Part shown: piece by piece, positions 1-64,000 of the stretch
How positions within the stretch are numbered: position 1 is the stretch's first letter
How the letters are laid out: each line of letters opens with the position of its first letter
NCBI GenBank assembly: GCA_016207605.1
Contig: JACQPJ010000036.1
Coordinates: 1,486-65,485, forward strand
Direction: 5' to 3'
Source: Elusimicrobiota bacterium
Lineage (GTDB): Bacteria; Elusimicrobiota; Elusimicrobia; UBA1565; UBA9628
Length of the DNA stretch: 64,000 nucleotides
Program-made: the position numbers and the translations under genes
The notes under the pieces: generated by a model
What the model was told of the DNA's origin: nothing
Database searches by the model: none
The model's input: only the letters and a program-made list of their open reading frames with translations

Positions 1-485
1 TACCAGCGGCGCGCGTTGGCGGAGCCGATCTTGGGCAGGACCCAGCAGGAGATCACGGCGGGCATGATGCCGAGCTTCGTCTCGGAAAAGCAGAGCTTGG
101 CGTCGTCGGCAAGCAGGGCGACGTCGCAGGCCGCGAGCAGGCCCAACCCCCCGCCGAAGACGCTGCCCTGGGCCGCGACGATGACCGGGACCGGGCATTC
201 GTCCACGGCCTTGAGCATGTCGAAAAAGCGCCGCGCGTCCTTTTTGCCCTCCGCCGGCGTCATGCGCCCGCCGGCGCGCATCCACTCGATGTCGGCCCCG
301 GCGCAGAAGTCCTTGCCCTCGCCGGTCACCAGCACGGCGCGCAGGGCGGGGTCCTTGGCCAGGGCGGAAAACGCCGCGGCGAGCTCCTCCAGGGCGGGGG
401 CGCCCATCGCGTTGCGCGCCTGGGGGCGGTTCAAGATCACGCGCGACAGCGGCCCCGGCTCCACGCGCAGGAACGTGTCGGCCAC
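1..485 (-). CDS. enoyl-CoA hydratase/isomerase (crotonase) family protein, C-terminus cut by window edge; probably methylglutaconyl-CoA hydratase given its neighbour
   Basis: Not in the ORF track. My translation of the minus strand from GTG at 485 gives VADTFLRVEPGPLSRVILNRPQARNAMG..VLVTGEGKDFCAGADIEWM..VAAQGSVFGGGLGLLAACD..SETKLGIMPAV, with no stops down to position 1. This is the crotonase-fold pattern. It starts 1 nt after the stop of the upstream carboxylase gene. Confidence 0.8.
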   Translation of the reverse strand, partial: MADTFLRVEPGPLSRVILNRPQARNAMGAPALEELAAAFSALAKDPALRAVLVTGEGKDFCAGADIEWMRAGGRMTPAEGKKDARRFFDMLKAVDECPVPVIVAAQGSVFGGGLGLLAACDVALLADDAKLCFSETKLGIMPAVISCWVLPKIGSANARRW

Positions 486-486
486 G

Positions 487-2172
487 CTACATCCGGAAGA
501 CGGGGCGGTGGAGCGGCTCGAGCGGCGCGTGGGCGGCCGCGGCCAGCGCCAGGGCCACGACCTCGCGGGTGTCCTCCGGCGCGATGATGCCGTCGTCCCA
601 GAGACGCGCGGTGCCGAAATAGGGATGCCCCTCGGCCTCGTACTGGACGCGGATGGGCGCCGAGATCGCCGCGGCGTCCTCCTCGGAGAGCGACCGGCCC
701 TGGCGCTTGAGCTGCTCGCCCTTGATGAGTGTCATCACGGTGGCGGCCTGCTCGGCGCCCATCACGGAAACCCGCGCATTGGGCCAGGTGAAGAGGAAGC
801 GCGCGCCGTAGGCGCGGCCGCACATGGCGTAGTTGCCCGCGCCGTTGGAGGAGCCCACGATCACCGTCACCTTGGGCACGCGCGCCGTGGACACCGCCTG
901 GACCAGCTTGGCGCCGTGCTTGATGATGCCGGCCTGCTCGACCTCCCGGCCGACCATGAATCCGGTGATGTTCTGCAGAAAAAGGAGCGGGACGCGGCGC
1001 TGGTCGCAGAGCTCGATGAAGTGCGCCCCCTTGAGCGACGCCTCGGCCAGCAGGATGCCGCGGTTGGCGACAATGCCGACGGCGCGGCCGCGGATTTTGG
1101 CGAAGCCACAGACCAGCGTGGTCCCGTAGAGCGCCTTGAACTCATGGAAGCGGGAGCCGTCGACGAGGCGCGCGATCAGCTCGCGCGGGTCGCAGGGGCG
1201 GCGCAGGTCGCGGTGCACGACGCCGTAGAGTTCCTCGGCCGGATGGAGGGGCTCTTCTCCTTCTCCGAGCTCGAAGCGCGGAAGGTTGAGGCTGGCGGCG
1301 ATGGAGCGGGCGATGCGCAGGGCGTGCGCGTCGTCGTCGGCCAGGTGGTCGGTCACGCCCGAGACGCGCGAGTGCATGTCGCCCCCGCCCAGCTCCTCGG
1401 CGGAGGACTCCTCGCCGGTGGCGGCCTTGACCAGCGGCGGCCCCCCCAGGTAGATCGTGCCCTGGCCGCGCACGATCACGGACTCGTCGGACATGGCCGG
1501 GACGTAGGCCCCGCCCGCCGTGCACATGCCCATCACCACCGAGATCTGGGGGATGCCCTTGGCCGACATCACGGCCTGATTGAAGAAGATGCGCCCGAAG
1601 TGCTCCTTGTCCGGGAACACCTCCGCCTGGCGGGGCAGGAACACCCCGCCCGAGTCCACCAGATAGACGCAGGGCAGGCGGTTCTCGAGGGCGATCTCCT
1701 GGGCGCGCAGGTGCTTGCGGATCGTCTCGGCGTAGTAGGTGCCGCCCTTGACCGTGGCGTCGTTGGCGGCGATCACGCACAGCCGCCCCGAAACCACGCC
1801 CAGGGCCGTGATCAGTCCGGCCGCGGGGACCTCGTCGTCGTAGAGGCCCAAGGCGGCCAGGGGCGAAAGCTCCAAAAACGGAGCTCCCGGGTCCACCAGC
1901 CGCTCCACCCGCTCGCGCGCGGTGAGCTTGCCCCGCAAGCGGTGCAGGTCCGCCGCCTTCTTGCTCCCCCCCGCCCGCGCCTTCGCCAGCTTCTCTTTGA
2001 GATCGGCCAACAACTCGCGATGGTGCTCGACGTTGGCCGCGTACTCCGAAGATCCGCGGTCCGCGGCGGAGCTCAGCGGCGGCACGTCGTCGAACTCGAC
2101 CATGGCCGTCATGATACAAAATCGGCCCGGGACGAAAACCCGACCGCTGGCCGCCGTGTTGCCTGCGTTCAT
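487..2172 (-). CDS. mccB: methylcrotonyl-CoA carboxylase carboxyltransferase (beta) subunit; true start may be the internal Met at 2112
   Basis: 561-aa ORF. It is collinear with acyl-CoA carboxylase beta chains and closest in my memory to MCCC2/Mcc[80 protein letters not shown]. Confidence 0.85.
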
Positions 2173-2197
2173 ATAGGCCTTTCGACCCAGACGAGGC

Positions 2198-2241
2198 TAG
2201 GTCCAAAGACCATTATCAAAAGTTGATCTGGATCATATACT
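2198..2241 (+). promoter_or_regulatory. shared cis-module: TAGGTCCAAAGACC box (2198-2211), TTATCA -35-like (2213-2218), palindrome TTGATCTGGATCA (2223-2235), TATACT -10-like (2236-2241) 6 nt before the ATG
   Basis: Read directly. The same box-plus-palindrome arrangement recurs upstream of the genes starting at 9461, 13640 and about 25938. The spacer is AT-rich in a GC-rich genome. Confidence 0.5.
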
Positions 2242-2247
2242 ATCTTT

Positions 2248-3582
2248 ATGGCGCGCGAGCTGTTCGTCGACGTCGTCGTGGGAGCCTGGGCCGCGACGCT
2301 GCCCATGGCCGCGGCGGCCTCGATCGTGGGCGCTGCGGGCGTCTTCGGAAACGCGCCGATGAGGGCGCCGGTGATCGTGACCACCTTGGCCCTGGACATG
2401 ACCGGGGACGCGCTGGAGCTCAATGCCGTTGACGCTCTGAGAAACGCGCCCGACAACGCGCCCCTGCTCGTGGCCGCGGCGCTCCGAGAGCACGCGGCGG
2501 AACTTCCGGCCGGGCGGGCCGTCGTCGTTCACGACATGAGGGCCGTCGGCGTCTTTCCCAGCGGGCGCCGCGCCCTGTTCGTGCCGCTCGATCGCAACTC
2601 CGGCCCGGCCAATCTCAAAGCCGCGCGGATCGTCGAGAGCCTGCAGAGCGTCGCCGGCCACGCGGCAAGCTTGGTCGCCCGGCCCCATGCTGGCCCCGCG
2701 AACGCAGCCGCTCTGCACGCGCTCACGGACGCCTTCTACGACCTCCGCGCCAGCGCCGAGGCATCGGACGCCTCCGCCGAAGAACTCGTCCCGGACGATC
2801 TCGACGCGCAGATGCGGACCCGTTGGATCCGCGATCGGGAATACGACGCGCTTCTCCAGAACCACCGGCAGACGCGCGGCCCGCTTCTGGGCCGCCTTCC
2901 GGCGGAGCTGGCGGACGCTTTAGGCCCCTCCCGGCCGACCGACGCGGCCGTGCGCGCGATCGCCTCCGTCCTGCGCGCGGGAATTCGAACGAACTCGGAC
3001 GGGAACGTCCTGAGGGAGAGCGCCCAGACGGCCGCCGAAGCTGCGTCCCGCGTCGCGCCGGGCGTGCGCGTCTTCTACGCCGACAGCGGGAGCAAGGGAG
3101 ACGTCTACAGACTCGAGGCCGGCGGCCGCTCGTTCGCCCTCAAAATCTACCGCCAAGGCTCCGCCCAGGACGAATTCAGGGCGCTGACCTTCTTCGAGGC
3201 GATGGGCGCTCGCGACAGCATGCGCTCCCATGCCGCCGGAATCTTCGATCCGCAAGCCCCCCAAGCGGCGACCTGGCTGCTTTCCGAATGGATCGACCCG
3301 CGCCGTGCATTGACCCTGGAGGACTGGCTGGCGCGCGGGAGTCGTTGGATGCATGACATCGCCGAGGAGTACGGCGTCTACGTCAAGTTCTCGCATGACC
3401 GAATCCAAGGCATCCTGGTGGATCTCGGGGACGCCGTGCACAAAGACGACGCCTCCCTGGTTACGCCCTCTGAATTCAGGCTCAGCACGGCTTATCTGAA
3501 GGGCGGATTGGTTCGCTTTATCGCGCCGTGGAAGCACCTCCTCTTGCCGCCGTCCGGAGAGCAGCCGCGCCCGCCGCGATAG
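2248..3582 (+). CDS. hypothetical protein with hydrophobic N-terminus and a C-terminal region carrying protein-kinase-like motifs
   Basis: 444-aa ORF with a leaderless-type promoter. The C-terminal third shows a G-loop-like DSGSKGDVYRL, a FALKIY lysine, QDEFRALTFFE, and FSHDRIQGILVDLGD (HxD..DxG, atypically compressed). No family is confidently recognised. Confidence 0.55.
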   Translation: MARELFVDVVVGAWAATLPMAAAASIVGAAGVFGNAPMRAPVIVTTLALDMTGDALELNAVDALRNAPDNAPLLVAAALREHAAELPAGRAVVVHDMRAVGVFPSGRRALFVPLDRNSGPANLKAARIVESLQSVAGHAASLVARPHAGPANAAALHALTDAFYDLRASAEASDASAEELVPDDLDAQMRTRWIRDREYDALLQNHRQTRGPLLGRLPAELADALGPSRPTDAAVRAIASVLRAGIRTNSDGNVLRESAQTAAEAASRVAPGVRVFYADSGSKGDVYRLEAGGRSFALKIYRQGSAQDEFRALTFFEAMGARDSMRSHAAGIFDPQAPQAATWLLSEWIDPRRALTLEDWLARGSRWMHDIAEEYGVYVKFSHDRIQGILVDLGDAVHKDDASLVTPSEFRLSTAYLKGGLVRFIAPWKHLLLPPSGEQPRPPR

Positions 3583-3595
3583 GAAGCGGCGAGCC

Positions 3596-4861
3596 CTATT
3601 TGGCGGCGCCGGAGCGCTTGACGGAGGCGACGAGGCGCTCCAGGCGGTCGAGGCCGGCGTGCACGGACTTCTCCGAGGGGCCGAAGGAGAAGCGCACGTA
3701 GGAGCGGAAGCGCGAGCCGCGGCCCGAGCGCCTCTTGCCGGGGTTGACGTCGAAGAACTCCCCGGGGACGGTGATGACCTTGGCCTCCAGGCCCTTGCGA
3801 AAGAAGCCCATCCCGGTGTTGAGGGGCTTGGGCAGGCCCTCCACGTCGCCCCAGCAGTAGAAGGTGCCCTGCGGCGGGGCGTCGAGGCGCACGCCCATGG
3901 CCGTCAGGCGCTCCACCATCAAGTCGCGCTTGGGGCGGAAGGCGTCCGAGATGGCCTTGGCCTCGCCCTCGGCGCGCTTCAAGTCCACGAGCTCGACGGC
4001 CGCGCGCTGGAGCGGGCGCGAGCCGCCGCCGTCTAAAAAGGAGCCCGCCGAGGACACCGCCTGGATCACCGGCTTGGGCGCCAGGATCCAGCTCACGCGC
4101 AGGCCGGGATAGCGCCAGTTCTTGGTCAGTCCGTCCAGGATCACCACCGGATCGCGGTCCACGTCCTCGACGCAGGCGGCGGCGCTCAAGGGGCAGGCGC
4201 CGTCCCAGACGTAGTGGGAATAGAACTCGTCGAGGATCAGGGCGCAGTCGAGCTCGCGCGCCGCGGCCGTCCAGCCGGAGAGCTCCTCGCCGGAGACCAC
4301 CTGTCCGGTGGGGTTGCAGGGATTGGAAGCCAGCACCGCGCCCAGCCCCCGGCCCAGGACCTCGCGCCGGAACTCCGCGGCCGGGAAGGCGTAGCCGCGC
4401 TCCGGCTCGCGCAGGATGGGGATGGAGGCGAAGGAGCGGAAGACGTCGAGAAGCTCCTCGTAGGCCGTGTAGTCCGGCAGGAAATGGCCCAAGTTGACGT
4501 GGCCCAGCGCCGCGGCTACGCGCGTGAGCGCCGCGCGCCCCCCGCCCGCGATGGCCACGTTCTCGGCGCCGTAGCGGCTCCCCCGCCCGCGGCGGTAGCG
4601 CGCGTTGTAGAGGCCGGCCACGGCCTCGCGCAGCTCCCAGATGCCGGGGATGGGCGCGTACTCCAGGTCCCCGGGCAGCACCGGCACGGACTTCAGGCGC
4701 GGCGGGCCGCCCGGCAGAGGCCCCACCTCCGGCATGCCCTGGCCGAGGTTGGACCAGCCGGGGTCGTCCGGGGAGTAGCCGGCCGCGGCCGCCTCGGTCA
4801 TCACGTAGATGACCCCGGTCCGGGGCACGGCGCGAAACGACGGGATGAGGGGTTCGCTCAT
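3596..4861 (-). CDS. PLP-dependent aminotransferase, class I/II (aspartate/aromatic type)
   Basis: 421 aa. Motifs: SNPCNPTG, a LTKNWRYPGLRVSW lysine motif, and overall fold-type I layout. Confidence 0.85.
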   Translation of the reverse strand: MSEPLIPSFRAVPRTGVIYVMTEAAAAGYSPDDPGWSNLGQGMPEVGPLPGGPPRLKSVPVLPGDLEYAPIPGIWELREAVAGLYNARYRRGRGSRYGAENVAIAGGGRAALTRVAAALGHVNLGHFLPDYTAYEELLDVFRSFASIPILREPERGYAFPAAEFRREVLGRGLGAVLASNPCNPTGQVVSGEELSGWTAAARELDCALILDEFYSHYVWDGACPLSAAACVEDVDRDPVVILDGLTKNWRYPGLRVSWILAPKPVIQAVSSAGSFLDGGGSRPLQRAAVELVDLKRAEGEAKAISDAFRPKRDLMVERLTAMGVRLDAPPQGTFYCWGDVEGLPKPLNTGMGFFRKGLEAKVITVPGEFFDVNPGKRRSGRGSRFRSYVRFSFGPSEKSVHAGLDRLERLVASVKRSGAAK

Positions 4862-4870
4862 GGGATCCGC

Positions 4871-4899
4871 TTTACCCGGCTATCGCGGCGTGTTAGAAT
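4871..4899 (+). promoter_or_regulatory. sigma70-like promoter TTTACC-17 nt-TAGAAT, with the -10 ending 7 nt before the ATG at 4907 (leaderless-type)
   Basis: Hexamers and spacing read directly from the sequence. Confidence 0.45.
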
Positions 4900-4906
4900 A
4901 CAAATT

Positions 4907-5656
4907 ATGACGGACCGGACGAATTCCCCTGCAAAAAAGCGGCGCCGCCCCCTCATCGCGATCAATTGCGATTACGATCCCGGAAAACCGGGCGCCCGCA
5001 TACGTCGGCAAGCCACGCTCTACATGCCCTACATCGAGGCCGTCGTCGAGGCCGGAGGCCTTCCCCTGCTCGTGCCGCCCTCTCCGCCCGGGGTCCTGAA
5101 GGAATACCTGGCCCGAGCCGATGGAATCCTGTTCACGGGCGGCCTGGACTATCCGCCAAGCTTCTACAGCCAGACGGCCCGGCCCGAAGTCGTCGTCCAG
5201 CCCCTCCGGCGCGCCGAGAGCGACCGCAGCCTCATGCGCTTGGTTTTGGATTCCTCAAAGCCGGCCATGGGGATATGCGCCGGCCTCCAGCTCATGAACA
5301 TCACGAAAGGCGGGGCTCTCATCCAGCACCTGCCCAACGCGCCCGAGCACAAGGCGGTCCATGCGGAAAAGGACTCGGCCCACTCCGTATCCGTGCTCTC
5401 CGGCACCCGCCTGCGGCGCATCTTCGGCGCGGGCTCGATCACGGTCAACTCCTCGCACCACCAGGCCGCGGACCCGCGGCGCTTGGCGCCCGGGCTGAGG
5501 GTGGCCGCCAAGGCGCCGGACGGCACCATCGAGGCGCTCGAGCTTCAAGACGCCAAGGGCCGCTTCTTTTTGTTCGTCCAGTGGCACCCCGAGCGCATCC
5601 CCGACAGCGAGCACAGGCGCCGGCTCTTCAGGGCCTTCGTGGCGGCCTGCGGCTAG
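4907..5656 (+). CDS. gamma-glutamyl-gamma-aminobutyrate hydrolase family protein (peptidase C26, class I glutamine amidotransferase-like)
   Basis: The track ORF 4214..5656 is trimmed to the in-frame ATG at 4907, because its upstream part is antisense to the aminotransferase. Motifs: GICAGLQLMN nucleophile elbow, FVQWHPE His/Glu motif, PLIAINCDY N-terminus. Confidence 0.8.
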   Translation: MTDRTNSPAKKRRRPLIAINCDYDPGKPGARIRRQATLYMPYIEAVVEAGGLPLLVPPSPPGVLKEYLARADGILFTGGLDYPPSFYSQTARPEVVVQPLRRAESDRSLMRLVLDSSKPAMGICAGLQLMNITKGGALIQHLPNAPEHKAVHAEKDSAHSVSVLSGTRLRRIFGAGSITVNSSHHQAADPRRLAPGLRVAAKAPDGTIEALELQDAKGRFFLFVQWHPERIPDSEHRRRLFRAFVAACG

Positions 5657-7458
5657 GGCTTCCGATCCGTCCGGTAGATCGGATAGAGGTCCTTGCGCTC
5701 GTCCCAGGAAGAGTGGCGGCGATAGAAAAAGGCCAGCCGAGCCTTGGAATCCTTGGCAAAATCCGGGTCGCCGGCGAGCTTGGCTTCGAACGTCTCCTTC
5801 AGCTCGGGGTCCTTGGCCAGCATCTCGCGCGCCGCCGCCTCGACGACGTAGTCCTCCATGTATTCCTTCTGCTCGAAGGCCATGTTGAAAAACCCCCATG
5901 CCGCCAAGGAATCCGGGCCCCGGGGATCGAGAAGATGCGCCAGCAAACGCGCGCCCCTCTGCGCGGAGGGAACATATAAGGAACCGGCGGGCAACGAACG
6001 CGTCTCCGACGTCCAGGAGCCTTTCAAGTCGAGCCTCTGGCGGCCTTCCACGGATCCCGCAGCGAATTTTGTCTCGGTCGCGCGGAACACCTCGACCGGC
6101 AGGGAAACGGCCTCCGCGATCACGTCGCAAGAAAAGCCGTGCCGCTTGAGCTTTTCGGACACGAGCCCCGCCCAGGCGGCGGGCACCACGTAGCCCCCCT
6201 TGGGAAGCCGCGCGCGGACGGCCGGCCGCAACTCGTCGAACAAAGGGATATTCCAGATCCGCGGCGCGGAGTCGTCGTAGCGGATCCAGGGCTGGCCCGA
6301 AACCGTGGACGGCTCCCGGACGTAGGCATAGCCCCGAAAGCCGATCGGCCGGGATTTCCCGGTGCTCTCGAGCGCCAACGCCACCTCGGCGGGGCCCCCG
6401 CGGCGGTCCTCCGCATCCTGAGCCTCGGCGCCCCGGATCCATCCCGCGCCGTCTTGCGCCGCGAGCTCCAGGAAGTCCAGGACCACGTCCCGCGTCGCGC
6501 GCACCCGCGCGGCGTAGTCCTTCCAGGAATGGGTCTCCACCAGCACCGCCAGGCGGTTGCGCAGCGGCCAATACCCATCGCTGAACCGAGGCGGGGAGAC
6601 GTCCACGGAGAAGCCGGACGCGGGGTCGTCCTTCCTGTTGAGCGCGGGATAGAACTCGATGATGGGGAGATGTCCTTGAGCCTGGAGCTTCTTAAAAACG
6701 GCGTCGCGCGCGGCCGCCGCCGGGCCGCGCAGGCGCGCCGGCCCGTCCTGGGTCGGCGCGACCAGAACGGCCACGTCGTGCTCGAACTTCGATCCGTCCG
6801 TCGTGTGCAGGTCCATGTATAAGATGGGATCCCACGCCGCCAGCAAAGCGAGCATCGCGGCCATCTCCGGAGTGTCCGCCTTGGCGTAGTCGCGATTCAA
6901 GTTCAGGTTCTGAGCCGTCACGCGCCACCCCATCTCCTCGGGGCCGTTCTGGTTGGGGCGATTGTTGGGGCCGAAGCGCTCGTGGCCGTCCGGGTTGAAG
7001 ACCGGGACGAAGACGAGGGTCACGCGCTCCAGCACGCCCGGCAGGACCGTCCCGTCCAGGAGCTCGCGCAGGAGCCAGAACCCCGCGTCCTTGCCCTCGA
7101 TCTCTCCAGGGTGGATGCCGCCCTGGACCATGACGACGACGCGGCTGCCGGCGCGCGCCGACGCGGGATCGAGCGCGCCGTCGGCCGAAGCCGCCAAAAA
7201 GACCATCGGCCGGCCCTCCGCCGTCGTCCCGAACCGCCCGCAGCTCACCCGCCCCGGGTAGCGCGCCGCGAAGGCCCCGCAGAGGGCCTCTGCCTCCGCA
7301 TAGCGCCCCGTCCGCCTCCAGCCGCTCCTCTCGGCAACGGTGGTCAAGGACGCCTGCGCCGAGACAAGCGCGGGACAAAAAACCGCCAAAAACGCCCAAA
7401 GCGGCATGCCGCGCCGCGAGAGGGCCCGGAATAGCTTACGGAGAGGGGAATCGTTCAC
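5653..7458 (-). CDS. secreted M14-family zinc carboxypeptidase
   Basis: 601 aa. It has an N-terminal signal-like segment (PLWAFLAVFCPALVSAQA), GGIHPGEIEG (HxxE zinc motif) and YMDLHTTDG (second His). It starts 8 nt after the stop of the ATP-grasp gene at 7467, so it is probably co-transcribed. Confidence 0.75.
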   Translation of the reverse strand: MNDSPLRKLFRALSRRGMPLWAFLAVFCPALVSAQASLTTVAERSGWRRTGRYAEAEALCGAFAARYPGRVSCGRFGTTAEGRPMVFLAASADGALDPASARAGSRVVVMVQGGIHPGEIEGKDAGFWLLRELLDGTVLPGVLERVTLVFVPVFNPDGHERFGPNNRPNQNGPEEMGWRVTAQNLNLNRDYAKADTPEMAAMLALLAAWDPILYMDLHTTDGSKFEHDVAVLVAPTQDGPARLRGPAAAARDAVFKKLQAQGHLPIIEFYPALNRKDDPASGFSVDVSPPRFSDGYWPLRNRLAVLVETHSWKDYAARVRATRDVVLDFLELAAQDGAGWIRGAEAQDAEDRRGGPAEVALALESTGKSRPIGFRGYAYVREPSTVSGQPWIRYDDSAPRIWNIPLFDELRPAVRARLPKGGYVVPAAWAGLVSEKLKRHGFSCDVIAEAVSLPVEVFRATETKFAAGSVEGRQRLDLKGSWTSETRSLPAGSLYVPSAQRGARLLAHLLDPRGPDSLAAWGFFNMAFEQKEYMEDYVVEAAAREMLAKDPELKETFEAKLAGDPDFAKDSKARLAFFYRRHSSWDERKDLYPIYRTDRKP

Positions 7459-7466
7459 GGCAAACG

Positions 7467-9461
7467 CTAATGAGCCGCGCCCTTGCCGTTGGGTGAGGGG
7501 GCCGCCGGAGCCACCTCGACCCGGAGATCATGGCGCCGCCTCTGCTCGGCGTAGTTGCGGCGAGCCTCTCGCGGCGTGTTCCCCTCAACCGCATAGAGCG
7601 CAACAGGGGTCAATTTCAAGGGGTCCGCCTGCAGGGGCTCGCCCGGGGCCTTGGCGCCCACTCCGGACGCCCAAACGACATCGGCCTGCCGCGCGTCCTC
7701 CCAACCCCGGATGCCCAGCAAAGTTCCCGCCCGCGGCGGAAACAGGATGCGCCCGTAAATGTGCTTCATCGGCTTGGGGCTGGCCGCGGGTCGACCCCGA
7801 ATCCCGAGCGCGATCATGGCATGCTCCAGCACCAAGTTGACGCCGAAGACCTCCTGATGGAACGGAACAAACGGCCGCCCCGGCACGCGCGGGTTGGCGT
7901 CAACGACGTACATGTCCCCGTGCCCGTCAATGATTATCTCGAAATGAAAGATGCCGTCCTCAGCGCCGGCGGCCCGGGCCAGCGCGACGGCCTCCTTCAA
8001 GGCGCGCGCCTGGCGCTTGTTGCCCAGCGTGGACGGGAGGGTGAGCCCCGTCAGCGCCGCGGACCCCCTGCGGGGCCGATGATTGTCGGCGATGCGGCCG
8101 TACAAAAGCTCGCCGTCGCGCAGCGCGAAGTCAACGGAAATCTGGCGGCCCTCAAGCAGACGCGCAAACGTGATGCCGAGGTCCGGGTCAAAGGTCTCGT
8201 TATGGACCATGCCGTCGGAACGCGCGGCGGACTCCGCGTGGATCTTGCGCGCGAGCCTGCGGGCCTGCTCGCGGGCCTCGGCGACGGTGCGCACCTTGAC
8301 GACGCCGTCGGAAGAGCCCCCGGTCGCGGGCTTGAGGACGGCGGGCACGCCGACTTCCCGCAAAGCCCGCTCCAGATCGCCCTCGTCCACTTCCCCCTCC
8401 CGCAAACGGACCCTCAGGGACGCAAGCACGGGCAAGCCGGCCCTTGCGGCCAAGACCGGCAGGTTCGCCTTGTCGCGCAGGGCCTGGACCGCCTCGTAAG
8501 ACATATGACGCAAGCCCCAGCGCTGGGCCATCAGCGCCGAGACGTCCACGTCGTCTTCGACGAAGGAAAGGATGCCGTCGCCGCGGATGCCGGCGCGCTC
8601 GACCGCCTCCACGGACAAGCGCGCGAGCCGCCGGCGCCGTTCCTGGTGGGTTTCGCCGTCTTTCGCGGGAATGTCAACCCGCACGACTTTCTCCACGAAC
8701 GGTTCGGGAGGATATCTCGTGTAGATATCCTCAGCCTCGTCCGATTCACGGAGGTAAACCAGGATCACCTTGACTCCGGCGGACGTGAGCATCTCCAGGT
8801 TCTTCTGGTGCTGAGGACCGACGGCATAGCCCACGACGATGAGGACCTTGTCCTGCATGGCGGCCAGGCGCTCGCCTTGGGAAACGGGCTCGGTCTCGCG
8901 GCGCCGGTGCGCGCCGTCAAAGCCGTCGCCGATGAGGGCCGGCGGCTGTTCCGCGAAAGCTTCGAGCTGGACCTGCGCGCCCTGTTGTTCCTCGAGCGCG
9001 GGAGCGTCGGGAGCGGGAGCGGTCGCCCGAAGTGATTGGGAATCGGCGGACGCCGGACGCGCCGAACGCTGAGACCGAAGCCTCCGGCCGCTCCGCGCGA
9101 AGGCGCCGCGAGCCGTGCCCGAGGGCCGCGCCGCAACGCGGGATTCCTCCCGGCCGGTCGCCGTCAATGCCGGAGCCGGCGCGAGCTCCGCGATTTGACC
9201 CGCGGCGGCGGCCCCGGGCTGGGCGAGGACAAACGGCTCGGGCAACCCTTCGAATCCGGCGCCCAAGACAACCTCCAGCGGCGCCGCGTCCTCCAACGGC
9301 AGAGATTGAATCTCAATCGCCGGGCTTTCGGCGACGACGTTCAGCACTCGCGATTGCCCGAAAGACGCCGTCCGCGACCCCGCGAAGAGGACCGCGCCCG
9401 CGGCCCATCCCGCCGCCAGGAAACCGGAACCCCGCCGCCACGCGTTGTCTCGATGCATCAT
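7467..9461 (-). CDS. ATP-grasp domain protein with an N-terminal twin-Arg/hydrophobic export-like segment and a long Ala/Pro/Ser/Arg-rich linker
   Basis: 664 aa. Motifs: GVPAVLKPATGGSSDGVVKVRTVAEA (ATP-grasp Lys/Gly-rich loop), GIFHFEIIIDGHGDMYVVDANPRVPG (Mg/ATP-site E/D-x-N). The pre-domain is DKVLIVVGYAVG..GVKVILVY and the N-terminus is WRRGSGFLAAGWAAGAVLFAG. Confidence 0.75.
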   Translation of the reverse strand: MMHRDNAWRRGSGFLAAGWAAGAVLFAGSRTASFGQSRVLNVVAESPAIEIQSLPLEDAAPLEVVLGAGFEGLPEPFVLAQPGAAAAGQIAELAPAPALTATGREESRVAARPSGTARGAFARSGRRLRSQRSARPASADSQSLRATAPAPDAPALEEQQGAQVQLEAFAEQPPALIGDGFDGAHRRRETEPVSQGERLAAMQDKVLIVVGYAVGPQHQKNLEMLTSAGVKVILVYLRESDEAEDIYTRYPPEPFVEKVVRVDIPAKDGETHQERRRRLARLSVEAVERAGIRGDGILSFVEDDVDVSALMAQRWGLRHMSYEAVQALRDKANLPVLAARAGLPVLASLRVRLREGEVDEGDLERALREVGVPAVLKPATGGSSDGVVKVRTVAEAREQARRLARKIHAESAARSDGMVHNETFDPDLGITFARLLEGRQISVDFALRDGELLYGRIADNHRPRRGSAALTGLTLPSTLGNKRQARALKEAVALARAAGAEDGIFHFEIIIDGHGDMYVVDANPRVPGRPFVPFHQEVFGVNLVLEHAMIALGIRGRPAASPKPMKHIYGRILFPPRAGTLLGIRGWEDARQADVVWASGVGAKAPGEPLQADPLKLTPVALYAVEGNTPREARRNYAEQRRRHDLRVEVAPAAPSPNGKGAAH

Positions 9462-9468
9462 TCTTTTT

Positions 9469-9513
9469 ATTATAGCGAGAATTGACCTAGATCAACCAGG
9501 ACCTTTGGACCTA
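9469..9513 (-). promoter_or_regulatory. shared cis-module (gene orientation): TAGGTCCAAAGGTCC box (9499-9513), palindrome TTGATCTAGGTCAA (9482-9495), TATAAT (9469-9474) 7 nt before the ATG at 9461
   Basis: Read directly. The distance from box to -10 is 24 nt, identical to the module at 2198-2241. Confidence 0.5.
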
Positions 9514-9581
9514 CCTCCATCTAGGCCTAATGGCCCCGCGCTCAGCACGCGCCTGACGCGGCGCAACCGCCGCCGGCAAGC

Positions 9582-12500
9582 CTAAGGGCTCCGCGGCGCG
9601 GATTCCGCGTCGCCCAGCAGCCGCAAAAGTTGGCGCAGGGCTGCGGGCCTGTCCGTCTCCCCCACCCTCTCCACAAGCGTCTGCAGGCGCTGGCGCGATA
9701 TGCGGACCTGCCTACTGTCGCGCCCCATGGCGCGAGCCTCCATGCTCTTCGCGCGGGCCCGGAGCACCGGCGTCCCATCGCGCAGAAGCGCGCCGACCTC
9801 CCGCTCCCTCTGCGCCCTCAGATCGCCCTTCATCTCATCGATCTGGCGCGTTTCGCTGGGGTCCTCGGACCCTTGGACGCCCAGAAGAACGGGCCTGAGC
9901 CGAAGCGGCCGACTCTCTCCATCCTCCTCATCCGTGTACCCCGGCCAAAAGCCGATGCGCAAGACGAGATAATCCTGGCCCGGCATGGACCTAAAAACCG
10001 CGCTGATCAGGGCCTTGACATCCTCCTTCAAGCGCTCATAACGCGTCTTCTTTTCCTTTATGCCCGGCAGCTTATACAGCGTCGCGGCGTCATCCAAACC
10101 ATACAGCTTGAACCAGTAGTCCCAGTTCGAATCCTCCTCCGTCTGCTCTTTCATTTGGAGCGCATAGTCCTCATCGTCGCGATCGGACTTGTAGAGCCGT
10201 TTGTCGAAACCGAACTGCACGCCTTTCCCGGGAACGCGCACCGCCTCAAATTTCATGAACAACGGCTCCGCGCTGCTCTCCACGACGACTGCGCCCTTCT
10301 TTCCGAGCTTTCTTTGGAGCTCCAAGACATAATCGGCGATTTGCGCCCCCTGGTCGGGCGTGAAGATTCGCGGCTCGTCTTCTTCATTCTGGGGCTGGTC
10401 CTCGTCATCCCCTTCACGGCGTTGGTCCTCCGCTCCCGCCCGCGCTCCCTTAAATTGCTCGGCCACGAATTCCTGGGGCTTTTTGCCCAATGATGTGTGC
10501 ACCACGATGCGATTGCCGATATCCTCTCGATGATCCGTCAGCCACCGAGACAGCGTCCGCTGGACCTGGTCCCGGTTAAAGGGCGCGAGCCGGATTTTCC
10601 TTTGGACCCTCTTTTTGACCGCAGGAGCAAAGTTTTTTCTCAAGAGCGGATGTCGCTCGTTGAGGAAAGCCAGGGTGTCGGGCACCTTCACCTCATTCTC
10701 GTCCACGGCTCCGGCAAGCGCCAGCGTCCGCACCGTCAACTGGTCCACGGTCGGGCGGGTGACATCGAAGACATGGGCCACCGCCTGCGGCTTCCTCTTG
10801 TAAGTCGCCAAGACGTACTCCCCCGTCTTGGAGTTGTAGGACAGGCCTGCCGAAACGAATTGGTCCTTTTTCACGAAATCTCGCCTGTCAACCAGCAGGA
10901 AGTCGCCCGGGAAAAGCGTGCAGGCCTCGGCCAGGAGGGCCAAATTCCGCGGCGTCGGGGCGCCAAGGATGGCCACCTTCGGCTTGTCCGCGGCAGGCCG
11001 ATCGCGCAGTTTGAGGGGCGGATATCCCGATCGCCGCAGGGTCCGATCGAGCGCCCGGACCCAGGCCCTCTTGATCAAGCGACCCAAACCCTCCGTGGCC
11101 GCTTGGCGGGAGGCCACCGTGTGGGCCGTCGCGCCCATGTTCGCCTTCCATCCGAGGCCAAGGATGAGGTGCAGCTTCTGATACGGCCCCATGAACCGCA
11201 GGAATTCCTCCAATTCCTGCTCGTCGAGGCCGATCAGCCCCGCGATGATGGCATGATCCGTGGAGTGGGAGTAAACCGGCGTCCCATCCTCCAAGACGAG
11301 GCGTCCCTCGCCGTCGGGCCGCGCGCCCGTCATAACCATCACGGCGCGGGCGCTGTGGGTAAAACCGCCGGCGCGCGGATTCACCTCGACCTTGTACATA
11401 CGCCACCTATTCCCCGTTTTGCCGCGGCGCGCCGCGTTGTCCACGCCCATGAACCCGACGAGTCCATAATCCCGCCACAGCGTCTGGGCGATGACGCGAT
11501 CCCCCCTCATCATATCCGCCCGATAGGCGTCGTTGGCCGGCTGTCTCCCCCCTATGAAGACGCCGTGGTCCAAGTCCTGGTCATGGGTCGTGTGCACGAG
11601 GACCTTGCCGTTGACTTGGACCCGGAGTTGTGTGCTGGGGGCGGGGGAGACCGGGATCCAGTCCAAGAATTCCTCCACCACGGCTCCGAACTCCTTCATC
11701 TGCCGGAAATACGCTTTGCCCACCGGGCTCTTTTTCATGCGCTGCAGGGTCCGGAGGATCAATTCATAGCGCTCCTGTTCCGTGAGCGATTTGGACGCCT
11801 CCCCGCCCTGCAGGAACACGGCCACGTTGCCCAGCCCGGACACGCCGTTGTTGAGCTTCACCATCAGGCGCTTGAGTTTCGGATGCCGATGCCAGAGCGC
11901 GGCGCCCTTGCGCGCCAGGTCCGTGAGGTCGTAGATATGCTCGAACCCGTCGGCCATGTGCATGTTGAGCTCGGGATGCTGCGAGATGATCTCGCGGAAG
12001 ATCTCCCGCTGCACGCTCTTGTTGTCGAGGATGTCGACTTCCAGGGGGCCGTCCAGCGTGGTCCGCAGGCCGAAGCTGTCGCGCAGGTCGGCAATGAGCC
12101 CCCATTCGCTCTTTTGCGCTATGAAGGGAACGACCTTGACCGGATAGCCGCGGTCGGCGGCCCCGGGCTCGACCGCCGCCCGGGCTTGGGCCCGCACGGC
12201 CTGCGCCGCCTCCGCCGCTTTGGCGATCGCCTCCCGAACGGCTCGATTCTCAGGAAGCATCACCATATCGGCCAGGCTCAGATCCTTCTCGGGCAGACGG
12301 TCTCCCAACTCCTTGAACTTCGCATTGAGGCGGGCCGCCAGGGTCTCTTTCGTCGCGCGCCTCTCGCGTTGCGCGCTCTGCGCCGCCTTGGACTTCGCCT
12401 GGAGGCGGGCCTCCGGAGTCTCCGTTGCCCTGCGCTTCTCGTATTCCGCGCTCAGCGCCGCCTTGACCGGCTCCTCGAGACCGCCCGGCCACTCCGGCCG

Positions 12501-13640
12501 ATGCGCGGAGTCCTGCTCCCACAGCTCGAGCTGCTCGATCACGAGCTGGTTCCACCACTTGTAGTCGTTTCTGTTGTCGCTGAGCGCGGGCAGGCGGCCG
12601 GACTCCTCGACGCTGATGAACGTCACCTGGCTCAGGCACCTCTCGCGCTCGGCCGCGGACAGATGCCCGAACAGGTGATCCTTGACGGCCTGGCTCACCT
12701 TCATTTTCGTCACGTAGACGACATCCAAGCCGGGATCCCGCTCCACGGCATACATGAGCGCCCGGGCATCATAGGCCGGCTCGCCCTTGATGTTCTTGCG
12801 GGTCTGCTCGTCGAACGACAGGGACTGGAAATAGATGACCATCCGAGAGACCTTGTCCTTCGCCGCTTGGTCCCACGCCGAAAGGATCTCCCGCTGCTCC
12901 CAAAACTTCTCTATTTGGCTGCGAAGAATCTCCGGAAACTCCCGATATTTTCGCTGCATGTATTCAAGAAGCTTCCGCGGAAACGACCGCTCATCGGCCT
13001 TGGCCGCGCGGGCAAGCCGCGACGACTGGGCCGCGGGAGACGCGGAACGGGATGCTTCGTCTCCGAGAACCGGGTCTGCGGGAGCGCGGGTCTCGCCCTC
13101 GCCCCTTACCCCCTCCTCGCCAAACGGCCTTCTCGCGTCCTCAACGGCGTCGATCAGCGGCTGGGCATGGGCCTGCGGCTCATCCATCACCGGCTTCTCG
13201 TTGTCAACCGCACGACGCAGCTGTTCTGCCGCGCCCCGGACGAGGCGCCTCTCGCGACGTCCGCCATTGGGGGGCAATGGCTTGCCCGAACGTGCCGTGC
13301 GGGAAGCCTCATGGGCCGCAGGCCCGGCAGAGCCCGACGGCTGTGCGGCATGGAGGTAAGAATTCTGCATTTCTGCCGAGCGCGCAAAAAAATCCGTAAG
13401 CGTCCTCTCCATGGCTTCGAAATCCGTCCGAGATAGACTGTCGATGGGCACTGGAGCGGACACGGGAGGGCCGAACATGGTCCCTAAAAGCGGCATTTCA
13501 AGCCCGCCTCCCCCGAACCTGTAGACGCCGAGTTCCCCGCCCTCAACGGCAAAAGCGCGCGGACCCGCAAGCGTCAGGCCGAGGAGAACGAGCCAAGCCC
13601 AGACAGCGGGACTGCGCGTCAATGCCGCTCGACGTGCCAC
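9582..13640 (-). CDS. very large exported protein with a PGM1-like (pre-ATP-grasp plus ATP-grasp) peptide-ligase module and a second, weaker ATP-grasp-like C-terminal module
   Basis: 1352 aa with a GTG start. Signal-like N-terminus: RRAALTRSPAVWAWLVLLGLTLAGPRAFA. Module 1: VVYVTKMKVSQAVKDHLFGHL..TFISVEE, KLNNGVSGLGNVAVF, PSTQLRVQVNGKVLVHTTHDQ, GFMGVDNA..MYKVEVNPRAGGFTH. The C-terminal part (NRIVVHTSLGKKPQEF, AVVVESSAEP) parallels the C-terminus of the 13740..17081 protein. Confidence 0.7.
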   Translation of the reverse strand: MARRAALTRSPAVWAWLVLLGLTLAGPRAFAVEGGELGVYRFGGGGLEMPLLGTMFGPPVSAPVPIDSLSRTDFEAMERTLTDFFARSAEMQNSYLHAAQPSGSAGPAAHEASRTARSGKPLPPNGGRRERRLVRGAAEQLRRAVDNEKPVMDEPQAHAQPLIDAVEDARRPFGEEGVRGEGETRAPADPVLGDEASRSASPAAQSSRLARAAKADERSFPRKLLEYMQRKYREFPEILRSQIEKFWEQREILSAWDQAAKDKVSRMVIYFQSLSFDEQTRKNIKGEPAYDARALMYAVERDPGLDVVYVTKMKVSQAVKDHLFGHLSAAERERCLSQVTFISVEESGRLPALSDNRNDYKWWNQLVIEQLELWEQDSAHRPEWPGGLEEPVKAALSAEYEKRRATETPEARLQAKSKAAQSAQRERRATKETLAARLNAKFKELGDRLPEKDLSLADMVMLPENRAVREAIAKAAEAAQAVRAQARAAVEPGAADRGYPVKVVPFIAQKSEWGLIADLRDSFGLRTTLDGPLEVDILDNKSVQREIFREIISQHPELNMHMADGFEHIYDLTDLARKGAALWHRHPKLKRLMVKLNNGVSGLGNVAVFLQGGEASKSLTEQERYELILRTLQRMKKSPVGKAYFRQMKEFGAVVEEFLDWIPVSPAPSTQLRVQVNGKVLVHTTHDQDLDHGVFIGGRQPANDAYRADMMRGDRVIAQTLWRDYGLVGFMGVDNAARRGKTGNRWRMYKVEVNPRAGGFTHSARAVMVMTGARPDGEGRLVLEDGTPVYSHSTDHAIIAGLIGLDEQELEEFLRFMGPYQKLHLILGLGWKANMGATAHTVASRQAATEGLGRLIKRAWVRALDRTLRRSGYPPLKLRDRPAADKPKVAILGAPTPRNLALLAEACTLFPGDFLLVDRRDFVKKDQFVSAGLSYNSKTGEYVLATYKRKPQAVAHVFDVTRPTVDQLTVRTLALAGAVDENEVKVPDTLAFLNERHPLLRKNFAPAVKKRVQRKIRLAPFNRDQVQRTLSRWLTDHREDIGNRIVVHTSLGKKPQEFVAEQFKGARAGAEDQRREGDDEDQPQNEEDEPRIFTPDQGAQIADYVLELQRKLGKKGAVVVESSAEPLFMKFEAVRVPGKGVQFGFDKRLYKSDRDDEDYALQMKEQTEEDSNWDYWFKLYGLDDAATLYKLPGIKEKKTRYERLKEDVKALISAVFRSMPGQDYLVLRIGFWPGYTDEEDGESRPLRLRPVLLGVQGSEDPSETRQIDEMKGDLRAQREREVGALLRDGTPVLRARAKSMEARAMGRDSRQVRISRQRLQTLVERVGETDRPAALRQLLRLLGDAESAPRSP

Positions 13641-13650
13641 GCGTAAATCG

Positions 13651-13727
13651 TATCTAGATCCGCCCGCGGGCGACAGGGCCTTTGGTCCCAGGCCGGGCTG
13701 GAGAAAAGACCTAGATCCTCCTAGGTC
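13651..13727 (-). promoter_or_regulatory. degenerate copy of the shared cis-module: GATCTAGATA (13651-13660), GGGACCAAAGGCC (13677-13689), GACCTAGGAGGATCTAGGTC (13708-13727)
   Basis: Read directly in the 99-nt spacer between the genes at 13740..17081 and 9582..13640. It is less conserved than the other copies. Confidence 0.35.
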
Positions 13728-13739
13728 GAAAGTCCCATG

Positions 13740-16700
13740 TCACGGCCTCGTCCAGACCGCGCGCGAGCGCGCCGCCGGGCGGCCTCCGGCGTCGGCGCGG
13801 GCGGACATCGCGGCCACGCGCTGGACGGCCAGAGCCTCCGCCTCTTCGCGCTGCGGCGCCAGGTCCGCGCCCCAGCGCGCGCGCCGCACCTCCGGGCTAC
13901 GATCCCGATGGCCGAGAAGGTCCAGGAGCACCCAGCGCGGGGCTGCGCCATTGCGCATGAGGGCGACCCGGACGCGAAGGAAGTCCGTGCGCACGTTGGC
14001 CGGCAGGGTGCGCTCCTCGTAGGCGCGCACGGCCGCCGCGGCCTGCTCGATCGCGGATTGGAGCGCGGCCTCGGCCTTCCGCCAATAGGACTCGTTCTCA
14101 GGATGCCCGAACCCTCCGGGGTGGGGGTCAAAGCCGCGCAGGCCGCTCGCATCGGTCGGCTCGAGCAAGGGGCGACGCCGCCCCTCGCTGGAGCGCGCCC
14201 GGTAGAGCATCCGCACGGGACTTATGTCCACCCGTCCCGAAGGATGAATGGCCGCGGGAACGTCGAACACGTAGTCCCAGACCTTGCCGCTCTCCACCAT
14301 GACGGCGCCGGAACTGCCGAGTTCGTCGAGAAGGTCCAGGACGTACTCCACGATCTCCGCCAGGCGTCCGCGCGCGCCCTGGAAAACCCGTTCCTGGCCG
14401 CCCTGGGACGTGCGGATGACGATGGAATCCTCGACCCGCTCCCCGGAGCGCGCGATCCAATCCGCCAAAGCCCCGCGGATGCCGCGGCGGGAAGTCCGCG
14501 TCATGTCCGCGCCGATCCCGGCGGCTCCCGGGCGCAGGAGATCCTGGACGGCATGCCGGGAACCCGGGATGAACAGAGTCGTGGGAACGTCAACCCCCGC
14601 GGCGGCGGCCAGGCCTCGCGCCAGCAGGCGGTCCTCGACGGTTCTTCCCGCCACGGGGATGGCCAAGCCCGAGCCGAGCTCCGCGCCGGCCTGATCGGCT
14701 GCCACGTAATAGGAAGCGCGCAGCGGCCGCCGATAAGAGGCCAGCACGAAAGCATCCGCGGCGGGGTCATAGCGCAGGCTGCGGCGCACGCCCAGGCGCT
14801 CGCCGCCCTTCGACAGCCAGCCGTTCTCCAGGACCAGGTGAACGCGGCCTCCCGATGCCTTGGCGAGAGCCAGGTTCTGGAAGGTCAGGGCCCCTCGCAC
14901 GACCTCGACATCACCCTCGAAGGGGTCGGCGTCGCGCGGCTCCTCGAGGCGGTCGCCGGCCGCCCGGAGGACCAAGCCCAGCTCGTACTCCCTCAGCCAT
15001 TCCAGGAAGCGGCGTTTGAGATCGGCCACCCCTTGAGCGTCTCCAGCGATGGCTACGTAGCTGATCTTGCCGGCCGTCTGGGGAGAGAAAATGGCCCGGG
15101 GGTTGTCCATGACGACGCCCGCCTTGGGCCCGGGGTCGAAAGCCAGGCCGGAGCGATGGAATGCCGCGAGGAACTCCGAGCGGCTCGTCAAGGCCAGGCC
15201 GGGGAATCCATCCTCGCCCGTGTAGGCCTCATAAGCGACAAGTCCCCCCCCATCAAGACGCTCCAGAAGGCCCTCCTCGTTGACCCGGGCTCCGGTGAGG
15301 TGCATGGCGAGTCGGAACGGATAGGTGGTGCCCGTCTTGCGCAGGTTGGTCTCGACATAGACGAGCTTCCAACCGCTTTCCAGCTCCTCGGCGGAGACTT
15401 CCATCCCGTAGCGATCCCGAGCAATCTGGGCGGGTATGGCCATGAAATCAACCCCAAGGTTGCCCAAGACGCCCTGCTCAGCGAGAGCGCGCCCAACGCG
15501 CAGGCCGGCCTCGTGCAGGGCACGGCGGTAGCGGACATCGGCCGGGTAGCGCGCTCCCACCCAAGCGCCGTTCTTGAGGATCTGATCATGAGTGGATTCC
15601 ACAAAAACCTGCCGCCCCGGGCCGATGCGTAATTGGATGCTCGGAGAGGGGTAATGCGCGGCTCCCTCGATGAACTGCTCCAGGACGCCCCCCATGCCCT
15701 GGAACGTCTGGAAATAGGCCCTATGCCTATGGCTGGCCGCCTCTCGAGCCAGCTTTGTCGCGATCGTGCCGGGCTCATTGGGCCCGCGGAAAACGAGGAA
15801 ACGATTCCCCTCCCCGGAAGCGCCGTCCTCCGCCTTCAGCACGATCTTCTTATCTCCCGTCGCCCTCCGGAGACGAACAATGGCGTCAGTCAAGGCGTCG
15901 AACGTCCTGCCGCCGGGAATGCCGTTGATGCCCCTGACGACGGTCAAACCCACGCGCTCGGCCAGCGCCCGCCCGATGCTCTTGTGGCCCAAAACCCAAT
16001 GCTCCGCGAGCGCGCCGTAGACCGGAAGACCCAGAAATTCGGCGACGGCCTCCACTGCGGACGTGACGTTGTAGGGATCCACGAAAGCGCTGAAGCCGCG
16101 CTCCCGAAATTCCGCGACCGCGCGGGCAACCGCTCCTAGAACATCCGCGCGGCGGAGCAGTTTTTGCGTGAAGCTCTTCCGCGGATCGGCGTCGTCCCGC
16201 TCGCCGAAGCTGTAGAAGCGGATCCGGTCGCGAGTTCCCGAGGGATCCGGCAAGCCGTGGAGGAGATGCCCCTGGAGATCCTCCTCCATGGGCAGCGACG
16301 TCACCATGATCGCGGCTTCATCGGGATCGGCCGCCGCCAGAGCCAATGCCGCGGACCGCCCCTCGGAATGCCGGGAATAAGGAGTCTTGGTCATGACCGC
16401 GTTGAGCTCCTGGCCAGGGAGGATCACGCGCACCCTGCGGGGGCTGGATTGCACCTCCGCCAAGGCGGCTTCCCGTTCCAAGGCTTTGCGATGCAGCGCG
16501 AGCGCGGCGGCATCCGCCTCCACGACGGAAGCCTCCGACGGCCCCCTGGAATCGCCGCGCCCGTCAATGACCGCGTCCGCGACGGCCGCTCCTGCCTCCG
16601 AAGGCAAGCGCGCGGCGCCGCCGAGCGCCCCCAGGGCCTGGGCGGCCTCCTCGGGCGCCGCGCCTGCGGGAACACGCACAGCTTCGCCGCCCTGAGCGCC

Positions 16701-17081
16701 TTCGCGCCCGCCCCGCAGGACGCGCAGCCGCGGAGGGGCGGGGACGGGCTCCGCTACGTGGCGCGACGCCGCGCCGTGAAGATGCGGTCCCGCAAGGACC
16801 CCGGCCATGGCTGCGGCCGCGGGCAGGCCCGCCGCGCTGACGGACAGCGGCGGCACCGCCAGAAGCTGAAGAACCGTCGGCAAATAGGTGAAAGTCACCG
16901 GTTCTGAAAACGCGTCCGCGGACGCCGCAAGACCGACGGGCTGCTCCACGATCCCCTCGGGAACGGAACGGCCCTCCAGCGCCCCGGGGGCGGCGTCCGC
17001 CTGCGGCCGTCCCGTCAGCAGCAGCGCGCCGGCCAGCAGGACTCTCAACCCTCTGAAGGCTGATCTGGTTCGGCGGCCCAA
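13740..17081 (-). CDS. very large exported protein, paralogous in architecture to 9582..13640: a PGM1-like ATP-grasp module plus a second ATP-grasp-like module
   Basis: 1113 aa with a TTG start. N-terminus: GRRTRSAFRGLRVLLAGALLLTGRPQADA. Module 1: AIMVTSLPMEEDLQGHLLHGL..RIRFYSFGE, KIVLKAEDGASGEGNRFLVF, PSPSIQLRIGPGRQVFVESTHDQ, LGVDFMAI..KLVYVETNLRKTGTTYPF. Module 2: VPTTLFIP, DSIVIRTSQGGQERVF, GAVMVESGKV, DFLRVRVAL..RWVLLDL. Confidence 0.7.
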   Translation of the reverse strand: MGRRTRSAFRGLRVLLAGALLLTGRPQADAAPGALEGRSVPEGIVEQPVGLAASADAFSEPVTFTYLPTVLQLLAVPPLSVSAAGLPAAAAMAGVLAGPHLHGAASRHVAEPVPAPPRLRVLRGGREGAQGGEAVRVPAGAAPEEAAQALGALGGAARLPSEAGAAVADAVIDGRGDSRGPSEASVVEADAAALALHRKALEREAALAEVQSSPRRVRVILPGQELNAVMTKTPYSRHSEGRSAALALAAADPDEAAIMVTSLPMEEDLQGHLLHGLPDPSGTRDRIRFYSFGERDDADPRKSFTQKLLRRADVLGAVARAVAEFRERGFSAFVDPYNVTSAVEAVAEFLGLPVYGALAEHWVLGHKSIGRALAERVGLTVVRGINGIPGGRTFDALTDAIVRLRRATGDKKIVLKAEDGASGEGNRFLVFRGPNEPGTIATKLAREAASHRHRAYFQTFQGMGGVLEQFIEGAAHYPSPSIQLRIGPGRQVFVESTHDQILKNGAWVGARYPADVRYRRALHEAGLRVGRALAEQGVLGNLGVDFMAIPAQIARDRYGMEVSAEELESGWKLVYVETNLRKTGTTYPFRLAMHLTGARVNEEGLLERLDGGGLVAYEAYTGEDGFPGLALTSRSEFLAAFHRSGLAFDPGPKAGVVMDNPRAIFSPQTAGKISYVAIAGDAQGVADLKRRFLEWLREYELGLVLRAAGDRLEEPRDADPFEGDVEVVRGALTFQNLALAKASGGRVHLVLENGWLSKGGERLGVRRSLRYDPAADAFVLASYRRPLRASYYVAADQAGAELGSGLAIPVAGRTVEDRLLARGLAAAAGVDVPTTLFIPGSRHAVQDLLRPGAAGIGADMTRTSRRGIRGALADWIARSGERVEDSIVIRTSQGGQERVFQGARGRLAEIVEYVLDLLDELGSSGAVMVESGKVWDYVFDVPAAIHPSGRVDISPVRMLYRARSSEGRRRPLLEPTDASGLRGFDPHPGGFGHPENESYWRKAEAALQSAIEQAAAAVRAYEERTLPANVRTDFLRVRVALMRNGAAPRWVLLDLLGHRDRSPEVRRARWGADLAPQREEAEALAVQRVAAMSARADAGGRPAARSRAVWTRP

Positions 17082-17096
17082 GGTCTTGTCCCGCGC

Positions 17097-18629
17097 CTAC
17101 CTCGCCGCCATCCAGCCCAGAACGGCGTAGCCGGCGAGGGCAAATGCCGCCGCGGCCATGGCGTATGGAAGCTGGGTGCGGATGTGCTCCATGTGATCGG
17201 TATTGGCCGCCAGGGAGGAAAGCACGGAGGTGTCGGAAATGGGAGAGCAATGGTCGCCGAAGGCGCCACCGCTGAGCACCGCGCCGGCAGCCAGGAATGG
17301 ATTCATGCCCGCGCCCAGCGCCAGCGGGACGGCAATCGGCATCATGATGGCCCAGACGCCCCAAGACGTCCCCATGGCAAACGACAGAATCGCCGAAATA
17401 AGGAAAGTCAGAACCGGAATCCAGCCGGCGACGATGTAGGACCGGGTCGCCTCGACAATAAAGGCCGAAGCGCCCAAGCCCTCGGGGGCCGGCGCGCGCA
17501 TCAGGTCGCTGAGGGTCACCGCCAGGAGGATGATCACGGCGCCGATGATCGTGGACTTCCCCCCTTCGAAGGCAAAGTCCAGGAATTCCTTGGCCGTCAT
17601 CAAACCTTTGCGAACGTACAGGATCAACGCCGTCAAAAGCCCGAGCGCGAACGTCGTGGACATGCCGGTCAGGGAGTCCACGCCGGTCTTGGGCAAGCCG
17701 GGATGCCACCTCGTGATGAATCCATCCCAAACCCCCAAGGCCAGCAGGAAGAGGACGGAAACGGTCAACGGGATCATCATGTCGGAGACCCCGCCGCCTC
17801 GGACATGCGCGAGGGCCTTCTTTTCCGCCTCGGGGTCAAGCATGGGCGAGGACCCAGGCTTGTGCAGGAGCCCTTGGGTCTTGACCCGCCGCTCGGCCTC
17901 CTTCATCGGACCGAAGTCTGGAATCGCGCCGAGCGCAAGCAGGACGATGAACCCCAGGACGGCCCAGCAATAGAGATTGTAGGGCATGGTCCGCAGGAAG
18001 CCGACCAAGCCTTCGCCGGCGCGGATGGAAGGGATGTTTTCCTCCAGCAAGGTGATCATAAAGGCGATCCAGCCCGAGACCGGGATCAATGCCTTCGTCG
18101 GCGCCGCGGCCGAGTCGCAGCAGAAGGCAAGCTTTTCCCGAGAGATCCTCATGCGGTCGAAGACCGGCTTCATGGCCGTGCCGCTGACCAAGATGCCGAA
18201 ATAGGCGCTGGTGAAGATGGATATCCCGATCGCAAAACAAGTCAGCACGGCCTCCGCTTCGCTGCGGATGCGCCGAGCCGCGCGCTCGGCGAAGGCCCGG
18301 CTGCCCCCGGACTTCTCGATGACGGCGATGAACGCGCCCAACAGAACGACGCTAAGAAGGAGTTGGCCGCGGCTGGAGTCCTTGGCAAGACCCACTCCCT
18401 TGAGCGTCGCCGACGCCGCATGTCCCGCCAAAGTGGAAAGCGTCTGAGGCAGGAGATAGACCAAGGCATGAACGGCTCCATGGACGCGGTCGTCTATCAC
18501 GACGACGCTCAGCGCGACGCCGACCAGCAGGGACTCGATCACCCGCCGGGTTTTCACGGCCATGGCAACGGCCGCGGCCGCAGGCAGAAGCGAGAGCCAG
18601 CCATAATGCACGACGGCGGCGTCAGGCAT
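17097..18629 (-). CDS. NhaC-family Na+/H+ antiporter-type transporter (many members carry amino or organic acids)
   Basis: Polytopic membrane protein typical of the NhaC/C4 antiporter family. I prefer Met-8 (18629), which is preceded by GGAGG 6 nt upstream; the track start is 18650. Its stop lies only 15 nt before the start of gene 13740..17081. Confidence 0.75.
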   Translation of the reverse strand: MPDAAVVHYGWLSLLPAAAAVAMAVKTRRVIESLLVGVALSVVVIDDRVHGAVHALVYLLPQTLSTLAGHAASATLKGVGLAKDSSRGQLLLSVVLLGAFIAVIEKSGGSRAFAERAARRIRSEAEAVLTCFAIGISIFTSAYFGILVSGTAMKPVFDRMRISREKLAFCCDSAAAPTKALIPVSGWIAFMITLLEENIPSIRAGEGLVGFLRTMPYNLYCWAVLGFIVLLALGAIPDFGPMKEAERRVKTQGLLHKPGSSPMLDPEAEKKALAHVRGGGVSDMMIPLTVSVLFLLALGVWDGFITRWHPGLPKTGVDSLTGMSTTFALGLLTALILYVRKGLMTAKEFLDFAFEGGKSTIIGAVIILLAVTLSDLMRAPAPEGLGASAFIVEATRSYIVAGWIPVLTFLISAILSFAMGTSWGVWAIMMPIAVPLALGAGMNPFLAAGAVLSGGAFGDHCSPISDTSVLSSLAANTDHMEHIRTQLPYAMAAAAFALAGYAVLGWMAAR

Positions 18630-18709
18630 GAAGCCTCCTCGGAAATCCATTCACAAACAGCAGGTGCCGGATTTTATCAAGTTTCTGCGGTTGGCGACGC
18701 ATCGGCGTC

Positions 18710-21700
18710 TCATGAGCGCTGCCGGGAATCCAAAGGCACCCAAACGGGCGGCTCCGGCGGGCGTCCGTTGCCGGACGCTCGCGCTTGCCCGCGGCGAGCC
18801 TTCAATCCCATCCAGTAGGGCGCGACGTACCGCTCGAACGCGCCGATGATCAGCGCAACGGCGTAGACCCCGGCAAACCACGCCAGCACGGGCAGAAAAT
18901 TCTCCGGCGTAAGATGTCCCAGGAGCGTCTCCTGATCCTCCGGCGCCTGAAATGGCTTGCCGTAAAGAATCCCATAAAGGAGGAAGCTGACCAAGGGAAG
19001 CTGGAACATCAGCAGAGCGGAGTGAAAAATCGTGACGCTGGCGGAGGCGTCCCGGCCATTTTCGTCCGTGCTTTGCGTCCGCAGGGCCCGAAGCATGAGG
19101 TTGTTGAGGCCGAGGTCGGTGGCTGTGCCGTAGTAGAAGTACATGAAGCAGCCCGCGGCCGCGGCGAGCAGCCCCAGCACGGGATGGCCGAACGCGATGA
19201 GCCCGAGGGCGGCCGGCAGGAACCCCATCCAAGTCACGGCCTGAAATGCGAAGGAAAAGAACGGCTTATAGTAGTCGTCCCAGAGCCGTTCTTCAGGAAC
19301 GGCACCCGTGGGGCCCCGCCAGCCGACGATGGAGCTCGGCGCCAGCTTCTGACAGAATGCGCATAATTGATAAGCCCAAAATCGCCTGTCCCGCCAGCTC
19401 TGGCCGGGGGGCGGCAAAGGCTGAATCCCCAAACTCATGATCATGGCGCCAAGAAAACCGACGCCCCCAATGGCGCCCCCGAAGACGGAGCACCACAGCA
19501 TGGCGTGCCCGGGATGCAAGGAGGCCGCCGCCGCGTAGGCGATCGTCGGCACGAGCACGACGATGAGGGCGACCTGAACGTTTTTATAGGCAATGTTGGC
19601 AAAGACCCTGACTTTTAGAATCTTGCTTCTCCATGTGGCGACGGCGCCGTGCACCGCGGCGTTCAAGCGTCGTCCCAAAGGCTCCCGGTTGCCCATGTCG
19701 GGCTTGACGCGCAAATCCCGCGAGCGGACATACATCATCCACGTGGTGATGACGAACGCCGCGGCGATTCCCAGCGTGATCAGGGGCCCCAGAACGGCGT
19801 TCAGCTGAGGGTAGCCCTTCACGAGCAGGACGAGCGGAAGGCTGAGAAACCAGCGGCCAAAAACCTGCCCGATGGCCTGCGTGGCCTGGAGACGCACGTT
19901 GGGGGCGCTCTGGTCGGCCTCGTCCAGCGGCAGGTGGAACTGGATGGAGCTCTGCACCCAAAGCGCCTGGTTATAGGAAATCATGGCGCCCGGAGTGACG
20001 ATGAGCCCATCCAAAAAGGCCAAGACGAGGATCGGATTGTAGAGATATCCATACCAGGCGACGGGCGGCTCGATCAAGCCGGGCAGGCAGAAGGCCACGA
20101 CCGCCATCACGCTCCAGCAGGCGGCACGTCCCGCCGAACTCAGCCACAAAAGCGTCTGAATCCGCACCAGGGACAGAACAGGGCCGCTCAACAGCGCGCC
20201 GATGCTGCAGCCCAGAAAACTGTAGGCCCAATAGAAGTTCGTCTGCAGCGTCGGCCCGCCCAGAGCCAGCATGCCGTAAATCATCATCGCCTGAACGACG
20301 ACGAAGCCCAGGCTGCGCCACCACTCCATCTTTTCGAGGATCGGGTAGACCTCGCGGGCCAACTGCAGGCTCGCTTCATAGCGCAGCTTGAACGCGTCCA
20401 GATGGAAGATCGGAAGGAAGGGCCGCTCCTGCGTGACGACCGGCTCCTTGCCGCCCGGGGGTCTGATCGTCAAGGCAACGGGCCCCACCGCGTCCATCCG
20501 ACGCGACGCGGCCTCGACATCCGGGGCCTCCACGCGCAGGGTGGCGACGACGTCGGACGGCTGGACCGCGTCGCCGGCCCTCTTGAGCAGGCGCGCGGTC
20601 CCGTCTGCGACGAGACGCTCCAAGCCCGCGATGCTTTCCACGAACCCGGCGCTTGGGGCGACGAGGGACCATAGCCCGACCACGGAGTCCCGTTTGGACG
20701 CCTTGGCCGGGGCGACTCCGAAGAGAGAGAGTATCTCGTCGCTGACCGAAGGAACCTCGTCGCGCCGGCGGAAGCCGGGGTCCCGGCGGCCCTCGTCCAC
20801 GGCAAGACCGGACGGCTTGGGACCCAGGCCCGTGACCGAAATGTTCACCCGATACGTCCCGGACCAGATCCCGGCAGCCTCCAGCGCCGCCAGCCCGACG
20901 GCGACGAGCTTGTCAATGTGAGCTTTCTGCTCCAGGTTCTGCCGGGCGAACTCCTCCCGCTGCGCCTCGGTCTGTTCAGGAAAGGGCGGGAATTCCCTGG
21001 CCGCGGAGGACGGCATCTGCGACGGGGAAACCGCCGCGGAGCGGTCATCGCTCACGTCCCCGTGGGAGAGAGACGCCACCTGAAGCTTGCCCCCGATGGT
21101 CTGCACGCCGAGATAGAGATCCACCTGGGGCCCATCGTCGCGTCCCGACCTCACCAGATAGATTTCGCCCGCGGGCACCCCGCGGCCGCGAAGGGTCCGC
21201 CACGCCGCGACGGCCTCCAGGCCATCCCGCGCGTCTATGCCGGGCTCGGAGCCGCGGCGGGAATGCAGGGTGACCATCCCGTTGACCTCGTCATAGGCCC
21301 GCGCCACGTCCGCCTCACGAAGCAGGTGGTCGCGGAACGTCATGCTGAGTTCGCGCACCGGGGACAATGCCCTCAGCATCTGCAGCGGATCGGCGACGGC
21401 CTCAACGGCTCGGCTGGAGTTGCCGAGCACGCCGCGACCGCGGCTGAGTCCGCGAAGATGATCAACGACCGCTCCGCCAAGCTCCTGGAAGCCGGGCGCC
21501 GGCCACACCGCGACGGGGCCCGGCGCGCGCGCCGCGGCCCGGGAGACCGACTCAACGGCGTCGGCGACGCCCCGCGCTTCCCGCGCTTCGACCGGCGCCT
21601 CAATGAACTGTTCTGGGCCAAGCAAGTCCCGGTACCGCGCCCCTCGGACCGCGGTGTCCGCGAATTTGACCGTCAATCCGCGCTCGCGCGAAAGCGCCAA

Positions 21701-22408
21701 AATCTCCTGGACCTCATGCCGCCGCGCTCCCAGAACGATCAAAAGACTGCCCCGAAGAGGCTCCGACGTCCCCAGGGAATACGCCCCCGCCGGCATATCC
21801 CTGGGGAGGGACGCCTCCTGGACAGCCCCGGCGTCCGCGCCGACAAGGACGTCCCGCGATTCTAAAACCTGACCATCGAACGCGCCTCCCGTCCGACCCG
21901 GACTCGAACGAACTCCCGCATGGCCGCGGACGGCGCGAACGCCTTGCCGGACCGCGGCCGCCAACGCCGCGCCGGCCCGGCCGACGGCGCCGACCGCCAA
22001 CCCTGCCCAGGACGCTGAAGGTGCGGGCTTCGCGATCAGGCGGCGGGGAGGAGAAGAGTTTGACGCAGCAATCCGACTCCCCGCGTCCTGTCCCCACGCC
22101 GACGCGTGCGCCGCCAAGCCGGGCGCCGCCGGAGCGAGGGCGACCTCTTCGGGAGGGACGCTAGACGCGCCGGCCGACGCATCGCCTCCGCCGGGAAAGC
22201 CTGCCAGCCCGGACCACGGCTCCAACATTCCTCCCGCCGCCGCGAGCGGAGCAAGGGGCGGACGGACCTCGGTTGCCGCGATCGGCTGCATAGACGCCAT
22301 TGCGTGGTAGCAGGGCAGGCCCGGGGAAAATGCGACAAGGATGGCGGCCAGCATCGACGCGGTCAGACGCCTAAGGACCATCCAGGCCCGCCTCACGCAT
22401 TGTGTCAC
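18710..22408 (-). CDS. fusion protein: signal-like N-terminus, low-complexity linker, ATP-grasp-like (possibly degenerate) domain, and a C-terminal polytopic membrane domain of about 550 aa
   Basis: 1232 aa. The GTG start overlaps the upstream stop (GTGA). The N-terminus RRLTASMLAAILVAFSPGLPCYHAMA is paralogous to the 22405..25938 protein. The central layout (LLIVLGARRHE..GLTVKF.., ..NGMVTLHSRRGSEPG..) mirrors the pre-domain and central domain of the 664-aa ATP-grasp but lacks a clear KP..GGS..G motif. At least 10 hydrophobic helices follow from about aa 690 to the end. Confidence 0.6.
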   Translation of the reverse strand: MTQCVRRAWMVLRRLTASMLAAILVAFSPGLPCYHAMASMQPIAATEVRPPLAPLAAAGGMLEPWSGLAGFPGGGDASAGASSVPPEEVALAPAAPGLAAHASAWGQDAGSRIAASNSSPPRRLIAKPAPSASWAGLAVGAVGRAGAALAAAVRQGVRAVRGHAGVRSSPGRTGGAFDGQVLESRDVLVGADAGAVQEASLPRDMPAGAYSLGTSEPLRGSLLIVLGARRHEVQEILALSRERGLTVKFADTAVRGARYRDLLGPEQFIEAPVEAREARGVADAVESVSRAAARAPGPVAVWPAPGFQELGGAVVDHLRGLSRGRGVLGNSSRAVEAVADPLQMLRALSPVRELSMTFRDHLLREADVARAYDEVNGMVTLHSRRGSEPGIDARDGLEAVAAWRTLRGRGVPAGEIYLVRSGRDDGPQVDLYLGVQTIGGKLQVASLSHGDVSDDRSAAVSPSQMPSSAAREFPPFPEQTEAQREEFARQNLEQKAHIDKLVAVGLAALEAAGIWSGTYRVNISVTGLGPKPSGLAVDEGRRDPGFRRRDEVPSVSDEILSLFGVAPAKASKRDSVVGLWSLVAPSAGFVESIAGLERLVADGTARLLKRAGDAVQPSDVVATLRVEAPDVEAASRRMDAVGPVALTIRPPGGKEPVVTQERPFLPIFHLDAFKLRYEASLQLAREVYPILEKMEWWRSLGFVVVQAMMIYGMLALGGPTLQTNFYWAYSFLGCSIGALLSGPVLSLVRIQTLLWLSSAGRAACWSVMAVVAFCLPGLIEPPVAWYGYLYNPILVLAFLDGLIVTPGAMISYNQALWVQSSIQFHLPLDEADQSAPNVRLQATQAIGQVFGRWFLSLPLVLLVKGYPQLNAVLGPLITLGIAAAFVITTWMMYVRSRDLRVKPDMGNREPLGRRLNAAVHGAVATWRSKILKVRVFANIAYKNVQVALIVVLVPTIAYAAAASLHPGHAMLWCSVFGGAIGGVGFLGAMIMSLGIQPLPPPGQSWRDRRFWAYQLCAFCQKLAPSSIVGWRGPTGAVPEERLWDDYYKPFFSFAFQAVTWMGFLPAALGLIAFGHPVLGLLAAAAGCFMYFYYGTATDLGLNNLMLRALRTQSTDENGRDASASVTIFHSALLMFQLPLVSFLLYGILYGKPFQAPEDQETLLGHLTPENFLPVLAWFAGVYAVALIIGAFERYVAPYWMGLKARRGQARASGNGRPPEPPVWVPLDSRQRS

Positions 22409-25400
22409 GGGGCCTTAGGGGCCTTAAGGTCTTTTGCGGCCGCGAGCTCTTCGGGCGTGAAGAGCCAGCCCGGACCATAGATGACGACAACCGCCCCCAC
22501 GAGGACGCACCAGAGGGGAACCAAATTCATCGCGACCGGAACGGCCAGGGACAGGAAAACCGCCTGGGCCGCGCCCGTCACCAGCATCTCCACGGAACCC
22601 TGGATCGCGAACAGCCTTTCCCGGGCGTCCCTTCCCGCGGCGTCATATCCTTGCTGCTGAATCGTGGTCAGCGTCCAGGTGCTGAATCCCACCCGAGGTG
22701 CGATGAAATACATGTGGAACAGAAAGGACCCCAACGCGGCGAGAAGCACGCCGGGCCAAAAGGCATGGGAAACGACCGCCGCGCCAAGGGGAACCAGCAG
22801 CACGGGCAAGGTAGACCAGAACTGCACCTTAAAGAAAGGGCCATACTTGGCGTAACTTTCTTTTGCGTTTTTAGGCGGTTGCCAATCATGCAGGCTCGAG
22901 GGGGTCATGCGCCGCGCCCAGCCCAGCAGGACCGACAAAAAGCGCTCGATGGGGCGGCCGAGCCGCTTCGTGGCGGTCCAGCCGCGAAACGCGCTCAGCA
23001 TGGCTAAGGCGCCCAGCATGCCGACGCTCGTCAAAGCGACGGAGGAAAAGACGCCCCAGGCCTGGGATATCTTGTCGTCGCCGGACACGAGGTAGTGAAG
23101 GCCGAAATACAAAAGCACGACGCTGGGCACGCCCTCGTAGATGGTGCGGTCGCTGGAATTCATCCCGAAGCGCTTGTAAAAAAAAGCTTTTTCGAGCGCC
23201 AAGACGCCAGCCGCCCAGAATTCGGCAAGCACTGAGCCGATGCGGACCGGTTCCGGGTTGCCCATATCCTCGTTTTTAGGCATCGCACGAAGGTAGAAAG
23301 GTAGGCCGATCACGCCCAGCGCGAGACAGGCCGCGGCCATCGCCAAGGCTAAGGCGACGGCCGCCGACCCGGAAGCGCCCGTCGCCAGCAGAACGGCTCC
23401 AAAGGACAGGGCAAGAGGGCTGACGAGACGCAGTCCCGCGCTCCAAGTCTGACGGAACACGCCCCAATCCTTGAAATCGTCTTTATCCACGGGGAAATGG
23501 TGGCGCCGGGCAAGGGCGCCGATCCCGCCCTCGTCGCTGTCTAGGAGACACGCGAACGCGGTGACGACTCCCTGCAGGAACGTGAGGGCGAAATAGGCCG
23601 TGTCAAACGCCGGGCCGCCAAGCAGGAGAGCGGCGGCGGGAACGCCCAACGTCCAGATCAGCGTCGTCGCCGCCATCCCGCCGGGGATGACGGCCCTCAG
23701 GCGCAGGCGTGCGAGTATGGGCGCGGCGATCAGGACCACCAAGGCCACGGGCAGGATATAGCCCCACGTGGCGGTGGCCGCGGTCCAAGCGCCGCCCTTC
23801 ACCAAGCCGAGAGGAATCAAAAAAGAGGACCGGACGATCAACTGCGCGAGGCCGGCGATCTGGCCGCGCATGTAGCCTTGCAGGATATGTTTGCCCCGCA
23901 GAGCCGCCGTCTCGCGGACTTCCTGGTGCGCTTTTTCCACATCCACCCGCGCGCCCGCGCGGTCGTCGCCCGGCCGGCGGACCACCTCTCCCTGCGCGGT
24001 TCGAACGTCCACGAAGATACTCGACATAAACTCCCTGGCGCGCTGATCAACCTGCGCGGGACTGTCTCCGTCCCTGGCGCGGATGGCGATGCGGGCGATG
24101 ACGTCGGCGGGGCCGAGAGAATCCCCCGGTCGTTTGAGCGGCAGAAACCGGACGGTCGGATCAGCCGAAAACGGCGCCACAATGCCGACCAGCGTGCCGG
24201 CAACCTCCGCGACCAGCTCTCGGGATTGAGCCTCCTGCGGGCGGCCCAGCCCCGGCGCCACGGCCGCGCCCAAAAGGGAGAAAAGCTGCGCCTCGACCAG
24301 CGCGGCGCCTTCGGCGGCGTGCAGGACGGAACCCCAAACGCCGCGCGAGACGTCCTCGATCCGGGGGCCCTCCGAAGTCCATGCCAGAACCGCGCTCACC
24401 GCGCCGGATCGGACGCCGAGCTTTTTCGCCGCCCGAAGGAGCGCGCCAACGAACTCATCGTCGCCGGGCCGCGAGGCAAGGACCGCGCCGTTTCGCGTCA
24501 GGCGGTCTGAAACGGCCGCTCGAACCGCTCGCAATTCCAGTCCCTCTTCGCCAAGGACCTCCTCAACGATGAGGTCCACCTGGCGCCGGGGGCCTTCCCA
24601 CTCGCGGTCCATCATGACGCCCTCGGGGTCAACGCGGGCGACCTGCCGCCATGCCTCGGCCGCCTCCTGTTCGCTGGAGGCGCGACGCTCAATGCCCTTC
24701 ACGCGCCGCGACCAAACGCGCGCCGCGACCATGGGTCCGCCGCCCATGTCGCGGAACGCCTTGACGGCGGCCTCAGGACTCGGCAGGTCGCTGCGCACCG
24801 TCGTCGCCTGCTCCGGGTCGCGCTTGAGGCTCTCACGCATCCCCGCGCGCTGCAAGCGGCGCACAGTCTCCAGCGAGTCGCCGAGCACGCGGGGACCGCC
24901 GCCTTGGTTGAGACGGTCTACGATGCGCCCCGCAAGCTCCTCGAAACCCTCCGCCGGCTGTACGGCGGCGAAAGGACGGCGTGCATGGCGACGGGCGATC
25001 TCCTCAAGAACGGCATCCGCCTGTTCCGGGGTCAAGCTGTCCGCGGACGCCGGCATGGCAGGCAGGACGCGTACTTTCCCATCGAGATCGCCGAGTCGGG
25101 ACCATTCGCTCCCATCCTCCAGCACATGAACCTTAACGCCATGCGCTTGGGCGACCCTCGCCCAAGTCCTGGCATACTCAGACCCGTTGGACCCGACCAA
25201 GAGGACGGCCCTGCCGCGGAGGGACGCGGAATCGCGCTTCGCCGGCCGCGCGGCGGCAGGAACGGCCGCGTCCTGCGCGGCCGGCGCGAGCCCCAAGCTG
25301 ACGCGCCCATCGTTGGCGCGCCCGGGCTCGCGCTCCTCCTCCTCCCCGAGGACGTCAGGGCTGTCGGCGCCTGAACGTTTCGCATCTCCCGGCGCCGCCG

Positions 25401-25938
25401 CCTGTCCGTCAAAACGAAGTCTGCCGGGATCGCGGAACCGGGCGCCGCGTTTGTCCTGGGCGTTAGAGACCCCGGAGAGCTCCTGGACTTGGGCCAGCCC
25501 GCCCGTGATGGATGGCTGCTCGGCCCGAGATCGAGGAGACGCGGTCCAATGCGCCGCTTGCGGCGCGCGGGCATGAGCGAGAAAGGCCGGGCGCGCAACG
25601 GTATGAACGGCAGCGCGCCGCAGCAAGCCGGCCGCATCCGCCGTGCCGTTGGCGGACAACTCGAAGACGCCGAAGGAATAGGCGCCGAAAAGCCCCGAAA
25701 AGCCGGCTTCCCCGGCGAAGGCGTCCGCCGCTGCCGGCGGAGTCAAGGCGACGTCGAGCCGGGGAAGAGATAAAACGACCGGGGCGGACGCCTCCCCCTG
25801 GGCCATGGCCTGGTAGCAGGGCAGGCCCGGGGACAGGACGACCAGGGACGCGGCGACAAGCGCGGCCGTCAACCGCTTAAAAACGCCCCGCTGGAAATTG
25901 ACCTGGATCATTTGATTGTAGTCAATTTTATTCAGCAA
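22405..25938 (-). CDS. paralog of 18710..22408: signal-like N-terminus, linker, ATP-grasp-like domain and C-terminal polytopic membrane domain
   Basis: 1177 aa. N-terminus: FKRLTAALVAASLVVLSPGLPCYQAMA. Central region: AVLLVGSNGSEY..GVKVHVLED, GGGPMVAARVWSRRVKGIERRASSEQEA. Multiple TM helices follow from about aa 700. The start is uncertain: TTG at 25938 or ATG at about 25911, and the palindromic motif overlaps the latter. Confidence 0.6.
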   Translation of the reverse strand: MLNKIDYNQMIQVNFQRGVFKRLTAALVAASLVVLSPGLPCYQAMAQGEASAPVVLSLPRLDVALTPPAAADAFAGEAGFSGLFGAYSFGVFELSANGTADAAGLLRRAAVHTVARPAFLAHARAPQAAHWTASPRSRAEQPSITGGLAQVQELSGVSNAQDKRGARFRDPGRLRFDGQAAAPGDAKRSGADSPDVLGEEEEREPGRANDGRVSLGLAPAAQDAAVPAAARPAKRDSASLRGRAVLLVGSNGSEYARTWARVAQAHGVKVHVLEDGSEWSRLGDLDGKVRVLPAMPASADSLTPEQADAVLEEIARRHARRPFAAVQPAEGFEELAGRIVDRLNQGGGPRVLGDSLETVRRLQRAGMRESLKRDPEQATTVRSDLPSPEAAVKAFRDMGGGPMVAARVWSRRVKGIERRASSEQEAAEAWRQVARVDPEGVMMDREWEGPRRQVDLIVEEVLGEEGLELRAVRAAVSDRLTRNGAVLASRPGDDEFVGALLRAAKKLGVRSGAVSAVLAWTSEGPRIEDVSRGVWGSVLHAAEGAALVEAQLFSLLGAAVAPGLGRPQEAQSRELVAEVAGTLVGIVAPFSADPTVRFLPLKRPGDSLGPADVIARIAIRARDGDSPAQVDQRAREFMSSIFVDVRTAQGEVVRRPGDDRAGARVDVEKAHQEVRETAALRGKHILQGYMRGQIAGLAQLIVRSSFLIPLGLVKGGAWTAATATWGYILPVALVVLIAAPILARLRLRAVIPGGMAATTLIWTLGVPAAALLLGGPAFDTAYFALTFLQGVVTAFACLLDSDEGGIGALARRHHFPVDKDDFKDWGVFRQTWSAGLRLVSPLALSFGAVLLATGASGSAAVALALAMAAACLALGVIGLPFYLRAMPKNEDMGNPEPVRIGSVLAEFWAAGVLALEKAFFYKRFGMNSSDRTIYEGVPSVVLLYFGLHYLVSGDDKISQAWGVFSSVALTSVGMLGALAMLSAFRGWTATKRLGRPIERFLSVLLGWARRMTPSSLHDWQPPKNAKESYAKYGPFFKVQFWSTLPVLLVPLGAAVVSHAFWPGVLLAALGSFLFHMYFIAPRVGFSTWTLTTIQQQGYDAAGRDARERLFAIQGSVEMLVTGAAQAVFLSLAVPVAMNLVPLWCVLVGAVVVIYGPGWLFTPEELAAAKDLKAPKAP

Positions 25939-25993
25939 ACACGGAAAATCACAGGGTCTTAAGACCTATTCCTTACGGACCAATGGACCTAGG
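25898..25993 (-). promoter_or_regulatory. shared cis-module upstream of and overlapping the start of gene 22405..25938
   Basis: In gene orientation it holds CTAGGTCCATTGGTCC (about 25977-25993), the perfect palindrome GGTCTTAAGACC (about 25955-25966), TTGACTACAATCAA (25912-25925) and TGATCCAGGTCAA (25898-25910). All were read directly; coordinates are +/-1 nt. Confidence 0.45.
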
Positions 25994-26027
25994 TTTTTCT
26001 GGGCCCTGGGGACCTGCCGCTGTTGCC

Positions 26028-27482
26028 TCAGGCCTGGAGGTTTTCTTTACGGCAGAAGTCCAGGACTTCTTCGTTGGAACGGACTGGAAGCTCGCGATAG
26101 GCTCGGTAGAGTTTCTCCATCGTCGAAATCCAAAGAGTTCGCCGATCGCCTCGTGAGGAGTCGCGGCGGGAGACGGCGCGCAAGGCCTTGATATAGAGAT
26201 CCCGGGAGCGCGTCGTCACGATGATCCCCGAGAATCCCGCCGCCAGCAGATGGGCGTCGGTCATGAGCCGGGCGGCCCGGCCGTTGCCGTCCGTGAAGGG
26301 ATGGACCTCTGAGACCACGAGCCCCAGAAAGACGGCACGGTGAAAAGGTGAGGCGATCTTCCCGCTCAGCTCCCAGCCAGCGAGCAGCGTCGGGCCGACT
26401 TTCGCGGGATCGACGAAACGCGTGCCGCCGGCATGATTGGGCCGCGTCTTGAACTCCCCAGGGCGCAACGCCGGATTGCCGCCCGCCAGGGAAAGATGCA
26501 GGCGCTTCAAGTAGCTCTCGAACGCCGGATGAGAGGCGTTGACGGCCGGAGGAGTCATTGTCGTCAGCAGGGAGAGGTACGTCTGATGCGTCGCCGCGAG
26601 GGTGCGCTGATCCGGCGCGGGACCGTGATCTTCCCCGCGGTACACGATTCCGACGGCGTCCTCCGGCAAGAACTCGGTTCCCTCGATGTAGTTGGAAAAA
26701 TACGCCGCGATGAAGCAGAAGCGGTCGAATTGAACGGCGTCGTTGGACGACCACGCCCTTCCCTCGATCCTTTCGGAGGTGAGTTCGGACATGAACCCCG
26801 CGAGGTCGGCGAAAAGCTCCACCCGGCTCGGGTCGCCATCATTCTTGTTGAAGAGGGCGCGCAGCCTCGGAGAGCGCACCTTGGCGGGATCGCGTGAGCC
26901 GATCGCAGCGATGACCTCGAGGAGCCCCTCGACGTCGCGTTGATTGCGCTTCGCGACGGCCCGCAGAGCCTTCAAGTCGACTCGCGGGCCCGCCGCAAGG
27001 AGAAATTCTTCAAGTTCTTCGGGCGTAAGCGCGGCGCTCGCGTACTCACCGCGGCGTTTCTCCGTGACTTCTAAGAGAGCGTTCTCGAGCGTTGAGATTT
27101 GGCCGGGACTTCCCAGCATGGAAATCTGGCTCGTCTCGGGCTTCGGCATGCCGGCAAGGAGGCGTATCCGCTTGGGGCCTAAAGTGATGGTCCGGTAGCG
27201 CTTCATCGGCCAGGAGACGAACCACTCCGGAGAGTAGGGGTTGAAATGCAGCGCGGTGCGGTGCGAAACATGGCCCTTTGAGTCCGTCAAGCGCCGGACG
27301 ACGTTGGGCCAGTGATCGGCGAGCGCGGCAGCGGGGTCCTCGCCGCCGCGCACGTATATTCCGTGCCCGAGGGCAACCAGTTCGCCGCACGCCGCGGCGC
27401 GCTCAATGCGCTTGCGCTGTGCGGCGTCGGCGGACGTGGTGACGACTTTTGCCCAGAGAATAGGGCCTGGAATGCGGGGCAC
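26028..27482 (-). CDS. Fic/DOC family protein (AMPylase-type)
   Basis: 484 aa with a GTG start. It has the canonical Fic motif HPFTDGNGRAARL. The gene and its flanks are visibly lower in GC than their neighbours. Confidence 0.85.
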   Translation of the reverse strand: MPRIPGPILWAKVVTTSADAAQRKRIERAAACGELVALGHGIYVRGGEDPAAALADHWPNVVRRLTDSKGHVSHRTALHFNPYSPEWFVSWPMKRYRTITLGPKRIRLLAGMPKPETSQISMLGSPGQISTLENALLEVTEKRRGEYASAALTPEELEEFLLAAGPRVDLKALRAVAKRNQRDVEGLLEVIAAIGSRDPAKVRSPRLRALFNKNDGDPSRVELFADLAGFMSELTSERIEGRAWSSNDAVQFDRFCFIAAYFSNYIEGTEFLPEDAVGIVYRGEDHGPAPDQRTLAATHQTYLSLLTTMTPPAVNASHPAFESYLKRLHLSLAGGNPALRPGEFKTRPNHAGGTRFVDPAKVGPTLLAGWELSGKIASPFHRAVFLGLVVSEVHPFTDGNGRAARLMTDAHLLAAGFSGIIVTTRSRDLYIKALRAVSRRDSSRGDRRTLWISTMEKLYRAYRELPVRSNEEVLDFCRKENLQA

Positions 27483-27723
27483 GGTTACAGTGTGTCACAA
27501 TAATAGAAATAAGTCAATGTCTTTCCATTTATTGAGATATTAAATTATAAATTGTGACATTACGCCCGGAGCATTGACACCCCATCGAGGAGTCGCCCTT
27601 CGCAAGACAAATCTGCAACTTGCGACGACAAGTCGAAACTGCCACAATGTGTCTGCGCTGACGTTGCGGCCTCTAACAAGGCAGCTGTCAGTGGTTAATC
27701 AATCGGAACTTTCGGAAGAATTC

Positions 27724-27809
27724 GGTAGGGTGGCTGAGCGGTCAAAAGCACCGGTCTGTAAAACCGGCGGCAAACGCCTACGCAGGTTCGAATCCTGCCC
27801 CTACCACCA
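27724..27809 (+). tRNA. tRNA-Tyr (anticodon GTA) with long variable arm and encoded CCA
   Basis: 86 nt. Hand-folded cloverleaf: acceptor GGTAGGG/CCCTACC, anticodon stem CCGGT/ACCGG with loop CTGTAAA, variable arm GGC-AAAC-GCC, T-arm GCAGG-TTCGAAT-CCTGC, discriminator A plus CCA. Confidence 0.9.
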
Positions 27810-27815
27810 GCTCTT

Positions 27816-28616
27816 ATGCCCATTCATATCGTCGTCTGCGTCAAAAGCGTTCCCTCCAGCGCCGCCATCCCGGTGGACCCGGGCACCGGCCTGCCCAAGA
27901 CCGCCGGCGTCCCGGCGATCCTCAACCCGTTCGACGAGTACGCCGTGGAGGAGGCGGCGCGGCTTAAAGAACGCCTCCCCGGCTCGACGGCGACCGCGCT
28001 GACCGTCGGCGCCGACGTCGAGGTCCTGCGCGAGGCCGCGGCCCGCGGCTGCGACGCGGGCGTGCAGGTCGCCGGGCCGGAGTTCGAGGGCGGCGACTCG
28101 CTGTCTTCGAGCGCGGCCCTCGCGGCCGCGATCAAGAAGCTGCATGCCGACAAGCCCGTGCACCTGGTCCTTTTTGGCAAGAACGCCAGCGACGAGGCCT
28201 CCGGGACGGTGGGCTCCCAGACCGCGGCCTGGCTGGACTGGCCGGGCGCGGCAGGCGTCAAGAAGATCGAGGCGGCCGACGGCGCGTCCGTCACCGTGCA
28301 CCGCATGATGGAGGACGGGATCGACGCGCTGTCCCTGTCGTTGCCCGCCTGCCTGGCCACGGTCAAGGAGATCAACGAGCCGCGCCTGCCCTCGCTCAAG
28401 GGCAAGATGGCGGCCAAAAAGGCCGTCTTCCCCAAGTGGGGCGCGGCCGAGCTGGGCCTCGACCCCGCTCAAGTCGGCGCCGCCGGGGCCGGAACCCGGC
28501 TCGCCAAGGCCTCCCCTCCGCCGCCGCGCCCCGCGGGCGTCAAGGTCGAGGGCGCCACCGCCGCCGAGAAGGCGGCCAAGCTGGTGGACCTCCTTCTAGA
28601 AAGGAAGCTGATCTGA
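27816..28616 (+). CDS. etfB: electron transfer flavoprotein beta subunit
   Basis: 266 aa. The N-terminus MPIHIVVCVKSVPSS..NPFDEYAVEEAARLKE is typical of EtfB. It has an ATGA overlap with etfA. Confidence 0.9.
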   Translation: MPIHIVVCVKSVPSSAAIPVDPGTGLPKTAGVPAILNPFDEYAVEEAARLKERLPGSTATALTVGADVEVLREAAARGCDAGVQVAGPEFEGGDSLSSSAALAAAIKKLHADKPVHLVLFGKNASDEASGTVGSQTAAWLDWPGAAGVKKIEAADGASVTVHRMMEDGIDALSLSLPACLATVKEINEPRLPSLKGKMAAKKAVFPKWGAAELGLDPAQVGAAGAGTRLAKASPPPPRPAGVKVEGATAAEKAAKLVDLLLERKLI

Positions 28617-29584
28617 TGGCCAACCCCGGGATACTGATCGTCGTCGCTCCCCAACGCGGCGTCCTCCCCCCCGCGGCCTTCGAGCTGGTCACCGCGGGCC
28701 GCCGGCTGGCGGACGCCTTGAAGGAGCCGCTGTCGGCCGTCGTGCTGTCGGATAAAGCCCAAGGTCCGGCCGCGGAGCTGGCCGCCCGCGGCGTGGACAA
28801 GGTCTACGCCGTCGAGCACCCCCTCCTCGCCGACTTCGTCGAGGAGCTCCACGCCAAGGCCGCCGCCGAGGCGGCGCGCAAGTCCGGCACGGGCAAGATC
28901 CTGGTCTCCTCCAGCGTCGCCGGACGCGCGCTCGCCGCGCGCCTGGCCGTCCTGCTCAAGGCGGGGCTGGCCGCCGACGTCTTCGAGATCCGCCCGGACG
29001 GCCGCGTCCTGCGCCCCCTCTTCTCCGGCAACCTGATCGCCGAGGTCGAGTTCAAGACGCCGGTCGCCGTGATCAGCGTGGCGCCCATGACCTTCCCCCG
29101 CGCCGAGAAGGCCGCCAAGACGGGAGCCGTCGAGCCCCTGGCCTTCGACCCCGGCGCCCCCCGCTCGCGCTTCGTGTCCTTTAAGGCCGAGGAGTCCAAC
29201 GAAGTGGACCTGGGCGCGGCCGAGCGCGTGGTCTCCGGCGGGCGCGGCCTGGGCGGGCCCGAGGGCTTCAAGCTGGTCTTCGACCTGGCCCACGCCCTGG
29301 GCGCGGCCGTGGGCGCCAGCCGCGCGGCCGTGGACTCCGGCTGGATTCCCTACCGCCACCAGGTGGGCCTGACCGGGCGCAGCGTGCGCCCCAAGCTCTA
29401 CGTCGCGGTGGGAATCTCCGGCCAGATTCAGCACCTGGCCGGCATGTCCTCGTCCGGGACCGTCGTGGCGATCAATCCCGACAAGGACTGCCCGATGATG
29501 CAGACGGCCAACGTCGCCGTCCAGGGCGACTACAAGGAACTCATCCCGCTGATCATCGCCGACATTAAGAAACGCCGGGGCTAG
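28616..29584 (+). CDS. etfA: electron transfer flavoprotein alpha subunit
   Basis: The track ORF is trimmed to the ATG at 28616 (aa 61). Motifs: VVSGGRGLG, the FAD-binding GASRAAVDSGW..QVGLTGRSVRPKLYVAVGISGQIQH, and AINPDKDCPMMQTANV. Confidence 0.9.
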   Translation: MANPGILIVVAPQRGVLPPAAFELVTAGRRLADALKEPLSAVVLSDKAQGPAAELAARGVDKVYAVEHPLLADFVEELHAKAAAEAARKSGTGKILVSSSVAGRALAARLAVLLKAGLAADVFEIRPDGRVLRPLFSGNLIAEVEFKTPVAVISVAPMTFPRAEKAAKTGAVEPLAFDPGAPRSRFVSFKAEESNEVDLGAAERVVSGGRGLGGPEGFKLVFDLAHALGAAVGASRAAVDSGWIPYRHQVGLTGRSVRPKLYVAVGISGQIQHLAGMSSSGTVVAINPDKDCPMMQTANVAVQGDYKELIPLIIADIKKRRG

Positions 29585-29647
29585 ACGCTACAAGGCCTTC
29601 CTCAGCCGCGTCTGTGCCGCGTCCGAAGGATCGCGGCCTAGACGCTC
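29585..29647 (+). repeat. 56-bp structured repeat family, copy A (single unit plus partial), filling the spacer between convergent etfA and the DHH gene
   Basis: Sequence: GACGCTACAAGGCCTTCCTCAGCCGCGTC TGTGCC GCGTCCGAAGGATCGCGGC CTAG. Stem 1 is GACGC/GCGTC and hairpin 2 is GCCGCG-TCC-GAA-GGA-T-CGCGGC. Confidence 0.7.
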
Positions 29648-30688
29648 CTAGACGCCGTCCCGGAAGGCCCAGCGGCGCTGGGCCGGGTCCAGTCCCTGTC
29701 CGGCCAGAAAGCCGGAGGCCGTCTTGTCCTCGGCCTCGCGCCAGGCAGCCTCCGGGGCGCCCTCGCCGACCTCAACCGAGCCCCCCGCGATCATGGCGTG
29801 CCCCCCGCCGCGGTTGCCGCCGCCGAGCAGGCGCTTGAGCAGGCGCCCGGCCCCGGCGCCGGGGTCGCTGGAGCGCAGGGAAACGTGGAGGCGGCCGGCG
29901 TAGCGGGCGGTGACCAGGGACCAACGCAGGCCGTTGAGCGTCAGCAGGAAGTCCGCCATCTGGGCCGCGCGGTCCGGCGTGTCCACCTCGCCCAGGTGCG
30001 CGCCGAGCGCGCGCCCGACGACGAACGCCTCCTGGATGCCGCGGGCCAGCGTCGTGAAGAAGCGTTCCGAGCGACGCGGGTAGGAGATGCGCCAGAGGGT
30101 CTTCATGTGCGCCTTGGGCCAGAGGGCCTGGTAGGCCTCCATGTCGCGGGGCGCGGCCTCGCGGCCGAGGTTCTGGGTCTCGGAGCCGATGCCGTAGATG
30201 ACGGCGGTGGCCAGGCGCCGGGGAACGCGCACGCCGGACAGGCGCAGAGCCTCGACGAGAATGGTGGTGGTGGCGCCGACGCCCTCGTCGACGAGGGCGA
30301 GGTCGGCCGGGGTGTCGGGGTGGCGCGGGTGGTGGTCGATGATCAAGTCGGGGATGCGGCGCGGCGGGCAGCGGTTGTTCTTGAAGGGCGGCTGGGTGTC
30401 CACCAGCGCGAGATGGGGCACTCCCGCCAGTTCGCCCTTGCGCAGGGGGCGCGCCGGCATCAGGAGCCGCTCGGCCATCATGCGGTTCTCGGCGCGGCCG
30501 ATGGCGCCGCCGTAGACGATGCGGGAGCGGATGCGCCCCAGGGCTTGGGCCAAATGGGCCAGCGCCCAGGCGCTGGCCAGGGCGTCGGGATCGGGATGGT
30601 CGTGGGTGAGGATGGTCAGAGGAGAGAGGGACCGGCCTTTCTCCGTGAACAGCTTGATGAGGCGGCCCGCGTGAAAGCCCGGCCTCAC
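29648..30688 (-). CDS. DHH/DHHA1-family phosphoesterase (NrnA/DhhP-like; candidate c-di-AMP or pApA phosphodiesterase)
   Basis: 346 aa. Motifs: THDHPDPDALAS (DHH motif I/II region), IIDHHP (DHH), and GGGHAMIAGG (DHHA1 GGGH motif). It overlaps cdaA by 4 nt. Confidence 0.8.
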   Translation of the reverse strand: MRPGFHAGRLIKLFTEKGRSLSPLTILTHDHPDPDALASAWALAHLAQALGRIRSRIVYGGAIGRAENRMMAERLLMPARPLRKGELAGVPHLALVDTQPPFKNNRCPPRRIPDLIIDHHPRHPDTPADLALVDEGVGATTTILVEALRLSGVRVPRRLATAVIYGIGSETQNLGREAAPRDMEAYQALWPKAHMKTLWRISYPRRSERFFTTLARGIQEAFVVGRALGAHLGEVDTPDRAAQMADFLLTLNGLRWSLVTARYAGRLHVSLRSSDPGAGAGRLLKRLLGGGNRGGGHAMIAGGSVEVGEGAPEAAWREAEDKTASGFLAGQGLDPAQRRWAFRDGV

Positions 30689-31566
30689 CTCCCCCTCCCG
30701 ATCCCCACGAAGAAGATCCAGAGCAGGACCGCGGCCGCCGCCGCGATCAGCTTCTCGCGCCAGTTCTGCGAGAGAAAGCGCAGCAGCACGTTCTCGGACT
30801 GAAGCGGCAGGCGCTCGCGGAAGAAAAGCTCGATCTCGTCCTGCAGGTCCTCCAGGCCGTCCACGGCCTTGAGCCCCCCGCGACGCGCCGTCGAGATGGT
30901 GCCGTGCTCCTCGCTGACGGCCAGGCAGAGCGCGTCGGCGCGCTCCGAGAGTCCCAGCGCCGCGGAGTGCCGCGTGCCCAGGTGCGTGACCTTGGCGAAG
31001 TCCTTGGAGAGCGGGAGCTGGACGCCGAAGCGGGAGACGCGCCCTTCCTCAATAAGCAGGGCCCCGTCGTGGCCCAGCGAGTGCGAGTCGAAGATGCTCT
31101 TGATCAGGGCCTCGGAGAGGTCGCCGTTCAAGTCCCAGCCGCCCGAGAGATGCCGGTCGAGGGGATCGAGGCCGCGCAGGACCACCAGCGCGCCGATGCG
31201 GTCGCGCGCCAGGTCGCCGAGCGAGCGCACCAGGATCTCGACTTGGCGGTGCGTGGGCGCGGACTTGAGCACGCCGCCCGTCAGGCTCCATACCGCCAGG
31301 CGCTCGAAGGCGGAGCGGATTTCCTCCTGGAAGATGACGATCACCGCGACGATGAAGACCGCGAAAAACCCCTGGAACAGCCCCACCGTCATGTGCATCC
31401 CGGAGAGGTAGGCGAGCGCGTACACCAACGCGAGCAAAAACAGGCCTATCGCCACGAACGCCGCGCGCGTGCGCTTGAACCAAAGCAGGAGCGCGTAGAT
31501 CAGCGCCCCGACCAGCGCCATATCCAGCACGTCGGCAGCCACGGCGTGCCTGAGGTTGGAGAGCAT
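30685..31566 (-). CDS. cdaA: diadenylate cyclase (c-di-AMP synthase), membrane-anchored CdaA type
   Basis: The track ORF 30685..32106 is trimmed to Met-181 (31566). It has three N-terminal TM helices followed by DisA_N motifs: HDGALLIEEGRV, LGTRHSAALGLSE, LAVSEEHGTIS. Confidence 0.85.
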   Translation of the reverse strand: MLSNLRHAVAADVLDMALVGALIYALLLWFKRTRAAFVAIGLFLLALVYALAYLSGMHMTVGLFQGFFAVFIVAVIVIFQEEIRSAFERLAVWSLTGGVLKSAPTHRQVEILVRSLGDLARDRIGALVVLRGLDPLDRHLSGGWDLNGDLSEALIKSIFDSHSLGHDGALLIEEGRVSRFGVQLPLSKDFAKVTHLGTRHSAALGLSERADALCLAVSEEHGTISTARRGGLKAVDGLEDLQDEIELFFRERLPLQSENVLLRFLSQNWREKLIAAAAAVLLWIFFVGIGRGR

Positions 31567-31666
31567 CGCGCCTTTAGTATAGCGCAAGAAGCGCGAGCCC
31601 GCCAGGAAGCCGCGGCGCGCGATCTCCCGTGTAATCGGAGCCGCGGTATGGCTATAATCCTCAGAT

Positions 31667-33817
31667 ATGACCATGAACTTAGGGCTGGAAGAAGAAGCGG
31701 GCCGTTTGGCTTCGGCCGTGCGCGAGGACGGCCTGGATGGAGCGGCCAACAGGCCCTTGAGCCCCGCGGCGAACGAGAAACTGCAGGCCAGCCTGCGAAC
31801 GATGCGCGCGGCCGCTCTTGACGGACGCCCCGCCAACGCCCGCATGAACGCCGCCGAGGCGCTGGAGGTCCTGCGCGCGGACACCGAGGAGGCCGGCTGG
31901 GATTTCAATCGGCTGGACGCCGTCGTGACGCGGACCCTCGACGAAACCGCCGCGCGCCGGGTCCGCCAGGGCGAGGAGCCCGCTCGGTTCGCGCGGACTC
32001 TGCTCGAAAGCCCCTCCACGCAGAATGCGGCTCTGCAAGGCGCTTCCTCCACGTGGGCCGCCCGCCGGCTCGCGGACTTGTCGATGCCGCGGACGTTCAC
32101 GTCCAAGACCCTGGTCCTGATGCTCCTCGGAGCCTCGATCCAAGTCCTGACCTACCCCTACCTGGTCCTCAAGGCCGGCATCGCCTCCGGCATCAGCATC
32201 TCGTCGGCGTTTCTGGCTTTTGCGCTGCAGAAGCTGACGTCCCGCTCGGGGCGCGTGGACGTGCGGGAGACCAACCAAATCCAGACCTTCATCGCCGCCT
32301 CGGGCTACGTCAGCTTCATGGTGGTGGTCCTGGCCGCCATGGACATGCTGGGCATTCTTCCCCCCAATCCCTGGCTCGTAGGCCTGTGGCTGGCGACCCT
32401 CGCCGTCCTGGGAACCTGGATGGTCGTTCCTTTCCGGCATCAAATGCTGGAAGTGGAGAAGCTGCCGTTCCCGGACGGCGCCGCCGTCGGCGAGCTGCTG
32501 CTGACGCTGGAGGATCCCACGGGCGCGAGCGCGGCGCAGACCAAATCGCTGGGTCTGGCCGCGGGGATCGCCGTCTTTTTCGTCGTGATCAAGGACTGGC
32601 TGCGCTGGATTCCCGCGCTTTTCGCCAACGAATTCCGCGTCGGCTTCGAGCCGTCCACGCTGCTGATGGGCGCCGGCGCGATCATCGGGCAGGAATCCTC
32701 CGGCAGAAAGACGCTGTTCTGGGCCTGCGCGACCGCCCTGGTCACCTGGGTCCTCGCGGCCCCGTGGATGGTAAGCTCGGGCTTGGCGCAGGAAGTCGCT
32801 GGGATCTTCGGGACGACCAAGGCGCTGGCCAACCGCAACTATTACCCCGTCCTCATGAGCTGGACGATGTGGCCGGCGACGATGCTGATGGTCGCCCACG
32901 GCCTGACGGCCCTGGCGCTGAATTGGAGACAGTTCAGGGACTCGTTCATGTCCCTGCAGGCGGCGGCGAAGGGCTTCCAGGCCCCGCAGAAGGACGTGCC
33001 CTTGAAGCCGCTGCTCGCGGGCATTCTGGCGCTCACGGCGCTGCTGGGCTGGCTGCAGCACGTTCTGTTCGGCATCAGCCCCCTGATCTCGGCCCTGGGC
33101 GTCCTGGTCTCCATTCCGCTGATGATGATGGGCATGCGCGTCAAAGGGCTCTCGGGCATCGGCCCCGTCTCCATCATCGGGTCCGTGGTGCAGCTGGTCT
33201 TCGGCTTCATCGCGCCGGGCAACCTGCCCGTGAACATGGCCACCTCCGCCAGCGGAGCCACGATCGCCGGGACGTCGGAAGCCGAGGGCGACGAGTTCCG
33301 AGCGGGCGCCATCGTCGGCAACCATCCCCGGACCTTGGTGATCATCCAATCCTGGGCCATGCCGTTTGCGACCATGCTCCTGGGGGTGGTCAGCTATCCC
33401 GTCGTCAAGACAATCTGGGGGTTCGGAGAAAACGGCCTGCCGGCCCCCACCGCCCACAAATGGCAGGGGCTCGCCCAGATCCTGAACAAGGGCGCAGCCG
33501 CGCTGCCCCACAGCAGCATCCCGGCGATGGAGATCGCCATCGCCGCGGGGATTCTCCTGGCCCTCTTGGAGACCCGGACGCAAAAGACGCGCTGGGCGTT
33601 CTGGACGCCCTCCTGCACGGGAATCGGCCTGGCCATGCTTCTGCCGGCGTCCATCATGTTCTCGATGGCGGCGGGCGCCTTGATCGCGTGGCTGCTGGGC
33701 CGCTCCTGGAGCCGGAGCAGGTCCTTCGTGGTCCCTACGGCCGCCGGCCTCATCGTCGGCGACGCGATGACGAGCCTGGCCGGCGGCGTGCTCCGGGTCG
33801 CCGGCCTGCTGCGCTGA
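31667..33817 (+). CDS. OPT-superfamily oligopeptide transporter with an N-terminal soluble extension of about 130 aa
   Basis: 716 aa. Polytopic and OPT-like from about aa 140 (KTLVLMLLGASIQVLTYPYLVLKAGIASGISISSAF ...). TATAAT at 31653-31658 lies 8 nt before the ATG, supporting this start. Confidence 0.75.
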   Translation: MTMNLGLEEEAGRLASAVREDGLDGAANRPLSPAANEKLQASLRTMRAAALDGRPANARMNAAEALEVLRADTEEAGWDFNRLDAVVTRTLDETAARRVRQGEEPARFARTLLESPSTQNAALQGASSTWAARRLADLSMPRTFTSKTLVLMLLGASIQVLTYPYLVLKAGIASGISISSAFLAFALQKLTSRSGRVDVRETNQIQTFIAASGYVSFMVVVLAAMDMLGILPPNPWLVGLWLATLAVLGTWMVVPFRHQMLEVEKLPFPDGAAVGELLLTLEDPTGASAAQTKSLGLAAGIAVFFVVIKDWLRWIPALFANEFRVGFEPSTLLMGAGAIIGQESSGRKTLFWACATALVTWVLAAPWMVSSGLAQEVAGIFGTTKALANRNYYPVLMSWTMWPATMLMVAHGLTALALNWRQFRDSFMSLQAAAKGFQAPQKDVPLKPLLAGILALTALLGWLQHVLFGISPLISALGVLVSIPLMMMGMRVKGLSGIGPVSIIGSVVQLVFGFIAPGNLPVNMATSASGATIAGTSEAEGDEFRAGAIVGNHPRTLVIIQSWAMPFATMLLGVVSYPVVKTIWGFGENGLPAPTAHKWQGLAQILNKGAAALPHSSIPAMEIAIAAGILLALLETRTQKTRWAFWTPSCTGIGLAMLLPASIMFSMAAGALIAWLLGRSWSRSRSFVVPTAAGLIVGDAMTSLAGGVLRVAGLLR

Positions 33818-33827
33818 GCGCCGCCGG

Positions 33828-33890
33828 GGCCGCGACCCTTCGGGCTCGGCACAGACGCGTCTGAGGAAAGCCTCTTAGCGTCTAGCGTCC
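33828..33890 (-). repeat. 56-bp structured repeat family, copy B (inverted orientation), between convergent OPT and M28 genes; overlaps the last ~5 codons and stop of the M28 gene
   Basis: The reverse complement reads GACGCTAAGAGGCTTTCCTCAGACGCGTC TGTGCC GAGCCCGAAGGGTCGCGGC. Confidence 0.7.
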
Positions 33891-35452
33891 TTGAACTCGG
33901 CCCCGGGCTTCCAGCGCGGCCAGCGGTCGCTGTCGGCCAGCCGCCGGCCCGTCTCATAAAAGAAGCGCAGGTCCTCGACCATGCCGGAGAGGTCCCAGTC
34001 GGGTTTGATCGTGTCGCTGGTCCGGTGGTAGTGGTTGGCGGAGTACTCCTCCCGCTTGCGTCGGACGTGGTCCGGGTCGGGGCCCAGGCCCTCCACCCCG
34101 GCGCCGTAGTCCACCGCGGGCACGCCGTGCTTGGCGAACTCGAAATGGTCGGCGCGGAAGAAGTTGCCTTTCTCGGGCGTGGCGGTGTCCCGGACCACGC
34201 GGCCGCGCTCGCGGGCGAGGGCCTCCAGCTCCTCGCCGAGCGTGGAGAGGCCGTGCCCGATCGCGACGAAATCGCGCGTGCGGCCCCAAGCGTTGAGGAT
34301 GTCCATGTTGAAGTCGGCCACGGTCTTGGACAGGGGGTAGAAGGGGTTCTCGGCGTAGTACTTGGCGCCCAACAAGCCCTTCTCCTCGGCCGTCGTGGCC
34401 AGGAACAGGATCGAGCGCTTGGTCCGCGGCGTGAGGGAGGCGAAGGCCCGCGCCAGGTTGAAGAGGGCGGAGACGCCGGACGCGTCGTCGAGCGCGCCGC
34501 TGTAGATCCCGCCGTCGGCGTCGCGCCCCAGGTGATCCCAGTGCGCGCTGTAGATCACGTGCTCATCCTTGAGCTTGGGATCGGAGCCCTCCAGCCGGGC
34601 GACCACGTTGGCCGAGCGCACCGAGCGCAACTCGCTGCGCAGGGAGAAGTCCGCCTTCACCGGCAGCTCCACGGGCCTGAAGTCGGGGCGCAGCGCCGCC
34701 GTCTTGAGCGCGTCGAAGTCCTGGCCTCCCAGCGCCAGGAGCCGGCGCGCCGTCTCGGCGTCGATCCAGGCCCGAGCCGCCACGCTGGAGGCGTTGCCGT
34801 CCGGGCGCTGAAGGTCGCAGGTCTCGATCCCCGCCATCGAGTTCTGGACCACGCTCCACGGGTAGCCCGCCGGCCCGGTCTCGTGCACGATGATGCAGGC
34901 CGCGGCCTTCTTCTCGGCGGCGATCTCGTACTTGTAGGTCCAGCGCCCATAGTACGTCATCGCCTTGCCCTTGAAGCCTGGGTCGTTGACGAGCACCAGC
35001 AGCGTCTTGCCCGTCATGTCCATGCCCTTGAAGTCGTCCCAGCCGTACTCCGGCGCGACGACGCCGTAGCCCGCGAAGACGACCGGAGACCCGGCGACCT
35101 CGACGGAGGGTCTGGCGCGAAGGGTGGCCGCGACCAACTCCTCGGGAATCCGCGGAGCGAAAGCTCCCCTCGCGCCGCGGAAGGCCGCCGTCGCGGCGGT
35201 CTTGAGCCCCAGCAGCGGGACCATCTGCGTGAAGGAGCCGTCCGGATTGCCCGGCGCCAGCCCCAGCGCCTGGAACTGCTCGGTCAGGTACCTGACCGTG
35301 AGATCCTCGCCCCGCGAGGCCGGCGCCCGCCCCTCGAACTCGTCGGCGCTCAGGACCCGGATGTGCCTCATCAACTCGTCGGCCGTGATGAGGTCCTCTC
35401 CCGCGGGCATCATGACGGCGTCATTATATCCCATCTCGTCGCCTCCAGGCAT
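33875..35452 (-). CDS. M28-family aminopeptidase with PA domain
   Basis: 525 aa. Motifs: VIYSAHWDHLG, GALDDASGVSALFNLARAF, FLATTAEEKGLLGAKYY, FFRADHFEFAKHGVP. These are the M28 zinc-ligand motifs. Confidence 0.8.
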   Translation of the reverse strand: MPGGDEMGYNDAVMMPAGEDLITADELMRHIRVLSADEFEGRAPASRGEDLTVRYLTEQFQALGLAPGNPDGSFTQMVPLLGLKTAATAAFRGARGAFAPRIPEELVAATLRARPSVEVAGSPVVFAGYGVVAPEYGWDDFKGMDMTGKTLLVLVNDPGFKGKAMTYYGRWTYKYEIAAEKKAAACIIVHETGPAGYPWSVVQNSMAGIETCDLQRPDGNASSVAARAWIDAETARRLLALGGQDFDALKTAALRPDFRPVELPVKADFSLRSELRSVRSANVVARLEGSDPKLKDEHVIYSAHWDHLGRDADGGIYSGALDDASGVSALFNLARAFASLTPRTKRSILFLATTAEEKGLLGAKYYAENPFYPLSKTVADFNMDILNAWGRTRDFVAIGHGLSTLGEELEALARERGRVVRDTATPEKGNFFRADHFEFAKHGVPAVDYGAGVEGLGPDPDHVRRKREEYSANHYHRTSDTIKPDWDLSGMVEDLRFFYETGRRLADSDRWPRWKPGAEFKDARR

Positions 35453-35480
35453 TGACAGACAGGCTCGCTGCCTATATAAT
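35452..35480 (+). promoter_or_regulatory. perfect sigma70 consensus promoter TTGACA-17 nt-TATAAT upstream of the AAA ATPase gene
   Basis: TTGACA at 35452-35457 and TATAAT at 35475-35480, counted directly. A perfect consensus is unusual in a GC-rich genome. Confidence 0.55.
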
Positions 35481-35510
35481 GGAGATGCTAACTCCTAAAA
35501 AGAAGAGTTT

Positions 35511-36680
35511 ATGGAAACTATAGGGAGATTTTTCAAACCGCCCAAGGACAGCTTTTTTCTCTTTGGCCCGCGCGGAACGGGAAAATCCACGTGGCTTAAG
35601 ACGAACGCTCCCGATGCGCTGTGGGCGGATCTCCTGGATCCGGACTCCTACCGCGCCTACGTGAGCCGTCCGGAACAATTGCGCGCGCTGGTGGACGGGC
35701 GTCCGGGGGTCTCCCAGGTCGTCATCGATGAAATCCAGAAGGTCCCGGCTCTCCTGGACGTGGTGCACCAACTGATCGAGGAGAAATCCCGCCGCCCCCT
35801 GCAGTTCATCCTCACGGGCTCCAGCAGCCGCAAGCTGCGGCGCGCCGGCGTGGACTTGCTTGCGGGCCGCGTGCTGCTCAAGACTCTGCACCCGTTTCTA
35901 GCCGCCGAACTCGGGAGCCGCTTCAACCTCGATCAAAGCCTGCGCTTGGGAACTTTGCCCCTCGTGCTGGCGGCCGCGGGACCGGAGGAAACGCTCAAGT
36001 CCTACATCGCCCTGTATCTCCGCGAGGAAGTTCAGGCGGAAGGCTTGGTTCGCAACGTCGGGAGCTTCTCCCGGTTTCTGGAAGCCATGAGCTTCTCGCA
36101 CGCCTCGCTCCTGAACACGGCGGAAGTCGCGCGCGAATGCCAAGTGGGGCGAAAAACCGTGGAAGGATTCGTGGAAGTCCTTGAAGACCTGCTCTTGGGA
36201 TTCCGGCTCCAAGTCTTCACTCGGAAAGCAAAAAGACACCTGGTTCAGCATCCGAAGTTCTACTACATGGACGCCGGCATCTTCCAAACGCTGCGGCCCA
36301 AGGGCCCGCTGGACGCTTCCGCCGAAACCGCGGGCGCAGCCCTGGAAGGCCTGGTCGCCCAGCAACTTCGCGCCTGGATCGCCTACGGCCAAAAAGACCG
36401 CCGGCTCAATTTCTGGCGCACGAAATCCGGCGTCGAGGTGGATTTTGTCGTCTATGGACAGGACACATTCCTGGCGGTGGAAGTGAAATCCTCCCGCCGC
36501 GTCTCCTCCAAGGACGTGCGCCCCTTGAAGGCGTTCCTGGAAGACTATCCCCAAGCTCGCGCCTGCCTTCTCTACGGCGGCCGCGAGCGCCTGCGCCTGG
36601 ACGGCATCCCCTGCCTGCCCTGCGGCGAATTCCTCGCGCGCCTCATCCCCGACGCCCCCGTCTCAGACCTCCTGAAGTAG
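35511..36680 (+). CDS. AAA-family ATPase (AAA_14 plus DUF4143 type, frequently island-borne)
   Basis: 389 aa. Motifs: Walker A FGPRGTGKST and Walker B VVIDEIQ. The C-terminal restriction-endonuclease-like region (EVDFVV..AVEVKSS) is typical of DUF4143 ATPases. Confidence 0.8.
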   Translation: METIGRFFKPPKDSFFLFGPRGTGKSTWLKTNAPDALWADLLDPDSYRAYVSRPEQLRALVDGRPGVSQVVIDEIQKVPALLDVVHQLIEEKSRRPLQFILTGSSSRKLRRAGVDLLAGRVLLKTLHPFLAAELGSRFNLDQSLRLGTLPLVLAAAGPEETLKSYIALYLREEVQAEGLVRNVGSFSRFLEAMSFSHASLLNTAEVARECQVGRKTVEGFVEVLEDLLLGFRLQVFTRKAKRHLVQHPKFYYMDAGIFQTLRPKGPLDASAETAGAALEGLVAQQLRAWIAYGQKDRRLNFWRTKSGVEVDFVVYGQDTFLAVEVKSSRRVSSKDVRPLKAFLEDYPQARACLLYGGRERLRLDGIPCLPCGEFLARLIPDAPVSDLLK

Positions 36681-36951
36681 AGAACTGCTCTTCCGCGGCC
36701 TCATCGCGGGAGCGATCTTTCGACGCCTGCCTTTCTGGACGGCCAACCTGCTTCAGGCCGCCGCGTTCCTGCTCCCCCATCTTCTGATTCTGCTCATCGC
36801 CCCCCGCCTATGGCCGCTCATGTTCCTTCCGCTGGCGCATGGGCTGGCCGCGGGCTGGCTGCGCCAAACCTCCGGAAGCATCGGGCCGGCAATCCTCCTG
36901 CACGCGATCCCCAACGTCGTCGGCGCGCTTTGGGTCATCCGCTGGCATTGA
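36676..36951 (+). pseudogene. 5'-truncated CPBP-family (CAAX/Abi) intramembrane protease remnant
   Basis: Not in the track. My translation of this frame gives (S)RELLFRGLIAGAIFRRLPFWTANLLQAAAFLLPHLL...GPAILLHAIPNVVGALWVIRWH*. It contains CPBP motifs 1-3 (E-LLFRG, F..PH, HxxxN). However, the frame opens right after a stop at 36673-36675, with no start codon and no N-terminal helices. Confidence 0.5.
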
Positions 36952-36967
36952 CGTCGCCATGGAGCAC

Positions 36968-36996
36968 TTATAAGTAGCACTTTTTAGGCTTATACT
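36968..36996 (+). promoter_or_regulatory. promoter-like TTATAA-17 nt-TATACT ending 5 nt before the GTG start of the Fic gene (leaderless-type)
   Basis: Hexamers and spacing read directly. The same -10 (TATACT) and geometry occur at 2213-2241. Confidence 0.4.
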
Positions 36997-37001
36997 GAGC
37001 C

Positions 37002-38159
37002 GTGCTCTCGGCCCTGCCGTCAAGAACGACGCCCGAACTGGACGAGCTCGCCGCCCGGGTTCTCGCGTCCTCGGCCGCGCTCGGCCGAGGCCTCCATCCC
37101 CTGATCTTGGAAGAGATCGCCCGCCTCATGGTCAAGGTCAACAGCTACTACACCAATGCCATGGAGGGCAATCCCTCCAAGCTCAAGGACATCGAGGCGG
37201 CCCTGAACAAGAAGTTCGCGAAGGACGAGACGAAACGGAATTTCCAGCGGGAGCACGTCGCTCATATCCAGGTCGAGGAGGCGATGCTCCAACGTCTAAA
37301 AGAGAACCCCTCCCCGCGCGTCTGCTCCGCGGATTTTCTTTGCTGGCTGCATAAAGAATTCTTTTTGAAACTTCCGCCGGAGCCGCGGCACGCCAAGACC
37401 GAAAGCGGCAAGCTGGTCGCCGTGGAGCCGGGCCGCCTGCGCGATCGCGGCATCACGGTCGGCCGGCATCACGGCCCGGAAACGAAAGCGGAAATCGAAG
37501 GCCACATGACCCGGTTCGAGGAGCTGCTGAGCCCCGAACGGCTGACGGGATCGCAAAAACTCCTCGGCATGGCGGCCTCCCATCACCGCTTTCTTTGGAT
37601 ACATCCCTTCCCCGAAGGCAACGGTCGCGTCGCGCGCCTGTTGACCACCGCCTACGGAATCCGGATCGGAGTCGGCGAAAACGGGCTTTGGACCGTCGCC
37701 CGCGCCTTCGCGCGCGAACGCGCGGAATACGATGGGCATCTGGCCCAAGCGGACCTGCCCCGGCGCAACGACCTCGACGGCCGAGGCCCTCTCTCCGAGG
37801 AAGGACTGATCGCGTTCTGCGCCTTCTTCCTGCGCGGATGCGCCGATCAAATCCAGTTCATGGACCGGATGCTCCGGCTTCAGGAACTCGATCGCCGCTA
37901 CAAGCGCTTTGTCGCCGGACTCGCCGCCGAAAAGCAGGTCTCAAAAGCCGGCGCGAAGGTCATGGACCGCCTTCTGCTCCAAGGCGAAGTCCCCCGCGCG
38001 CAGATTCAGGAAATCTGCGGCGTCAAGAAGCGCCGCATGACCCAGATCGCCCAGGAGCTTCTCGCCGCGCGCCTGACGCGCAGCGAATCGGCCTACGGCC
38101 CGCTGCGCCTCAATGTCTCGGCCGACATGGCCGCCGTGCTCTTCCCGGAACTGGCCTAA
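37002..38159 (+). CDS. Fic family protein (second Fic protein in the window)
   Basis: 385 aa with a GTG start. It has the Fic motif HPFPEGNGRVARLL. Confidence 0.8.
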   Translation: MLSALPSRTTPELDELAARVLASSAALGRGLHPLILEEIARLMVKVNSYYTNAMEGNPSKLKDIEAALNKKFAKDETKRNFQREHVAHIQVEEAMLQRLKENPSPRVCSADFLCWLHKEFFLKLPPEPRHAKTESGKLVAVEPGRLRDRGITVGRHHGPETKAEIEGHMTRFEELLSPERLTGSQKLLGMAASHHRFLWIHPFPEGNGRVARLLTTAYGIRIGVGENGLWTVARAFARERAEYDGHLAQADLPRRNDLDGRGPLSEEGLIAFCAFFLRGCADQIQFMDRMLRLQELDRRYKRFVAGLAAEKQVSKAGAKVMDRLLLQGEVPRAQIQEICGVKKRRMTQIAQELLAARLTRSESAYGPLRLNVSADMAAVLFPELA

Positions 38160-38692
38160 ACGCGCGGCAGCTTGGGGACGTCGCCGAGGAGCTCGGGCAT
38201 GTTCCAGATCATGTCCCGGCGGGTGTAGGCGCTCAACTCGACGTCCTGGGCGTCCATGCGGATGGCGTCGACGGGGCAGGCCTCGACGCAGTAGCCGCAG
38301 AAGACGCACAGGCCCAGGTCGATGTCGAAGGTCTTGGCGCGCTTCTCGATGCGCGGGTCGGGGGCGTCCTCGGCGGTGATGCGGATGCATTTGGCGGGGC
38401 AGATGGTCTCGCAGAGGAGGCAGGCGGTGCAGCGCGGCGCGCCGTCGCCGCGCTTGAGCAGGCGGTGGCGCGTGCGCGCGCGGCGGCCGAGGACGGCGGG
38501 GTCCTCGGGGTACTGGATGGTGACGGCCCCGGGCGCGGCGGTCTTGACGCCCAGGGCGCGCAGGGCGTGGCGGCCGAGGTTGACGAAGAGGTGGCGGAAG
38601 GTGATCGCTAAGCCGCGCCAGACCTCGAGAAGATAGATTTGGGTGCCGAACGTGCGCCGAGGACGCTCCACCGGCCGGACGGTCATCGCCAC
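38156..38692 (-). CDS. nuoI: NADH-quinone oxidoreductase subunit I
   Basis: 178 aa with two 4Fe-4S ferredoxin motifs: CTACLLCETICP and CVFCGYCVEACP. Confidence 0.9.
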   Translation of the reverse strand: MAMTVRPVERPRRTFGTQIYLLEVWRGLAITFRHLFVNLGRHALRALGVKTAAPGAVTIQYPEDPAVLGRRARTRHRLLKRGDGAPRCTACLLCETICPAKCIRITAEDAPDPRIEKRAKTFDIDLGLCVFCGYCVEACPVDAIRMDAQDVELSAYTRRDMIWNMPELLGDVPKLPRV

Positions 38693-39729
38693 AAGTAAAT
38701 CCCCCAGATGGTCGCCAGGAAGTTGAGCAAAGACAGCGGCAGAAGATTTTTCCAGCCCAAATCGAGGAGCTGATCAAAACGAAAACGCGGCAAGGTCCAA
38801 CGAATCTGCATTAAAAGAAACAACAGCAATAGGACCTTGACCGAGAATGATGCTGCCATCAGCAGGCCGCCCAGAGCGCCCATGCCCGGCAAGTTGAGAC
38901 CGGGGACGGACCAGCCGCCCAAAAATAACGCCGTGACGAGGCCGCAGATCACGATGGACTCGACGAAGTCGGTCATCAGGAACATGCCGAACTTCATGCC
39001 GGAGTATTCGACGTGGTAGCCGACGATCTCGGACTCGCCCTCGGGCAGGTCGAAGGGCGCGCGTTTGGTGGCCGCGGCGCCGGCGGTCAAAAAGAGCAGA
39101 AAAGCCAAGGGCTGGACGAAAATTCCCCACAAACCATGACGGACCTGCCAGAGAACCGCCTCTTGCAGGTCCAAGGTGCCGTACAAAAAGAGCACGCCGG
39201 CCAAGGAAGCGGCCAGGCACACCTCGTAGGCGACCATCTGCGCCGCGCCGCGCAGGGCCCCGAGCAGGCCGTAGCCGGAGCCCGAGGCGTAGCCCGCCAT
39301 CACGATTCCATGCGCGCCCAAGGCCAGGACGGCCAGGACCAGCGGCACGCCGACCGGGGAAGCGATGGGCTGGAGGTCCCACGCGCGGCCGAGCGCCGTC
39401 ACCGTCCCGCCGAAAGGCAGGGCCGCCAGGCAGAAGAGGCCTGCGCCCAGCGAGATCATGGGAGCCAGGGCGTGGAGGGTCTTGTCCGCGCCGCGGGGGA
39501 CGAAGTCCTCCTTGGTCAGCATCTTGATCGCGTCGGCGATCGGGTGGAAAAGCCCCAGGGCTCGGAAGCCGAAAATGGAGGCCCGGTTGGCGCCGATGCG
39601 GTCCTGCATCACCGCGCTCTGCTTGCGTTCCACCCAGCCGAGAAAGCCGGCGATGCCGAGGCCGAAGCCGAAGATCGCGAAGACGACCTTGGCGGCGGTC
39701 CAGGCGGCCTGGTCGAGGGCGAGGCTCAT
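38683..39729 (-). CDS. nuoH: NADH-quinone oxidoreductase subunit H
   Basis: 348 aa, polytopic. Its position and sequence pattern (..VMQDRIGANR.., EGESEIVGYHVEYSGMKF) match NuoH/ND1. Confidence 0.9.
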   Translation of the reverse strand: MSLALDQAAWTAAKVVFAIFGFGLGIAGFLGWVERKQSAVMQDRIGANRASIFGFRALGLFHPIADAIKMLTKEDFVPRGADKTLHALAPMISLGAGLFCLAALPFGGTVTALGRAWDLQPIASPVGVPLVLAVLALGAHGIVMAGYASGSGYGLLGALRGAAQMVAYEVCLAASLAGVLFLYGTLDLQEAVLWQVRHGLWGIFVQPLAFLLFLTAGAAATKRAPFDLPEGESEIVGYHVEYSGMKFGMFLMTDFVESIVICGLVTALFLGGWSVPGLNLPGMGALGGLLMAASFSVKVLLLLFLLMQIRWTLPRFRFDQLLDLGWKNLLPLSLLNFLATIWGIYLWR

Positions 39730-41246
39730 GCCGCGGCCCCTTCCCGCGAGCGAATCCCCTCCAGGGCCGCGGCCACCAAGCCGAAGATGGCCGCGTCCGG
39801 CCGCGCCGCGCCGATGGGGTCAAGGGCCCGGCGGTAGGCCTGGACCCGGCCCTCGAAGTTCGTGAAGTGACCCTCCTCCTCGACGTAGGCGGTGGCGGGC
39901 AGGCGGTAGGCATACGCATCTCCCAAAGCGCCCTTGAAGGGGCTCTGATAGACGGTCAATTCGGGCTTGGCCAAAAGCTCGGCCGCCCTGCGGCCCCAGA
40001 CGCGGTCGAGATCCCGCTCGATCACCCACAGGCCCCAGATTTTGCCGGCGGCCAGGTCCGCGGCCAGAGCGTCGAAGGAGCCGCCGCGCAGGCCCAGGGC
40101 CTCGGCGGCCTTGAGGTTGGGGACCTTCTCGCGCCGGCGCAGGAGTTCGTCCTGCTCGCCGACCTGGTCCGGGTCCGCCGCAAAGTAGAGGCGCGGGAGC
40201 TTGAGCGCGTCGACGAACAGCGCCTTGAACGCGGCCCAGTCCTCGTTGGAAAGGGCGCCGGAGGCGGCCACGGCCAGGCCCTCGGGGCCCCCGGCCGCCA
40301 GGCCCCCGCGCAGGCGGCCGGCGAGCTCCGCGGCCAGCACCTCCCAGGACAGCTCCTCGCGCGACGGCCGCAGGCGCAGGACCTTGCCCAGCCGGTTCTC
40401 ATCAAGAGACTTGTAGGAATAGCGCCCCTCGTCGCAGATCCAGTGGCCGTTGACCGCGGCGTTGTAGCGCGGCTTGAGCCGCGCCACGCGCCGCCCGCCG
40501 TTGTGCCAGGGGCGCTTGGTGCTGGTGTGCACGGAGATGCTGCAGCCGCGCGCGCAGCCGGGGCAGATCGAGTCGGTCTTGTCCAGGTACCAGACGCGGA
40601 CTTTGTAGCGGAAGTCGCGGTCGGTGAGGGCCCCGACCGGGCAGAGATCCACCACGTTGCCGGAGTAGGCGTTGTCGAGGACCTTGTCGGGCGCCAGGTC
40701 GAGGCGCTCCTCGTGCCCCCGCCCGAAGATGCCCAGCTCGTGGGTCTTGGTCACGTCATCGACGAAGCGCGTGCAGCGGGTGCAGAGGATGCAGCGCTCC
40801 TGGTCGAGCATCACGTGGGGGCCGGCCTCGACGCGCTTGCTCTTGTGCTCCTTGTCTTCGCGCGCCTGGCTCTGGTAGCGGCCGACCGTCATGTAGTAGT
40901 CCTGGAGCCCGCACTCGCCGGACTGGTCGCAGACCGGACAGTCGAGCGGGTGGTTGACCAGGTGCAGCTCCAGGGCGGAGGCCTGCGCGCGCTTGGCCGC
41001 GGGCGAGTCGGAGCGGACGTCGAGCCCCTCGCGCACGGCCAGGCGGCAGGAGACCTGGGGCTTGGGCGCGCCCGCGACCTCGACGACGCACATGCGGCAG
41101 TTGCCGGGGTTGCCCAGGGCCGGGTGGTAGCAGTAGTGCGGGATCTCGACGCCGGCGTCCTTGGCCGCGTCGATGACGAGCCGGCCCTCCTCGGCCTCGA
41201 CCGTGCGCCCGTTGAGCTGGAAGGTGACGTGCCTAGGAGTTGCCAC
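39726..41246 (-). CDS. nuoG: NADH-quinone oxidoreductase subunit G (short form, 506 aa)
   Basis: The N-terminus has the 2Fe-2S and 4Fe-4S cluster motifs: CYHPALGNPGNCRMCVVEV, HPLDCPVCDQSGECGLQD, CILCTRCTRF. The C-terminal molybdopterin-like region is much shorter than in E. coli NuoG. Confidence 0.85.
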   Translation of the reverse strand: MATPRHVTFQLNGRTVEAEEGRLVIDAAKDAGVEIPHYCYHPALGNPGNCRMCVVEVAGAPKPQVSCRLAVREGLDVRSDSPAAKRAQASALELHLVNHPLDCPVCDQSGECGLQDYYMTVGRYQSQAREDKEHKSKRVEAGPHVMLDQERCILCTRCTRFVDDVTKTHELGIFGRGHEERLDLAPDKVLDNAYSGNVVDLCPVGALTDRDFRYKVRVWYLDKTDSICPGCARGCSISVHTSTKRPWHNGGRRVARLKPRYNAAVNGHWICDEGRYSYKSLDENRLGKVLRLRPSREELSWEVLAAELAGRLRGGLAAGGPEGLAVAASGALSNEDWAAFKALFVDALKLPRLYFAADPDQVGEQDELLRRREKVPNLKAAEALGLRGGSFDALAADLAAGKIWGLWVIERDLDRVWGRRAAELLAKPELTVYQSPFKGALGDAYAYRLPATAYVEEEGHFTNFEGRVQAYRRALDPIGAARPDAAIFGLVAAALEGIRSREGAAA

Positions 41247-42462
41247 GAGGGATTTTCGCCTTGAAGTCGTCGGGGAACTTGCCCAGCCAGGCGCGCGCGA
41301 CCACGCCCACGGTGTCGCCCAGCGCGCAGATGACCTTGCCCGTGATGTTCTCGCCCACGCGCTTGAGGTTGTCCAGGTCCTCCGGGACGCCCCCGCCGCG
41401 GAGCAGGCGCTCCAGAATGCGCTCCAGCCAGGCCGCGCCCTCGCGGCAGGGCGTGCACTGGCCGCAGGACTCGTGGGAGAGGAAGCGCTCGATGTTGTGG
41501 GCGACCGCGACCGCGTCGGCGCTCTCGTCGAGCACGATCATGCCGCCCGCCCCCAGGAAAGTGCCGGCCGCGCGCACCGCGTCGAAATCAAGCGCGACGT
41601 CGAGGTCCTTCTCCACCAGCGGCGGCATCGAGGTGCCCCCCGGGATCACGGCCTTGAGCCGCCTGCCCCCGCGCACGCCGCCCGCCAGGGCGAGCACGTC
41701 GCGCAGCTTGGAGCCCATCGGCACTTCATACACGCCCGGCTTCTCGACGTGCCCCGAAACGGAGAAGAGGACCGTGCCGCCGTTGCGGGCCGAACCGATC
41801 TTGGCGAAAACCTCGCCGCCCTCGCGCAGGATGAACGGAAGCATGGATAATGTCTCGACGTTGTTGACCACCGTGGGTTTGCCCATGAGGCCGGCGACCG
41901 TGGGAAAGGGCGGCGGCTGACGGGGCCAGGCCTTCTTGCCTTCCATCGTCTCCAGCAGGGCGGTGTCGAGCCCGGAGATGTAGGCCCCCGCGCCGCGCAT
42001 CAGCGAGATCGAGGCGGCCTTCGTCCAGCCGGCGGCGTCGGCCTCTTGGACGGCCTTTTCCAGAATGTCGTATTGGTTCTGATACTCGCCGCGCAGGAAA
42101 ATGAAGGTCTCCTTGGCGCCGACGGCGTGCGCCGCGATCAGCAGGCCCTCGAGGAGCTGGTGCGGCGCGCGCGTCAGCAGGACGCGGTCCTTGAAGCACC
42201 CGGGCTCCGACTCGTCGGCGTTGACGACCACGTAGCGCGGCCCGGGGACCTTGTCCTCCGGCGGCACCGTCTCCCACTTCATGCCCACGGGGAATCCCGC
42301 GCCGCCCAGGCCCCGCAGGTTGGACTTCTTGACCTCGGCCGTGACCGCGGCGGGCGCCATGGCGCGCGCCTTCTGAAGAGCCTCGTAGCCGCCCAGCCGG
42401 CGGTAGGTCTCCAGCTCGTGGAGGCGAGGCTCGTCGAAGTGTTTGGTGAGAATTTTAGTCAT
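41233..42462 (-). CDS. nuoF: NADH-quinone oxidoreductase subunit F
   Basis: 409 aa. Motifs: GLGGAGFPVGMKW, the NADH/FMN site motifs, and ESCGQCTPCREG for the 4Fe-4S cluster. Confidence 0.9.
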   Translation of the reverse strand: MTKILTKHFDEPRLHELETYRRLGGYEALQKARAMAPAAVTAEVKKSNLRGLGGAGFPVGMKWETVPPEDKVPGPRYVVVNADESEPGCFKDRVLLTRAPHQLLEGLLIAAHAVGAKETFIFLRGEYQNQYDILEKAVQEADAAGWTKAASISLMRGAGAYISGLDTALLETMEGKKAWPRQPPPFPTVAGLMGKPTVVNNVETLSMLPFILREGGEVFAKIGSARNGGTVLFSVSGHVEKPGVYEVPMGSKLRDVLALAGGVRGGRRLKAVIPGGTSMPPLVEKDLDVALDFDAVRAAGTFLGAGGMIVLDESADAVAVAHNIERFLSHESCGQCTPCREGAAWLERILERLLRGGGVPEDLDNLKRVGENITGKVICALGDTVGVVARAWLGKFPDDFKAKIPRGNS

Positions 42463-42949
42463 GCCGCTCCTCCGCCAGCGTGGCGATCATTTTTTCCGTC
42501 GCCGCGCCTTTCAAGCGGTCATTGACCTGGAGGGCGGGGGCCTGCTCGCAGGCGCCCAGGCATTCCATCGGCTCCCAAGAGAACTTTCCGTCGGGGGTGA
42601 CCGCGCGGGCCTTGACCCCGAGCGTCTTCTCCAGGCAAGCCTCCATCGCGTCGGAGCCGGCCAGCCAGCAGGACAGGCCGCGGCACGAACCAATGCGATA
42701 TTTTCCGACCGGCTTCATCGTAAATGCCGGGAAAAACGTCGCCACGCCCCAGACATGGCTGAAGGGCATGTGAAATATTTCGGCGACGCGGGATGCCGTC
42801 TCGGGAGAGATCATGCGGTGCCAGTCCTGAACCGAGCGCAGCGCCTCGACCAGGCCCATGTTCGGGTAGGGATAGCGCGTCGTCCACTCCGTCAAGATTT
42901 TCTCCTGCTCGGGCGAAAACGGCGATTTCACGGGAGCCTGGGCGCTCAT
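42455..42949 (-). CDS. nuoE: NADH-quinone oxidoreductase subunit E
   Basis: The track ORF 42455..44083 is trimmed to Met-379. The product is 164 aa with thioredoxin-like 2Fe-2S motifs CRGLSC and CLGACEQAP. Confidence 0.9.
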   Translation of the reverse strand: MSAQAPVKSPFSPEQEKILTEWTTRYPYPNMGLVEALRSVQDWHRMISPETASRVAEIFHMPFSHVWGVATFFPAFTMKPVGKYRIGSCRGLSCWLAGSDAMEACLEKTLGVKARAVTPDGKFSWEPMECLGACEQAPALQVNDRLKGAATEKMIATLAEERHD

Positions 42950-44289
42950 CGGTCCAGCTCCCCCGCGATCATGTTGACCGAGCCGAAGGTCGGAACGATG
43001 TCGGCGATCAGGGCGCCCCGAAGCAGCTCGGGCAGGGCGGCCATGATGAAGAGGCAGGGCGGACGGCAGCGCAGGCGGTAGGGACCGTCGCCGCCGGCGC
43101 TGACGGCGTGGAAGCCGAGCTCTCCGTTGCCTCCCTCCACGGCGGAGTAGGTCTCGCCCGCCGGGATCTTGATGCCCCAGGACCACATCACCAGCTCGAA
43201 ATGGTTCATCAAGCCTTCGATGTTGGTATAGGTTTGTTCCTTGGTCGGCAAAGTGACCGCGCGATCGCCGGCGCGCGTGGCGGCGGCCGCGGCCGGACCC
43301 ATGCCCTCCAAGGTCTGGTCCACCCTGGCCGCGTACTTGCGCAGCAGCGCGGTGTCGCCGAACTTGCCCAGGTCCTGAATCTCGTAGGCGTCCTTCATCT
43401 CCTTGGGATCGAGGGAGTGCGGGCCCGCGGGGATCTTCTCCAGGCACTGCTCGACCAGGCGCAAGGACTGCTCGATCTCGGCCATGCGGCAGAGGTAGCG
43501 GTCGTAGTTGTCGCCGGCCCTGCCCACGGGAATGTCGAAGTCGAGCCGGTCGTAGACCAGGTGGGGATGGGCGCGGCGCACGTCGTAGGGAACGCCGCTG
43601 GCGCGCAGGAAGGGGCCGGTGATCCCGTAGGCCAGCGCCCGCTCCTTGGAACAGACGCCCGTGCCCTCCATCCGATCCATGAAGATGCGGTTCTTGGTCA
43701 GGAGTTGGTCGCTCTCGGAGACGGCCTCCCGCACTTTGGCGGCTGCGCCGCGAAATCCCGCCGCGAAGTCGGCCGGCAGGTCGGCCTTGACCCCCCCCAC
43801 GCGCGTGAAGGCGGTGGTGATGCGCGCGCCCGTGAGCTGGTCGATGAGCTGGTAGAGGTATTCGCGCGCCTTGATCATGTAGAGGAAGACGGTGAAGGCG
43901 CCCAGCTCCATCGCGGAAGCGCCCACGCAGGTGAGATGGTCGGTCACGCGCGAGATCTCGCAGGCGATGGTCCGGATGTGCTGGCCGCGCTCGGGGACAA
44001 CGATGCCGCCGAGCTTCTCGACCGCCAGCGCGTAGCCGACGTTGTTGATCAGCGGCGAAACGTAATTGAGCCGGTCCGTCCAAGGCACGACGTTGTTCCA
44101 GGTCTCCGCCTCGGCGTGCTTCTCGAAGGCGCGGTGCAGGTAGCCGATCTCGCAGTCGGCCGAGGCGACGCGCTCCCCCTCCAGCTCCAGGATCAGGCGC
44201 ACGACCCCGTGCATGGCCGGGTGGGCCGGGCCCATGTTGAGCATGTACGTCTTTTGGCTGCGTTCAGTCGCGTGAGTGCCGTTTTCCAT
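42946..44289 (-). CDS. nuoD: NADH-quinone oxidoreductase subunit D
   Basis: 447 aa. Motifs: MLNMGPAHPAMHGVVRL, LGYLHRAFEK-like, and a C-terminus IADIVPTFGSVNMIAGELDR typical of NuoD. Confidence 0.9.
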   Translation of the reverse strand: MENGTHATERSQKTYMLNMGPAHPAMHGVVRLILELEGERVASADCEIGYLHRAFEKHAEAETWNNVVPWTDRLNYVSPLINNVGYALAVEKLGGIVVPERGQHIRTIACEISRVTDHLTCVGASAMELGAFTVFLYMIKAREYLYQLIDQLTGARITTAFTRVGGVKADLPADFAAGFRGAAAKVREAVSESDQLLTKNRIFMDRMEGTGVCSKERALAYGITGPFLRASGVPYDVRRAHPHLVYDRLDFDIPVGRAGDNYDRYLCRMAEIEQSLRLVEQCLEKIPAGPHSLDPKEMKDAYEIQDLGKFGDTALLRKYAARVDQTLEGMGPAAAAATRAGDRAVTLPTKEQTYTNIEGLMNHFELVMWSWGIKIPAGETYSAVEGGNGELGFHAVSAGGDGPYRLRCRPPCLFIMAALPELLRGALIADIVPTFGSVNMIAGELDR

Positions 44290-44430
44290 GAATGGCTTAC
44301 ATCAAAAATGAACCACAAAGACACGAAGACGCGAAGCGCGTTGGATCGAGAAAAAACTCGAATCTGTTTTTGTGAACTTTGTGTCTTTGTGGTTTTATTT
44401 TCATGCTTACTCTGGAGCAAGCCGCTGTTT
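44290..44430. other. AT-rich 141-nt structured spacer between nuoC and nuoD containing a perfect 14-bp inverted repeat
   Basis: AACCACAAAGACAC (44311-44324) pairs with GTGTCTTTGTGGTT (44381-44394). Inner mini-hairpins are CGCG-AAG-CGCG and CGAG-AAAAAA-CTCG. All other nuo junctions overlap or are at most 23 nt. Confidence 0.6.
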
Positions 44431-44919
44431 TCACTCGCCTACAATGGTCGGCTTGAGGATGTTGAACGACGGGCTGCCCGGCAAATCGCCGTCCTGAGGC
44501 CCGATCAGGGGCTGGCGCTTGGCGATGGGATAGTCCTTGCGCAGGGGGTGGCCGACGAACTCCTCGTACATCAGCAGGCGCTTGATGTCCGGGCGGTCGG
44601 CGAACCTCACGCCGAACATGTCCCAGACCTCGCGCTCGAGCCAGTCGGCGACGGGCCACAGGGACCGGACCGAGCGCAGGATCGGCGCGTCATCCACGGC
44701 GCAGTGAATTTCGACGCGGCCCAGGTCGCGGCCGTCAACCGGGTCGAGCTTCATCAGGCGGTAGATCACGTCAAAACGAGGCGACTTCTTCTGCGCCGAA
44801 TAGTCCACGCACGTCAGATCAACCAACACATTGAAGCCCTCGTCCTTGAGCCTGGACAGCGACTCCAAGTGATCCGATGGAGAGATGTCGCGGCGCTCGC
44901 CGCGCGGGAGATCGCTCAC
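44431..44919 (-). CDS. nuoC: NADH-quinone oxidoreductase subunit C
   Basis: The track ORF is trimmed to the GTG at 44919, which overlaps the nuoB stop (GTGA). The product is 162 aa with WPVADWLEREVWDMFGVRFADRPDIKRLL, typical of NuoC. Confidence 0.85.
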   Translation of the reverse strand: MSDLPRGERRDISPSDHLESLSRLKDEGFNVLVDLTCVDYSAQKKSPRFDVIYRLMKLDPVDGRDLGRVEIHCAVDDAPILRSVRSLWPVADWLEREVWDMFGVRFADRPDIKRLLMYEEFVGHPLRKDYPIAKRQPLIGPQDGDLPGSPSFNILKPTIVGE

Positions 44920-45359
44920 GCGCCGCCCCTCCCCTGAGCCTCGATCTTCTTCTGGAGCAGCGTCAGGCCCTGAATCACGGTCTCCGGGCGCGGCGGGCAG
45001 CCCGGGATGTAGAGGTCCACCGGCAGGATGGTGTCGATGCCCTGCACCACGGCGTAGTCGTTGTAGAAGCCGCCCGTGCAGGTGCACACGCCGAAGGCCA
45101 CGACCCACTTGGGCCGCGGCATCTGGTCGTAGATGCGGCGCAGGACCGGGGCGATCTTGTGGTTGATCGTGCCCACGACCATGAGCACGTCGGCCTGACG
45201 CGGCGAGAACCGCGGGAAGCCCGCCCCGAAGCGGTCCATGTCGTAGTGGCTGGCCGCGGTGGACATGAACTCCATGCCGCAACAGGCGGTCACGAACGGA
45301 TACTGGAAGATGGAGTACTCGCGCGCCCAGCCCAGCGCCGCGTCGAGCTTGGTCGTCAT
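44916..45359 (-). CDS. nuoB: NADH-quinone oxidoreductase subunit B
   Basis: The track ORF is trimmed to Met-49. The product is 147 aa with CCGMEFM, GVCTCTGG and GCPPRPE, the N2 cluster cysteines. Confidence 0.9.
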   Translation of the reverse strand: MTTKLDAALGWAREYSIFQYPFVTACCGMEFMSTAASHYDMDRFGAGFPRFSPRQADVLMVVGTINHKIAPVLRRIYDQMPRPKWVVAFGVCTCTGGFYNDYAVVQGIDTILPVDLYIPGCPPRPETVIQGLTLLQKKIEAQGRGGA

Positions 45360-45382
45360 CGTGCCGGCCGGCGCGGCGTCCT

Positions 45383-45751
45383 CTAGCTGCACTCGAGAAC
45401 TCCCTTGCGCCAGAAGTAGGCGAGCATGAACAGGACCAAGACGGTGAAGACCGTCGCCGCGGCCAGGCCGGCGGCGTCGAAGGCCGGACGGTTGAGCGCC
45501 CAAGGCAGCAGGAAGGCCAGGTCCACGTCGAAGACCACGAAGAGCACGGCGAAGCGGTGATACAGGGCCGTCATCGGCTCGTGCGCGGGCGCCAGCGGCG
45601 GCAGGCCCGTCTCGTAGGGCATGTCCGCGTCGCCCTCGCGGCGGCCGGCCGGCCCGAAGAGGCGGCCGGCCGCCGCGAAGAAGCCGGTGAGCGCCAGCAC
45701 CGCCAGCAGGTTGACGCCTAAGCCCAGCAGGGCGAGCGCGCTCACGGCCAA
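45383..45751 (-). CDS. nuoA: NADH-quinone oxidoreductase subunit A
   Basis: 122 aa with three TM helices and YETGLPP..FDVDLAFLLPWA, typical of NuoA/ND3. Its start overlaps the 3' end of nuoN by 10 nt. Confidence 0.85.
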   Translation of the reverse strand: MAVSALALLGLGVNLLAVLALTGFFAAAGRLFGPAGRREGDADMPYETGLPPLAPAHEPMTALYHRFAVLFVVFDVDLAFLLPWALNRPAFDAAGLAAATVFTVLVLFMLAYFWRKGVLECS

Positions 45752-47139
45752 AGCCCCCCGATGAAGAGCGGCGCCGCGCCCAGCAGAACCGCGCCCAGCG
45801 CGCCCACCGCGAGCACGGCCGCCGCCTGGACGCTGTCAGGATTTCCGTCGCCGCGTCCGTGCCGCGTCCGCAGGATCGCGGCCTCGGGCGAGGCGGCGCG
45901 GCCCGCCGGCTCCGGGACGGGCTCCTCGAAATACAGGTCGCGCATGAGGCCCAGGTAGTAGCCCAGCGAGATCAGGGCCGCCAGCGCGCCGAAGAGGACG
46001 GGCGCGGCCAGCTCCGCGCGCACGGCCTGCCAAAAGACCAGGAGCTTGGCCAGGAAGCCGCCCGTGGGCGGCACGCCCGCCAAGGCGAAGAGGAGCACGG
46101 TCATGGCCAGGGCCTCCCGCGGCCGCCGCGCCGCCAGGCCGCGCAGGTCCGCGCGCGAGCGCGCGCCGGTCGCGCCCAGGAAGGCGAAGGCGCCGTTGCT
46201 CATGAAAACGTAGGCGACGAGGTAGAAGAGCAGCGCGGCCGCGGCCCCGGGGTCGCGGCCCAGGCGCTCCCAGGCGCCCACGCCCAGCACCAGGAAGCCC
46301 GCGTGCGCCAAGGACGAGCAGGCGAGCAGGCGCTGGAGCTTCTCCTGGCGCAGGGCCAGGACCGCGCCGACCAGGGCGGTGAGCGCGCCCGCAGCCGGCA
46401 GCCAGGCCGCGAAGGCGGGGGCGGGAGAAAGCTCGACGACGCGCATCAAAAAGAGGACGGCCGCGGCCTTGACGGCGGTGGACAGGAAACCCGCCACCTC
46501 CGGGGCGCAGGCCTCGTAGACGTCGGGCAGCCACCAGTGCAGGGGCACGGCGCCGATCTTGAACAGGGCGGCCGCGGCCATGAGCGCCAAGCCCCCCTGG
46601 CCCAGCGCTCCCGGCGCGGACGCCGCGGGGCCCAGCGTCCCCGCGTCGGCGTAATAGAGCGCCAGGCCGAACAGGAACAGCGCCCCGGCGAGGGCTCCCG
46701 AAAAGAAGTACTTGACCGCGGCCTCCAGCCGCCGCCCGGCCGCGCCCGGCTCGCCCACGCGCGCCACGAGCAGGTAGGCGGGGAGGGACATGAACTCCAG
46801 GCCCAGAAAGAGCATGGGCAGGTTCGCCGCGGCGCAGAGCAGGCCGATGCCCAGCGTCGTCCCGAGGAACAGCGCCGTCTCCACGTCGTCGCCCGAGGAG
46901 CGCAGGGCCAGGGGCAGGGCGGCGAGGTAGGCCGCGAACTGCCAGCCCAGGCCCTTGAGGTCCGCGGCGAAGAGCGGCGGCCGCGCGGCCGGAGACGCCA
47001 GGGTCAGCAAGAGGAGGGCGGCCAGCGGCGCGGCCAGGGCGAGGGCGCGCGCGAGCGCGGGGGACGGGCGGCGCAGGAGGCCCAAGCCCAGGGCGCCCAA
47101 GGTCCCCGCCGCCAGCGCGGCCTGCGGCAGGAGGCTCAT
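45742..47139 (-). CDS. nuoN: NADH-quinone oxidoreductase subunit N
   Basis: The track ORF 45742..48573 is trimmed to MSLLPQAALAAG. The product is 465 aa and antiporter-like (LEFMSLPAYLLV, KYFFSGALAGALFLFG, LFKIGAVPLHWWLPDVYE). Confidence 0.85.
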   Translation of the reverse strand: MSLLPQAALAAGTLGALGLGLLRRPSPALARALALAAPLAALLLLTLASPAARPPLFAADLKGLGWQFAAYLAALPLALRSSGDDVETALFLGTTLGIGLLCAAANLPMLFLGLEFMSLPAYLLVARVGEPGAAGRRLEAAVKYFFSGALAGALFLFGLALYYADAGTLGPAASAPGALGQGGLALMAAAALFKIGAVPLHWWLPDVYEACAPEVAGFLSTAVKAAAVLFLMRVVELSPAPAFAAWLPAAGALTALVGAVLALRQEKLQRLLACSSLAHAGFLVLGVGAWERLGRDPGAAAALLFYLVAYVFMSNGAFAFLGATGARSRADLRGLAARRPREALAMTVLLFALAGVPPTGGFLAKLLVFWQAVRAELAAPVLFGALAALISLGYYLGLMRDLYFEEPVPEPAGRAASPEAAILRTRHGRGDGNPDSVQAAAVLAVGALGAVLLGAAPLFIGGLWP

Positions 47140-48593
47140 CGCACCAGCCCCCGGAGCGACGGCTCCAGAAACGCGACCCAGCCCGCCGGGGCCAGGCCGA
47201 TCCAGAGCATCAGGCCGCAGAGCAGCCAGAGAATCGCCTTTTCGCGGGCGTCGAGATCGGCCACGAACGCGCTGGCCGAGCCCGGCCCCGCCGGAGCCCA
47301 GAACACGGCCTGGTAGGCGGGCAGGGCGTAGGCCGCGGACAGCGTCACGCCCAGCACGCCGGCCGCCGCGAAGACGGGCGGGGCGGAGCGCGCGATGCCG
47401 GCCAGGCACAAGAACTCGCCGACGAAGCCGTTCAAGCCCGGCAGGCCGATCGAGGCCAGCGTCGCGAAGCCGAAGAAGAAGGACAGCCAGGGCGCGCGAA
47501 CGGCCAACTCGCCGAAATCGGAGAGCCCGCGCCGGTGCGCGCGCTGGTAGAGGAAGCCGACGAGCAGGAACAGCGCGCCGGTGGTCAGGCCGTGGTTGAT
47601 CATCTGCAGGGCGCTTCCAGCCAGGCCCTGGCTCGTGCCGGAGGCCGCGCCGAAAAGGCAGAAGCCCATATGCGCGATCGAGGAATAGGCGATGAGGCGC
47701 TTGAGGTCGGCCTGGGCCATCGCGCAGAGCGCCCCGTAGATCGCGTTGACCGCGGCCAGGGCCGCCAGGGTGGGCGCCCACGCCGCCGTCAGGCCCGGCA
47801 TCAGCGGGAAAGAGACGCGCAGGAGCCCGTAGAGGCCCATTTTGAGCATCACGCCGGCCAGCATCACCGAGCCCGCGGCCGGGGCCTCGGTGTGCGCGTC
47901 CGCAAGCCATGAGTGCAGGGGCACGATGGGAATCTTGACGCCAAAGCCAAGCAGAAGCCCCAGAAAGACCCAGGGCGCGGCCGGGCCCAGCGGCGTCCCC
48001 TTCAAGGACTCCAGGTCCCAGGTCCACTCCCCCGAGGCCGCGTGGCGCGCCGTGACCAGGGCGAGCAGGGCCAGCAGCATGAGCAGCGAGCCCGCGAACG
48101 TGAACAGGAAGAACTTCACGGCCGCGCGGCGGCGGTTCTCCGAACCCCAGAGGCCGATGAGGAAGAACATCGGGACCAACGTCGCTTCCCAGAAGACGTA
48201 GAAAAGGAACAAGTCGCGGGCCAGGAAGACGCCCGTCGCCGCCGAGGCCAGCGCCAGGAAGCAGGCCCAATAGCCGGCCGAGACGTCGAGCGTCCAGGAC
48301 GCGGCGACGCAGACCAGCGTCAGGAAGGCGGTCAGCGCGATCAGGGACAGCGAGAGGCCGTCGGCCGCCAGCCGATAGGAGATTCCGAACGCCCAGGTCC
48401 GCCCTCCCTCGGCGAAGACGGCCGCTCCCCCCGCCGCCAGGCAGGGCAGAAGGGCGAGCAGGGCGGCGGCCAGGAAGCTCGCCGCGGCCGCGAGCGCGCA
48501 GAGGCGGGCGGCCCCGCGGCCCAGGCGGCCCGCCAGCAGGCAGGCCCCGGCGCCGGCCAGCGGCAGGACCCACAAGGTCGTCAAGGGGCTCAT
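47136..48593 (-). CDS. nuoM: NADH-quinone oxidoreductase subunit M
   Basis: The track ORF is trimmed to MSPLTTLWVLPL. The product is 485 aa with FYVFWEATLVPMFFLIGLWG, KIPIVPLHSWLADAHTEAPAAGSVMLAG and SIAHMGF. Confidence 0.85.
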   Translation of the reverse strand: MSPLTTLWVLPLAGAGACLLAGRLGRGAARLCALAAAASFLAAALLALLPCLAAGGAAVFAEGGRTWAFGISYRLAADGLSLSLIALTAFLTLVCVAASWTLDVSAGYWACFLALASAATGVFLARDLFLFYVFWEATLVPMFFLIGLWGSENRRRAAVKFFLFTFAGSLLMLLALLALVTARHAASGEWTWDLESLKGTPLGPAAPWVFLGLLLGFGVKIPIVPLHSWLADAHTEAPAAGSVMLAGVMLKMGLYGLLRVSFPLMPGLTAAWAPTLAALAAVNAIYGALCAMAQADLKRLIAYSSIAHMGFCLFGAASGTSQGLAGSALQMINHGLTTGALFLLVGFLYQRAHRRGLSDFGELAVRAPWLSFFFGFATLASIGLPGLNGFVGEFLCLAGIARSAPPVFAAAGVLGVTLSAAYALPAYQAVFWAPAGPGSASAFVADLDAREKAILWLLCGLMLWIGLAPAGWVAFLEPSLRGLVR

Positions 48594-50491
48594 CGCAGGG
48601 CCCCCGCCAAGAGAACCGCCGCGCCCGCGGTCATCCACCAGAGGTAGTCGTTGAGGCGCCCGTCGGCGGCGCGGGCGGCCAGGCCGCCGGCGCCGCGCGC
48701 GGCCGCGGCGCCGGACTCGAGCAGGCCGTCCCACCAGGCCCGGTCCAGGACGCGTCCGACGAAGCCCGCCAACGCGGCGACGGCGGCGGCCAGCCGGGCC
48801 ATCAGCGTCGTCCAGCCGAAGTCGGACGCCAGGACGGCCTCGGCGCGTCCGCCGCGCCAGCGCCAGTCCCAGCCCGGGTCGGCCATGGTCAGACGGTAGG
48901 CCGCGGCGGCGCCCGCCGCCGCGAAGGCCGCGCTGAGCAGGGCGGTCGTCCACGAGAAGGCGGGCAGGGCGGGGTCTCCGGGAAGGTTGAGGACCAAGTC
49001 GCCGCCGAGGCGGCCCACGGGGAGGCCGCGCAGGCCGGAGAACACGAGACGGGAACCGGTCGGGCCCAAGGCGCCCGCCGCCGCCGCGCCCAGCGCCAGG
49101 AACAGCGGCGGCGCCGCCAGGCCGGGCCCGGCCTCGTGGGGATGGGCGGCCAGGCCCTTCTGCTCCGGGCGCGCCCCATGGAAGGTGAGCAGGAGCATGC
49201 GAAAGATGTAGAAGGCCGAGCCGGCGCAAACGAGCAGGGCCGCCGCCGCCAGGAGGCCGCCGCGCTCCCAGGCCGCGTCCACGATCGCGTCCTTGCTGAA
49301 GAACCCGGCCAGAGGCCAAACGCCGGCCAGGGACAGCGCCGCGACGACGAAGGACGCGTAGGTCAGAGGCATCGCGCGGCCCCAGCCGCCGACCTCGTCC
49401 ACGCTCGCGGTGGGCTGGCGGAGCGCGTGGGCCACGTTGCCCGCGCACAGGAACAGCGCCGCCTTGAAGAAGCCGTGCACGACCAGGTGGAAGATCGCCG
49501 CGCCCACGCGGCCCAGGCCCAGGGCCAGCATCATCAAGCCGAGGTGGCTGACCGTGGAGTAGGCGAGGATGCGCTTCAGATCCTTCCTCGTCCCCGCGAT
49601 CAGCGCCGCAGCCAGCGCGGTGAAGGCGCCGATCCAGGCGACGACGACGGGCAGGCCCGGCACCGCCGCGATCAGGGGCCAGGAGCGCACGAGGAGGAAC
49701 ACGCCCGCCGTGACCATCGTGGCGGCGTGCATGAGGGCCGAGGTCGGCGTGGGGCCCTCCATGGCGTCGGGAAGCCAAAAGTAGAGCGGCCACTGCGCGG
49801 ACTTGGCGCAGGCGGCCCAAATCAGCAGGCCCGCGATCACGGGCAGCATCTCGTGCCGGCCGGCGGCGACGAGCAGGTAGAGCAAGTGGAAGCGCGCGAC
49901 CTTGTAGCGCGCCAGCAGCAGCAGCAGGGCGAGCAGGAAGCCGAAGTCGCCGACGCGGTTGACCAGGAAGGCCTGCAGGGCGGCCCGGCGCGCCGACGCC
50001 TTGTGGAACCAGTGGCCCACCAGCAGGTAGGAGGCCAGGCCCACGAGCTCCCAGAACAAGTAGAGCTGGACGTAGTTGTTGGCCGTAAGCAGGCCGATCA
50101 TCGCGAGGAAAAAGAGATGGAAGACGAGAAAAAAGCGCGAGAAACCCGGATCGCCCTTCATGTAGCCGGCCGCGTAGAGATGGATGAGCGAGCCCACCAC
50201 CGCCACCATCGCGAGCACGGCCGCGCCCGGGCCGTCCACGCGCAGGCCGAAGTCCACGCCCCAGCCCTCGACCGCCGCCCAGCGCCAAACGTTGACGTCG
50301 AAGCTGCGGCCCGCCAGGACCTGGCCGGCCAGGGACAGGCTGGCCGCGGTCACGACCGCGCACGAGAGCAGGATGGGCCAATGCGTCTTCTCGGGCGCCA
50401 GGGGACGCATGAGGAAGAAGCCGATCAGCAGCGCGGCGACGGGGGCGGCGAAGAGGAGCCAGGCCTCGAGCGGGACGGCGACATGGCTCAT
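48590..50491 (-). CDS. nuoL: NADH-quinone oxidoreductase subunit L
   Basis: The track ORF is trimmed to MSHVAVPLEAW. The product is 633 aa with IHLYAAGYMKGDPGFSRFF, FWELVGLASYLLVGHW, KSAQWPLYFWLPDAMEGPTPTSALMHAATMVTAGV. Confidence 0.85.
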   Translation of the reverse strand: MSHVAVPLEAWLLFAAPVAALLIGFFLMRPLAPEKTHWPILLSCAVVTAASLSLAGQVLAGRSFDVNVWRWAAVEGWGVDFGLRVDGPGAAVLAMVAVVGSLIHLYAAGYMKGDPGFSRFFLVFHLFFLAMIGLLTANNYVQLYLFWELVGLASYLLVGHWFHKASARRAALQAFLVNRVGDFGFLLALLLLLARYKVARFHLLYLLVAAGRHEMLPVIAGLLIWAACAKSAQWPLYFWLPDAMEGPTPTSALMHAATMVTAGVFLLVRSWPLIAAVPGLPVVVAWIGAFTALAAALIAGTRKDLKRILAYSTVSHLGLMMLALGLGRVGAAIFHLVVHGFFKAALFLCAGNVAHALRQPTASVDEVGGWGRAMPLTYASFVVAALSLAGVWPLAGFFSKDAIVDAAWERGGLLAAAALLVCAGSAFYIFRMLLLTFHGARPEQKGLAAHPHEAGPGLAAPPLFLALGAAAAGALGPTGSRLVFSGLRGLPVGRLGGDLVLNLPGDPALPAFSWTTALLSAAFAAAGAAAAYRLTMADPGWDWRWRGGRAEAVLASDFGWTTLMARLAAAVAALAGFVGRVLDRAWWDGLLESGAAAARGAGGLAARAADGRLNDYLWWMTAGAAVLLAGALR

Positions 50492-50790
50492 CCGCGCAGC
50501 TCCGACATGGCCCCGGCGTCCAAGCCGCGGCCGGCGCGAAAAGCCCTGAGGATCAGCGAGAGGCCCACGACCGCCTCGGCCGCCGCGACCGCCAGGATCA
50601 GCGCGACCGCGGCCTGGGCCTGCGCGTCGGCGCGCAGTCCCGCCTGCCGCACGACGGCGAGGTTGGCCGCGGCCAGCATGAGCTCGACGCCGAGGAACAT
50701 CGCCAGCAGGCCGCGGCGCAGAACGAGCATGGCCAGGCCCAGGGCAAAGAGCGTCCCCGCGATCGTCCACACCGCCGAACTGATGGTCAA
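50488..50790 (-). CDS. nuoK: NADH-quinone oxidoreductase subunit K
   Basis: Tail of the track ORF 50488..52467. A TTG start overlaps the nuoJ stop (TTGA). The product is 100 aa with RRGLLAMFLGVELMLAAANL, typical of NuoK. Confidence 0.8.
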   Translation of the reverse strand: MTISSAVWTIAGTLFALGLAMLVLRRGLLAMFLGVELMLAAANLAVVRQAGLRADAQAQAAVALILAVAAAEAVVGLSLILRAFRAGRGLDAGAMSELRG

Positions 50791-51269
50791 GTCCCCTCCC
50801 GATCGGGAAGGACCGCCAGCGCGGCCAGGAACATGAGCAGGGCGGCCGCCTCGACGGCCGGCGCGTAGGAGCCGAAGAGGACCGAGGCGAAGGCGGCCGG
50901 AGCGGCGGCCGCGAGGGCGGGCTCGGGGCGCGCCGGCGCCGCGCGCAGGATCAGGGCGGCCTCCGCCGCGGCCCCGGCCAGGCCCAGGAAGGCCACCCAG
51001 CGCGGAAACCCGAAGCGGGCGAAGCGCTCCTCCGGAGCGCCGCCCGCGGCCATGATCGTCACCACGGCCAGGACCATGACCGCCCCGGCGCAGATCATGA
51101 CCTGCAGGAGTCCCAGCAGGGGCGCGCCGCAAAGAAGGAAGAGGACGCCCGTCTGCAGGAGCGCGCCCAGCAGGCACACGGCGCTGACGTAGAGGGAGCG
51201 GTGCAGGAGCATCACGGCGGCGCAGAGCACGGCGGCGGCGCCGGCCAGAAGAACGGCCCAAAGCGTCAT
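50787..51269 (-). CDS. nuoJ: NADH-quinone oxidoreductase subunit J
   Basis: 160 aa and hydrophobic. Position and pattern (SLYVSAVCLLGALLQTGVLFLLCGAPLLGLLQVMICAGAVMVL) match NuoJ/ND6. Confidence 0.8.
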   Translation of the reverse strand: MTLWAVLLAGAAAVLCAAVMLLHRSLYVSAVCLLGALLQTGVLFLLCGAPLLGLLQVMICAGAVMVLAVVTIMAAGGAPEERFARFGFPRWVAFLGLAGAAAEAALILRAAPARPEPALAAAAPAAFASVLFGSYAPAVEAAALLMFLAALAVLPDREGT

Positions 51270-51278
51270 TTGGGGATT

Positions 51279-52343
51279 TTACTTTTTTAGCGCGGCGTCG
51301 ACAAAATCCGCGGCCTCCTGCAGAACCGCGGGCTCCGACACCTTGAGCCCCCAAAGCACGAGCACGCTCAACAAGGAGGGAGCCACGTAATAACAGAGCC
51401 GGAACAGCATCGCCGCCACCAGCGCCGCGCCGGGCTCCACGCCCAGGCCGCTCATCAAGGCCGTGATCGAGCCCTCGGCCGCGCCCAGCCCGCCGGGAAG
51501 CAGGGGGATCAAAGTCGCCGCCTGGCCGGTCGTGAAGGCGGCGCTCAAATGGCCGACCGGGAGCAGGACCCCGGCGGCGCGGAAGCAGAGCCACAGGGAG
51601 GTCATGGCCAGCCCCCAGTCCAGGCAGGTGTAGAGCACCGTCGCCGTCACTCGGCCCCGGCCAGCCCGGATGCGGGCCAGACCCTGCGTGAGTTGGACCT
51701 CGAAAGCGGCGAAGTCCTCGGGCGGGATCTCGCGCTGGGACAGGGAATAGGCGGCGAGGTTGGTCAGGCGGAAAAGCCGGTGCGCGAGGCGGCCGCGCAC
51801 GCGGCGGCTGAAAAAGGCCGCCAGGAGCACGCCGGAGGCGGCCAGCAGAAAGAGCAGGCCCAAGCCGCTCTCCAGGACGGCCCAATGCGCCCCGTTGCGG
51901 AACAGAAGCAGCGTCACGAAGCCCTGGGCCAGGATCATGGCCAGGACGGCGTAGAGGATCGCGGAGGTCACGGCCGAGGCCGTGACGGTCGTGGCGATGG
52001 GCACGCGCCTTTTGTGCAGAAGATGCGCCTTGAGCGCGAAGCCGGTCACGCCGCCCGCGGAAACGAGATAGTTGGCCGTGTTGGAGACGAGCGCGATGCC
52101 CAGCACCGCGGGCCCCTCCACCGAATGGCCGAGCAGGGCCAGCGTCTCGGAGAGAGCCAGGCCCGCCATGGCGTGGCTGGCCAGAGCGCAGGCCAGCGAG
52201 ACCAAAACCCAGGACCAGGTCACGGCCTCGCCCGCGCGGCGCACCTCGTCGAGCCGCGCGCCGACCAGGACGGCGAGGAGGGCCAGCGCCCCCAAGGCGC
52301 CCAGGCTCAAGAACGCGCCGCGCCGCCCCTTGAACCGTCCCAT
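51279..52343 (-). CDS. flippase-like / lysylphosphatidylglycerol-synthase TM-domain family (UPF0104) membrane protein, first gene of the nuo transcription unit
   Basis: 354 aa with about 8 TM helices and the motif LLPGGLGAAEGS, typical of this family. It ends 9 nt before nuoJ. Confidence 0.65.
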   Translation of the reverse strand: MGRFKGRRGAFLSLGALGALALLAVLVGARLDEVRRAGEAVTWSWVLVSLACALASHAMAGLALSETLALLGHSVEGPAVLGIALVSNTANYLVSAGGVTGFALKAHLLHKRRVPIATTVTASAVTSAILYAVLAMILAQGFVTLLLFRNGAHWAVLESGLGLLFLLAASGVLLAAFFSRRVRGRLAHRLFRLTNLAAYSLSQREIPPEDFAAFEVQLTQGLARIRAGRGRVTATVLYTCLDWGLAMTSLWLCFRAAGVLLPVGHLSAAFTTGQAATLIPLLPGGLGAAEGSITALMSGLGVEPGAALVAAMLFRLCYYVAPSLLSVLVLWGLKVSEPAVLQEAADFVDAALKK

Positions 52344-52361
52344 GGCTAGGGCCTGTCAAAC

Positions 52362-52604
52362 AATAATATGACCATTTTGGACGGACGATTTTGGAGCGAG
52401 CCAAGGAGCGAGGAGCGAGCATACCCTCTGCGGTATGTGAGCGACGAGCGACGCGGGCGCAGCCCAAAATCGTCCGTCCCCTTCGGGGCGACCCGATTCC
52501 GGCCGCTTTCTTCGTTGCTCCTCGGTCACATAGCCTTCGGCTATGCTCCCTCGTCGCGCCTCGAAATCGCCACAGACTCGGGTCGCCAAAACGGTCATAT
52601 TATT
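52362..52604. repeat. 243-bp nested-palindrome element (MITE-like or structured RNA)
   Basis: The outer inverted repeat is AATAATATGACCATTTTGG (52362-52380) with CCAAAACGGTCATATTATT (52586-52604), matching 18 of 19. The left inner stem is GGACGGACGATTTTGG (52379-52394) with CCAAAATCGTCCGTCC (52464-52479). The right inner stem is GGCGACCCGA (52487-52496) with TCGGGTCGCC (52577-52586). Apical hairpins are CATACC..GGTATG and CATAGCC-TTC-GGCTATG, and the centre is CCCC-TTCG-GGGG. Confidence 0.65.
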
Positions 52605-52617
52605 TGATTGCAACCCC

Positions 52618-54855
52618 TTACTTATCGTCGGCGACGTGGATGCCGTCCCAGTCCGCCGGGGGCGGCGAGGCGCGAAAGCCCGCGACGCGGGCGGCATAAA
52701 GATCGTAAAGCCGCTCCAGACGGAACGGTCCACCGAGGGCGCGAGCTTCTTTCATAAAGCGTTCGGCCGCGTCCCAATCGCGGACGCGGTAGGCGGCCAG
52801 CATCGCGCCGTGCGCCGTCGCCAGCCGGCGGAAGGGCTCCGAGGCGGCCGTCTCCGCGCCGCCCAGCAGGGTGAAGATGCGCGCGGGGCGCGTCTTGCCC
52901 TTGACTTTGAGGAGGTCCAGCTCCAAGGTCGCAAAGCGCGGGGCCTCCGCGCGCGTGACCGGGCCGATGACGATGCCCGCGCCGTAGGTCTTGGACTGGC
53001 TCTCCAGGCGCGAGGCGAGGTTGACGTCGTCGCCCAGCACCGTGTACTCGAGGCGCAGCGCCGAGCCCATGTTTCCCACCACGCCCGTCCCCGTGTTGAG
53101 CCCCGTGCCCATCTCGATGCGGGGCAGGGAGCGGCCGGCGGCCGCGGCCTCGGCCTGCCACTGTACGTTGAGCTCGGCCAGCCGCGCGTGCATGGCCAGG
53201 GCCGCGGCGCAGGCCTTGGCGGCGTGGTCGGGCACGTCGTGGGGCGCGTTCCAGAAGGCCATGAGGCTGTCGCCCATGTACTTGTCCACGGTGCCGTCGT
53301 GGTCCAGCACGATCTGCGTCATCGGGGTCAGGAAGCGGTTGATCAATTCAGTCAGTCTGTGGGGGTCTAAGCCCTCCGAGATGGCCGTGAATCCCCGGAT
53401 GTCGCAGAAGTGGAAGGTCATCTCGCGGGTCTCGCCCCCCAGCTCGACGTCCTTGTCGTCCTCGGCCAGGCGCGCCACGACCTTCGGGGAGAGATACCGG
53501 CCGAACTGGCCGGTCAGCCGGCGGCGGTCCCGTTCGCTGCGCACGAAGCCGGTCGCGGCGAAGGCCAGATAGACCGCGGCGGGGGCGAACGCGGGAAAGA
53601 CCGGGTCGAGCAGGAGGTGCCAGGCCGTGAAGGCGCGCCAGGACAGCCACAGGGCGCCGGCCGCGGCCCCCAGGCCCAGCGGAGCCGACCAGGCCGGGCC
53701 CAGCCGGGTCAGGGCGGCGAGCAGGAGCAGGCCGAGGAGGGCGGTCAGGAGCATCTCGGCGCCGTCGGCCCAGTCCGGCCGCTCGAGGTAATCGCCGGTC
53801 AGAATCTGCTCGACGATGCCGGCGTGCACCGCGACGCCGGAGGCCGCGGGGTCGAGCGGCGTGGCGCGCAGGTCGCGCAGGCCCGCCGCGCTGGTCCCGA
53901 TGAAGCAGATCGCGCCCTGGAGCTCCTCCAGCCGCTCCGTGGGGTCGAGGACCTTCCAGGCTGGGATCGAGCGTCCCGGCGCGTCCTTGGCGTAGTGAAC
54001 CCACAGGCGGCCGTGGGCGTCGGTCGGGACGCGCCAGCGCCCGACCTTGATCGCCACGAGGCCGGTGCGCTGGCCGAAGCCGGACTCTCCGCTGGCGCCG
54101 GAGGCCTTGACCTGGATCGCGCCGGCGCCTTGGGCGACGCGCAGGGCCTCGACGGCGAGCGCGGGATACGGCGCGTCGCCTATGCGGACCACCAGCGGCG
54201 CGCGGCGCAGGATCCCGTCGTGCTCGGGAGTGAAGCCGATGCTGCCGACCCCGGCCGCCTGCGCGTCCAGCAGAGGCAGGTTGGCGATGGCTCCGGGAAA
54301 GGCGTCCATCCAGCGCAGCGGCTCGTCTCCGCTGAAGGCGAAGCCGGCCTTGCGCGGCGGCCGCCCTGCGCTCGCTTCGGCGACGGGCGCGAAGCCCGCG
54401 ACGACGCGCGAACGCTGGAACTCCCGGGCCAGGAGGTCGTCGTGATCGGGCAGGCGCCGGACCCGCGCCTTCAGGGCCTCCAGGGAGGGGTCGTCGGGCC
54501 AGAGTTCGACGGCGCGCGACGGCGCGGTCCGGTCCGGCTCCGGGAAGATCGCGTCGAAGGCGATCGCCGCGGCGCCGCGCTCGCGCAGCCGCCGCGTCAG
54601 TTTCGCGACGAGCGTGCGCGGCCAAGGCCACTGCCCGAGGCGGGCCAAGGACGCGTCGTCGATGTCCACGATGCGCACGCCCGCGTCCGCGTAGGGGCGC
54701 GGGGCCAGGTTCTGCAGGGCGTCGAAAGCCCGGTGCTGGAGGCCCTCCACCCAGGGCCAGCCCGAGGCGCGCAGGGCCATCAGGCCCGCCAGCACGCCAA
54801 GCGGGACGAGACGGTCGGCGCCCCAGCGCCGTAGGTGCCGCATCGCGGGGAGCAT
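52618..54855 (-). CDS. CHASE2 sensor domain-containing class III adenylate/guanylate cyclase
   Basis: 745 aa. It has an N-terminal periplasmic CHASE2-type region with flanking TM helices, then a cyclase catalytic core: MTFHFCDIRGFTAISE, KYMGDSLMAFWNAP, IGLNTGTGVVGNMGS..EYTVLGDDVNLASRLE. Confidence 0.85.
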   Translation of the reverse strand: MLPAMRHLRRWGADRLVPLGVLAGLMALRASGWPWVEGLQHRAFDALQNLAPRPYADAGVRIVDIDDASLARLGQWPWPRTLVAKLTRRLRERGAAAIAFDAIFPEPDRTAPSRAVELWPDDPSLEALKARVRRLPDHDDLLAREFQRSRVVAGFAPVAEASAGRPPRKAGFAFSGDEPLRWMDAFPGAIANLPLLDAQAAGVGSIGFTPEHDGILRRAPLVVRIGDAPYPALAVEALRVAQGAGAIQVKASGASGESGFGQRTGLVAIKVGRWRVPTDAHGRLWVHYAKDAPGRSIPAWKVLDPTERLEELQGAICFIGTSAAGLRDLRATPLDPAASGVAVHAGIVEQILTGDYLERPDWADGAEMLLTALLGLLLLAALTRLGPAWSAPLGLGAAAGALWLSWRAFTAWHLLLDPVFPAFAPAAVYLAFAATGFVRSERDRRRLTGQFGRYLSPKVVARLAEDDKDVELGGETREMTFHFCDIRGFTAISEGLDPHRLTELINRFLTPMTQIVLDHDGTVDKYMGDSLMAFWNAPHDVPDHAAKACAAALAMHARLAELNVQWQAEAAAAGRSLPRIEMGTGLNTGTGVVGNMGSALRLEYTVLGDDVNLASRLESQSKTYGAGIVIGPVTRAEAPRFATLELDLLKVKGKTRPARIFTLLGGAETAASEPFRRLATAHGAMLAAYRVRDWDAAERFMKEARALGGPFRLERLYDLYAARVAGFRASPPPADWDGIHVADDK

Positions 54856-54998
54856 CCCATTTCCGGAGCGCGGCTTTCAACTCAAAGGGCGCGGCGCAAC
54901 ATTTTTGTTATCACGTCCGCCCCGCTTTCATTTATAATGCGCCCCATGACCGAGCATAGGCGAGGAAATGGTTGCATCCATCGCCGTAGGAGGCAACC

Positions 54999-56402
54999 AT
55001 GAACATGAACCAGATTGGCCGCGCCGCCGCGATTGCCGTCCTGCTCGCCGCCGCGCGGGCTTGGGCCCAGCAGCCGCCTCCCAATATCGACCAGGAGAGC
55101 CAGGACCAGAGGCGGCGCGGCGGCCTGGAGCAGAAAGCCGCCGCCGCCGCCCAGGAAGCGGAGGCCGGATCCTTGGCGGGCGAGCCCACCTTCGAGGACA
55201 TCCTGCGCTCCCCCGATGACGTGAATCTCAACATGCGCTTCGCGCGGGCCCAAATCCGCAAGGGCGACCTGCGCGGTGCCGCGACCACGCTCGAGCGTCT
55301 GGTCATGCTGCGGCCCGAGGACGCGCGCGTTCGGCTGCTTTACGCGGTCGTGCTTTACCGTCTCGACGATGCGGTGGAGGCCCAGCGCGAGATCGAGACC
55401 GTCCTCCGGGCACCCGGCCTTCCCCCGGACGTCCGCGGCGAGGCGTCCCGCTATCTGGCCTTGGCCCGCGCGCGCCAGCGCGACACGCACTACGACGCGC
55501 GCCTTTCCTTCGGCTTTGGCTGGGACGACAACCGCAACGCCGCTCCCGGCGGGGGAGGCGCGCTCTTCCAGGGCGTCGTGGTGCCTCTCGACGCCGGCTC
55601 CCAGCGCAAGAAGGACACCAACCTCCAGTTCGTGGGCTCCTTGGGCGCCAGCCACGACTTCGGAGGCCCGCGAGGCCACTCCATGTTCGGCCGCCTCACC
55701 TACTACCGCGGGGAGCAGACGGTCTACCGCATCCTCAACCTGCAGGCCTACTCGGCGAAGCTGGGCAGCGTCCTGCGCACCCGCTGGGCGGAACTGACGC
55801 CGTCCGTCTCCTACGACCACGTTCTCCTGCACCAAAGCATTTATCTGCGCAGCCGCAATGCGGGCCTGCGCGTCGAGCGGCGCCTGTCGCGCGCCATGAC
55901 GGGCTGGTTGGAATTCGGCCACTCCTACCAGGACTTCGCCAACACCCCCCAGCTCGCCACCGCCGAGGATCGCACGGGCGAGCAGCTCGACTCCACGCTC
56001 GGGGCGGCCTGGACGCCCGCGCCGGCGGACCGCCTCTCCCTGAGCGTCCTGCACCGCCGCAAGTTCGCCCGGCAGGCTTTCGACGCCTACCGCCGGGAGT
56101 CCGGCACCCTCGAATGGCTGCATCTCCTCGGGCGCGGGGCCTTCTTTCAAGGGGCCTTCACCGGCCAGCTCGACCGCTACGAGATCCCGGATGCCACGGT
56201 CGTCTCCGGCGTGGTGCGCCACGACGACGGCTGGCGCGCCCAGGCCCTTCTCGGCGCGCCGTTGAGCCTGTTCTGGTCCCCTCTGCGCGACTTCACGGGC
56301 ACGATCGGCTACGAGTACTTCCGGCAGACCTCGAACGTGGTCAACTACGACTATTTCAACCACAACGCCACCGTGCTCCTCACGTACAAGTGGGGGATGT
56401 AG
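54999..56402 (+). CDS. outer-membrane protein: signal peptide, TPR region and C-terminal beta-barrel (DUF560/Slam-like architecture)
   Basis: 467 aa with signal AVLLAAARAWAQQ. TPR-like helices are RFARAQIRKGDLRGAATTLERLV..LLYAVVLYRLDD. The rest, from YDARLSFGFGWDDNRNAAP to the C-terminus, has alternating beta-strand patterns. Family assignment is from memory of the architecture only. Confidence 0.5.
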   Translation: MNMNQIGRAAAIAVLLAAARAWAQQPPPNIDQESQDQRRRGGLEQKAAAAAQEAEAGSLAGEPTFEDILRSPDDVNLNMRFARAQIRKGDLRGAATTLERLVMLRPEDARVRLLYAVVLYRLDDAVEAQREIETVLRAPGLPPDVRGEASRYLALARARQRDTHYDARLSFGFGWDDNRNAAPGGGGALFQGVVVPLDAGSQRKKDTNLQFVGSLGASHDFGGPRGHSMFGRLTYYRGEQTVYRILNLQAYSAKLGSVLRTRWAELTPSVSYDHVLLHQSIYLRSRNAGLRVERRLSRAMTGWLEFGHSYQDFANTPQLATAEDRTGEQLDSTLGAAWTPAPADRLSLSVLHRRKFARQAFDAYRRESGTLEWLHLLGRGAFFQGAFTGQLDRYEIPDATVVSGVVRHDDGWRAQALLGAPLSLFWSPLRDFTGTIGYEYFRQTSNVVNYDYFNHNATVLLTYKWGM

Positions 56403-56490
56403 CCCCCCTTGACAGGTCAATGGGATCCCCTTATACTCCCGTCATGCGTCGGTTGACGCGCCGAGCGTCCGCCTTGGAGGAAGTCCGCCC

Positions 56491-58110
56491 ATGAAAAGGA
56501 TGCTCGCCGCGAGCCTTGCCGCGTTCCTGGCCGTTACTCCCTCCGCCGCCCAGCCCGCGCTCGTCCCCGCCGCCGGCCTGGCGCGCATCGGCGTGGCCGC
56601 GGCCGTGCGCGGGCCCGTGAAGGCCCTCGCCCCGGGCCAGGCCGTCGGCCGCGTCATCGAGAGCGGACGCGCGCTCTACGTCAACGACCACGTTGTCACC
56701 GGCCCCGACAGCCGCCTCCAGATCCTCCTTCTCGACCAGACCACCTTCACGATCGGCCCGAACAGCGACCTGGTCCTCGACGAGTTCGTCTACGATCCCA
56801 AGACGAACGCGGGCAAGCTGTCGGCCCGCATGGTCAAGGGCGTCTTTCGCTTCGTCACGGGCAAGATCGCCAAGAAGCACCCCGACGACGTGCGCGTGAA
56901 GGTGCCGACCGGGACCATCGGCATCCGCGGCACCATGGTCGCCGGGATGATCGAGGGCGGGAGGGCCGACGTCGCTCTTCTCGGCCCCGGCCCCGCCAAC
57001 GACGCCCGCGAGCCCGTGGGCGGCATCACCATCTCCAACGACCACGGCCAAGTGGACATCGACCGGGGCGGCTTCTACACCTCCATGCGCGCCGACGCCC
57101 CGCCGACTCCTCCAGCGCCGGTCTCGGCGCAGGAGATGCAGGGCTGGATGGCCCGGATTGATTCCCACGAGCCCGGACGTCCCGGCGGGCCCGAGAACGA
57201 GCGGGGTGAGCGCGGCGCCGGGGACCGCCAAGGTCCCAGGGACGGCGAACGCATGAACGGCGAGCAGGGCCGCCGGGACGGCCAGGGCCGCGATGAGCGC
57301 GGTCCACGGGAGGGAGACCGCCGAGGCGGCGAGCAGGGCCAGTGGGACGGCGAGCATCAGGACGGCGAACAAGGGCGCTGGAGCGGAGACCGCCGCGACG
57401 GCGACCAGCACGAGGGCGATCGTCCCCGCGACGGCCATCGCCAGCCCGAGGGCGACCGTCCGGGCGGCGAGAGGGGCGGCCAGTATCGGAATGGTCATGA
57501 CGGGCGGGGTCCGGGTTCCGGCCCCGCGTTTTCGGCGGGCGACTTCTCCGGGGAGAACATGGCATCGGGAGACGCCCGTTCCGCGCTGATTTCAAGCCAG
57601 ATCGAGTACGCCCAGCACCAGGCCGCGGCCTTCGCGGCCCAGGATCAAGTCAGCGCGACCGCCGGGCTCCCCGACAGCCTCTCCTCATGGGATCAGGTCC
57701 GCGCCATCACGGCCGGTACGGGCAAGTACGTGGGGGCCGGAAGCTACGTCTGTTCGGGCGGGCCGTGCGGTTCTTCCGGGACGGGAGGATTCCAGACCGA
57801 GATCGCCATTGATTTCGGTCAAAGGACCATCGGGGGCGGCAGCTCCAACATCTCCCTGACGGCCGGCTCCCTCGGCACCTCCATCACCACCGGCATCAAC
57901 GCCGTCAGCTACGCGGGGCTGCCCGACTTGGCGGCCCTCGACTTGAGCCATAAGGTGACGAACGCGAAGTTCGTCTTCGCCGGCATCGCGCTCAGCAACA
58001 GCGACGACGGGATCGCGAGCGACGGGCTCGTGGGCTTCTCCTACAGTGACACGAGCGCGAGCGTCATCGCGGAGGGCCGGGCCGCGACCGACCTGGTGGT
58101 CGGCCACTAG
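56491..58110 (+). CDS. secreted FecR-domain protein with a ~110-aa Asp/Glu/Arg/Gly-rich low-complexity region and a Gly/Ser-rich beta C-terminal domain
   Basis: 539 aa with signal LAAFLAVTPSAAQP. The FecR-type region is GRALYVNDHVVTGPDSRLQILLLDQTTFTIGPNSDLVLDEF..GTIGIRGT. The repeat-like tract is GERGAGDRQGPRDGERMNGEQGRRDGQGRDERGPREGDRRGGEQGQWDGEHQDGEQGRW... Confidence 0.7.
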   Translation: MKRMLAASLAAFLAVTPSAAQPALVPAAGLARIGVAAAVRGPVKALAPGQAVGRVIESGRALYVNDHVVTGPDSRLQILLLDQTTFTIGPNSDLVLDEFVYDPKTNAGKLSARMVKGVFRFVTGKIAKKHPDDVRVKVPTGTIGIRGTMVAGMIEGGRADVALLGPGPANDAREPVGGITISNDHGQVDIDRGGFYTSMRADAPPTPPAPVSAQEMQGWMARIDSHEPGRPGGPENERGERGAGDRQGPRDGERMNGEQGRRDGQGRDERGPREGDRRGGEQGQWDGEHQDGEQGRWSGDRRDGDQHEGDRPRDGHRQPEGDRPGGERGGQYRNGHDGRGPGSGPAFSAGDFSGENMASGDARSALISSQIEYAQHQAAAFAAQDQVSATAGLPDSLSSWDQVRAITAGTGKYVGAGSYVCSGGPCGSSGTGGFQTEIAIDFGQRTIGGGSSNISLTAGSLGTSITTGINAVSYAGLPDLAALDLSHKVTNAKFVFAGIALSNSDDGIASDGLVGFSYSDTSASVIAEGRAATDLVVGH

Positions 58111-58778
58111 AACAGCGCCAGGAAGCGGTCCTCGTACTCCTCGAAGAGGCCGTACTCCCGCAGGCGGGCGCCCAGGTGCGCGCGCTTTTCGGGATTCCGC
58201 GCGGCGTCGGCGAAGAGCGCTTCCACCTGCCGACGCCGACGGTCACCCTCCCCGCGGTCGGGCGCGAACATCCCGCGCCGCTCCAGGTCGCGCACGTGCC
58301 CGGGGAAGGAGCGCGCGGCCTCGTCCAGCGTCAGCTTCATGAGAGCCAGCGCCCAGCCGGCGTCGGGGCAGCGCACGACGGCTCGGTCCGAGGCGCCGCG
58401 AGCGTCCAGGTCGGCGAGCAGGCGGTCGGAGACCTGGCGGGCGTCCTCGGCGAGCACGCGCGCGGACAGGTCTTGGTTGCGAAAGCCGTATTCGAGCGCG
58501 CGCAGCAGGTCGGCGTAGGACGCCGAGAGCCAGCGGCCGAACTCGGCGGGGCCCTCCCCGAAGCCTTGGAAACGCTCGCGCAGGGCGTCGGGCGTCAGAA
58601 TCCGCGGGCGCGCGGAGACCACCGCGCCCTCGCGCAGGCGCGTGCGGCGAGCCGCCGCCCCGAGGGGGGAGATCAGGTGGTAGCTGATGCGCGTCGCCCC
58701 GAACGTCGCCAGGGGCCGCCGCGGCACGCGCAGGACCTCAGTGTCCGCCAGAAGGCGCCGGATCGAGGCGTTCTCCAT
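58107..58778 (-). CDS. hypothetical protein (no family recognised)
   Basis: 223-aa ORF filling the gap between convergent and divergent neighbours. Its codon usage is GC3-rich like the real genes, and no alternative real gene covers this region. Confidence 0.45.
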   Translation of the reverse strand: MENASIRRLLADTEVLRVPRRPLATFGATRISYHLISPLGAAARRTRLREGAVVSARPRILTPDALRERFQGFGEGPAEFGRWLSASYADLLRALEYGFRNQDLSARVLAEDARQVSDRLLADLDARGASDRAVVRCPDAGWALALMKLTLDEAARSFPGHVRDLERRGMFAPDRGEGDRRRRQVEALFADAARNPEKRAHLGARLREYGLFEEYEDRFLALF

Positions 58779-58836
58779 GCGGTCTTTGTACCAAAAACCG
58801 GGACGGACCGGGGAGCCGTGCTAGAATAGACGCCCA

Positions 58837-61500
58837 GTGAAGCCGCTCCCGACCCGCGCCTTCCGCCTGCCCAACGGCCTGCGCGTCGTGGTGCAGACCG
58901 ACCGTTCCGTTCCTCTGGTCGCGCTCTCCATCACCTACCGCGTGGGCTCTCTGGACGAGGAGCCCGGCCGGGCCGGCTTCGCCCATCTCTTTGAGCACCT
59001 GATGTTCCAAGGCACGGAGCTTCTGCCTCCCAACGGACTCTCCAAGCTGGTCGAAAGCCACGGCGGCTCCGACAATGCCTACACCATGAAGACCAACACG
59101 ACCTACCACGAGGTGGTTCCCTCCTGGGCCCTGGAGGCGGCGCTGTGGGGGGAGGCCGACCGCATGCGCGGCCTGCGTCTGTCGCCGCGCGAGCTGGAGA
59201 TCGAGAAGCGCGTCGTCCTTGAGGAGATGAGCCAGAGCTACTTCAACCAGCCCTACCGCCGCGCCGCCGACGCGGAGATGGGAACCCTCGCCTTCGCGCG
59301 CTGGGAGTCCGCGCACCCCACCATCGGCGAGGAGGCCGACCTGCGCGCGGCTTCGCTCGAGGACGTCCGCCGCTTCTACGACCTCCACTACGCCCCCGAC
59401 AACGCGGCGCTGGCGCTCGTGGGCGACGTGTCCCCGGCTCAGGCGCGGCGCCTGGCCCTGCGCTACTTTGGGGCCGTGCCGCGCCGTCCGCGCCGGCGGC
59501 GTCCCGCGCCGGCCGAGCGCCGTCCCGCCGCGCCGCGCCGCCGCCGGGTGGAGGATCCGCTGGCGTCCGCCCCGCTTCTCGTGCGGGGCTGGCACGCGCC
59601 GCCGCGCGGGAGCGCCGACTACTGGGCGCTGACCGCGCTGGCCGCCGTCCTGGCCGGCGGCGAGGACGGTCCTCTGCATCAGGAGCTGGTCAAGTCGCGC
59701 CGCCTGGCGCTCTCGGTCTCGGCCCACATGCCCTACTGGTCGAGCCATCACAACGCCCGCGGCGCCGACCTTTTCGGCTTGTTCGCCACCCTGCGGGCCG
59801 AGGCCGACCCCGAGGAGGCGCTGGCGGCCGTCGAGGGAGTGCTCGCCCGCCTGCGCCGCGAGGGGCCCAGCGTTGAAGAGCTCGCCCGGGCCCGCGTCCA
59901 GCTCGAGCGGGCCTGGTTCGAGAGCCAGCAGTCCCTGGTCGAGCGCGCCCAGACGCTGAGCTCCTATGCCGCCCTGGTCGGCGATCCGGCCGGCCTGCGT
60001 CGGGACCTGCGCCGCCTGTTGGCCGCGTCCCCGCGCGGCATCGCCGCCGCCGCGCGCCGCTGGCTGCCCGCCCGTCGGAGCCTGACCTTGGAGATCGTTC
60101 CCGGCCCGCCGCGGCCGGCGATCCCGCCCTCGCTGCCGTCCGCGCCGCCGCCCGAGGAGTCCCGCGGCCCCGCCGCGCCGCCCCCGCCGCCTGGTCCGCC
60201 GCGCGCGCCGTCCCTGCCGGTCCTCGCGCGCGGCGCGCTGGCCTGCGGCCTGGATGTCCTGGTCCTGCGCGACCCGCGGCTGCCCCTGGTCGAGGCGCGG
60301 CTCGGCCTGCGCGCGGGCCGCGTCCACGAGGAGCCGGGGGAGGACGCGCTCTCGCCCGCCTGCGAGGAGATGCTCTTCAAGGGCTGCGAGGGGCAGGACG
60401 CGGCGTCCGTGGCCCGGGCCTTCGCCGGGCTCGGCTGGGCCGCCTCCGCCGCCAGCGAGCCCGAGTGGCTCAAGATCGCGGCCTCGGGGCTGTCCAGGCG
60501 CTTCGCGGAGTTCTGCGCCCAGCTTGGCCGCGTCCTGGCCTCGGCGGCCTACCCGGACGACGAGACGGCGCTCTGGCGCGAGAACGCCGTCCAGGAGCTC
60601 GCGGTGCGCCGCTCCCAGCCGTCCTTCCTCGCCGACGAGCGCCTGCGCGCCGAGCTCTTCGGCGCCCATCCCTACGGCCGCGGAGCGCCCGACGAGGCGG
60701 CGATCGAGGCCGTTAACTCCGCGCGCCTGCGCGCCTTCCACGCGGCCCGCCTGCGCCCCGCCGGCGGCTACCTGGTCCTGGCCGGAGACGTCGACCCGGA
60801 CGCCGCCGTTCGAATCTTGGAGGACGTCTTCGCTTTCTGGCCGTCGGGTCCCGTCCCGGCGGCGGCGGCTCCCCTGCCCGAGCGGGGGCCGGGGCGCGCG
60901 GCCGTCGTCGCGCGTCCGGGGTCGTCGCAGGCCAGCCTGCTGGCCGCGCAGACTCTCGCGCTGGCGCCGAAGGACCCCGACTACGCCGATTTCGCCGCGG
61001 CCAACCACGTGCTGGGCGGGACGGCGAACTCGCGCCTGTTCGAGAACCTGCGCACGCGGCGCGGCTACACCTACGGGGCCTATTCGTCCTTCGACCTCTA
61101 CGCCCGCGGCGCGGTTTGGTCGGCTGCGGCGGACGTGCGCCCGGACGCGGCCAAGGCCGCGCTGGCCGAGATCCGCGTCGAGCTCGGGCGCCTGATCGCG
61201 GAGCCGATCCCGGAGGAGGCGCTGTCCGCAGCCAAGCGCCACATGGCCGGGCTTTTCCTCATGCGCCTGTCGTCCTTGGACCGCGCCGCGAGCTACCTGT
61301 CGGCGGTCGTGGAGGGCGGGCGCGACCCGGCCGCGGCGATGGCTTCCTATCAATCCCGGCTCGACGCGGTCACCCCGGAGTCCGCGCGCCGGGCCGCGGC
61401 CGCGCGCCTGGACCCGGAGCGTTTGATTGCGGTCGCCGTCGGCGACCCCGCCGTCCTCGACTTCGGCCTCGACCCTTCGGGCTCGGCACAGGTGTGCTGA
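58837..61500 (+). CDS. M16-family (pitrilysin/insulinase) zinc peptidase, fused double-unit form
   Basis: 887 aa with a GTG start. It has the inverted zinc motif HLFEHLMFQGT (HxxEH) near the N-terminus and a second, inactive M16-like half. A TAGAAT -10 lies 9 nt upstream. The last ~11 codons are encoded by repeat copy C. Confidence 0.85.
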   Translation: MKPLPTRAFRLPNGLRVVVQTDRSVPLVALSITYRVGSLDEEPGRAGFAHLFEHLMFQGTELLPPNGLSKLVESHGGSDNAYTMKTNTTYHEVVPSWALEAALWGEADRMRGLRLSPRELEIEKRVVLEEMSQSYFNQPYRRAADAEMGTLAFARWESAHPTIGEEADLRAASLEDVRRFYDLHYAPDNAALALVGDVSPAQARRLALRYFGAVPRRPRRRRPAPAERRPAAPRRRRVEDPLASAPLLVRGWHAPPRGSADYWALTALAAVLAGGEDGPLHQELVKSRRLALSVSAHMPYWSSHHNARGADLFGLFATLRAEADPEEALAAVEGVLARLRREGPSVEELARARVQLERAWFESQQSLVERAQTLSSYAALVGDPAGLRRDLRRLLAASPRGIAAAARRWLPARRSLTLEIVPGPPRPAIPPSLPSAPPPEESRGPAAPPPPPGPPRAPSLPVLARGALACGLDVLVLRDPRLPLVEARLGLRAGRVHEEPGEDALSPACEEMLFKGCEGQDAASVARAFAGLGWAASAASEPEWLKIAASGLSRRFAEFCAQLGRVLASAAYPDDETALWRENAVQELAVRRSQPSFLADERLRAELFGAHPYGRGAPDEAAIEAVNSARLRAFHAARLRPAGGYLVLAGDVDPDAAVRILEDVFAFWPSGPVPAAAAPLPERGPGRAAVVARPGSSQASLLAAQTLALAPKDPDYADFAAANHVLGGTANSRLFENLRTRRGYTYGAYSSFDLYARGAVWSAAADVRPDAAKAALAEIRVELGRLIAEPIPEEALSAAKRHMAGLFLMRLSSLDRAASYLSAVVEGGRDPAAAMASYQSRLDAVTPESARRAAAARLDPERLIAVAVGDPAVLDFGLDPSGSAQVC

Positions 61501-61522
61501 GGAATGGTTCATAACACCTAGC
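61465..61522 (-). repeat. 56-bp structured repeat family, copy C (inverted orientation), overlapping the 3' end of the M16 peptidase gene
   Basis: The reverse complement reads CTAGGTGTTATGAACCATTCCTCAGCACACC TGTGCC GAGCCCGAAGGGTCGAGGCC. Its first half is identical to unit 3 of the array at 62484-62660. Confidence 0.7.
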
Positions 61523-61548
61523 GCCCGGAATTAACTAGGATTGCCGGC

Positions 61549-62487
61549 ATGAACCCACGACCCCGTCCGTTCGCCGCCCTTGCTTTCGCCGTCCTCGCCG
61601 CGCCCGCCGCCGCTCTCGTCAGCGGGGGCGTCGACCAGACGTTCGGCTCCCATGGCTACCGGGGGACGAGCGCCCACGCCTCCCTGGACCTGGGCGACGC
61701 GTGGTACGCGGTTCCTTCCTACTCGAACGCGCAGTCGGACGCGGTCGCGGGCGTCTACCACCGCTACGGTCTCCGGGTCGGCTACGAGAGGGGCCCCCTC
61801 AGCCTGGGCGTGCAAGGGGATGTCCTGCCCAAGGTTGACGGCTACCAGCGGGCCTCCGCCGGCGCCGACCTTACGGTCTCGCTGCTCTCCGGCGGCTCGG
61901 CGCACCAGCACAAGATGGCCGGCCCCGGCGCGGCGGGGGGCAACCGCTCCATGGGCTCGGGTTTGACCGGGGTCGACGCCGGCGTCTCCGGCGTCTACGT
62001 CCGCCACCAGGACGACGCGCTCGGCGTCGCGGGAGCCTCCGGCTCCGGCTTGAACCGGACGGGCGCCCGCCGCGCGGCGCCGTTCAAGGCGGACGAGGGG
62101 GACTTTTCGGTCTTCGCGGGCGCGCGCCTGCTGCTGGCTGAGGTCAGCGCCCAGGCGACCAAGAGCGTCTACTCCAAGACCCTCGACGGCAACCAGCTCC
62201 GCCAGGCGCCCTATCTGGCCCTCGCCGGCTTCGGCCCGGCCGCGCAGGGCTACCCGGACGCCGCCTTCAGCGCGCGGGTCAAATGGACGCTGCTCCCGCT
62301 CATCCATCCGTACGCGTCCTACGCGCACACGACGTTCAAGCTCGGCCAGCGTCCCTCCGACGGCTACGAGGCCGGCGTTGCCGTGGGCCTTCGCTTGGCG
62401 GACGTCAAGGCCGGCTGGCAGCGCTACGTCCAGAGCGGATTTCCGACCCGCGACACCGCGTCCGTGGGCGCGAGCTTGAACTTCTAG
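61549..62487 (+). CDS. hypothetical outer-membrane beta-barrel-like protein
   Basis: 312 aa with signal FAALAFAVLAAPAAALVSG. It shows alternating hydrophobic patterns and a C-terminal ..VGASLNF (terminal Phe), typical of OMPs. The gene is bracketed by inverted copies of the 56-bp repeat. Confidence 0.5.
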   Translation: MNPRPRPFAALAFAVLAAPAAALVSGGVDQTFGSHGYRGTSAHASLDLGDAWYAVPSYSNAQSDAVAGVYHRYGLRVGYERGPLSLGVQGDVLPKVDGYQRASAGADLTVSLLSGGSAHQHKMAGPGAAGGNRSMGSGLTGVDAGVSGVYVRHQDDALGVAGASGSGLNRTGARRAAPFKADEGDFSVFAGARLLLAEVSAQATKSVYSKTLDGNQLRQAPYLALAGFGPAAQGYPDAAFSARVKWTLLPLIHPYASYAHTTFKLGQRPSDGYEAGVAVGLRLADVKAGWQRYVQSGFPTRDTASVGASLNF

Positions 62488-62660
62488 ATGCTATGAGCCT
62501 TTCCTCGCCGCATCTGTGCCGAGCCCGAAGGGTCGAGGCCTGGATGCTATGAGCCTTTCCTCGCCGCATCTGTGCCGAGCCCGAAGGGTCGAGGCCTAGG
62601 TGTTATGAACCATTCCTCAGCACACCTGTGCCGCGTCCGAAGGATCGCGGCCTGGATGCT
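62484..62660 (+). repeat. tandem array of the 56-bp structured repeat: 3 full units plus a 6-nt start of a fourth
   Basis: Units start at 62487, 62543 and 62599, giving an exact period of 56 nt. Units 1 and 2 are identical (GATGCTATGAGCCTTTCCTCGCCGCATCTGTGCCGAGCCCGAAGGGTCGAGGCCT). Unit 3 is a variant (GGTGTTATGAACCATTCCTCAGCACACCTGTGCCGCGTCCGAAGGATCGCGGCCT). Confidence 0.85.
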
Positions 62661-62666
62661 GCCAGG

Positions 62667-63122
62667 CTAGCGCAGCTTCTCCCAGGCCGTGATGTACCAG
62701 CGCCCGCCGCGCTGGATCAGTTTGTCGCGCTCGGTCCCGCCGAAGGAGACCGCTCCGTCCCGCGTCGTGACCGAGTAGGTCAGCGTCACGACCGCCGATG
62801 CGGGACCCACGCGCTCGAATTCCATCGCGTGAATCCGGAAGGACGCCGCGCCGTGCTTGCCGAACAGCTCCCGCCCCTTGGCCCGGATTTCCTCCTTGGT
62901 CATGGGCTTGGCGATGGCGGAGTCGAAGAGTTCCGCGATCGCGTCGGCGTTGCCCGCCGCGAAGCCCGCGGCAATCTGGTCGTAATACGAGCCGATCTCG
63001 GCGCGCAGGTGGAGCTCCTCGCCGCTCACCTTGCGGCCGAACCCGACCTCCAGGCAGCCCGCCGCCAAAAGGGCCAGGCCCGCCAGCGACGCCGCGACGA
63101 CGCGCCGGCCGTCGGATTTCAA
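62667..63122 (-). CDS. lipoprotein with NTF2-like/SnoaL-like (DUF4440-type) fold
   Basis: 151 aa. It has a lipobox LLAAGC and a C-terminal pattern (..FERVGPASAVVTLTYSVTT..RGGRWYITAWE) typical of NTF2-like small proteins. Confidence 0.55.
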   Translation of the reverse strand: MKSDGRRVVAASLAGLALLAAGCLEVGFGRKVSGEELHLRAEIGSYYDQIAAGFAAGNADAIAELFDSAIAKPMTKEEIRAKGRELFGKHGAASFRIHAMEFERVGPASAVVTLTYSVTTRDGAVSFGGTERDKLIQRGGRWYITAWEKLR

Positions 63123-63126
63123 TCTT

Positions 63127-63534
63127 TCAGGCCCGCGGCGTCTCGATGCGCGTCAGACGCTGGTCGTGGCTGTCGAGCAGGTTGTGGTGGCGCAGGAGGA
63201 CATCGCTCTGGACGGCCCAGCGCGTGCGCGAGTCCTCGAGCAGCGCGGTGAAGCCATCCATCCGCTTGAGGATTTCATCCTTGAACGCGACCAGTTCTTT
63301 TCTCGTGGCTAGGCCAGCCTGCTTTTCCTGAAGATCGAGGATAGCTCCTGCCATCCCTCTATTGACTGAACGGACGTCTTTTAGATCCGCCTTTAAGTTG
63401 GAGACGTCGCTCTTCAGGATGGATACGTCGGTCTTGAGGACAGACACATCCGTCTTTATGGACGAGACATCGGTCTTAAGGACGGACACGTCGTTTTTCA
63501 GGCGCTTCACGTCGCCGCGCAATTCATTGGTCAT
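63127..63534 (-). CDS. coiled-coil protein with seven tandem 7-residue repeats (xDVSxLK)
   Basis: The track ORF is trimmed to Met-25 (63534), preceded by GGGGAGGG 7 nt upstream. Repeats: GDVKRLK NDVSVLK TDVSSIK TDVSVLK TDVSILK SDVSNLK ADLKDVR. A helical C-terminal half follows. Confidence 0.6.
   Translation of the reverse strand: MTNELRGDVKRLKNDVSVLKTDVSSIKTDVSVLKTDVSILKSDVSNLKADLKDVRSVNRGMAGAILDLQEKQAGLATRKELVAFKDEILKRMDGFTALLEDSRTRWAVQSDVLLRHHNLLDSHDQRLTRIETPRA
63373..63512. repeat. 21-bp tandem DNA repeats (about 6-7 units) encoding the heptad repeats of the 63127..63534 protein
   Basis: Plus-strand units: GACGTCGCTCTTCAGGATGGA / TACGTCGGTCTTGAGGACAGA / CACATCCGTCTTTATGGACGA / GACATCGGTCTTAAGGACGGA / CACGTCGTTTTTCAGGCGCTT. 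The tract is locally AT-richer. Confidence 0.7.
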
Positions 63535-63612
63535 GTTCGTTCCCTCCCCGGCGGCCTCATGGGCCTCCAGGTATACGCATGAGGGGCCGAAAAAGTTCCA
63601 TGACAACGACGG

Positions 63613-64000
<388 letters not shown>

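What the first reader, a model, noticed from the sequence alone, without database searches (positions are those of the whole stretch)
38156..52343. Complete nuo operon in circularly permuted order J-K-L-M-N-A-B-C-D-E-F-G-H-I, led by a flippase-like membrane protein gene
- After trimming read-through ORFs I could assign all 14 subunits.
- On the minus strand they run nuoJ (51269) to nuoK, L, M, N, then nuoA (45751), B, C, D, E, F, G, H and I (ends 38156).
- Almost every junction is a 4-10-nt overlap, including N/A (45742-45751), so the order is not an assembly artefact of separate operons.
- The canonical bacterial order is A through N. Here the membrane-arm block J-N has moved in front of A.
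- A UPF0104/LPG-synthase-TM-type gene ends 9 nt upstream of nuoJ and appears to be the first cistron.
Basis: partly seen in the sequence, partly recalled or inferred. Interest (0 to 1): 0.6.

Follow-up and report, generated by a model that had tools for sequence, protein, structure and literature searches.

The report
Complex I operon, membrane-arm genes first
This groundwater Elusimicrobia genome encodes a complete, ordinary-looking 14-subunit respiratory complex I whose genes run nuoJ-N then nuoA-I; the order is real and fixed across the lineage, but it matches the published "green complex I" layout, so it is a modest variant and not a new system.

Summary
All 14 nuo genes lie on the minus strand in the order J-K-L-M-N-A-B-C-D-E-F-G-H-I (51269 to 38156). 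Twelve of the 13 junctions overlap by 4-14 nt.

- **Fixed in the lineage.** The order is not an artefact: 30 of 30 N-to-A junctions and every sampled whole or partial operon show it, across four GTDB families of Elusimicrobia.
- **Not unprecedented.** J-N before A is the published hallmark of "green complex I". I verified that layout on Sinorhizobium meliloti pSymA and in Acidobacteriota, Planctomycetota and Acidimicrobiia.
- **Not a green complex I.** This operon has one canonical NuoL, not two Mrp-type subunits. Its M and N fall outside the green clade, and an AU test rejects a shared clade with green-type operons.
- **Likely origin.** Its wider clade is marked by a 48-aa NuoD insertion and a short NuoG. 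Members often keep A-I and J-N as separate operons. The best reading is that the two blocks were joined N-to-A in this lineage, probably independently of the green type.
- **The flippase-like gene.** It is probably not the first cistron. A conserved -10 element sits 6-11 nt before the nuoJ ATG in relatives, and the gene is linked to nuo only in part of one family.

No transcript data could be obtained. Interest is low to moderate.

The parts
51276..51304 (-). Promoter-like site for the nuo operon: TTGTCG, 17 nt, TAAAAT. The -10 hexamer overlaps the TAA stop of the upstream gene and ends 6 nt before the nuoJ ATG. There is no Shine-Dalgarno sequence.
   Evidence: Consensus scan; sequence. An equivalent TAnAAT element lies 6-11 nt before the nuoJ start in relatives, often with TTGGAC or TTTACC at 17-18 nt. 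It is found in 11 of 18 loci at nuoJ against 0-2 of 18 at any other nuo gene. The transcription start itself is inferred, not shown.
50787..51269 (-). nuoJ (160 aa), the first gene of the operon
   Evidence: Pfam Oxidored_q3, 62.7 bits. Start ATG 51269.
50488..50790 (-). nuoK (100 aa); overlaps nuoJ by 4 nt
   Evidence: Pfam Oxidored_q2. NCBIfam NuoK NF004320, 63.5 bits against a cut-off of 57. GGGAGGGG lies upstream of the TTG start.
48590..50491 (-). nuoL (633 aa), a single canonical NuoL with its C-terminal part; overlaps nuoK by 4 nt
   Evidence: Pfam Proton_antipo_N and Proton_antipo_M. TIGR01974 at 491.7 bits, residues 11-629 on model positions 4-627 of 630. Full-length alignment to T. 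thermophilus Nqo12 4he8_L; best PDB hit is M. smegmatis NuoL. Falls in the NuoL clade with 100/100 support, not with the Mrp-type X or Y subunits.
47136..48593 (-). nuoM (485 aa); overlaps nuoL by 4 nt
   Evidence: TIGR01972 at 484.8 bits against a cut-off of 263.8.
45742..47139 (-). nuoN (465 aa), divergent; overlaps nuoM by 4 nt
   Evidence: Pfam Proton_antipo_M. Best NCBIfam match is TIGR01770 NuoN at 239 bits, below the cut-off of 332.6. Falls in the NuoN clade in the tree.
45383..45751 (-). nuoA (122 aa from TTG 45751, or 120 aa from GTG 45745); overlaps the nuoN stop by 10 or 4 nt. This is the new junction.
   Evidence: Pfam Oxidored_q4, 69.9 bits. The junction overlaps or leaves at most 13 nt in 21 of 21 loci of the clade.
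44916..45392 (-). nuoB (158 aa)
   Evidence: Pfam Oxidored_q6. AAGGGAG lies before the GTG start.
44431..44919 (-). nuoC (162 aa)
   Evidence: Pfam Complex1_30kDa.
44290..44430 (-). 141-nt AT-rich spacer between nuoC and nuoD. It is a copy of a dispersed palindromic repeat and carries a 36-codon mini-ORF. It is the only non-overlapping junction in the operon.
   Evidence: Sequence and genome-wide blastn. Partial copies lie on contigs C25, C22 (near 77.7 kb), C11, C9, C43 and others.
42946..44289 (-). nuoD (447 aa) with a 48-aa insertion at residues 293-340
   Evidence: Pfam Complex1_49kDa. NF004739 at 453 bits. Insertion seen in the alignments.
42455..42949 (-). nuoE (164 aa)
   Evidence: Pfam 2Fe-2S_thioredx.
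41233..42462 (-). nuoF (409 aa)
   Evidence: Pfam Complex1_51K, SLBB and NADH_4Fe-4S.
39726..41246 (-). nuoG, short form (506 aa)
   Evidence: Pfam Fer2_4, NADH-G_4Fe-4S_3, Fer4_Nqo3 and a remnant of the molybdopterin domain. TIGR01973 matches only its N-terminal 330 of 606 positions.
38683..39729 (-). nuoH (348 aa)
   Evidence: Pfam NADHdh, 315 bits.
38156..38692 (-). nuoI (178 aa), the last gene. Its stop overlaps by 4 nt the end of a convergent Fic-domain gene (37002-38159, plus strand).
   Evidence: Pfam Fer4 families. TIGR01971 at 113.1 bits. Fic domain of the convergent gene.
51279..52343 (-). Neighbouring gene for a stand-alone flippase-like membrane protein (LPG_synthase_TM / UPF0104, 354 aa). 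It is a frequent neighbour in family f1 and probably not part of the nuo transcript proper.
   Evidence: Pfam PF03706 at 104 bits. TIGR00374 at 68 bits. Variable linkage in relatives.

Best explanation
**What it is.** The region encodes a complete NADH:quinone oxidoreductase (complex I) of ordinary 14-subunit composition: NuoA-N with one canonical NuoL and an NADH-oxidising NuoEFG module. It is organised as one translationally coupled operon that starts at nuoJ and ends at nuoI.

**Shown.**
- The subunit identities are as stated.
- The genes overlap at 12 of the 13 junctions.
- The order is fixed across an order-level Elusimicrobia clade.
- The operon belongs to a cross-phylum complex I clade marked by a 48-aa NuoD insertion and a short NuoG.
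- In that clade the A-I block and the J-N block occur in four arrangements: as separate operons, in canonical order, convergent, or J-N first.
- The Mrp-type "green complex I" has the same J-N-first order but forms a different branch.

**Inferred.**
- In the ancestor of this Elusimicrobia clade, a separately encoded nuoJKLMN operon became joined upstream of nuoABCDEFGHI. The stop of nuoN came to overlap the start of nuoA.
- This happened independently of the junction in green complex I.
- Transcription starts at a conserved promoter whose -10 lies 6-11 nt before the nuoJ ATG, giving a leaderless or near-leaderless message. Ribosomes then pass from gene to gene through the overlaps.
- The enzyme works as normal complex I, passing electrons from NADH through FMN and the Fe-S chain to quinone and pumping protons through L, M, N and the H/A/J/K channel.
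- It works beside the genome's second, 11-subunit, NuoEFG-less complex. The gene order itself is probably neutral for function.
For: - **Subunit identities:**. L is a canonical NuoL.
- **Quinone site:** the His and Tyr of NuoD (HPAMHG and DRLNY) align with the same residues in solved enzymes.
- **Overlapping junctions:**
- **Order conserved:** 30 of 30 junction loci. The 20 operon loci from families f1, f2, f3 and f11 show the same order as far as their contigs reach. Elusimicrobia families f5 and f6 have the canonical A-N order.
- **NuoD insertion:** shared with family f8 and with Acidobacteriota, Planctomycetota, Omnitrophota, Rokubacteria, Aminicenantes, Nitrospirota and others. The clade has SH-aLRT support of 96.
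- **Separate blocks:** in those genomes A-I often stands alone. Stand-alone J-K-L-M-N blocks with a canonical NuoL lie elsewhere in the same genomes. In one Aminicenantes chromosome the block is about 20 kb away on the other strand.
- **Green-type operons are one separate clade:** this holds for M+N (100/99, including S. meliloti) and for D+H+F+B. There they are sister to a Planctomycetia A-I operon. The AU test rejects ours plus green as one clade (lnL difference 168).
- **Junction anatomy differs:** N/A overlaps or leaves at most 13 nt in 21 of 21 of our clade, against 28-1392 nt gaps in 12 of 12 green-type loci.
- **Promoter:**
- **Second operon:** a Nuo11 operon is present in the same genome and in most relatives.
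Against: - The single transcript, the start site and the leaderless start are all inferred from sequence.
- With few taxa, the D+H+I+F tree placed our clade as sister to the green-type family f8 (97/95). This dissolved only with wider sampling.
- The deep forks of the wider tree are poorly resolved: they are open forks, and one search is a quick tree.
- The AU test group was named after a tree had been seen, and the test used LG+G4.
- Our M and N sit on a very long branch (stem 1.39), so their origin is unresolved. A single origin of the order followed by replacement of the membrane-arm genes cannot be excluded.
- I found no extant close sister with split blocks that would pin down the ancestral state for this particular clade.
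- The promoter match in the window itself is only 9 of 12. The scan found 2 such sites in 15.5 kb against 0.8 expected by chance.
Confidence: 0.62

Rival explanations
1. Derived green complex I. The J-N-first order arose once, in the common ancestor of this clade and the Mrp-type green complex I. This lineage later replaced the X-s-Y module (two MrpD-like subunits plus a small subunit), or the whole membrane-arm block, with canonical NuoL, M and N.
For: - The gene order is the same as in green complex I.
- Both carry the NuoD insertion and a short NuoG.
- A green-type operon exists inside the same bacterial class, in family f8.
- With few taxa, f8 was sister to our clade.
Against: - With wider sampling, the green-type operons are sister to a Planctomycetia A-I operon and nest among Omnitrophota and Nitrospirota operons that are not J-N first.
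- The AU test rejects ours plus green as one clade.
- L, M and N of our clade are outside the green clade.
- The N/A junction is built differently: an overlap here, a spacer there.
- S. meliloti green complex I lacks the NuoD insertion.
Confidence: 0.2
2. True circular permutation inside the lineage. A canonical A-N operon was duplicated in tandem (A-N-A-N), and the outer A-I and J-N copies were then lost, leaving J-N-A-I.
For: - The result is an exact cyclic permutation with a tight N/A junction.
- Sister Elusimicrobia families f5 and f6 have canonical A-N operons.
Against: - No intermediate and no remnant of duplicated nuo genes flanks the operon in any of about 50 loci.
- The f5 and f6 operons lack the NuoD insertion and branch outside the insertion clade, so they are not the parent operon.
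- Split A-I and J-N operons are common among the real relatives. These offer a simpler route.
Confidence: 0.1
3. The flippase-like gene is the true first cistron and an accessory factor of this complex I, for example handling lipids for membrane-arm assembly. It would be co-transcribed with nuoJ-I.
For: - It lies on the same strand, with only 9 nt between its stop and the nuoJ ATG.
- An ortholog lies directly, or within about 1-2 kb, upstream of nuoJ in at least 16 genomes of several genera of family f1.
- Read-through from its promoter cannot be excluded.
Against: - It is absent from the genome in three same-genus relatives (G006, G010 and G022) that keep the operon.
- It lies on other large contigs in genera g16 and g18.
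- It is not upstream of nuoJ in families f2, f3, f11 or f8, where unrelated genes, some on the other strand, precede nuoJ.
- The conserved -10 and -35 lie immediately before nuoJ both where the gene is adjacent and where about 1 kb intervenes.
- A hairpin followed by a weak T-run lies in its 3' end.
Confidence: 0.15
4. Assembly or binning artefact: two separate operons were joined by mis-assembly of a metagenome-assembled genome.
For: The genome is a fragmented metagenome-assembled genome: 60 contigs and 75% complete.
Against: - The same junction appears in 30 of 30 independent assemblies, including genomes of 1-3 contigs.
- The reading frames overlap at the junction.
Confidence: 0.01

Closest known systems
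Green complex I (Degli Esposti & Martinez-Romero 2016, FEMS Microbiol Ecol 92:fiw084, as described in PMC7415380 and PMC9040806). Example: S. meliloti pSymA, CP140953.1.
   Same: - The gene order is the same: nuoJ, K, the L function, M and N precede nuoA-G, all on one strand.
- It is a full NADH-oxidising enzyme with NuoEFG.
- It coexists with a second complex I in the same genome.
- The non-rhizobial green-type operons also share the NuoD insertion and short NuoG.
   Different: - In green complex I, NuoL is replaced by two MrpD-like subunits plus a small protein of about 85 aa. Here there is one canonical 633-aa NuoL.
- M and N are not in the green clade.
- The Q and N modules are not monophyletic with the green type.
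- The N/A junction overlaps here but is a spacer of 28-1392 nt there.
- On pSymA, nuoH and nuoI are inverted; here they follow nuoG.
- pSymA NuoD lacks the insertion and is only 39% identical.
Canonical 14-subunit bacterial complex I (nuoA-N / nqo1-14; solved for T. thermophilus 4hea and M. smegmatis 8e9g)
   Same: - All 14 core subunits are separate genes.
- There is one NuoL with its C-terminal part.
- The FMN and Fe-S domains are present.
- The quinone-site His and Tyr of NuoD are conserved.
   Different: - The gene order is J-N then A-I.
- NuoD carries a 48-aa insertion that is absent from every solved structure.
- NuoG is about 100-400 aa shorter than these forms.
- NuoN is divergent.
Split complex I loci with separate nuoA-I and nuoJ-N operons. 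Seen here in Aminicenantes, Zixibacteria, Rokubacteria, Acidobacteriota and Planctomycetia. Split nuo clusters are noted as common in PMC12361115.
   Same: - They belong to the same NuoD-insertion clade.
- They have the same two blocks with the same breakpoint between nuoI and nuoJ.
- Their stand-alone J-N blocks carry a canonical NuoL.
   Different: Here the two blocks are fused into one overlap-coupled operon, with J-N upstream.
[quoted passage not shown]
   Same: It is present in the same genome, on contigs C40 and C47, in the canonical order A-B-C-D-H-I-(J)-K-L-M-N. It shares 32-49% identity per subunit with the operon studied here.
   Different: - It has no NADH-oxidising module.
- Its gene order is canonical.
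- Its NuoD has no insertion.

The cited paper calls the 14-subunit enzyme of lineage IV "canonical" and does not mention its gene order.

Membership tests
Canonical 14-subunit complex I (NDH-1, Nuo14) | All 14 core subunits NuoA-N are encoded | tested here: met
   Pfam; NCBIfam. NuoN, NuoJ and NuoA score below the NCBIfam equivalog cut-offs but pass the Pfam gathering scores.
Canonical 14-subunit complex I (NDH-1, Nuo14) | A single NuoL that includes the C-terminal segment forming the lateral helix | tested here: met
   TIGR01974 aligned over residues 11-629 of 633. Full-length alignment to Nqo12 4he8_L. Falls in the NuoL clade with 100/100 support.
Canonical 14-subunit complex I (NDH-1, Nuo14) | NADH-oxidising N-module: NuoE, NuoF with the FMN/NADH domain, and NuoG with its Fe-S domains | tested here: met
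   2Fe-2S_thioredx; Complex1_51K and NADH_4Fe-4S; Fer2_4, NADH-G_4Fe-4S_3 and Fer4_Nqo3.
Canonical 14-subunit complex I (NDH-1, Nuo14) | Quinone-site His and Tyr of NuoD (His38 and Tyr87 in T. thermophilus numbering, from established knowledge) | tested here: met
   HPAMHG and DRLNY align with HPAAHG and DRLDY of a solved 49-kDa subunit. They are invariant in the clade.
Canonical 14-subunit complex I (NDH-1, Nuo14) | Operon order nuoA to nuoN. This is a feature of the locus, not of the enzyme. | tested here: not met
   The order is J-K-L-M-N-A-B-C-D-E-F-G-H-I.
Canonical 14-subunit complex I (NDH-1, Nuo14) | NADH:quinone oxidoreductase activity coupled to proton pumping | not testable with these tools
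   The organism is uncultured. This would need biochemistry.
Green complex I | Rearranged gene order with nuoJ-N ahead of nuoA | tested here: met
   Same order as S. meliloti pSymA and as 12 green-type loci from other phyla.
Green complex I | NuoL replaced by two MrpD-like subunits, with a small subunit between them (PMC9040806) | tested here: not met
   There is one 633-aa NuoL. No X, s or Y homolog is present.
Green complex I | Membrane-arm subunits M and N belong to the green clade | tested here: not met
   All X-s-Y operons, including S. meliloti, form one clade (100/99). Our clade lies outside it.
Green complex I | Q- and N-module subunits form one clade with the green-type operons | tested here: not met
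   Trees. The AU test rejects the joint clade (lnL difference 168). Caveats: the group was named after a tree had been seen, and the model was LG+G4.
NuoD-insertion / short-NuoG complex I clade (unnamed, cross-phylum) | An insertion of about 48 aa in NuoD after the equivalent of residue 292 | tested here: met
   Alignments. Shared motif D.GK.G...A..D.TLEG.
NuoD-insertion / short-NuoG complex I clade (unnamed, cross-phylum) | Short NuoG of about 490-590 aa | tested here: met
   506 aa here; 505-587 aa in clade members.
NuoD-insertion / short-NuoG complex I clade (unnamed, cross-phylum) | Phylogenetic placement inside the clade | tested here: met
   D+H+F+B tree: a 52-row clade with SH-aLRT support of 96.
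Flippase-like LPG_synthase_TM / UPF0104 (the upstream gene) | Matches the family model above its cut-off; no aminoacyl-PG synthase domain | tested here: met
   PF03706 at 104 bits (cut-off 33.4). TIGR00374 at 68 bits (cut-off 43.2). Only the transmembrane part of MprF matches.

The most novel reading that the evidence does not exclude
The J-N-first order has been reached at least twice independently. One case is the Mrp-type green complex I. The other is this canonical-NuoL enzyme of Elusimicrobia. Each has then been kept unchanged over order-to-phylum-scale divergence, here with a conserved leaderless-type start at nuoJ and a compacted N/A overlap. That would point to selection for making the distal membrane arm first, for example for co-translational membrane-arm assembly or for subunit dosage. 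It would be a natural counter-example to the view, taken from E. coli operon shuffling (Oppermann et al. 2022, cited in PMC12361115), that nuo gene order does not matter.
Probability: 0.2. Interest if true: 0.55.

Novelty: new variant of a known kind. Interest (0 to 1): 0.3.

Why it matters
It matters modestly.

- **Annotation.** Gene order alone does not diagnose "green complex I". The same order occurs with a fully canonical subunit set, so annotators should check the NuoL module before naming the type. Méheust et al. (bioRxiv 10.1101/765248) call the Elusimicrobia lineage IV enzyme "canonical" without noting its order.
- **Evolution of complex I.** Complex I behaves as two portable gene blocks, A-I and J-N, with a recurrent breakpoint between nuoI and nuoJ. 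These blocks are found separate, convergent, in canonical order or J-N first within one enzyme clade.
- **A natural experiment.** If the two J-N-first lineages are truly independent, they offer a test of whether operon order affects complex I assembly.
- **Structure.** The clade-wide 48-aa NuoD insertion has no counterpart in any solved structure and could be a target for structural work.

Tried and rejected
- **Literature.**
  - Searches for nuoJKLMN/nuoABCDEFGHI strings and for gene-order terms found no description of this order with a canonical NuoL.
  - The original green complex I paper is not held. I relied on two papers that describe it and on the pSymA record itself.
  - The 2025 HMM survey of complex I (PMC12361115) classifies clusters as split or single but does not report order.
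- **A misleading first tree.** The 25-taxon tree suggested that our clade is sister to the green-type family f8, which would mean a derived green complex I. Wider sampling overturned this, and I rejected that reading as the primary one.
- **Mrp/Mbx identity of J-N.** It is rejected by NCBIfam and the PDB searches.
- **Membrane arm copied from the genome's own Nuo11 operon.** Rejected: identities are only 34-45%, and the genes fall in different clades.
- **Assembly artefact.** Rejected.
- **The hairpin at 51331-51308 as a conserved terminator.** Its palindrome is not kept in same-genus relatives, so I give it little weight.
- **Limits of my gene calls.** Gene starts in relatives were set from tblastn hits, so overlaps and gaps of a few nt are approximate. 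The "FE" labels show only that the E and F hits share a frame; a NuoE-F fusion was not verified.

Full report
**1. The observation**

The window is GC-rich (about 69%). It belongs to a 1.44-Mb, 60-contig metagenome-assembled genome that is about 75% complete. Read-through ORFs are therefore common.

In order of transcription they are:
- an LPG_synthase_TM protein
- NuoJ (Oxidored_q3) and NuoK (Oxidored_q2)
- three Proton_antipo_M proteins, the first also carrying Proton_antipo_N
- NuoA (Oxidored_q4), NuoB (Oxidored_q6), NuoC (30 kDa) and NuoD (49 kDa)
- NuoE (2Fe-2S thioredoxin-like) and NuoF (51 kDa FMN domain)
- NuoG (Fe-S domains), NuoH (NADHdh) and NuoI (2x4Fe-4S)

NCBIfam names the three antiporter-like proteins:
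- L matches TIGR01974 at 491.7 bits, over its full length.
- M matches TIGR01972 at 484.8 bits.
- N has TIGR01770 as its best match but scores below that model's cut-off.

The best solved relatives of L are the NuoL subunits of M. smegmatis and T. thermophilus, not Mrp subunits.

After trimming starts, 12 of the 13 nuo-nuo junctions overlap by 4-14 nt, including N/A at 45742-45751. The one exception is a 141-nt spacer between nuoC and nuoD.

**2. It is a lineage trait, not an accident**

- A search with NuoA in 40 relatives found an ortholog in nearly all of them, together with a more distant paralog.
- All 30 fetched loci show M-N-A-B-C-D: 24 from the same genus and 6 from two other families of the order.
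- A phylum-wide NuoF search was followed by 18-kb fetches. These show J-K-L-M-N-A-B-C-D-E-F-G-H-I in every sampled member of families f1, f2, f3 and f11, as far as the contigs reach.
- Elusimicrobia families f5 and f6 have the canonical A-to-N order.
- Record titles of close hits name groundwater Elusimicrobia metagenome-assembled genomes.
- The genome also holds a second, 11-subunit operon without nuoEFG, in canonical order. It is split over the ends of contigs C40 and C47.
- This matches Méheust et al. (bioRxiv 10.1101/765248). They report that lineage IV Elusimicrobia have both an N-module-less complex I and a "canonical" one. They do not mention gene order.

**3. The order is already known from another enzyme type**

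Earlier notes of this scan pointed to "green complex I". Two papers describe it as having a "peculiar rearrangement of gene order" and two MrpD-like subunits in place of NuoL (PMC7415380; PMC9040806).

I checked this on the S. meliloti pSymA record. The order there is J, K, MrpD-like (487 aa), an 84-aa protein, MrpD-like (586 aa), M, N, A, B, C, D, E, F, G. H and I are inverted.

Elusimicrobia family f8 has the same split-L layout.

**4. This operon is not a green complex I**

- In a tree of antiporter-like subunits, our L falls in the canonical NuoL clade with 100/100 support. Both Mrp-type subunits of f8 pair with those of S. meliloti.
- In an M+N tree, all green-type operons form one clade (100/99). 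This holds for S. meliloti, f8, Acidobacteriota, Acidimicrobiia and Planctomycetota. Our clade is a separate, very long branch.

**5. The wider family and the likely origin**

NuoD of our clade and of f8 carries a 48-aa insertion. It is absent from f5, f6, S. meliloti and the genome's own Nuo11 NuoD. It is also absent from every solved complex I.

A scan of one genome per species with an alignment of such NuoDs returned 80 loci from many phyla. I annotated their gene order. Among insertion-bearing operons I found four layouts:

| layout | where found |
|---|---|
| J-K-X-s-Y-M-N-A...I (green type) | Acidobacteriota, Acidimicrobiia, Planctomycetota |
| A...I alone | Omnitrophota, Aminicenantes, Acidobacteriota, Zixibacteria; many Rokubacteria/Methylomirabilota loci show A...I followed only by nuoK (and nuoJ in one) |
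| Canonical A...I-K-L-M | Nitrospirota |
| J-K-L-M-N-A...I with one NuoL | Elusimicrobia only |

In eight genomes with A-I alone I searched for NuoM. Stand-alone J-K-L-M-N blocks with a canonical NuoL lie elsewhere in those genomes. In one Aminicenantes chromosome the block is about 20 kb away on the other strand. In one Planctomycetia genome it is convergent on nuoI.

The enzyme's genes therefore behave as two blocks with a recurrent breakpoint between nuoI and nuoJ.

In D+H+F+B trees, the green-type clade is sister to a Planctomycetia A-I operon and nests among Omnitrophota and Nitrospirota. Our clade branches separately. An AU test rejects ours plus green as one clade (lnL difference 168).

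The junctions also differ. N/A overlaps or leaves at most 13 nt in 21 of 21 loci of our clade. It is a 28-1392-nt spacer in 12 of 12 green-type loci.

I therefore favour an independent end-to-end joining of a J-N operon upstream of an A-I operon in the ancestor of this Elusimicrobia clade. There are four caveats:
- A small tree first gave the opposite answer.
- The deep forks are weakly resolved.
- The AU group was chosen after a tree had been seen.
- The M and N branch is long.

**6. Where the operon starts**

The consensus scan found one promoter-like site at the 5' end: TTGTCG, 17 nt, TAAAAT at 51304-51276. The -10 hexamer contains the TAA stop of the flippase-like gene and ends 6 nt before the nuoJ ATG. 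There is no Shine-Dalgarno sequence.

In relatives the same place holds TTGGAC or TTTACC, then 17-18 nt, then TAGAAT, TACAAT or TAAAAT, 6-11 nt before the ATG. This holds both where the flippase gene is adjacent and where about 1 kb of other sequence intervenes.

A -10-like hexamer at that distance occurs in 11 of 18 loci before nuoJ. It occurs in 0-2 of 18 before any other nuo gene, and in 0 of 18 before nuoA. The 25 nt before nuoJ are 59% A+T, against 29-47% elsewhere.

This argues for a promoter at nuoJ, a leaderless or near-leaderless first gene, and no separate start at nuoA. All of this is inferred.

**7. The flippase-like gene**

It is a stand-alone LPG_synthase_TM / TIGR00374 protein. 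Orthologs exist in 55 of 61 genomes of family f1. I compared their positions with those of nuoF and nuoJ:

| position of the ortholog | genomes |
|---|---|
| Directly upstream of nuoJ | about 9 |
| About 1 kb upstream | 6 |
| 2-12 kb away on the same contig | about 6 |
| On other large contigs | genera g16 and g18 |
| Absent from the genome | 3 same-genus genomes that keep the operon |

In families f2, f3, f11 and f8, unrelated genes precede nuoJ, some on the other strand. The gene is thus a frequent neighbour within one family and not a conserved first cistron. Some read-through cannot be excluded.

**8. How it most likely works**

By composition this is a normal proton-pumping NADH:quinone oxidoreductase.
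- NADH is oxidised at NuoF.
- Electrons pass through the Fe-S clusters of E, F, G, I and B to quinone at the D/B/H site. The His and Tyr of NuoD are conserved.
- L, M and N, and the A/J/K/H channel, pump protons.
- It works beside the Nuo11 enzyme of the same cell.
- Expression is from one promoter. Overlapping stops and starts couple translation from J through I.

Nothing suggests that the order changes the enzyme. E. coli work cited in PMC12361115 (Oppermann et al. 2022) reports that nuo order is not essential for assembly. I could not read that paper, so I cite only its title.

**9. Verdict**

It is a lineage-wide layout that copies the order already published for green complex I. It arises in an enzyme clade where the two gene blocks are commonly shuffled.

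What appears undescribed is the combination of that order with a canonical single NuoL, and its probable independent origin. I rate it a new variant of a known kind, with interest of about 0.3.

Noticed in passing
window 44290-44430 (minus strand): The only non-overlapping nuo junction, between nuoC and nuoD, is an AT-rich copy of a dispersed palindromic repeat (AACCACAAAGACACAAAG ... CTTCGTGTCTTTGTGGTT). It carries a 36-codon mini-ORF ending 8 nt before the nuoD ATG. Partial copies lie on contigs C25, C22 (near 77.7 kb), C11, C9, C43, C46 and others. Some same-genus relatives have no spacer at this junction.
   Followed up: partly
window 43270-43413 (NuoD residues 293-340): A 48-aa insertion in NuoD with the conserved motif D.GK.G...A..D.TLEG. 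It is shared with operons of many phyla and is absent from every solved complex I structure. Its position in the fold and its role are unknown.
   Followed up: partly
L035 6800-14870 (relative G297, family f1): An 8-kb island lies between nuoE and nuoF on the same strand as the operon. It encodes a DNA methylase (N6_N4_Mtase), an AAA_21 ATPase, a weak DUF4276 match and a ResIII helicase/nuclease. It looks like a restriction/defence island inside a complex I operon.
   Followed up: partly
genome contigs C40:12479-13247 and C47:23995-33450: A second, 11-subunit complex I operon without nuoEFG, in canonical order. It is cut at a contig end inside nuoB, so C40 and C47 are probably adjacent. Most relatives also carry two nuoA genes.
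   Followed up: partly
window 45742-48593 (nuoN and nuoM) and relatives: The M and N subunits of this clade sit on a very long stem (1.39 substitutions per site). NuoN scores below the NCBIfam cut-off. The membrane arm is evolving much faster than the Q and N modules.
   Followed up: no
L073 and L075 (families f2 and f3), and green-type loci L079-L094: The NuoE and NuoF tblastn hits fall in one open frame, which may mean a fused NuoEF. In the window the two genes are separate and overlap by 8 nt. The fusion was not verified.
   Followed up: no
L053 1-1023 (family f8): An electron-transfer-flavoprotein alpha-like gene lies directly upstream of nuoJ, on the same strand, in the green-type Elusimicrobia operon. 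I recognised it from the sequence and ran no family search.
   Followed up: no
window 37002-38159 (plus strand): A Fic-domain gene converges on the operon and overlaps the nuoI stop codon by 4 nt. No terminator-like hairpin lies between the two genes.
   Followed up: no
window 52362-52604: A long palindromic non-coding stretch lies between the CHASE2 adenylate cyclase gene (52618-54855) and the flippase-like gene (sequence). It is already listed as a separate finding of this scan.
   Followed up: no
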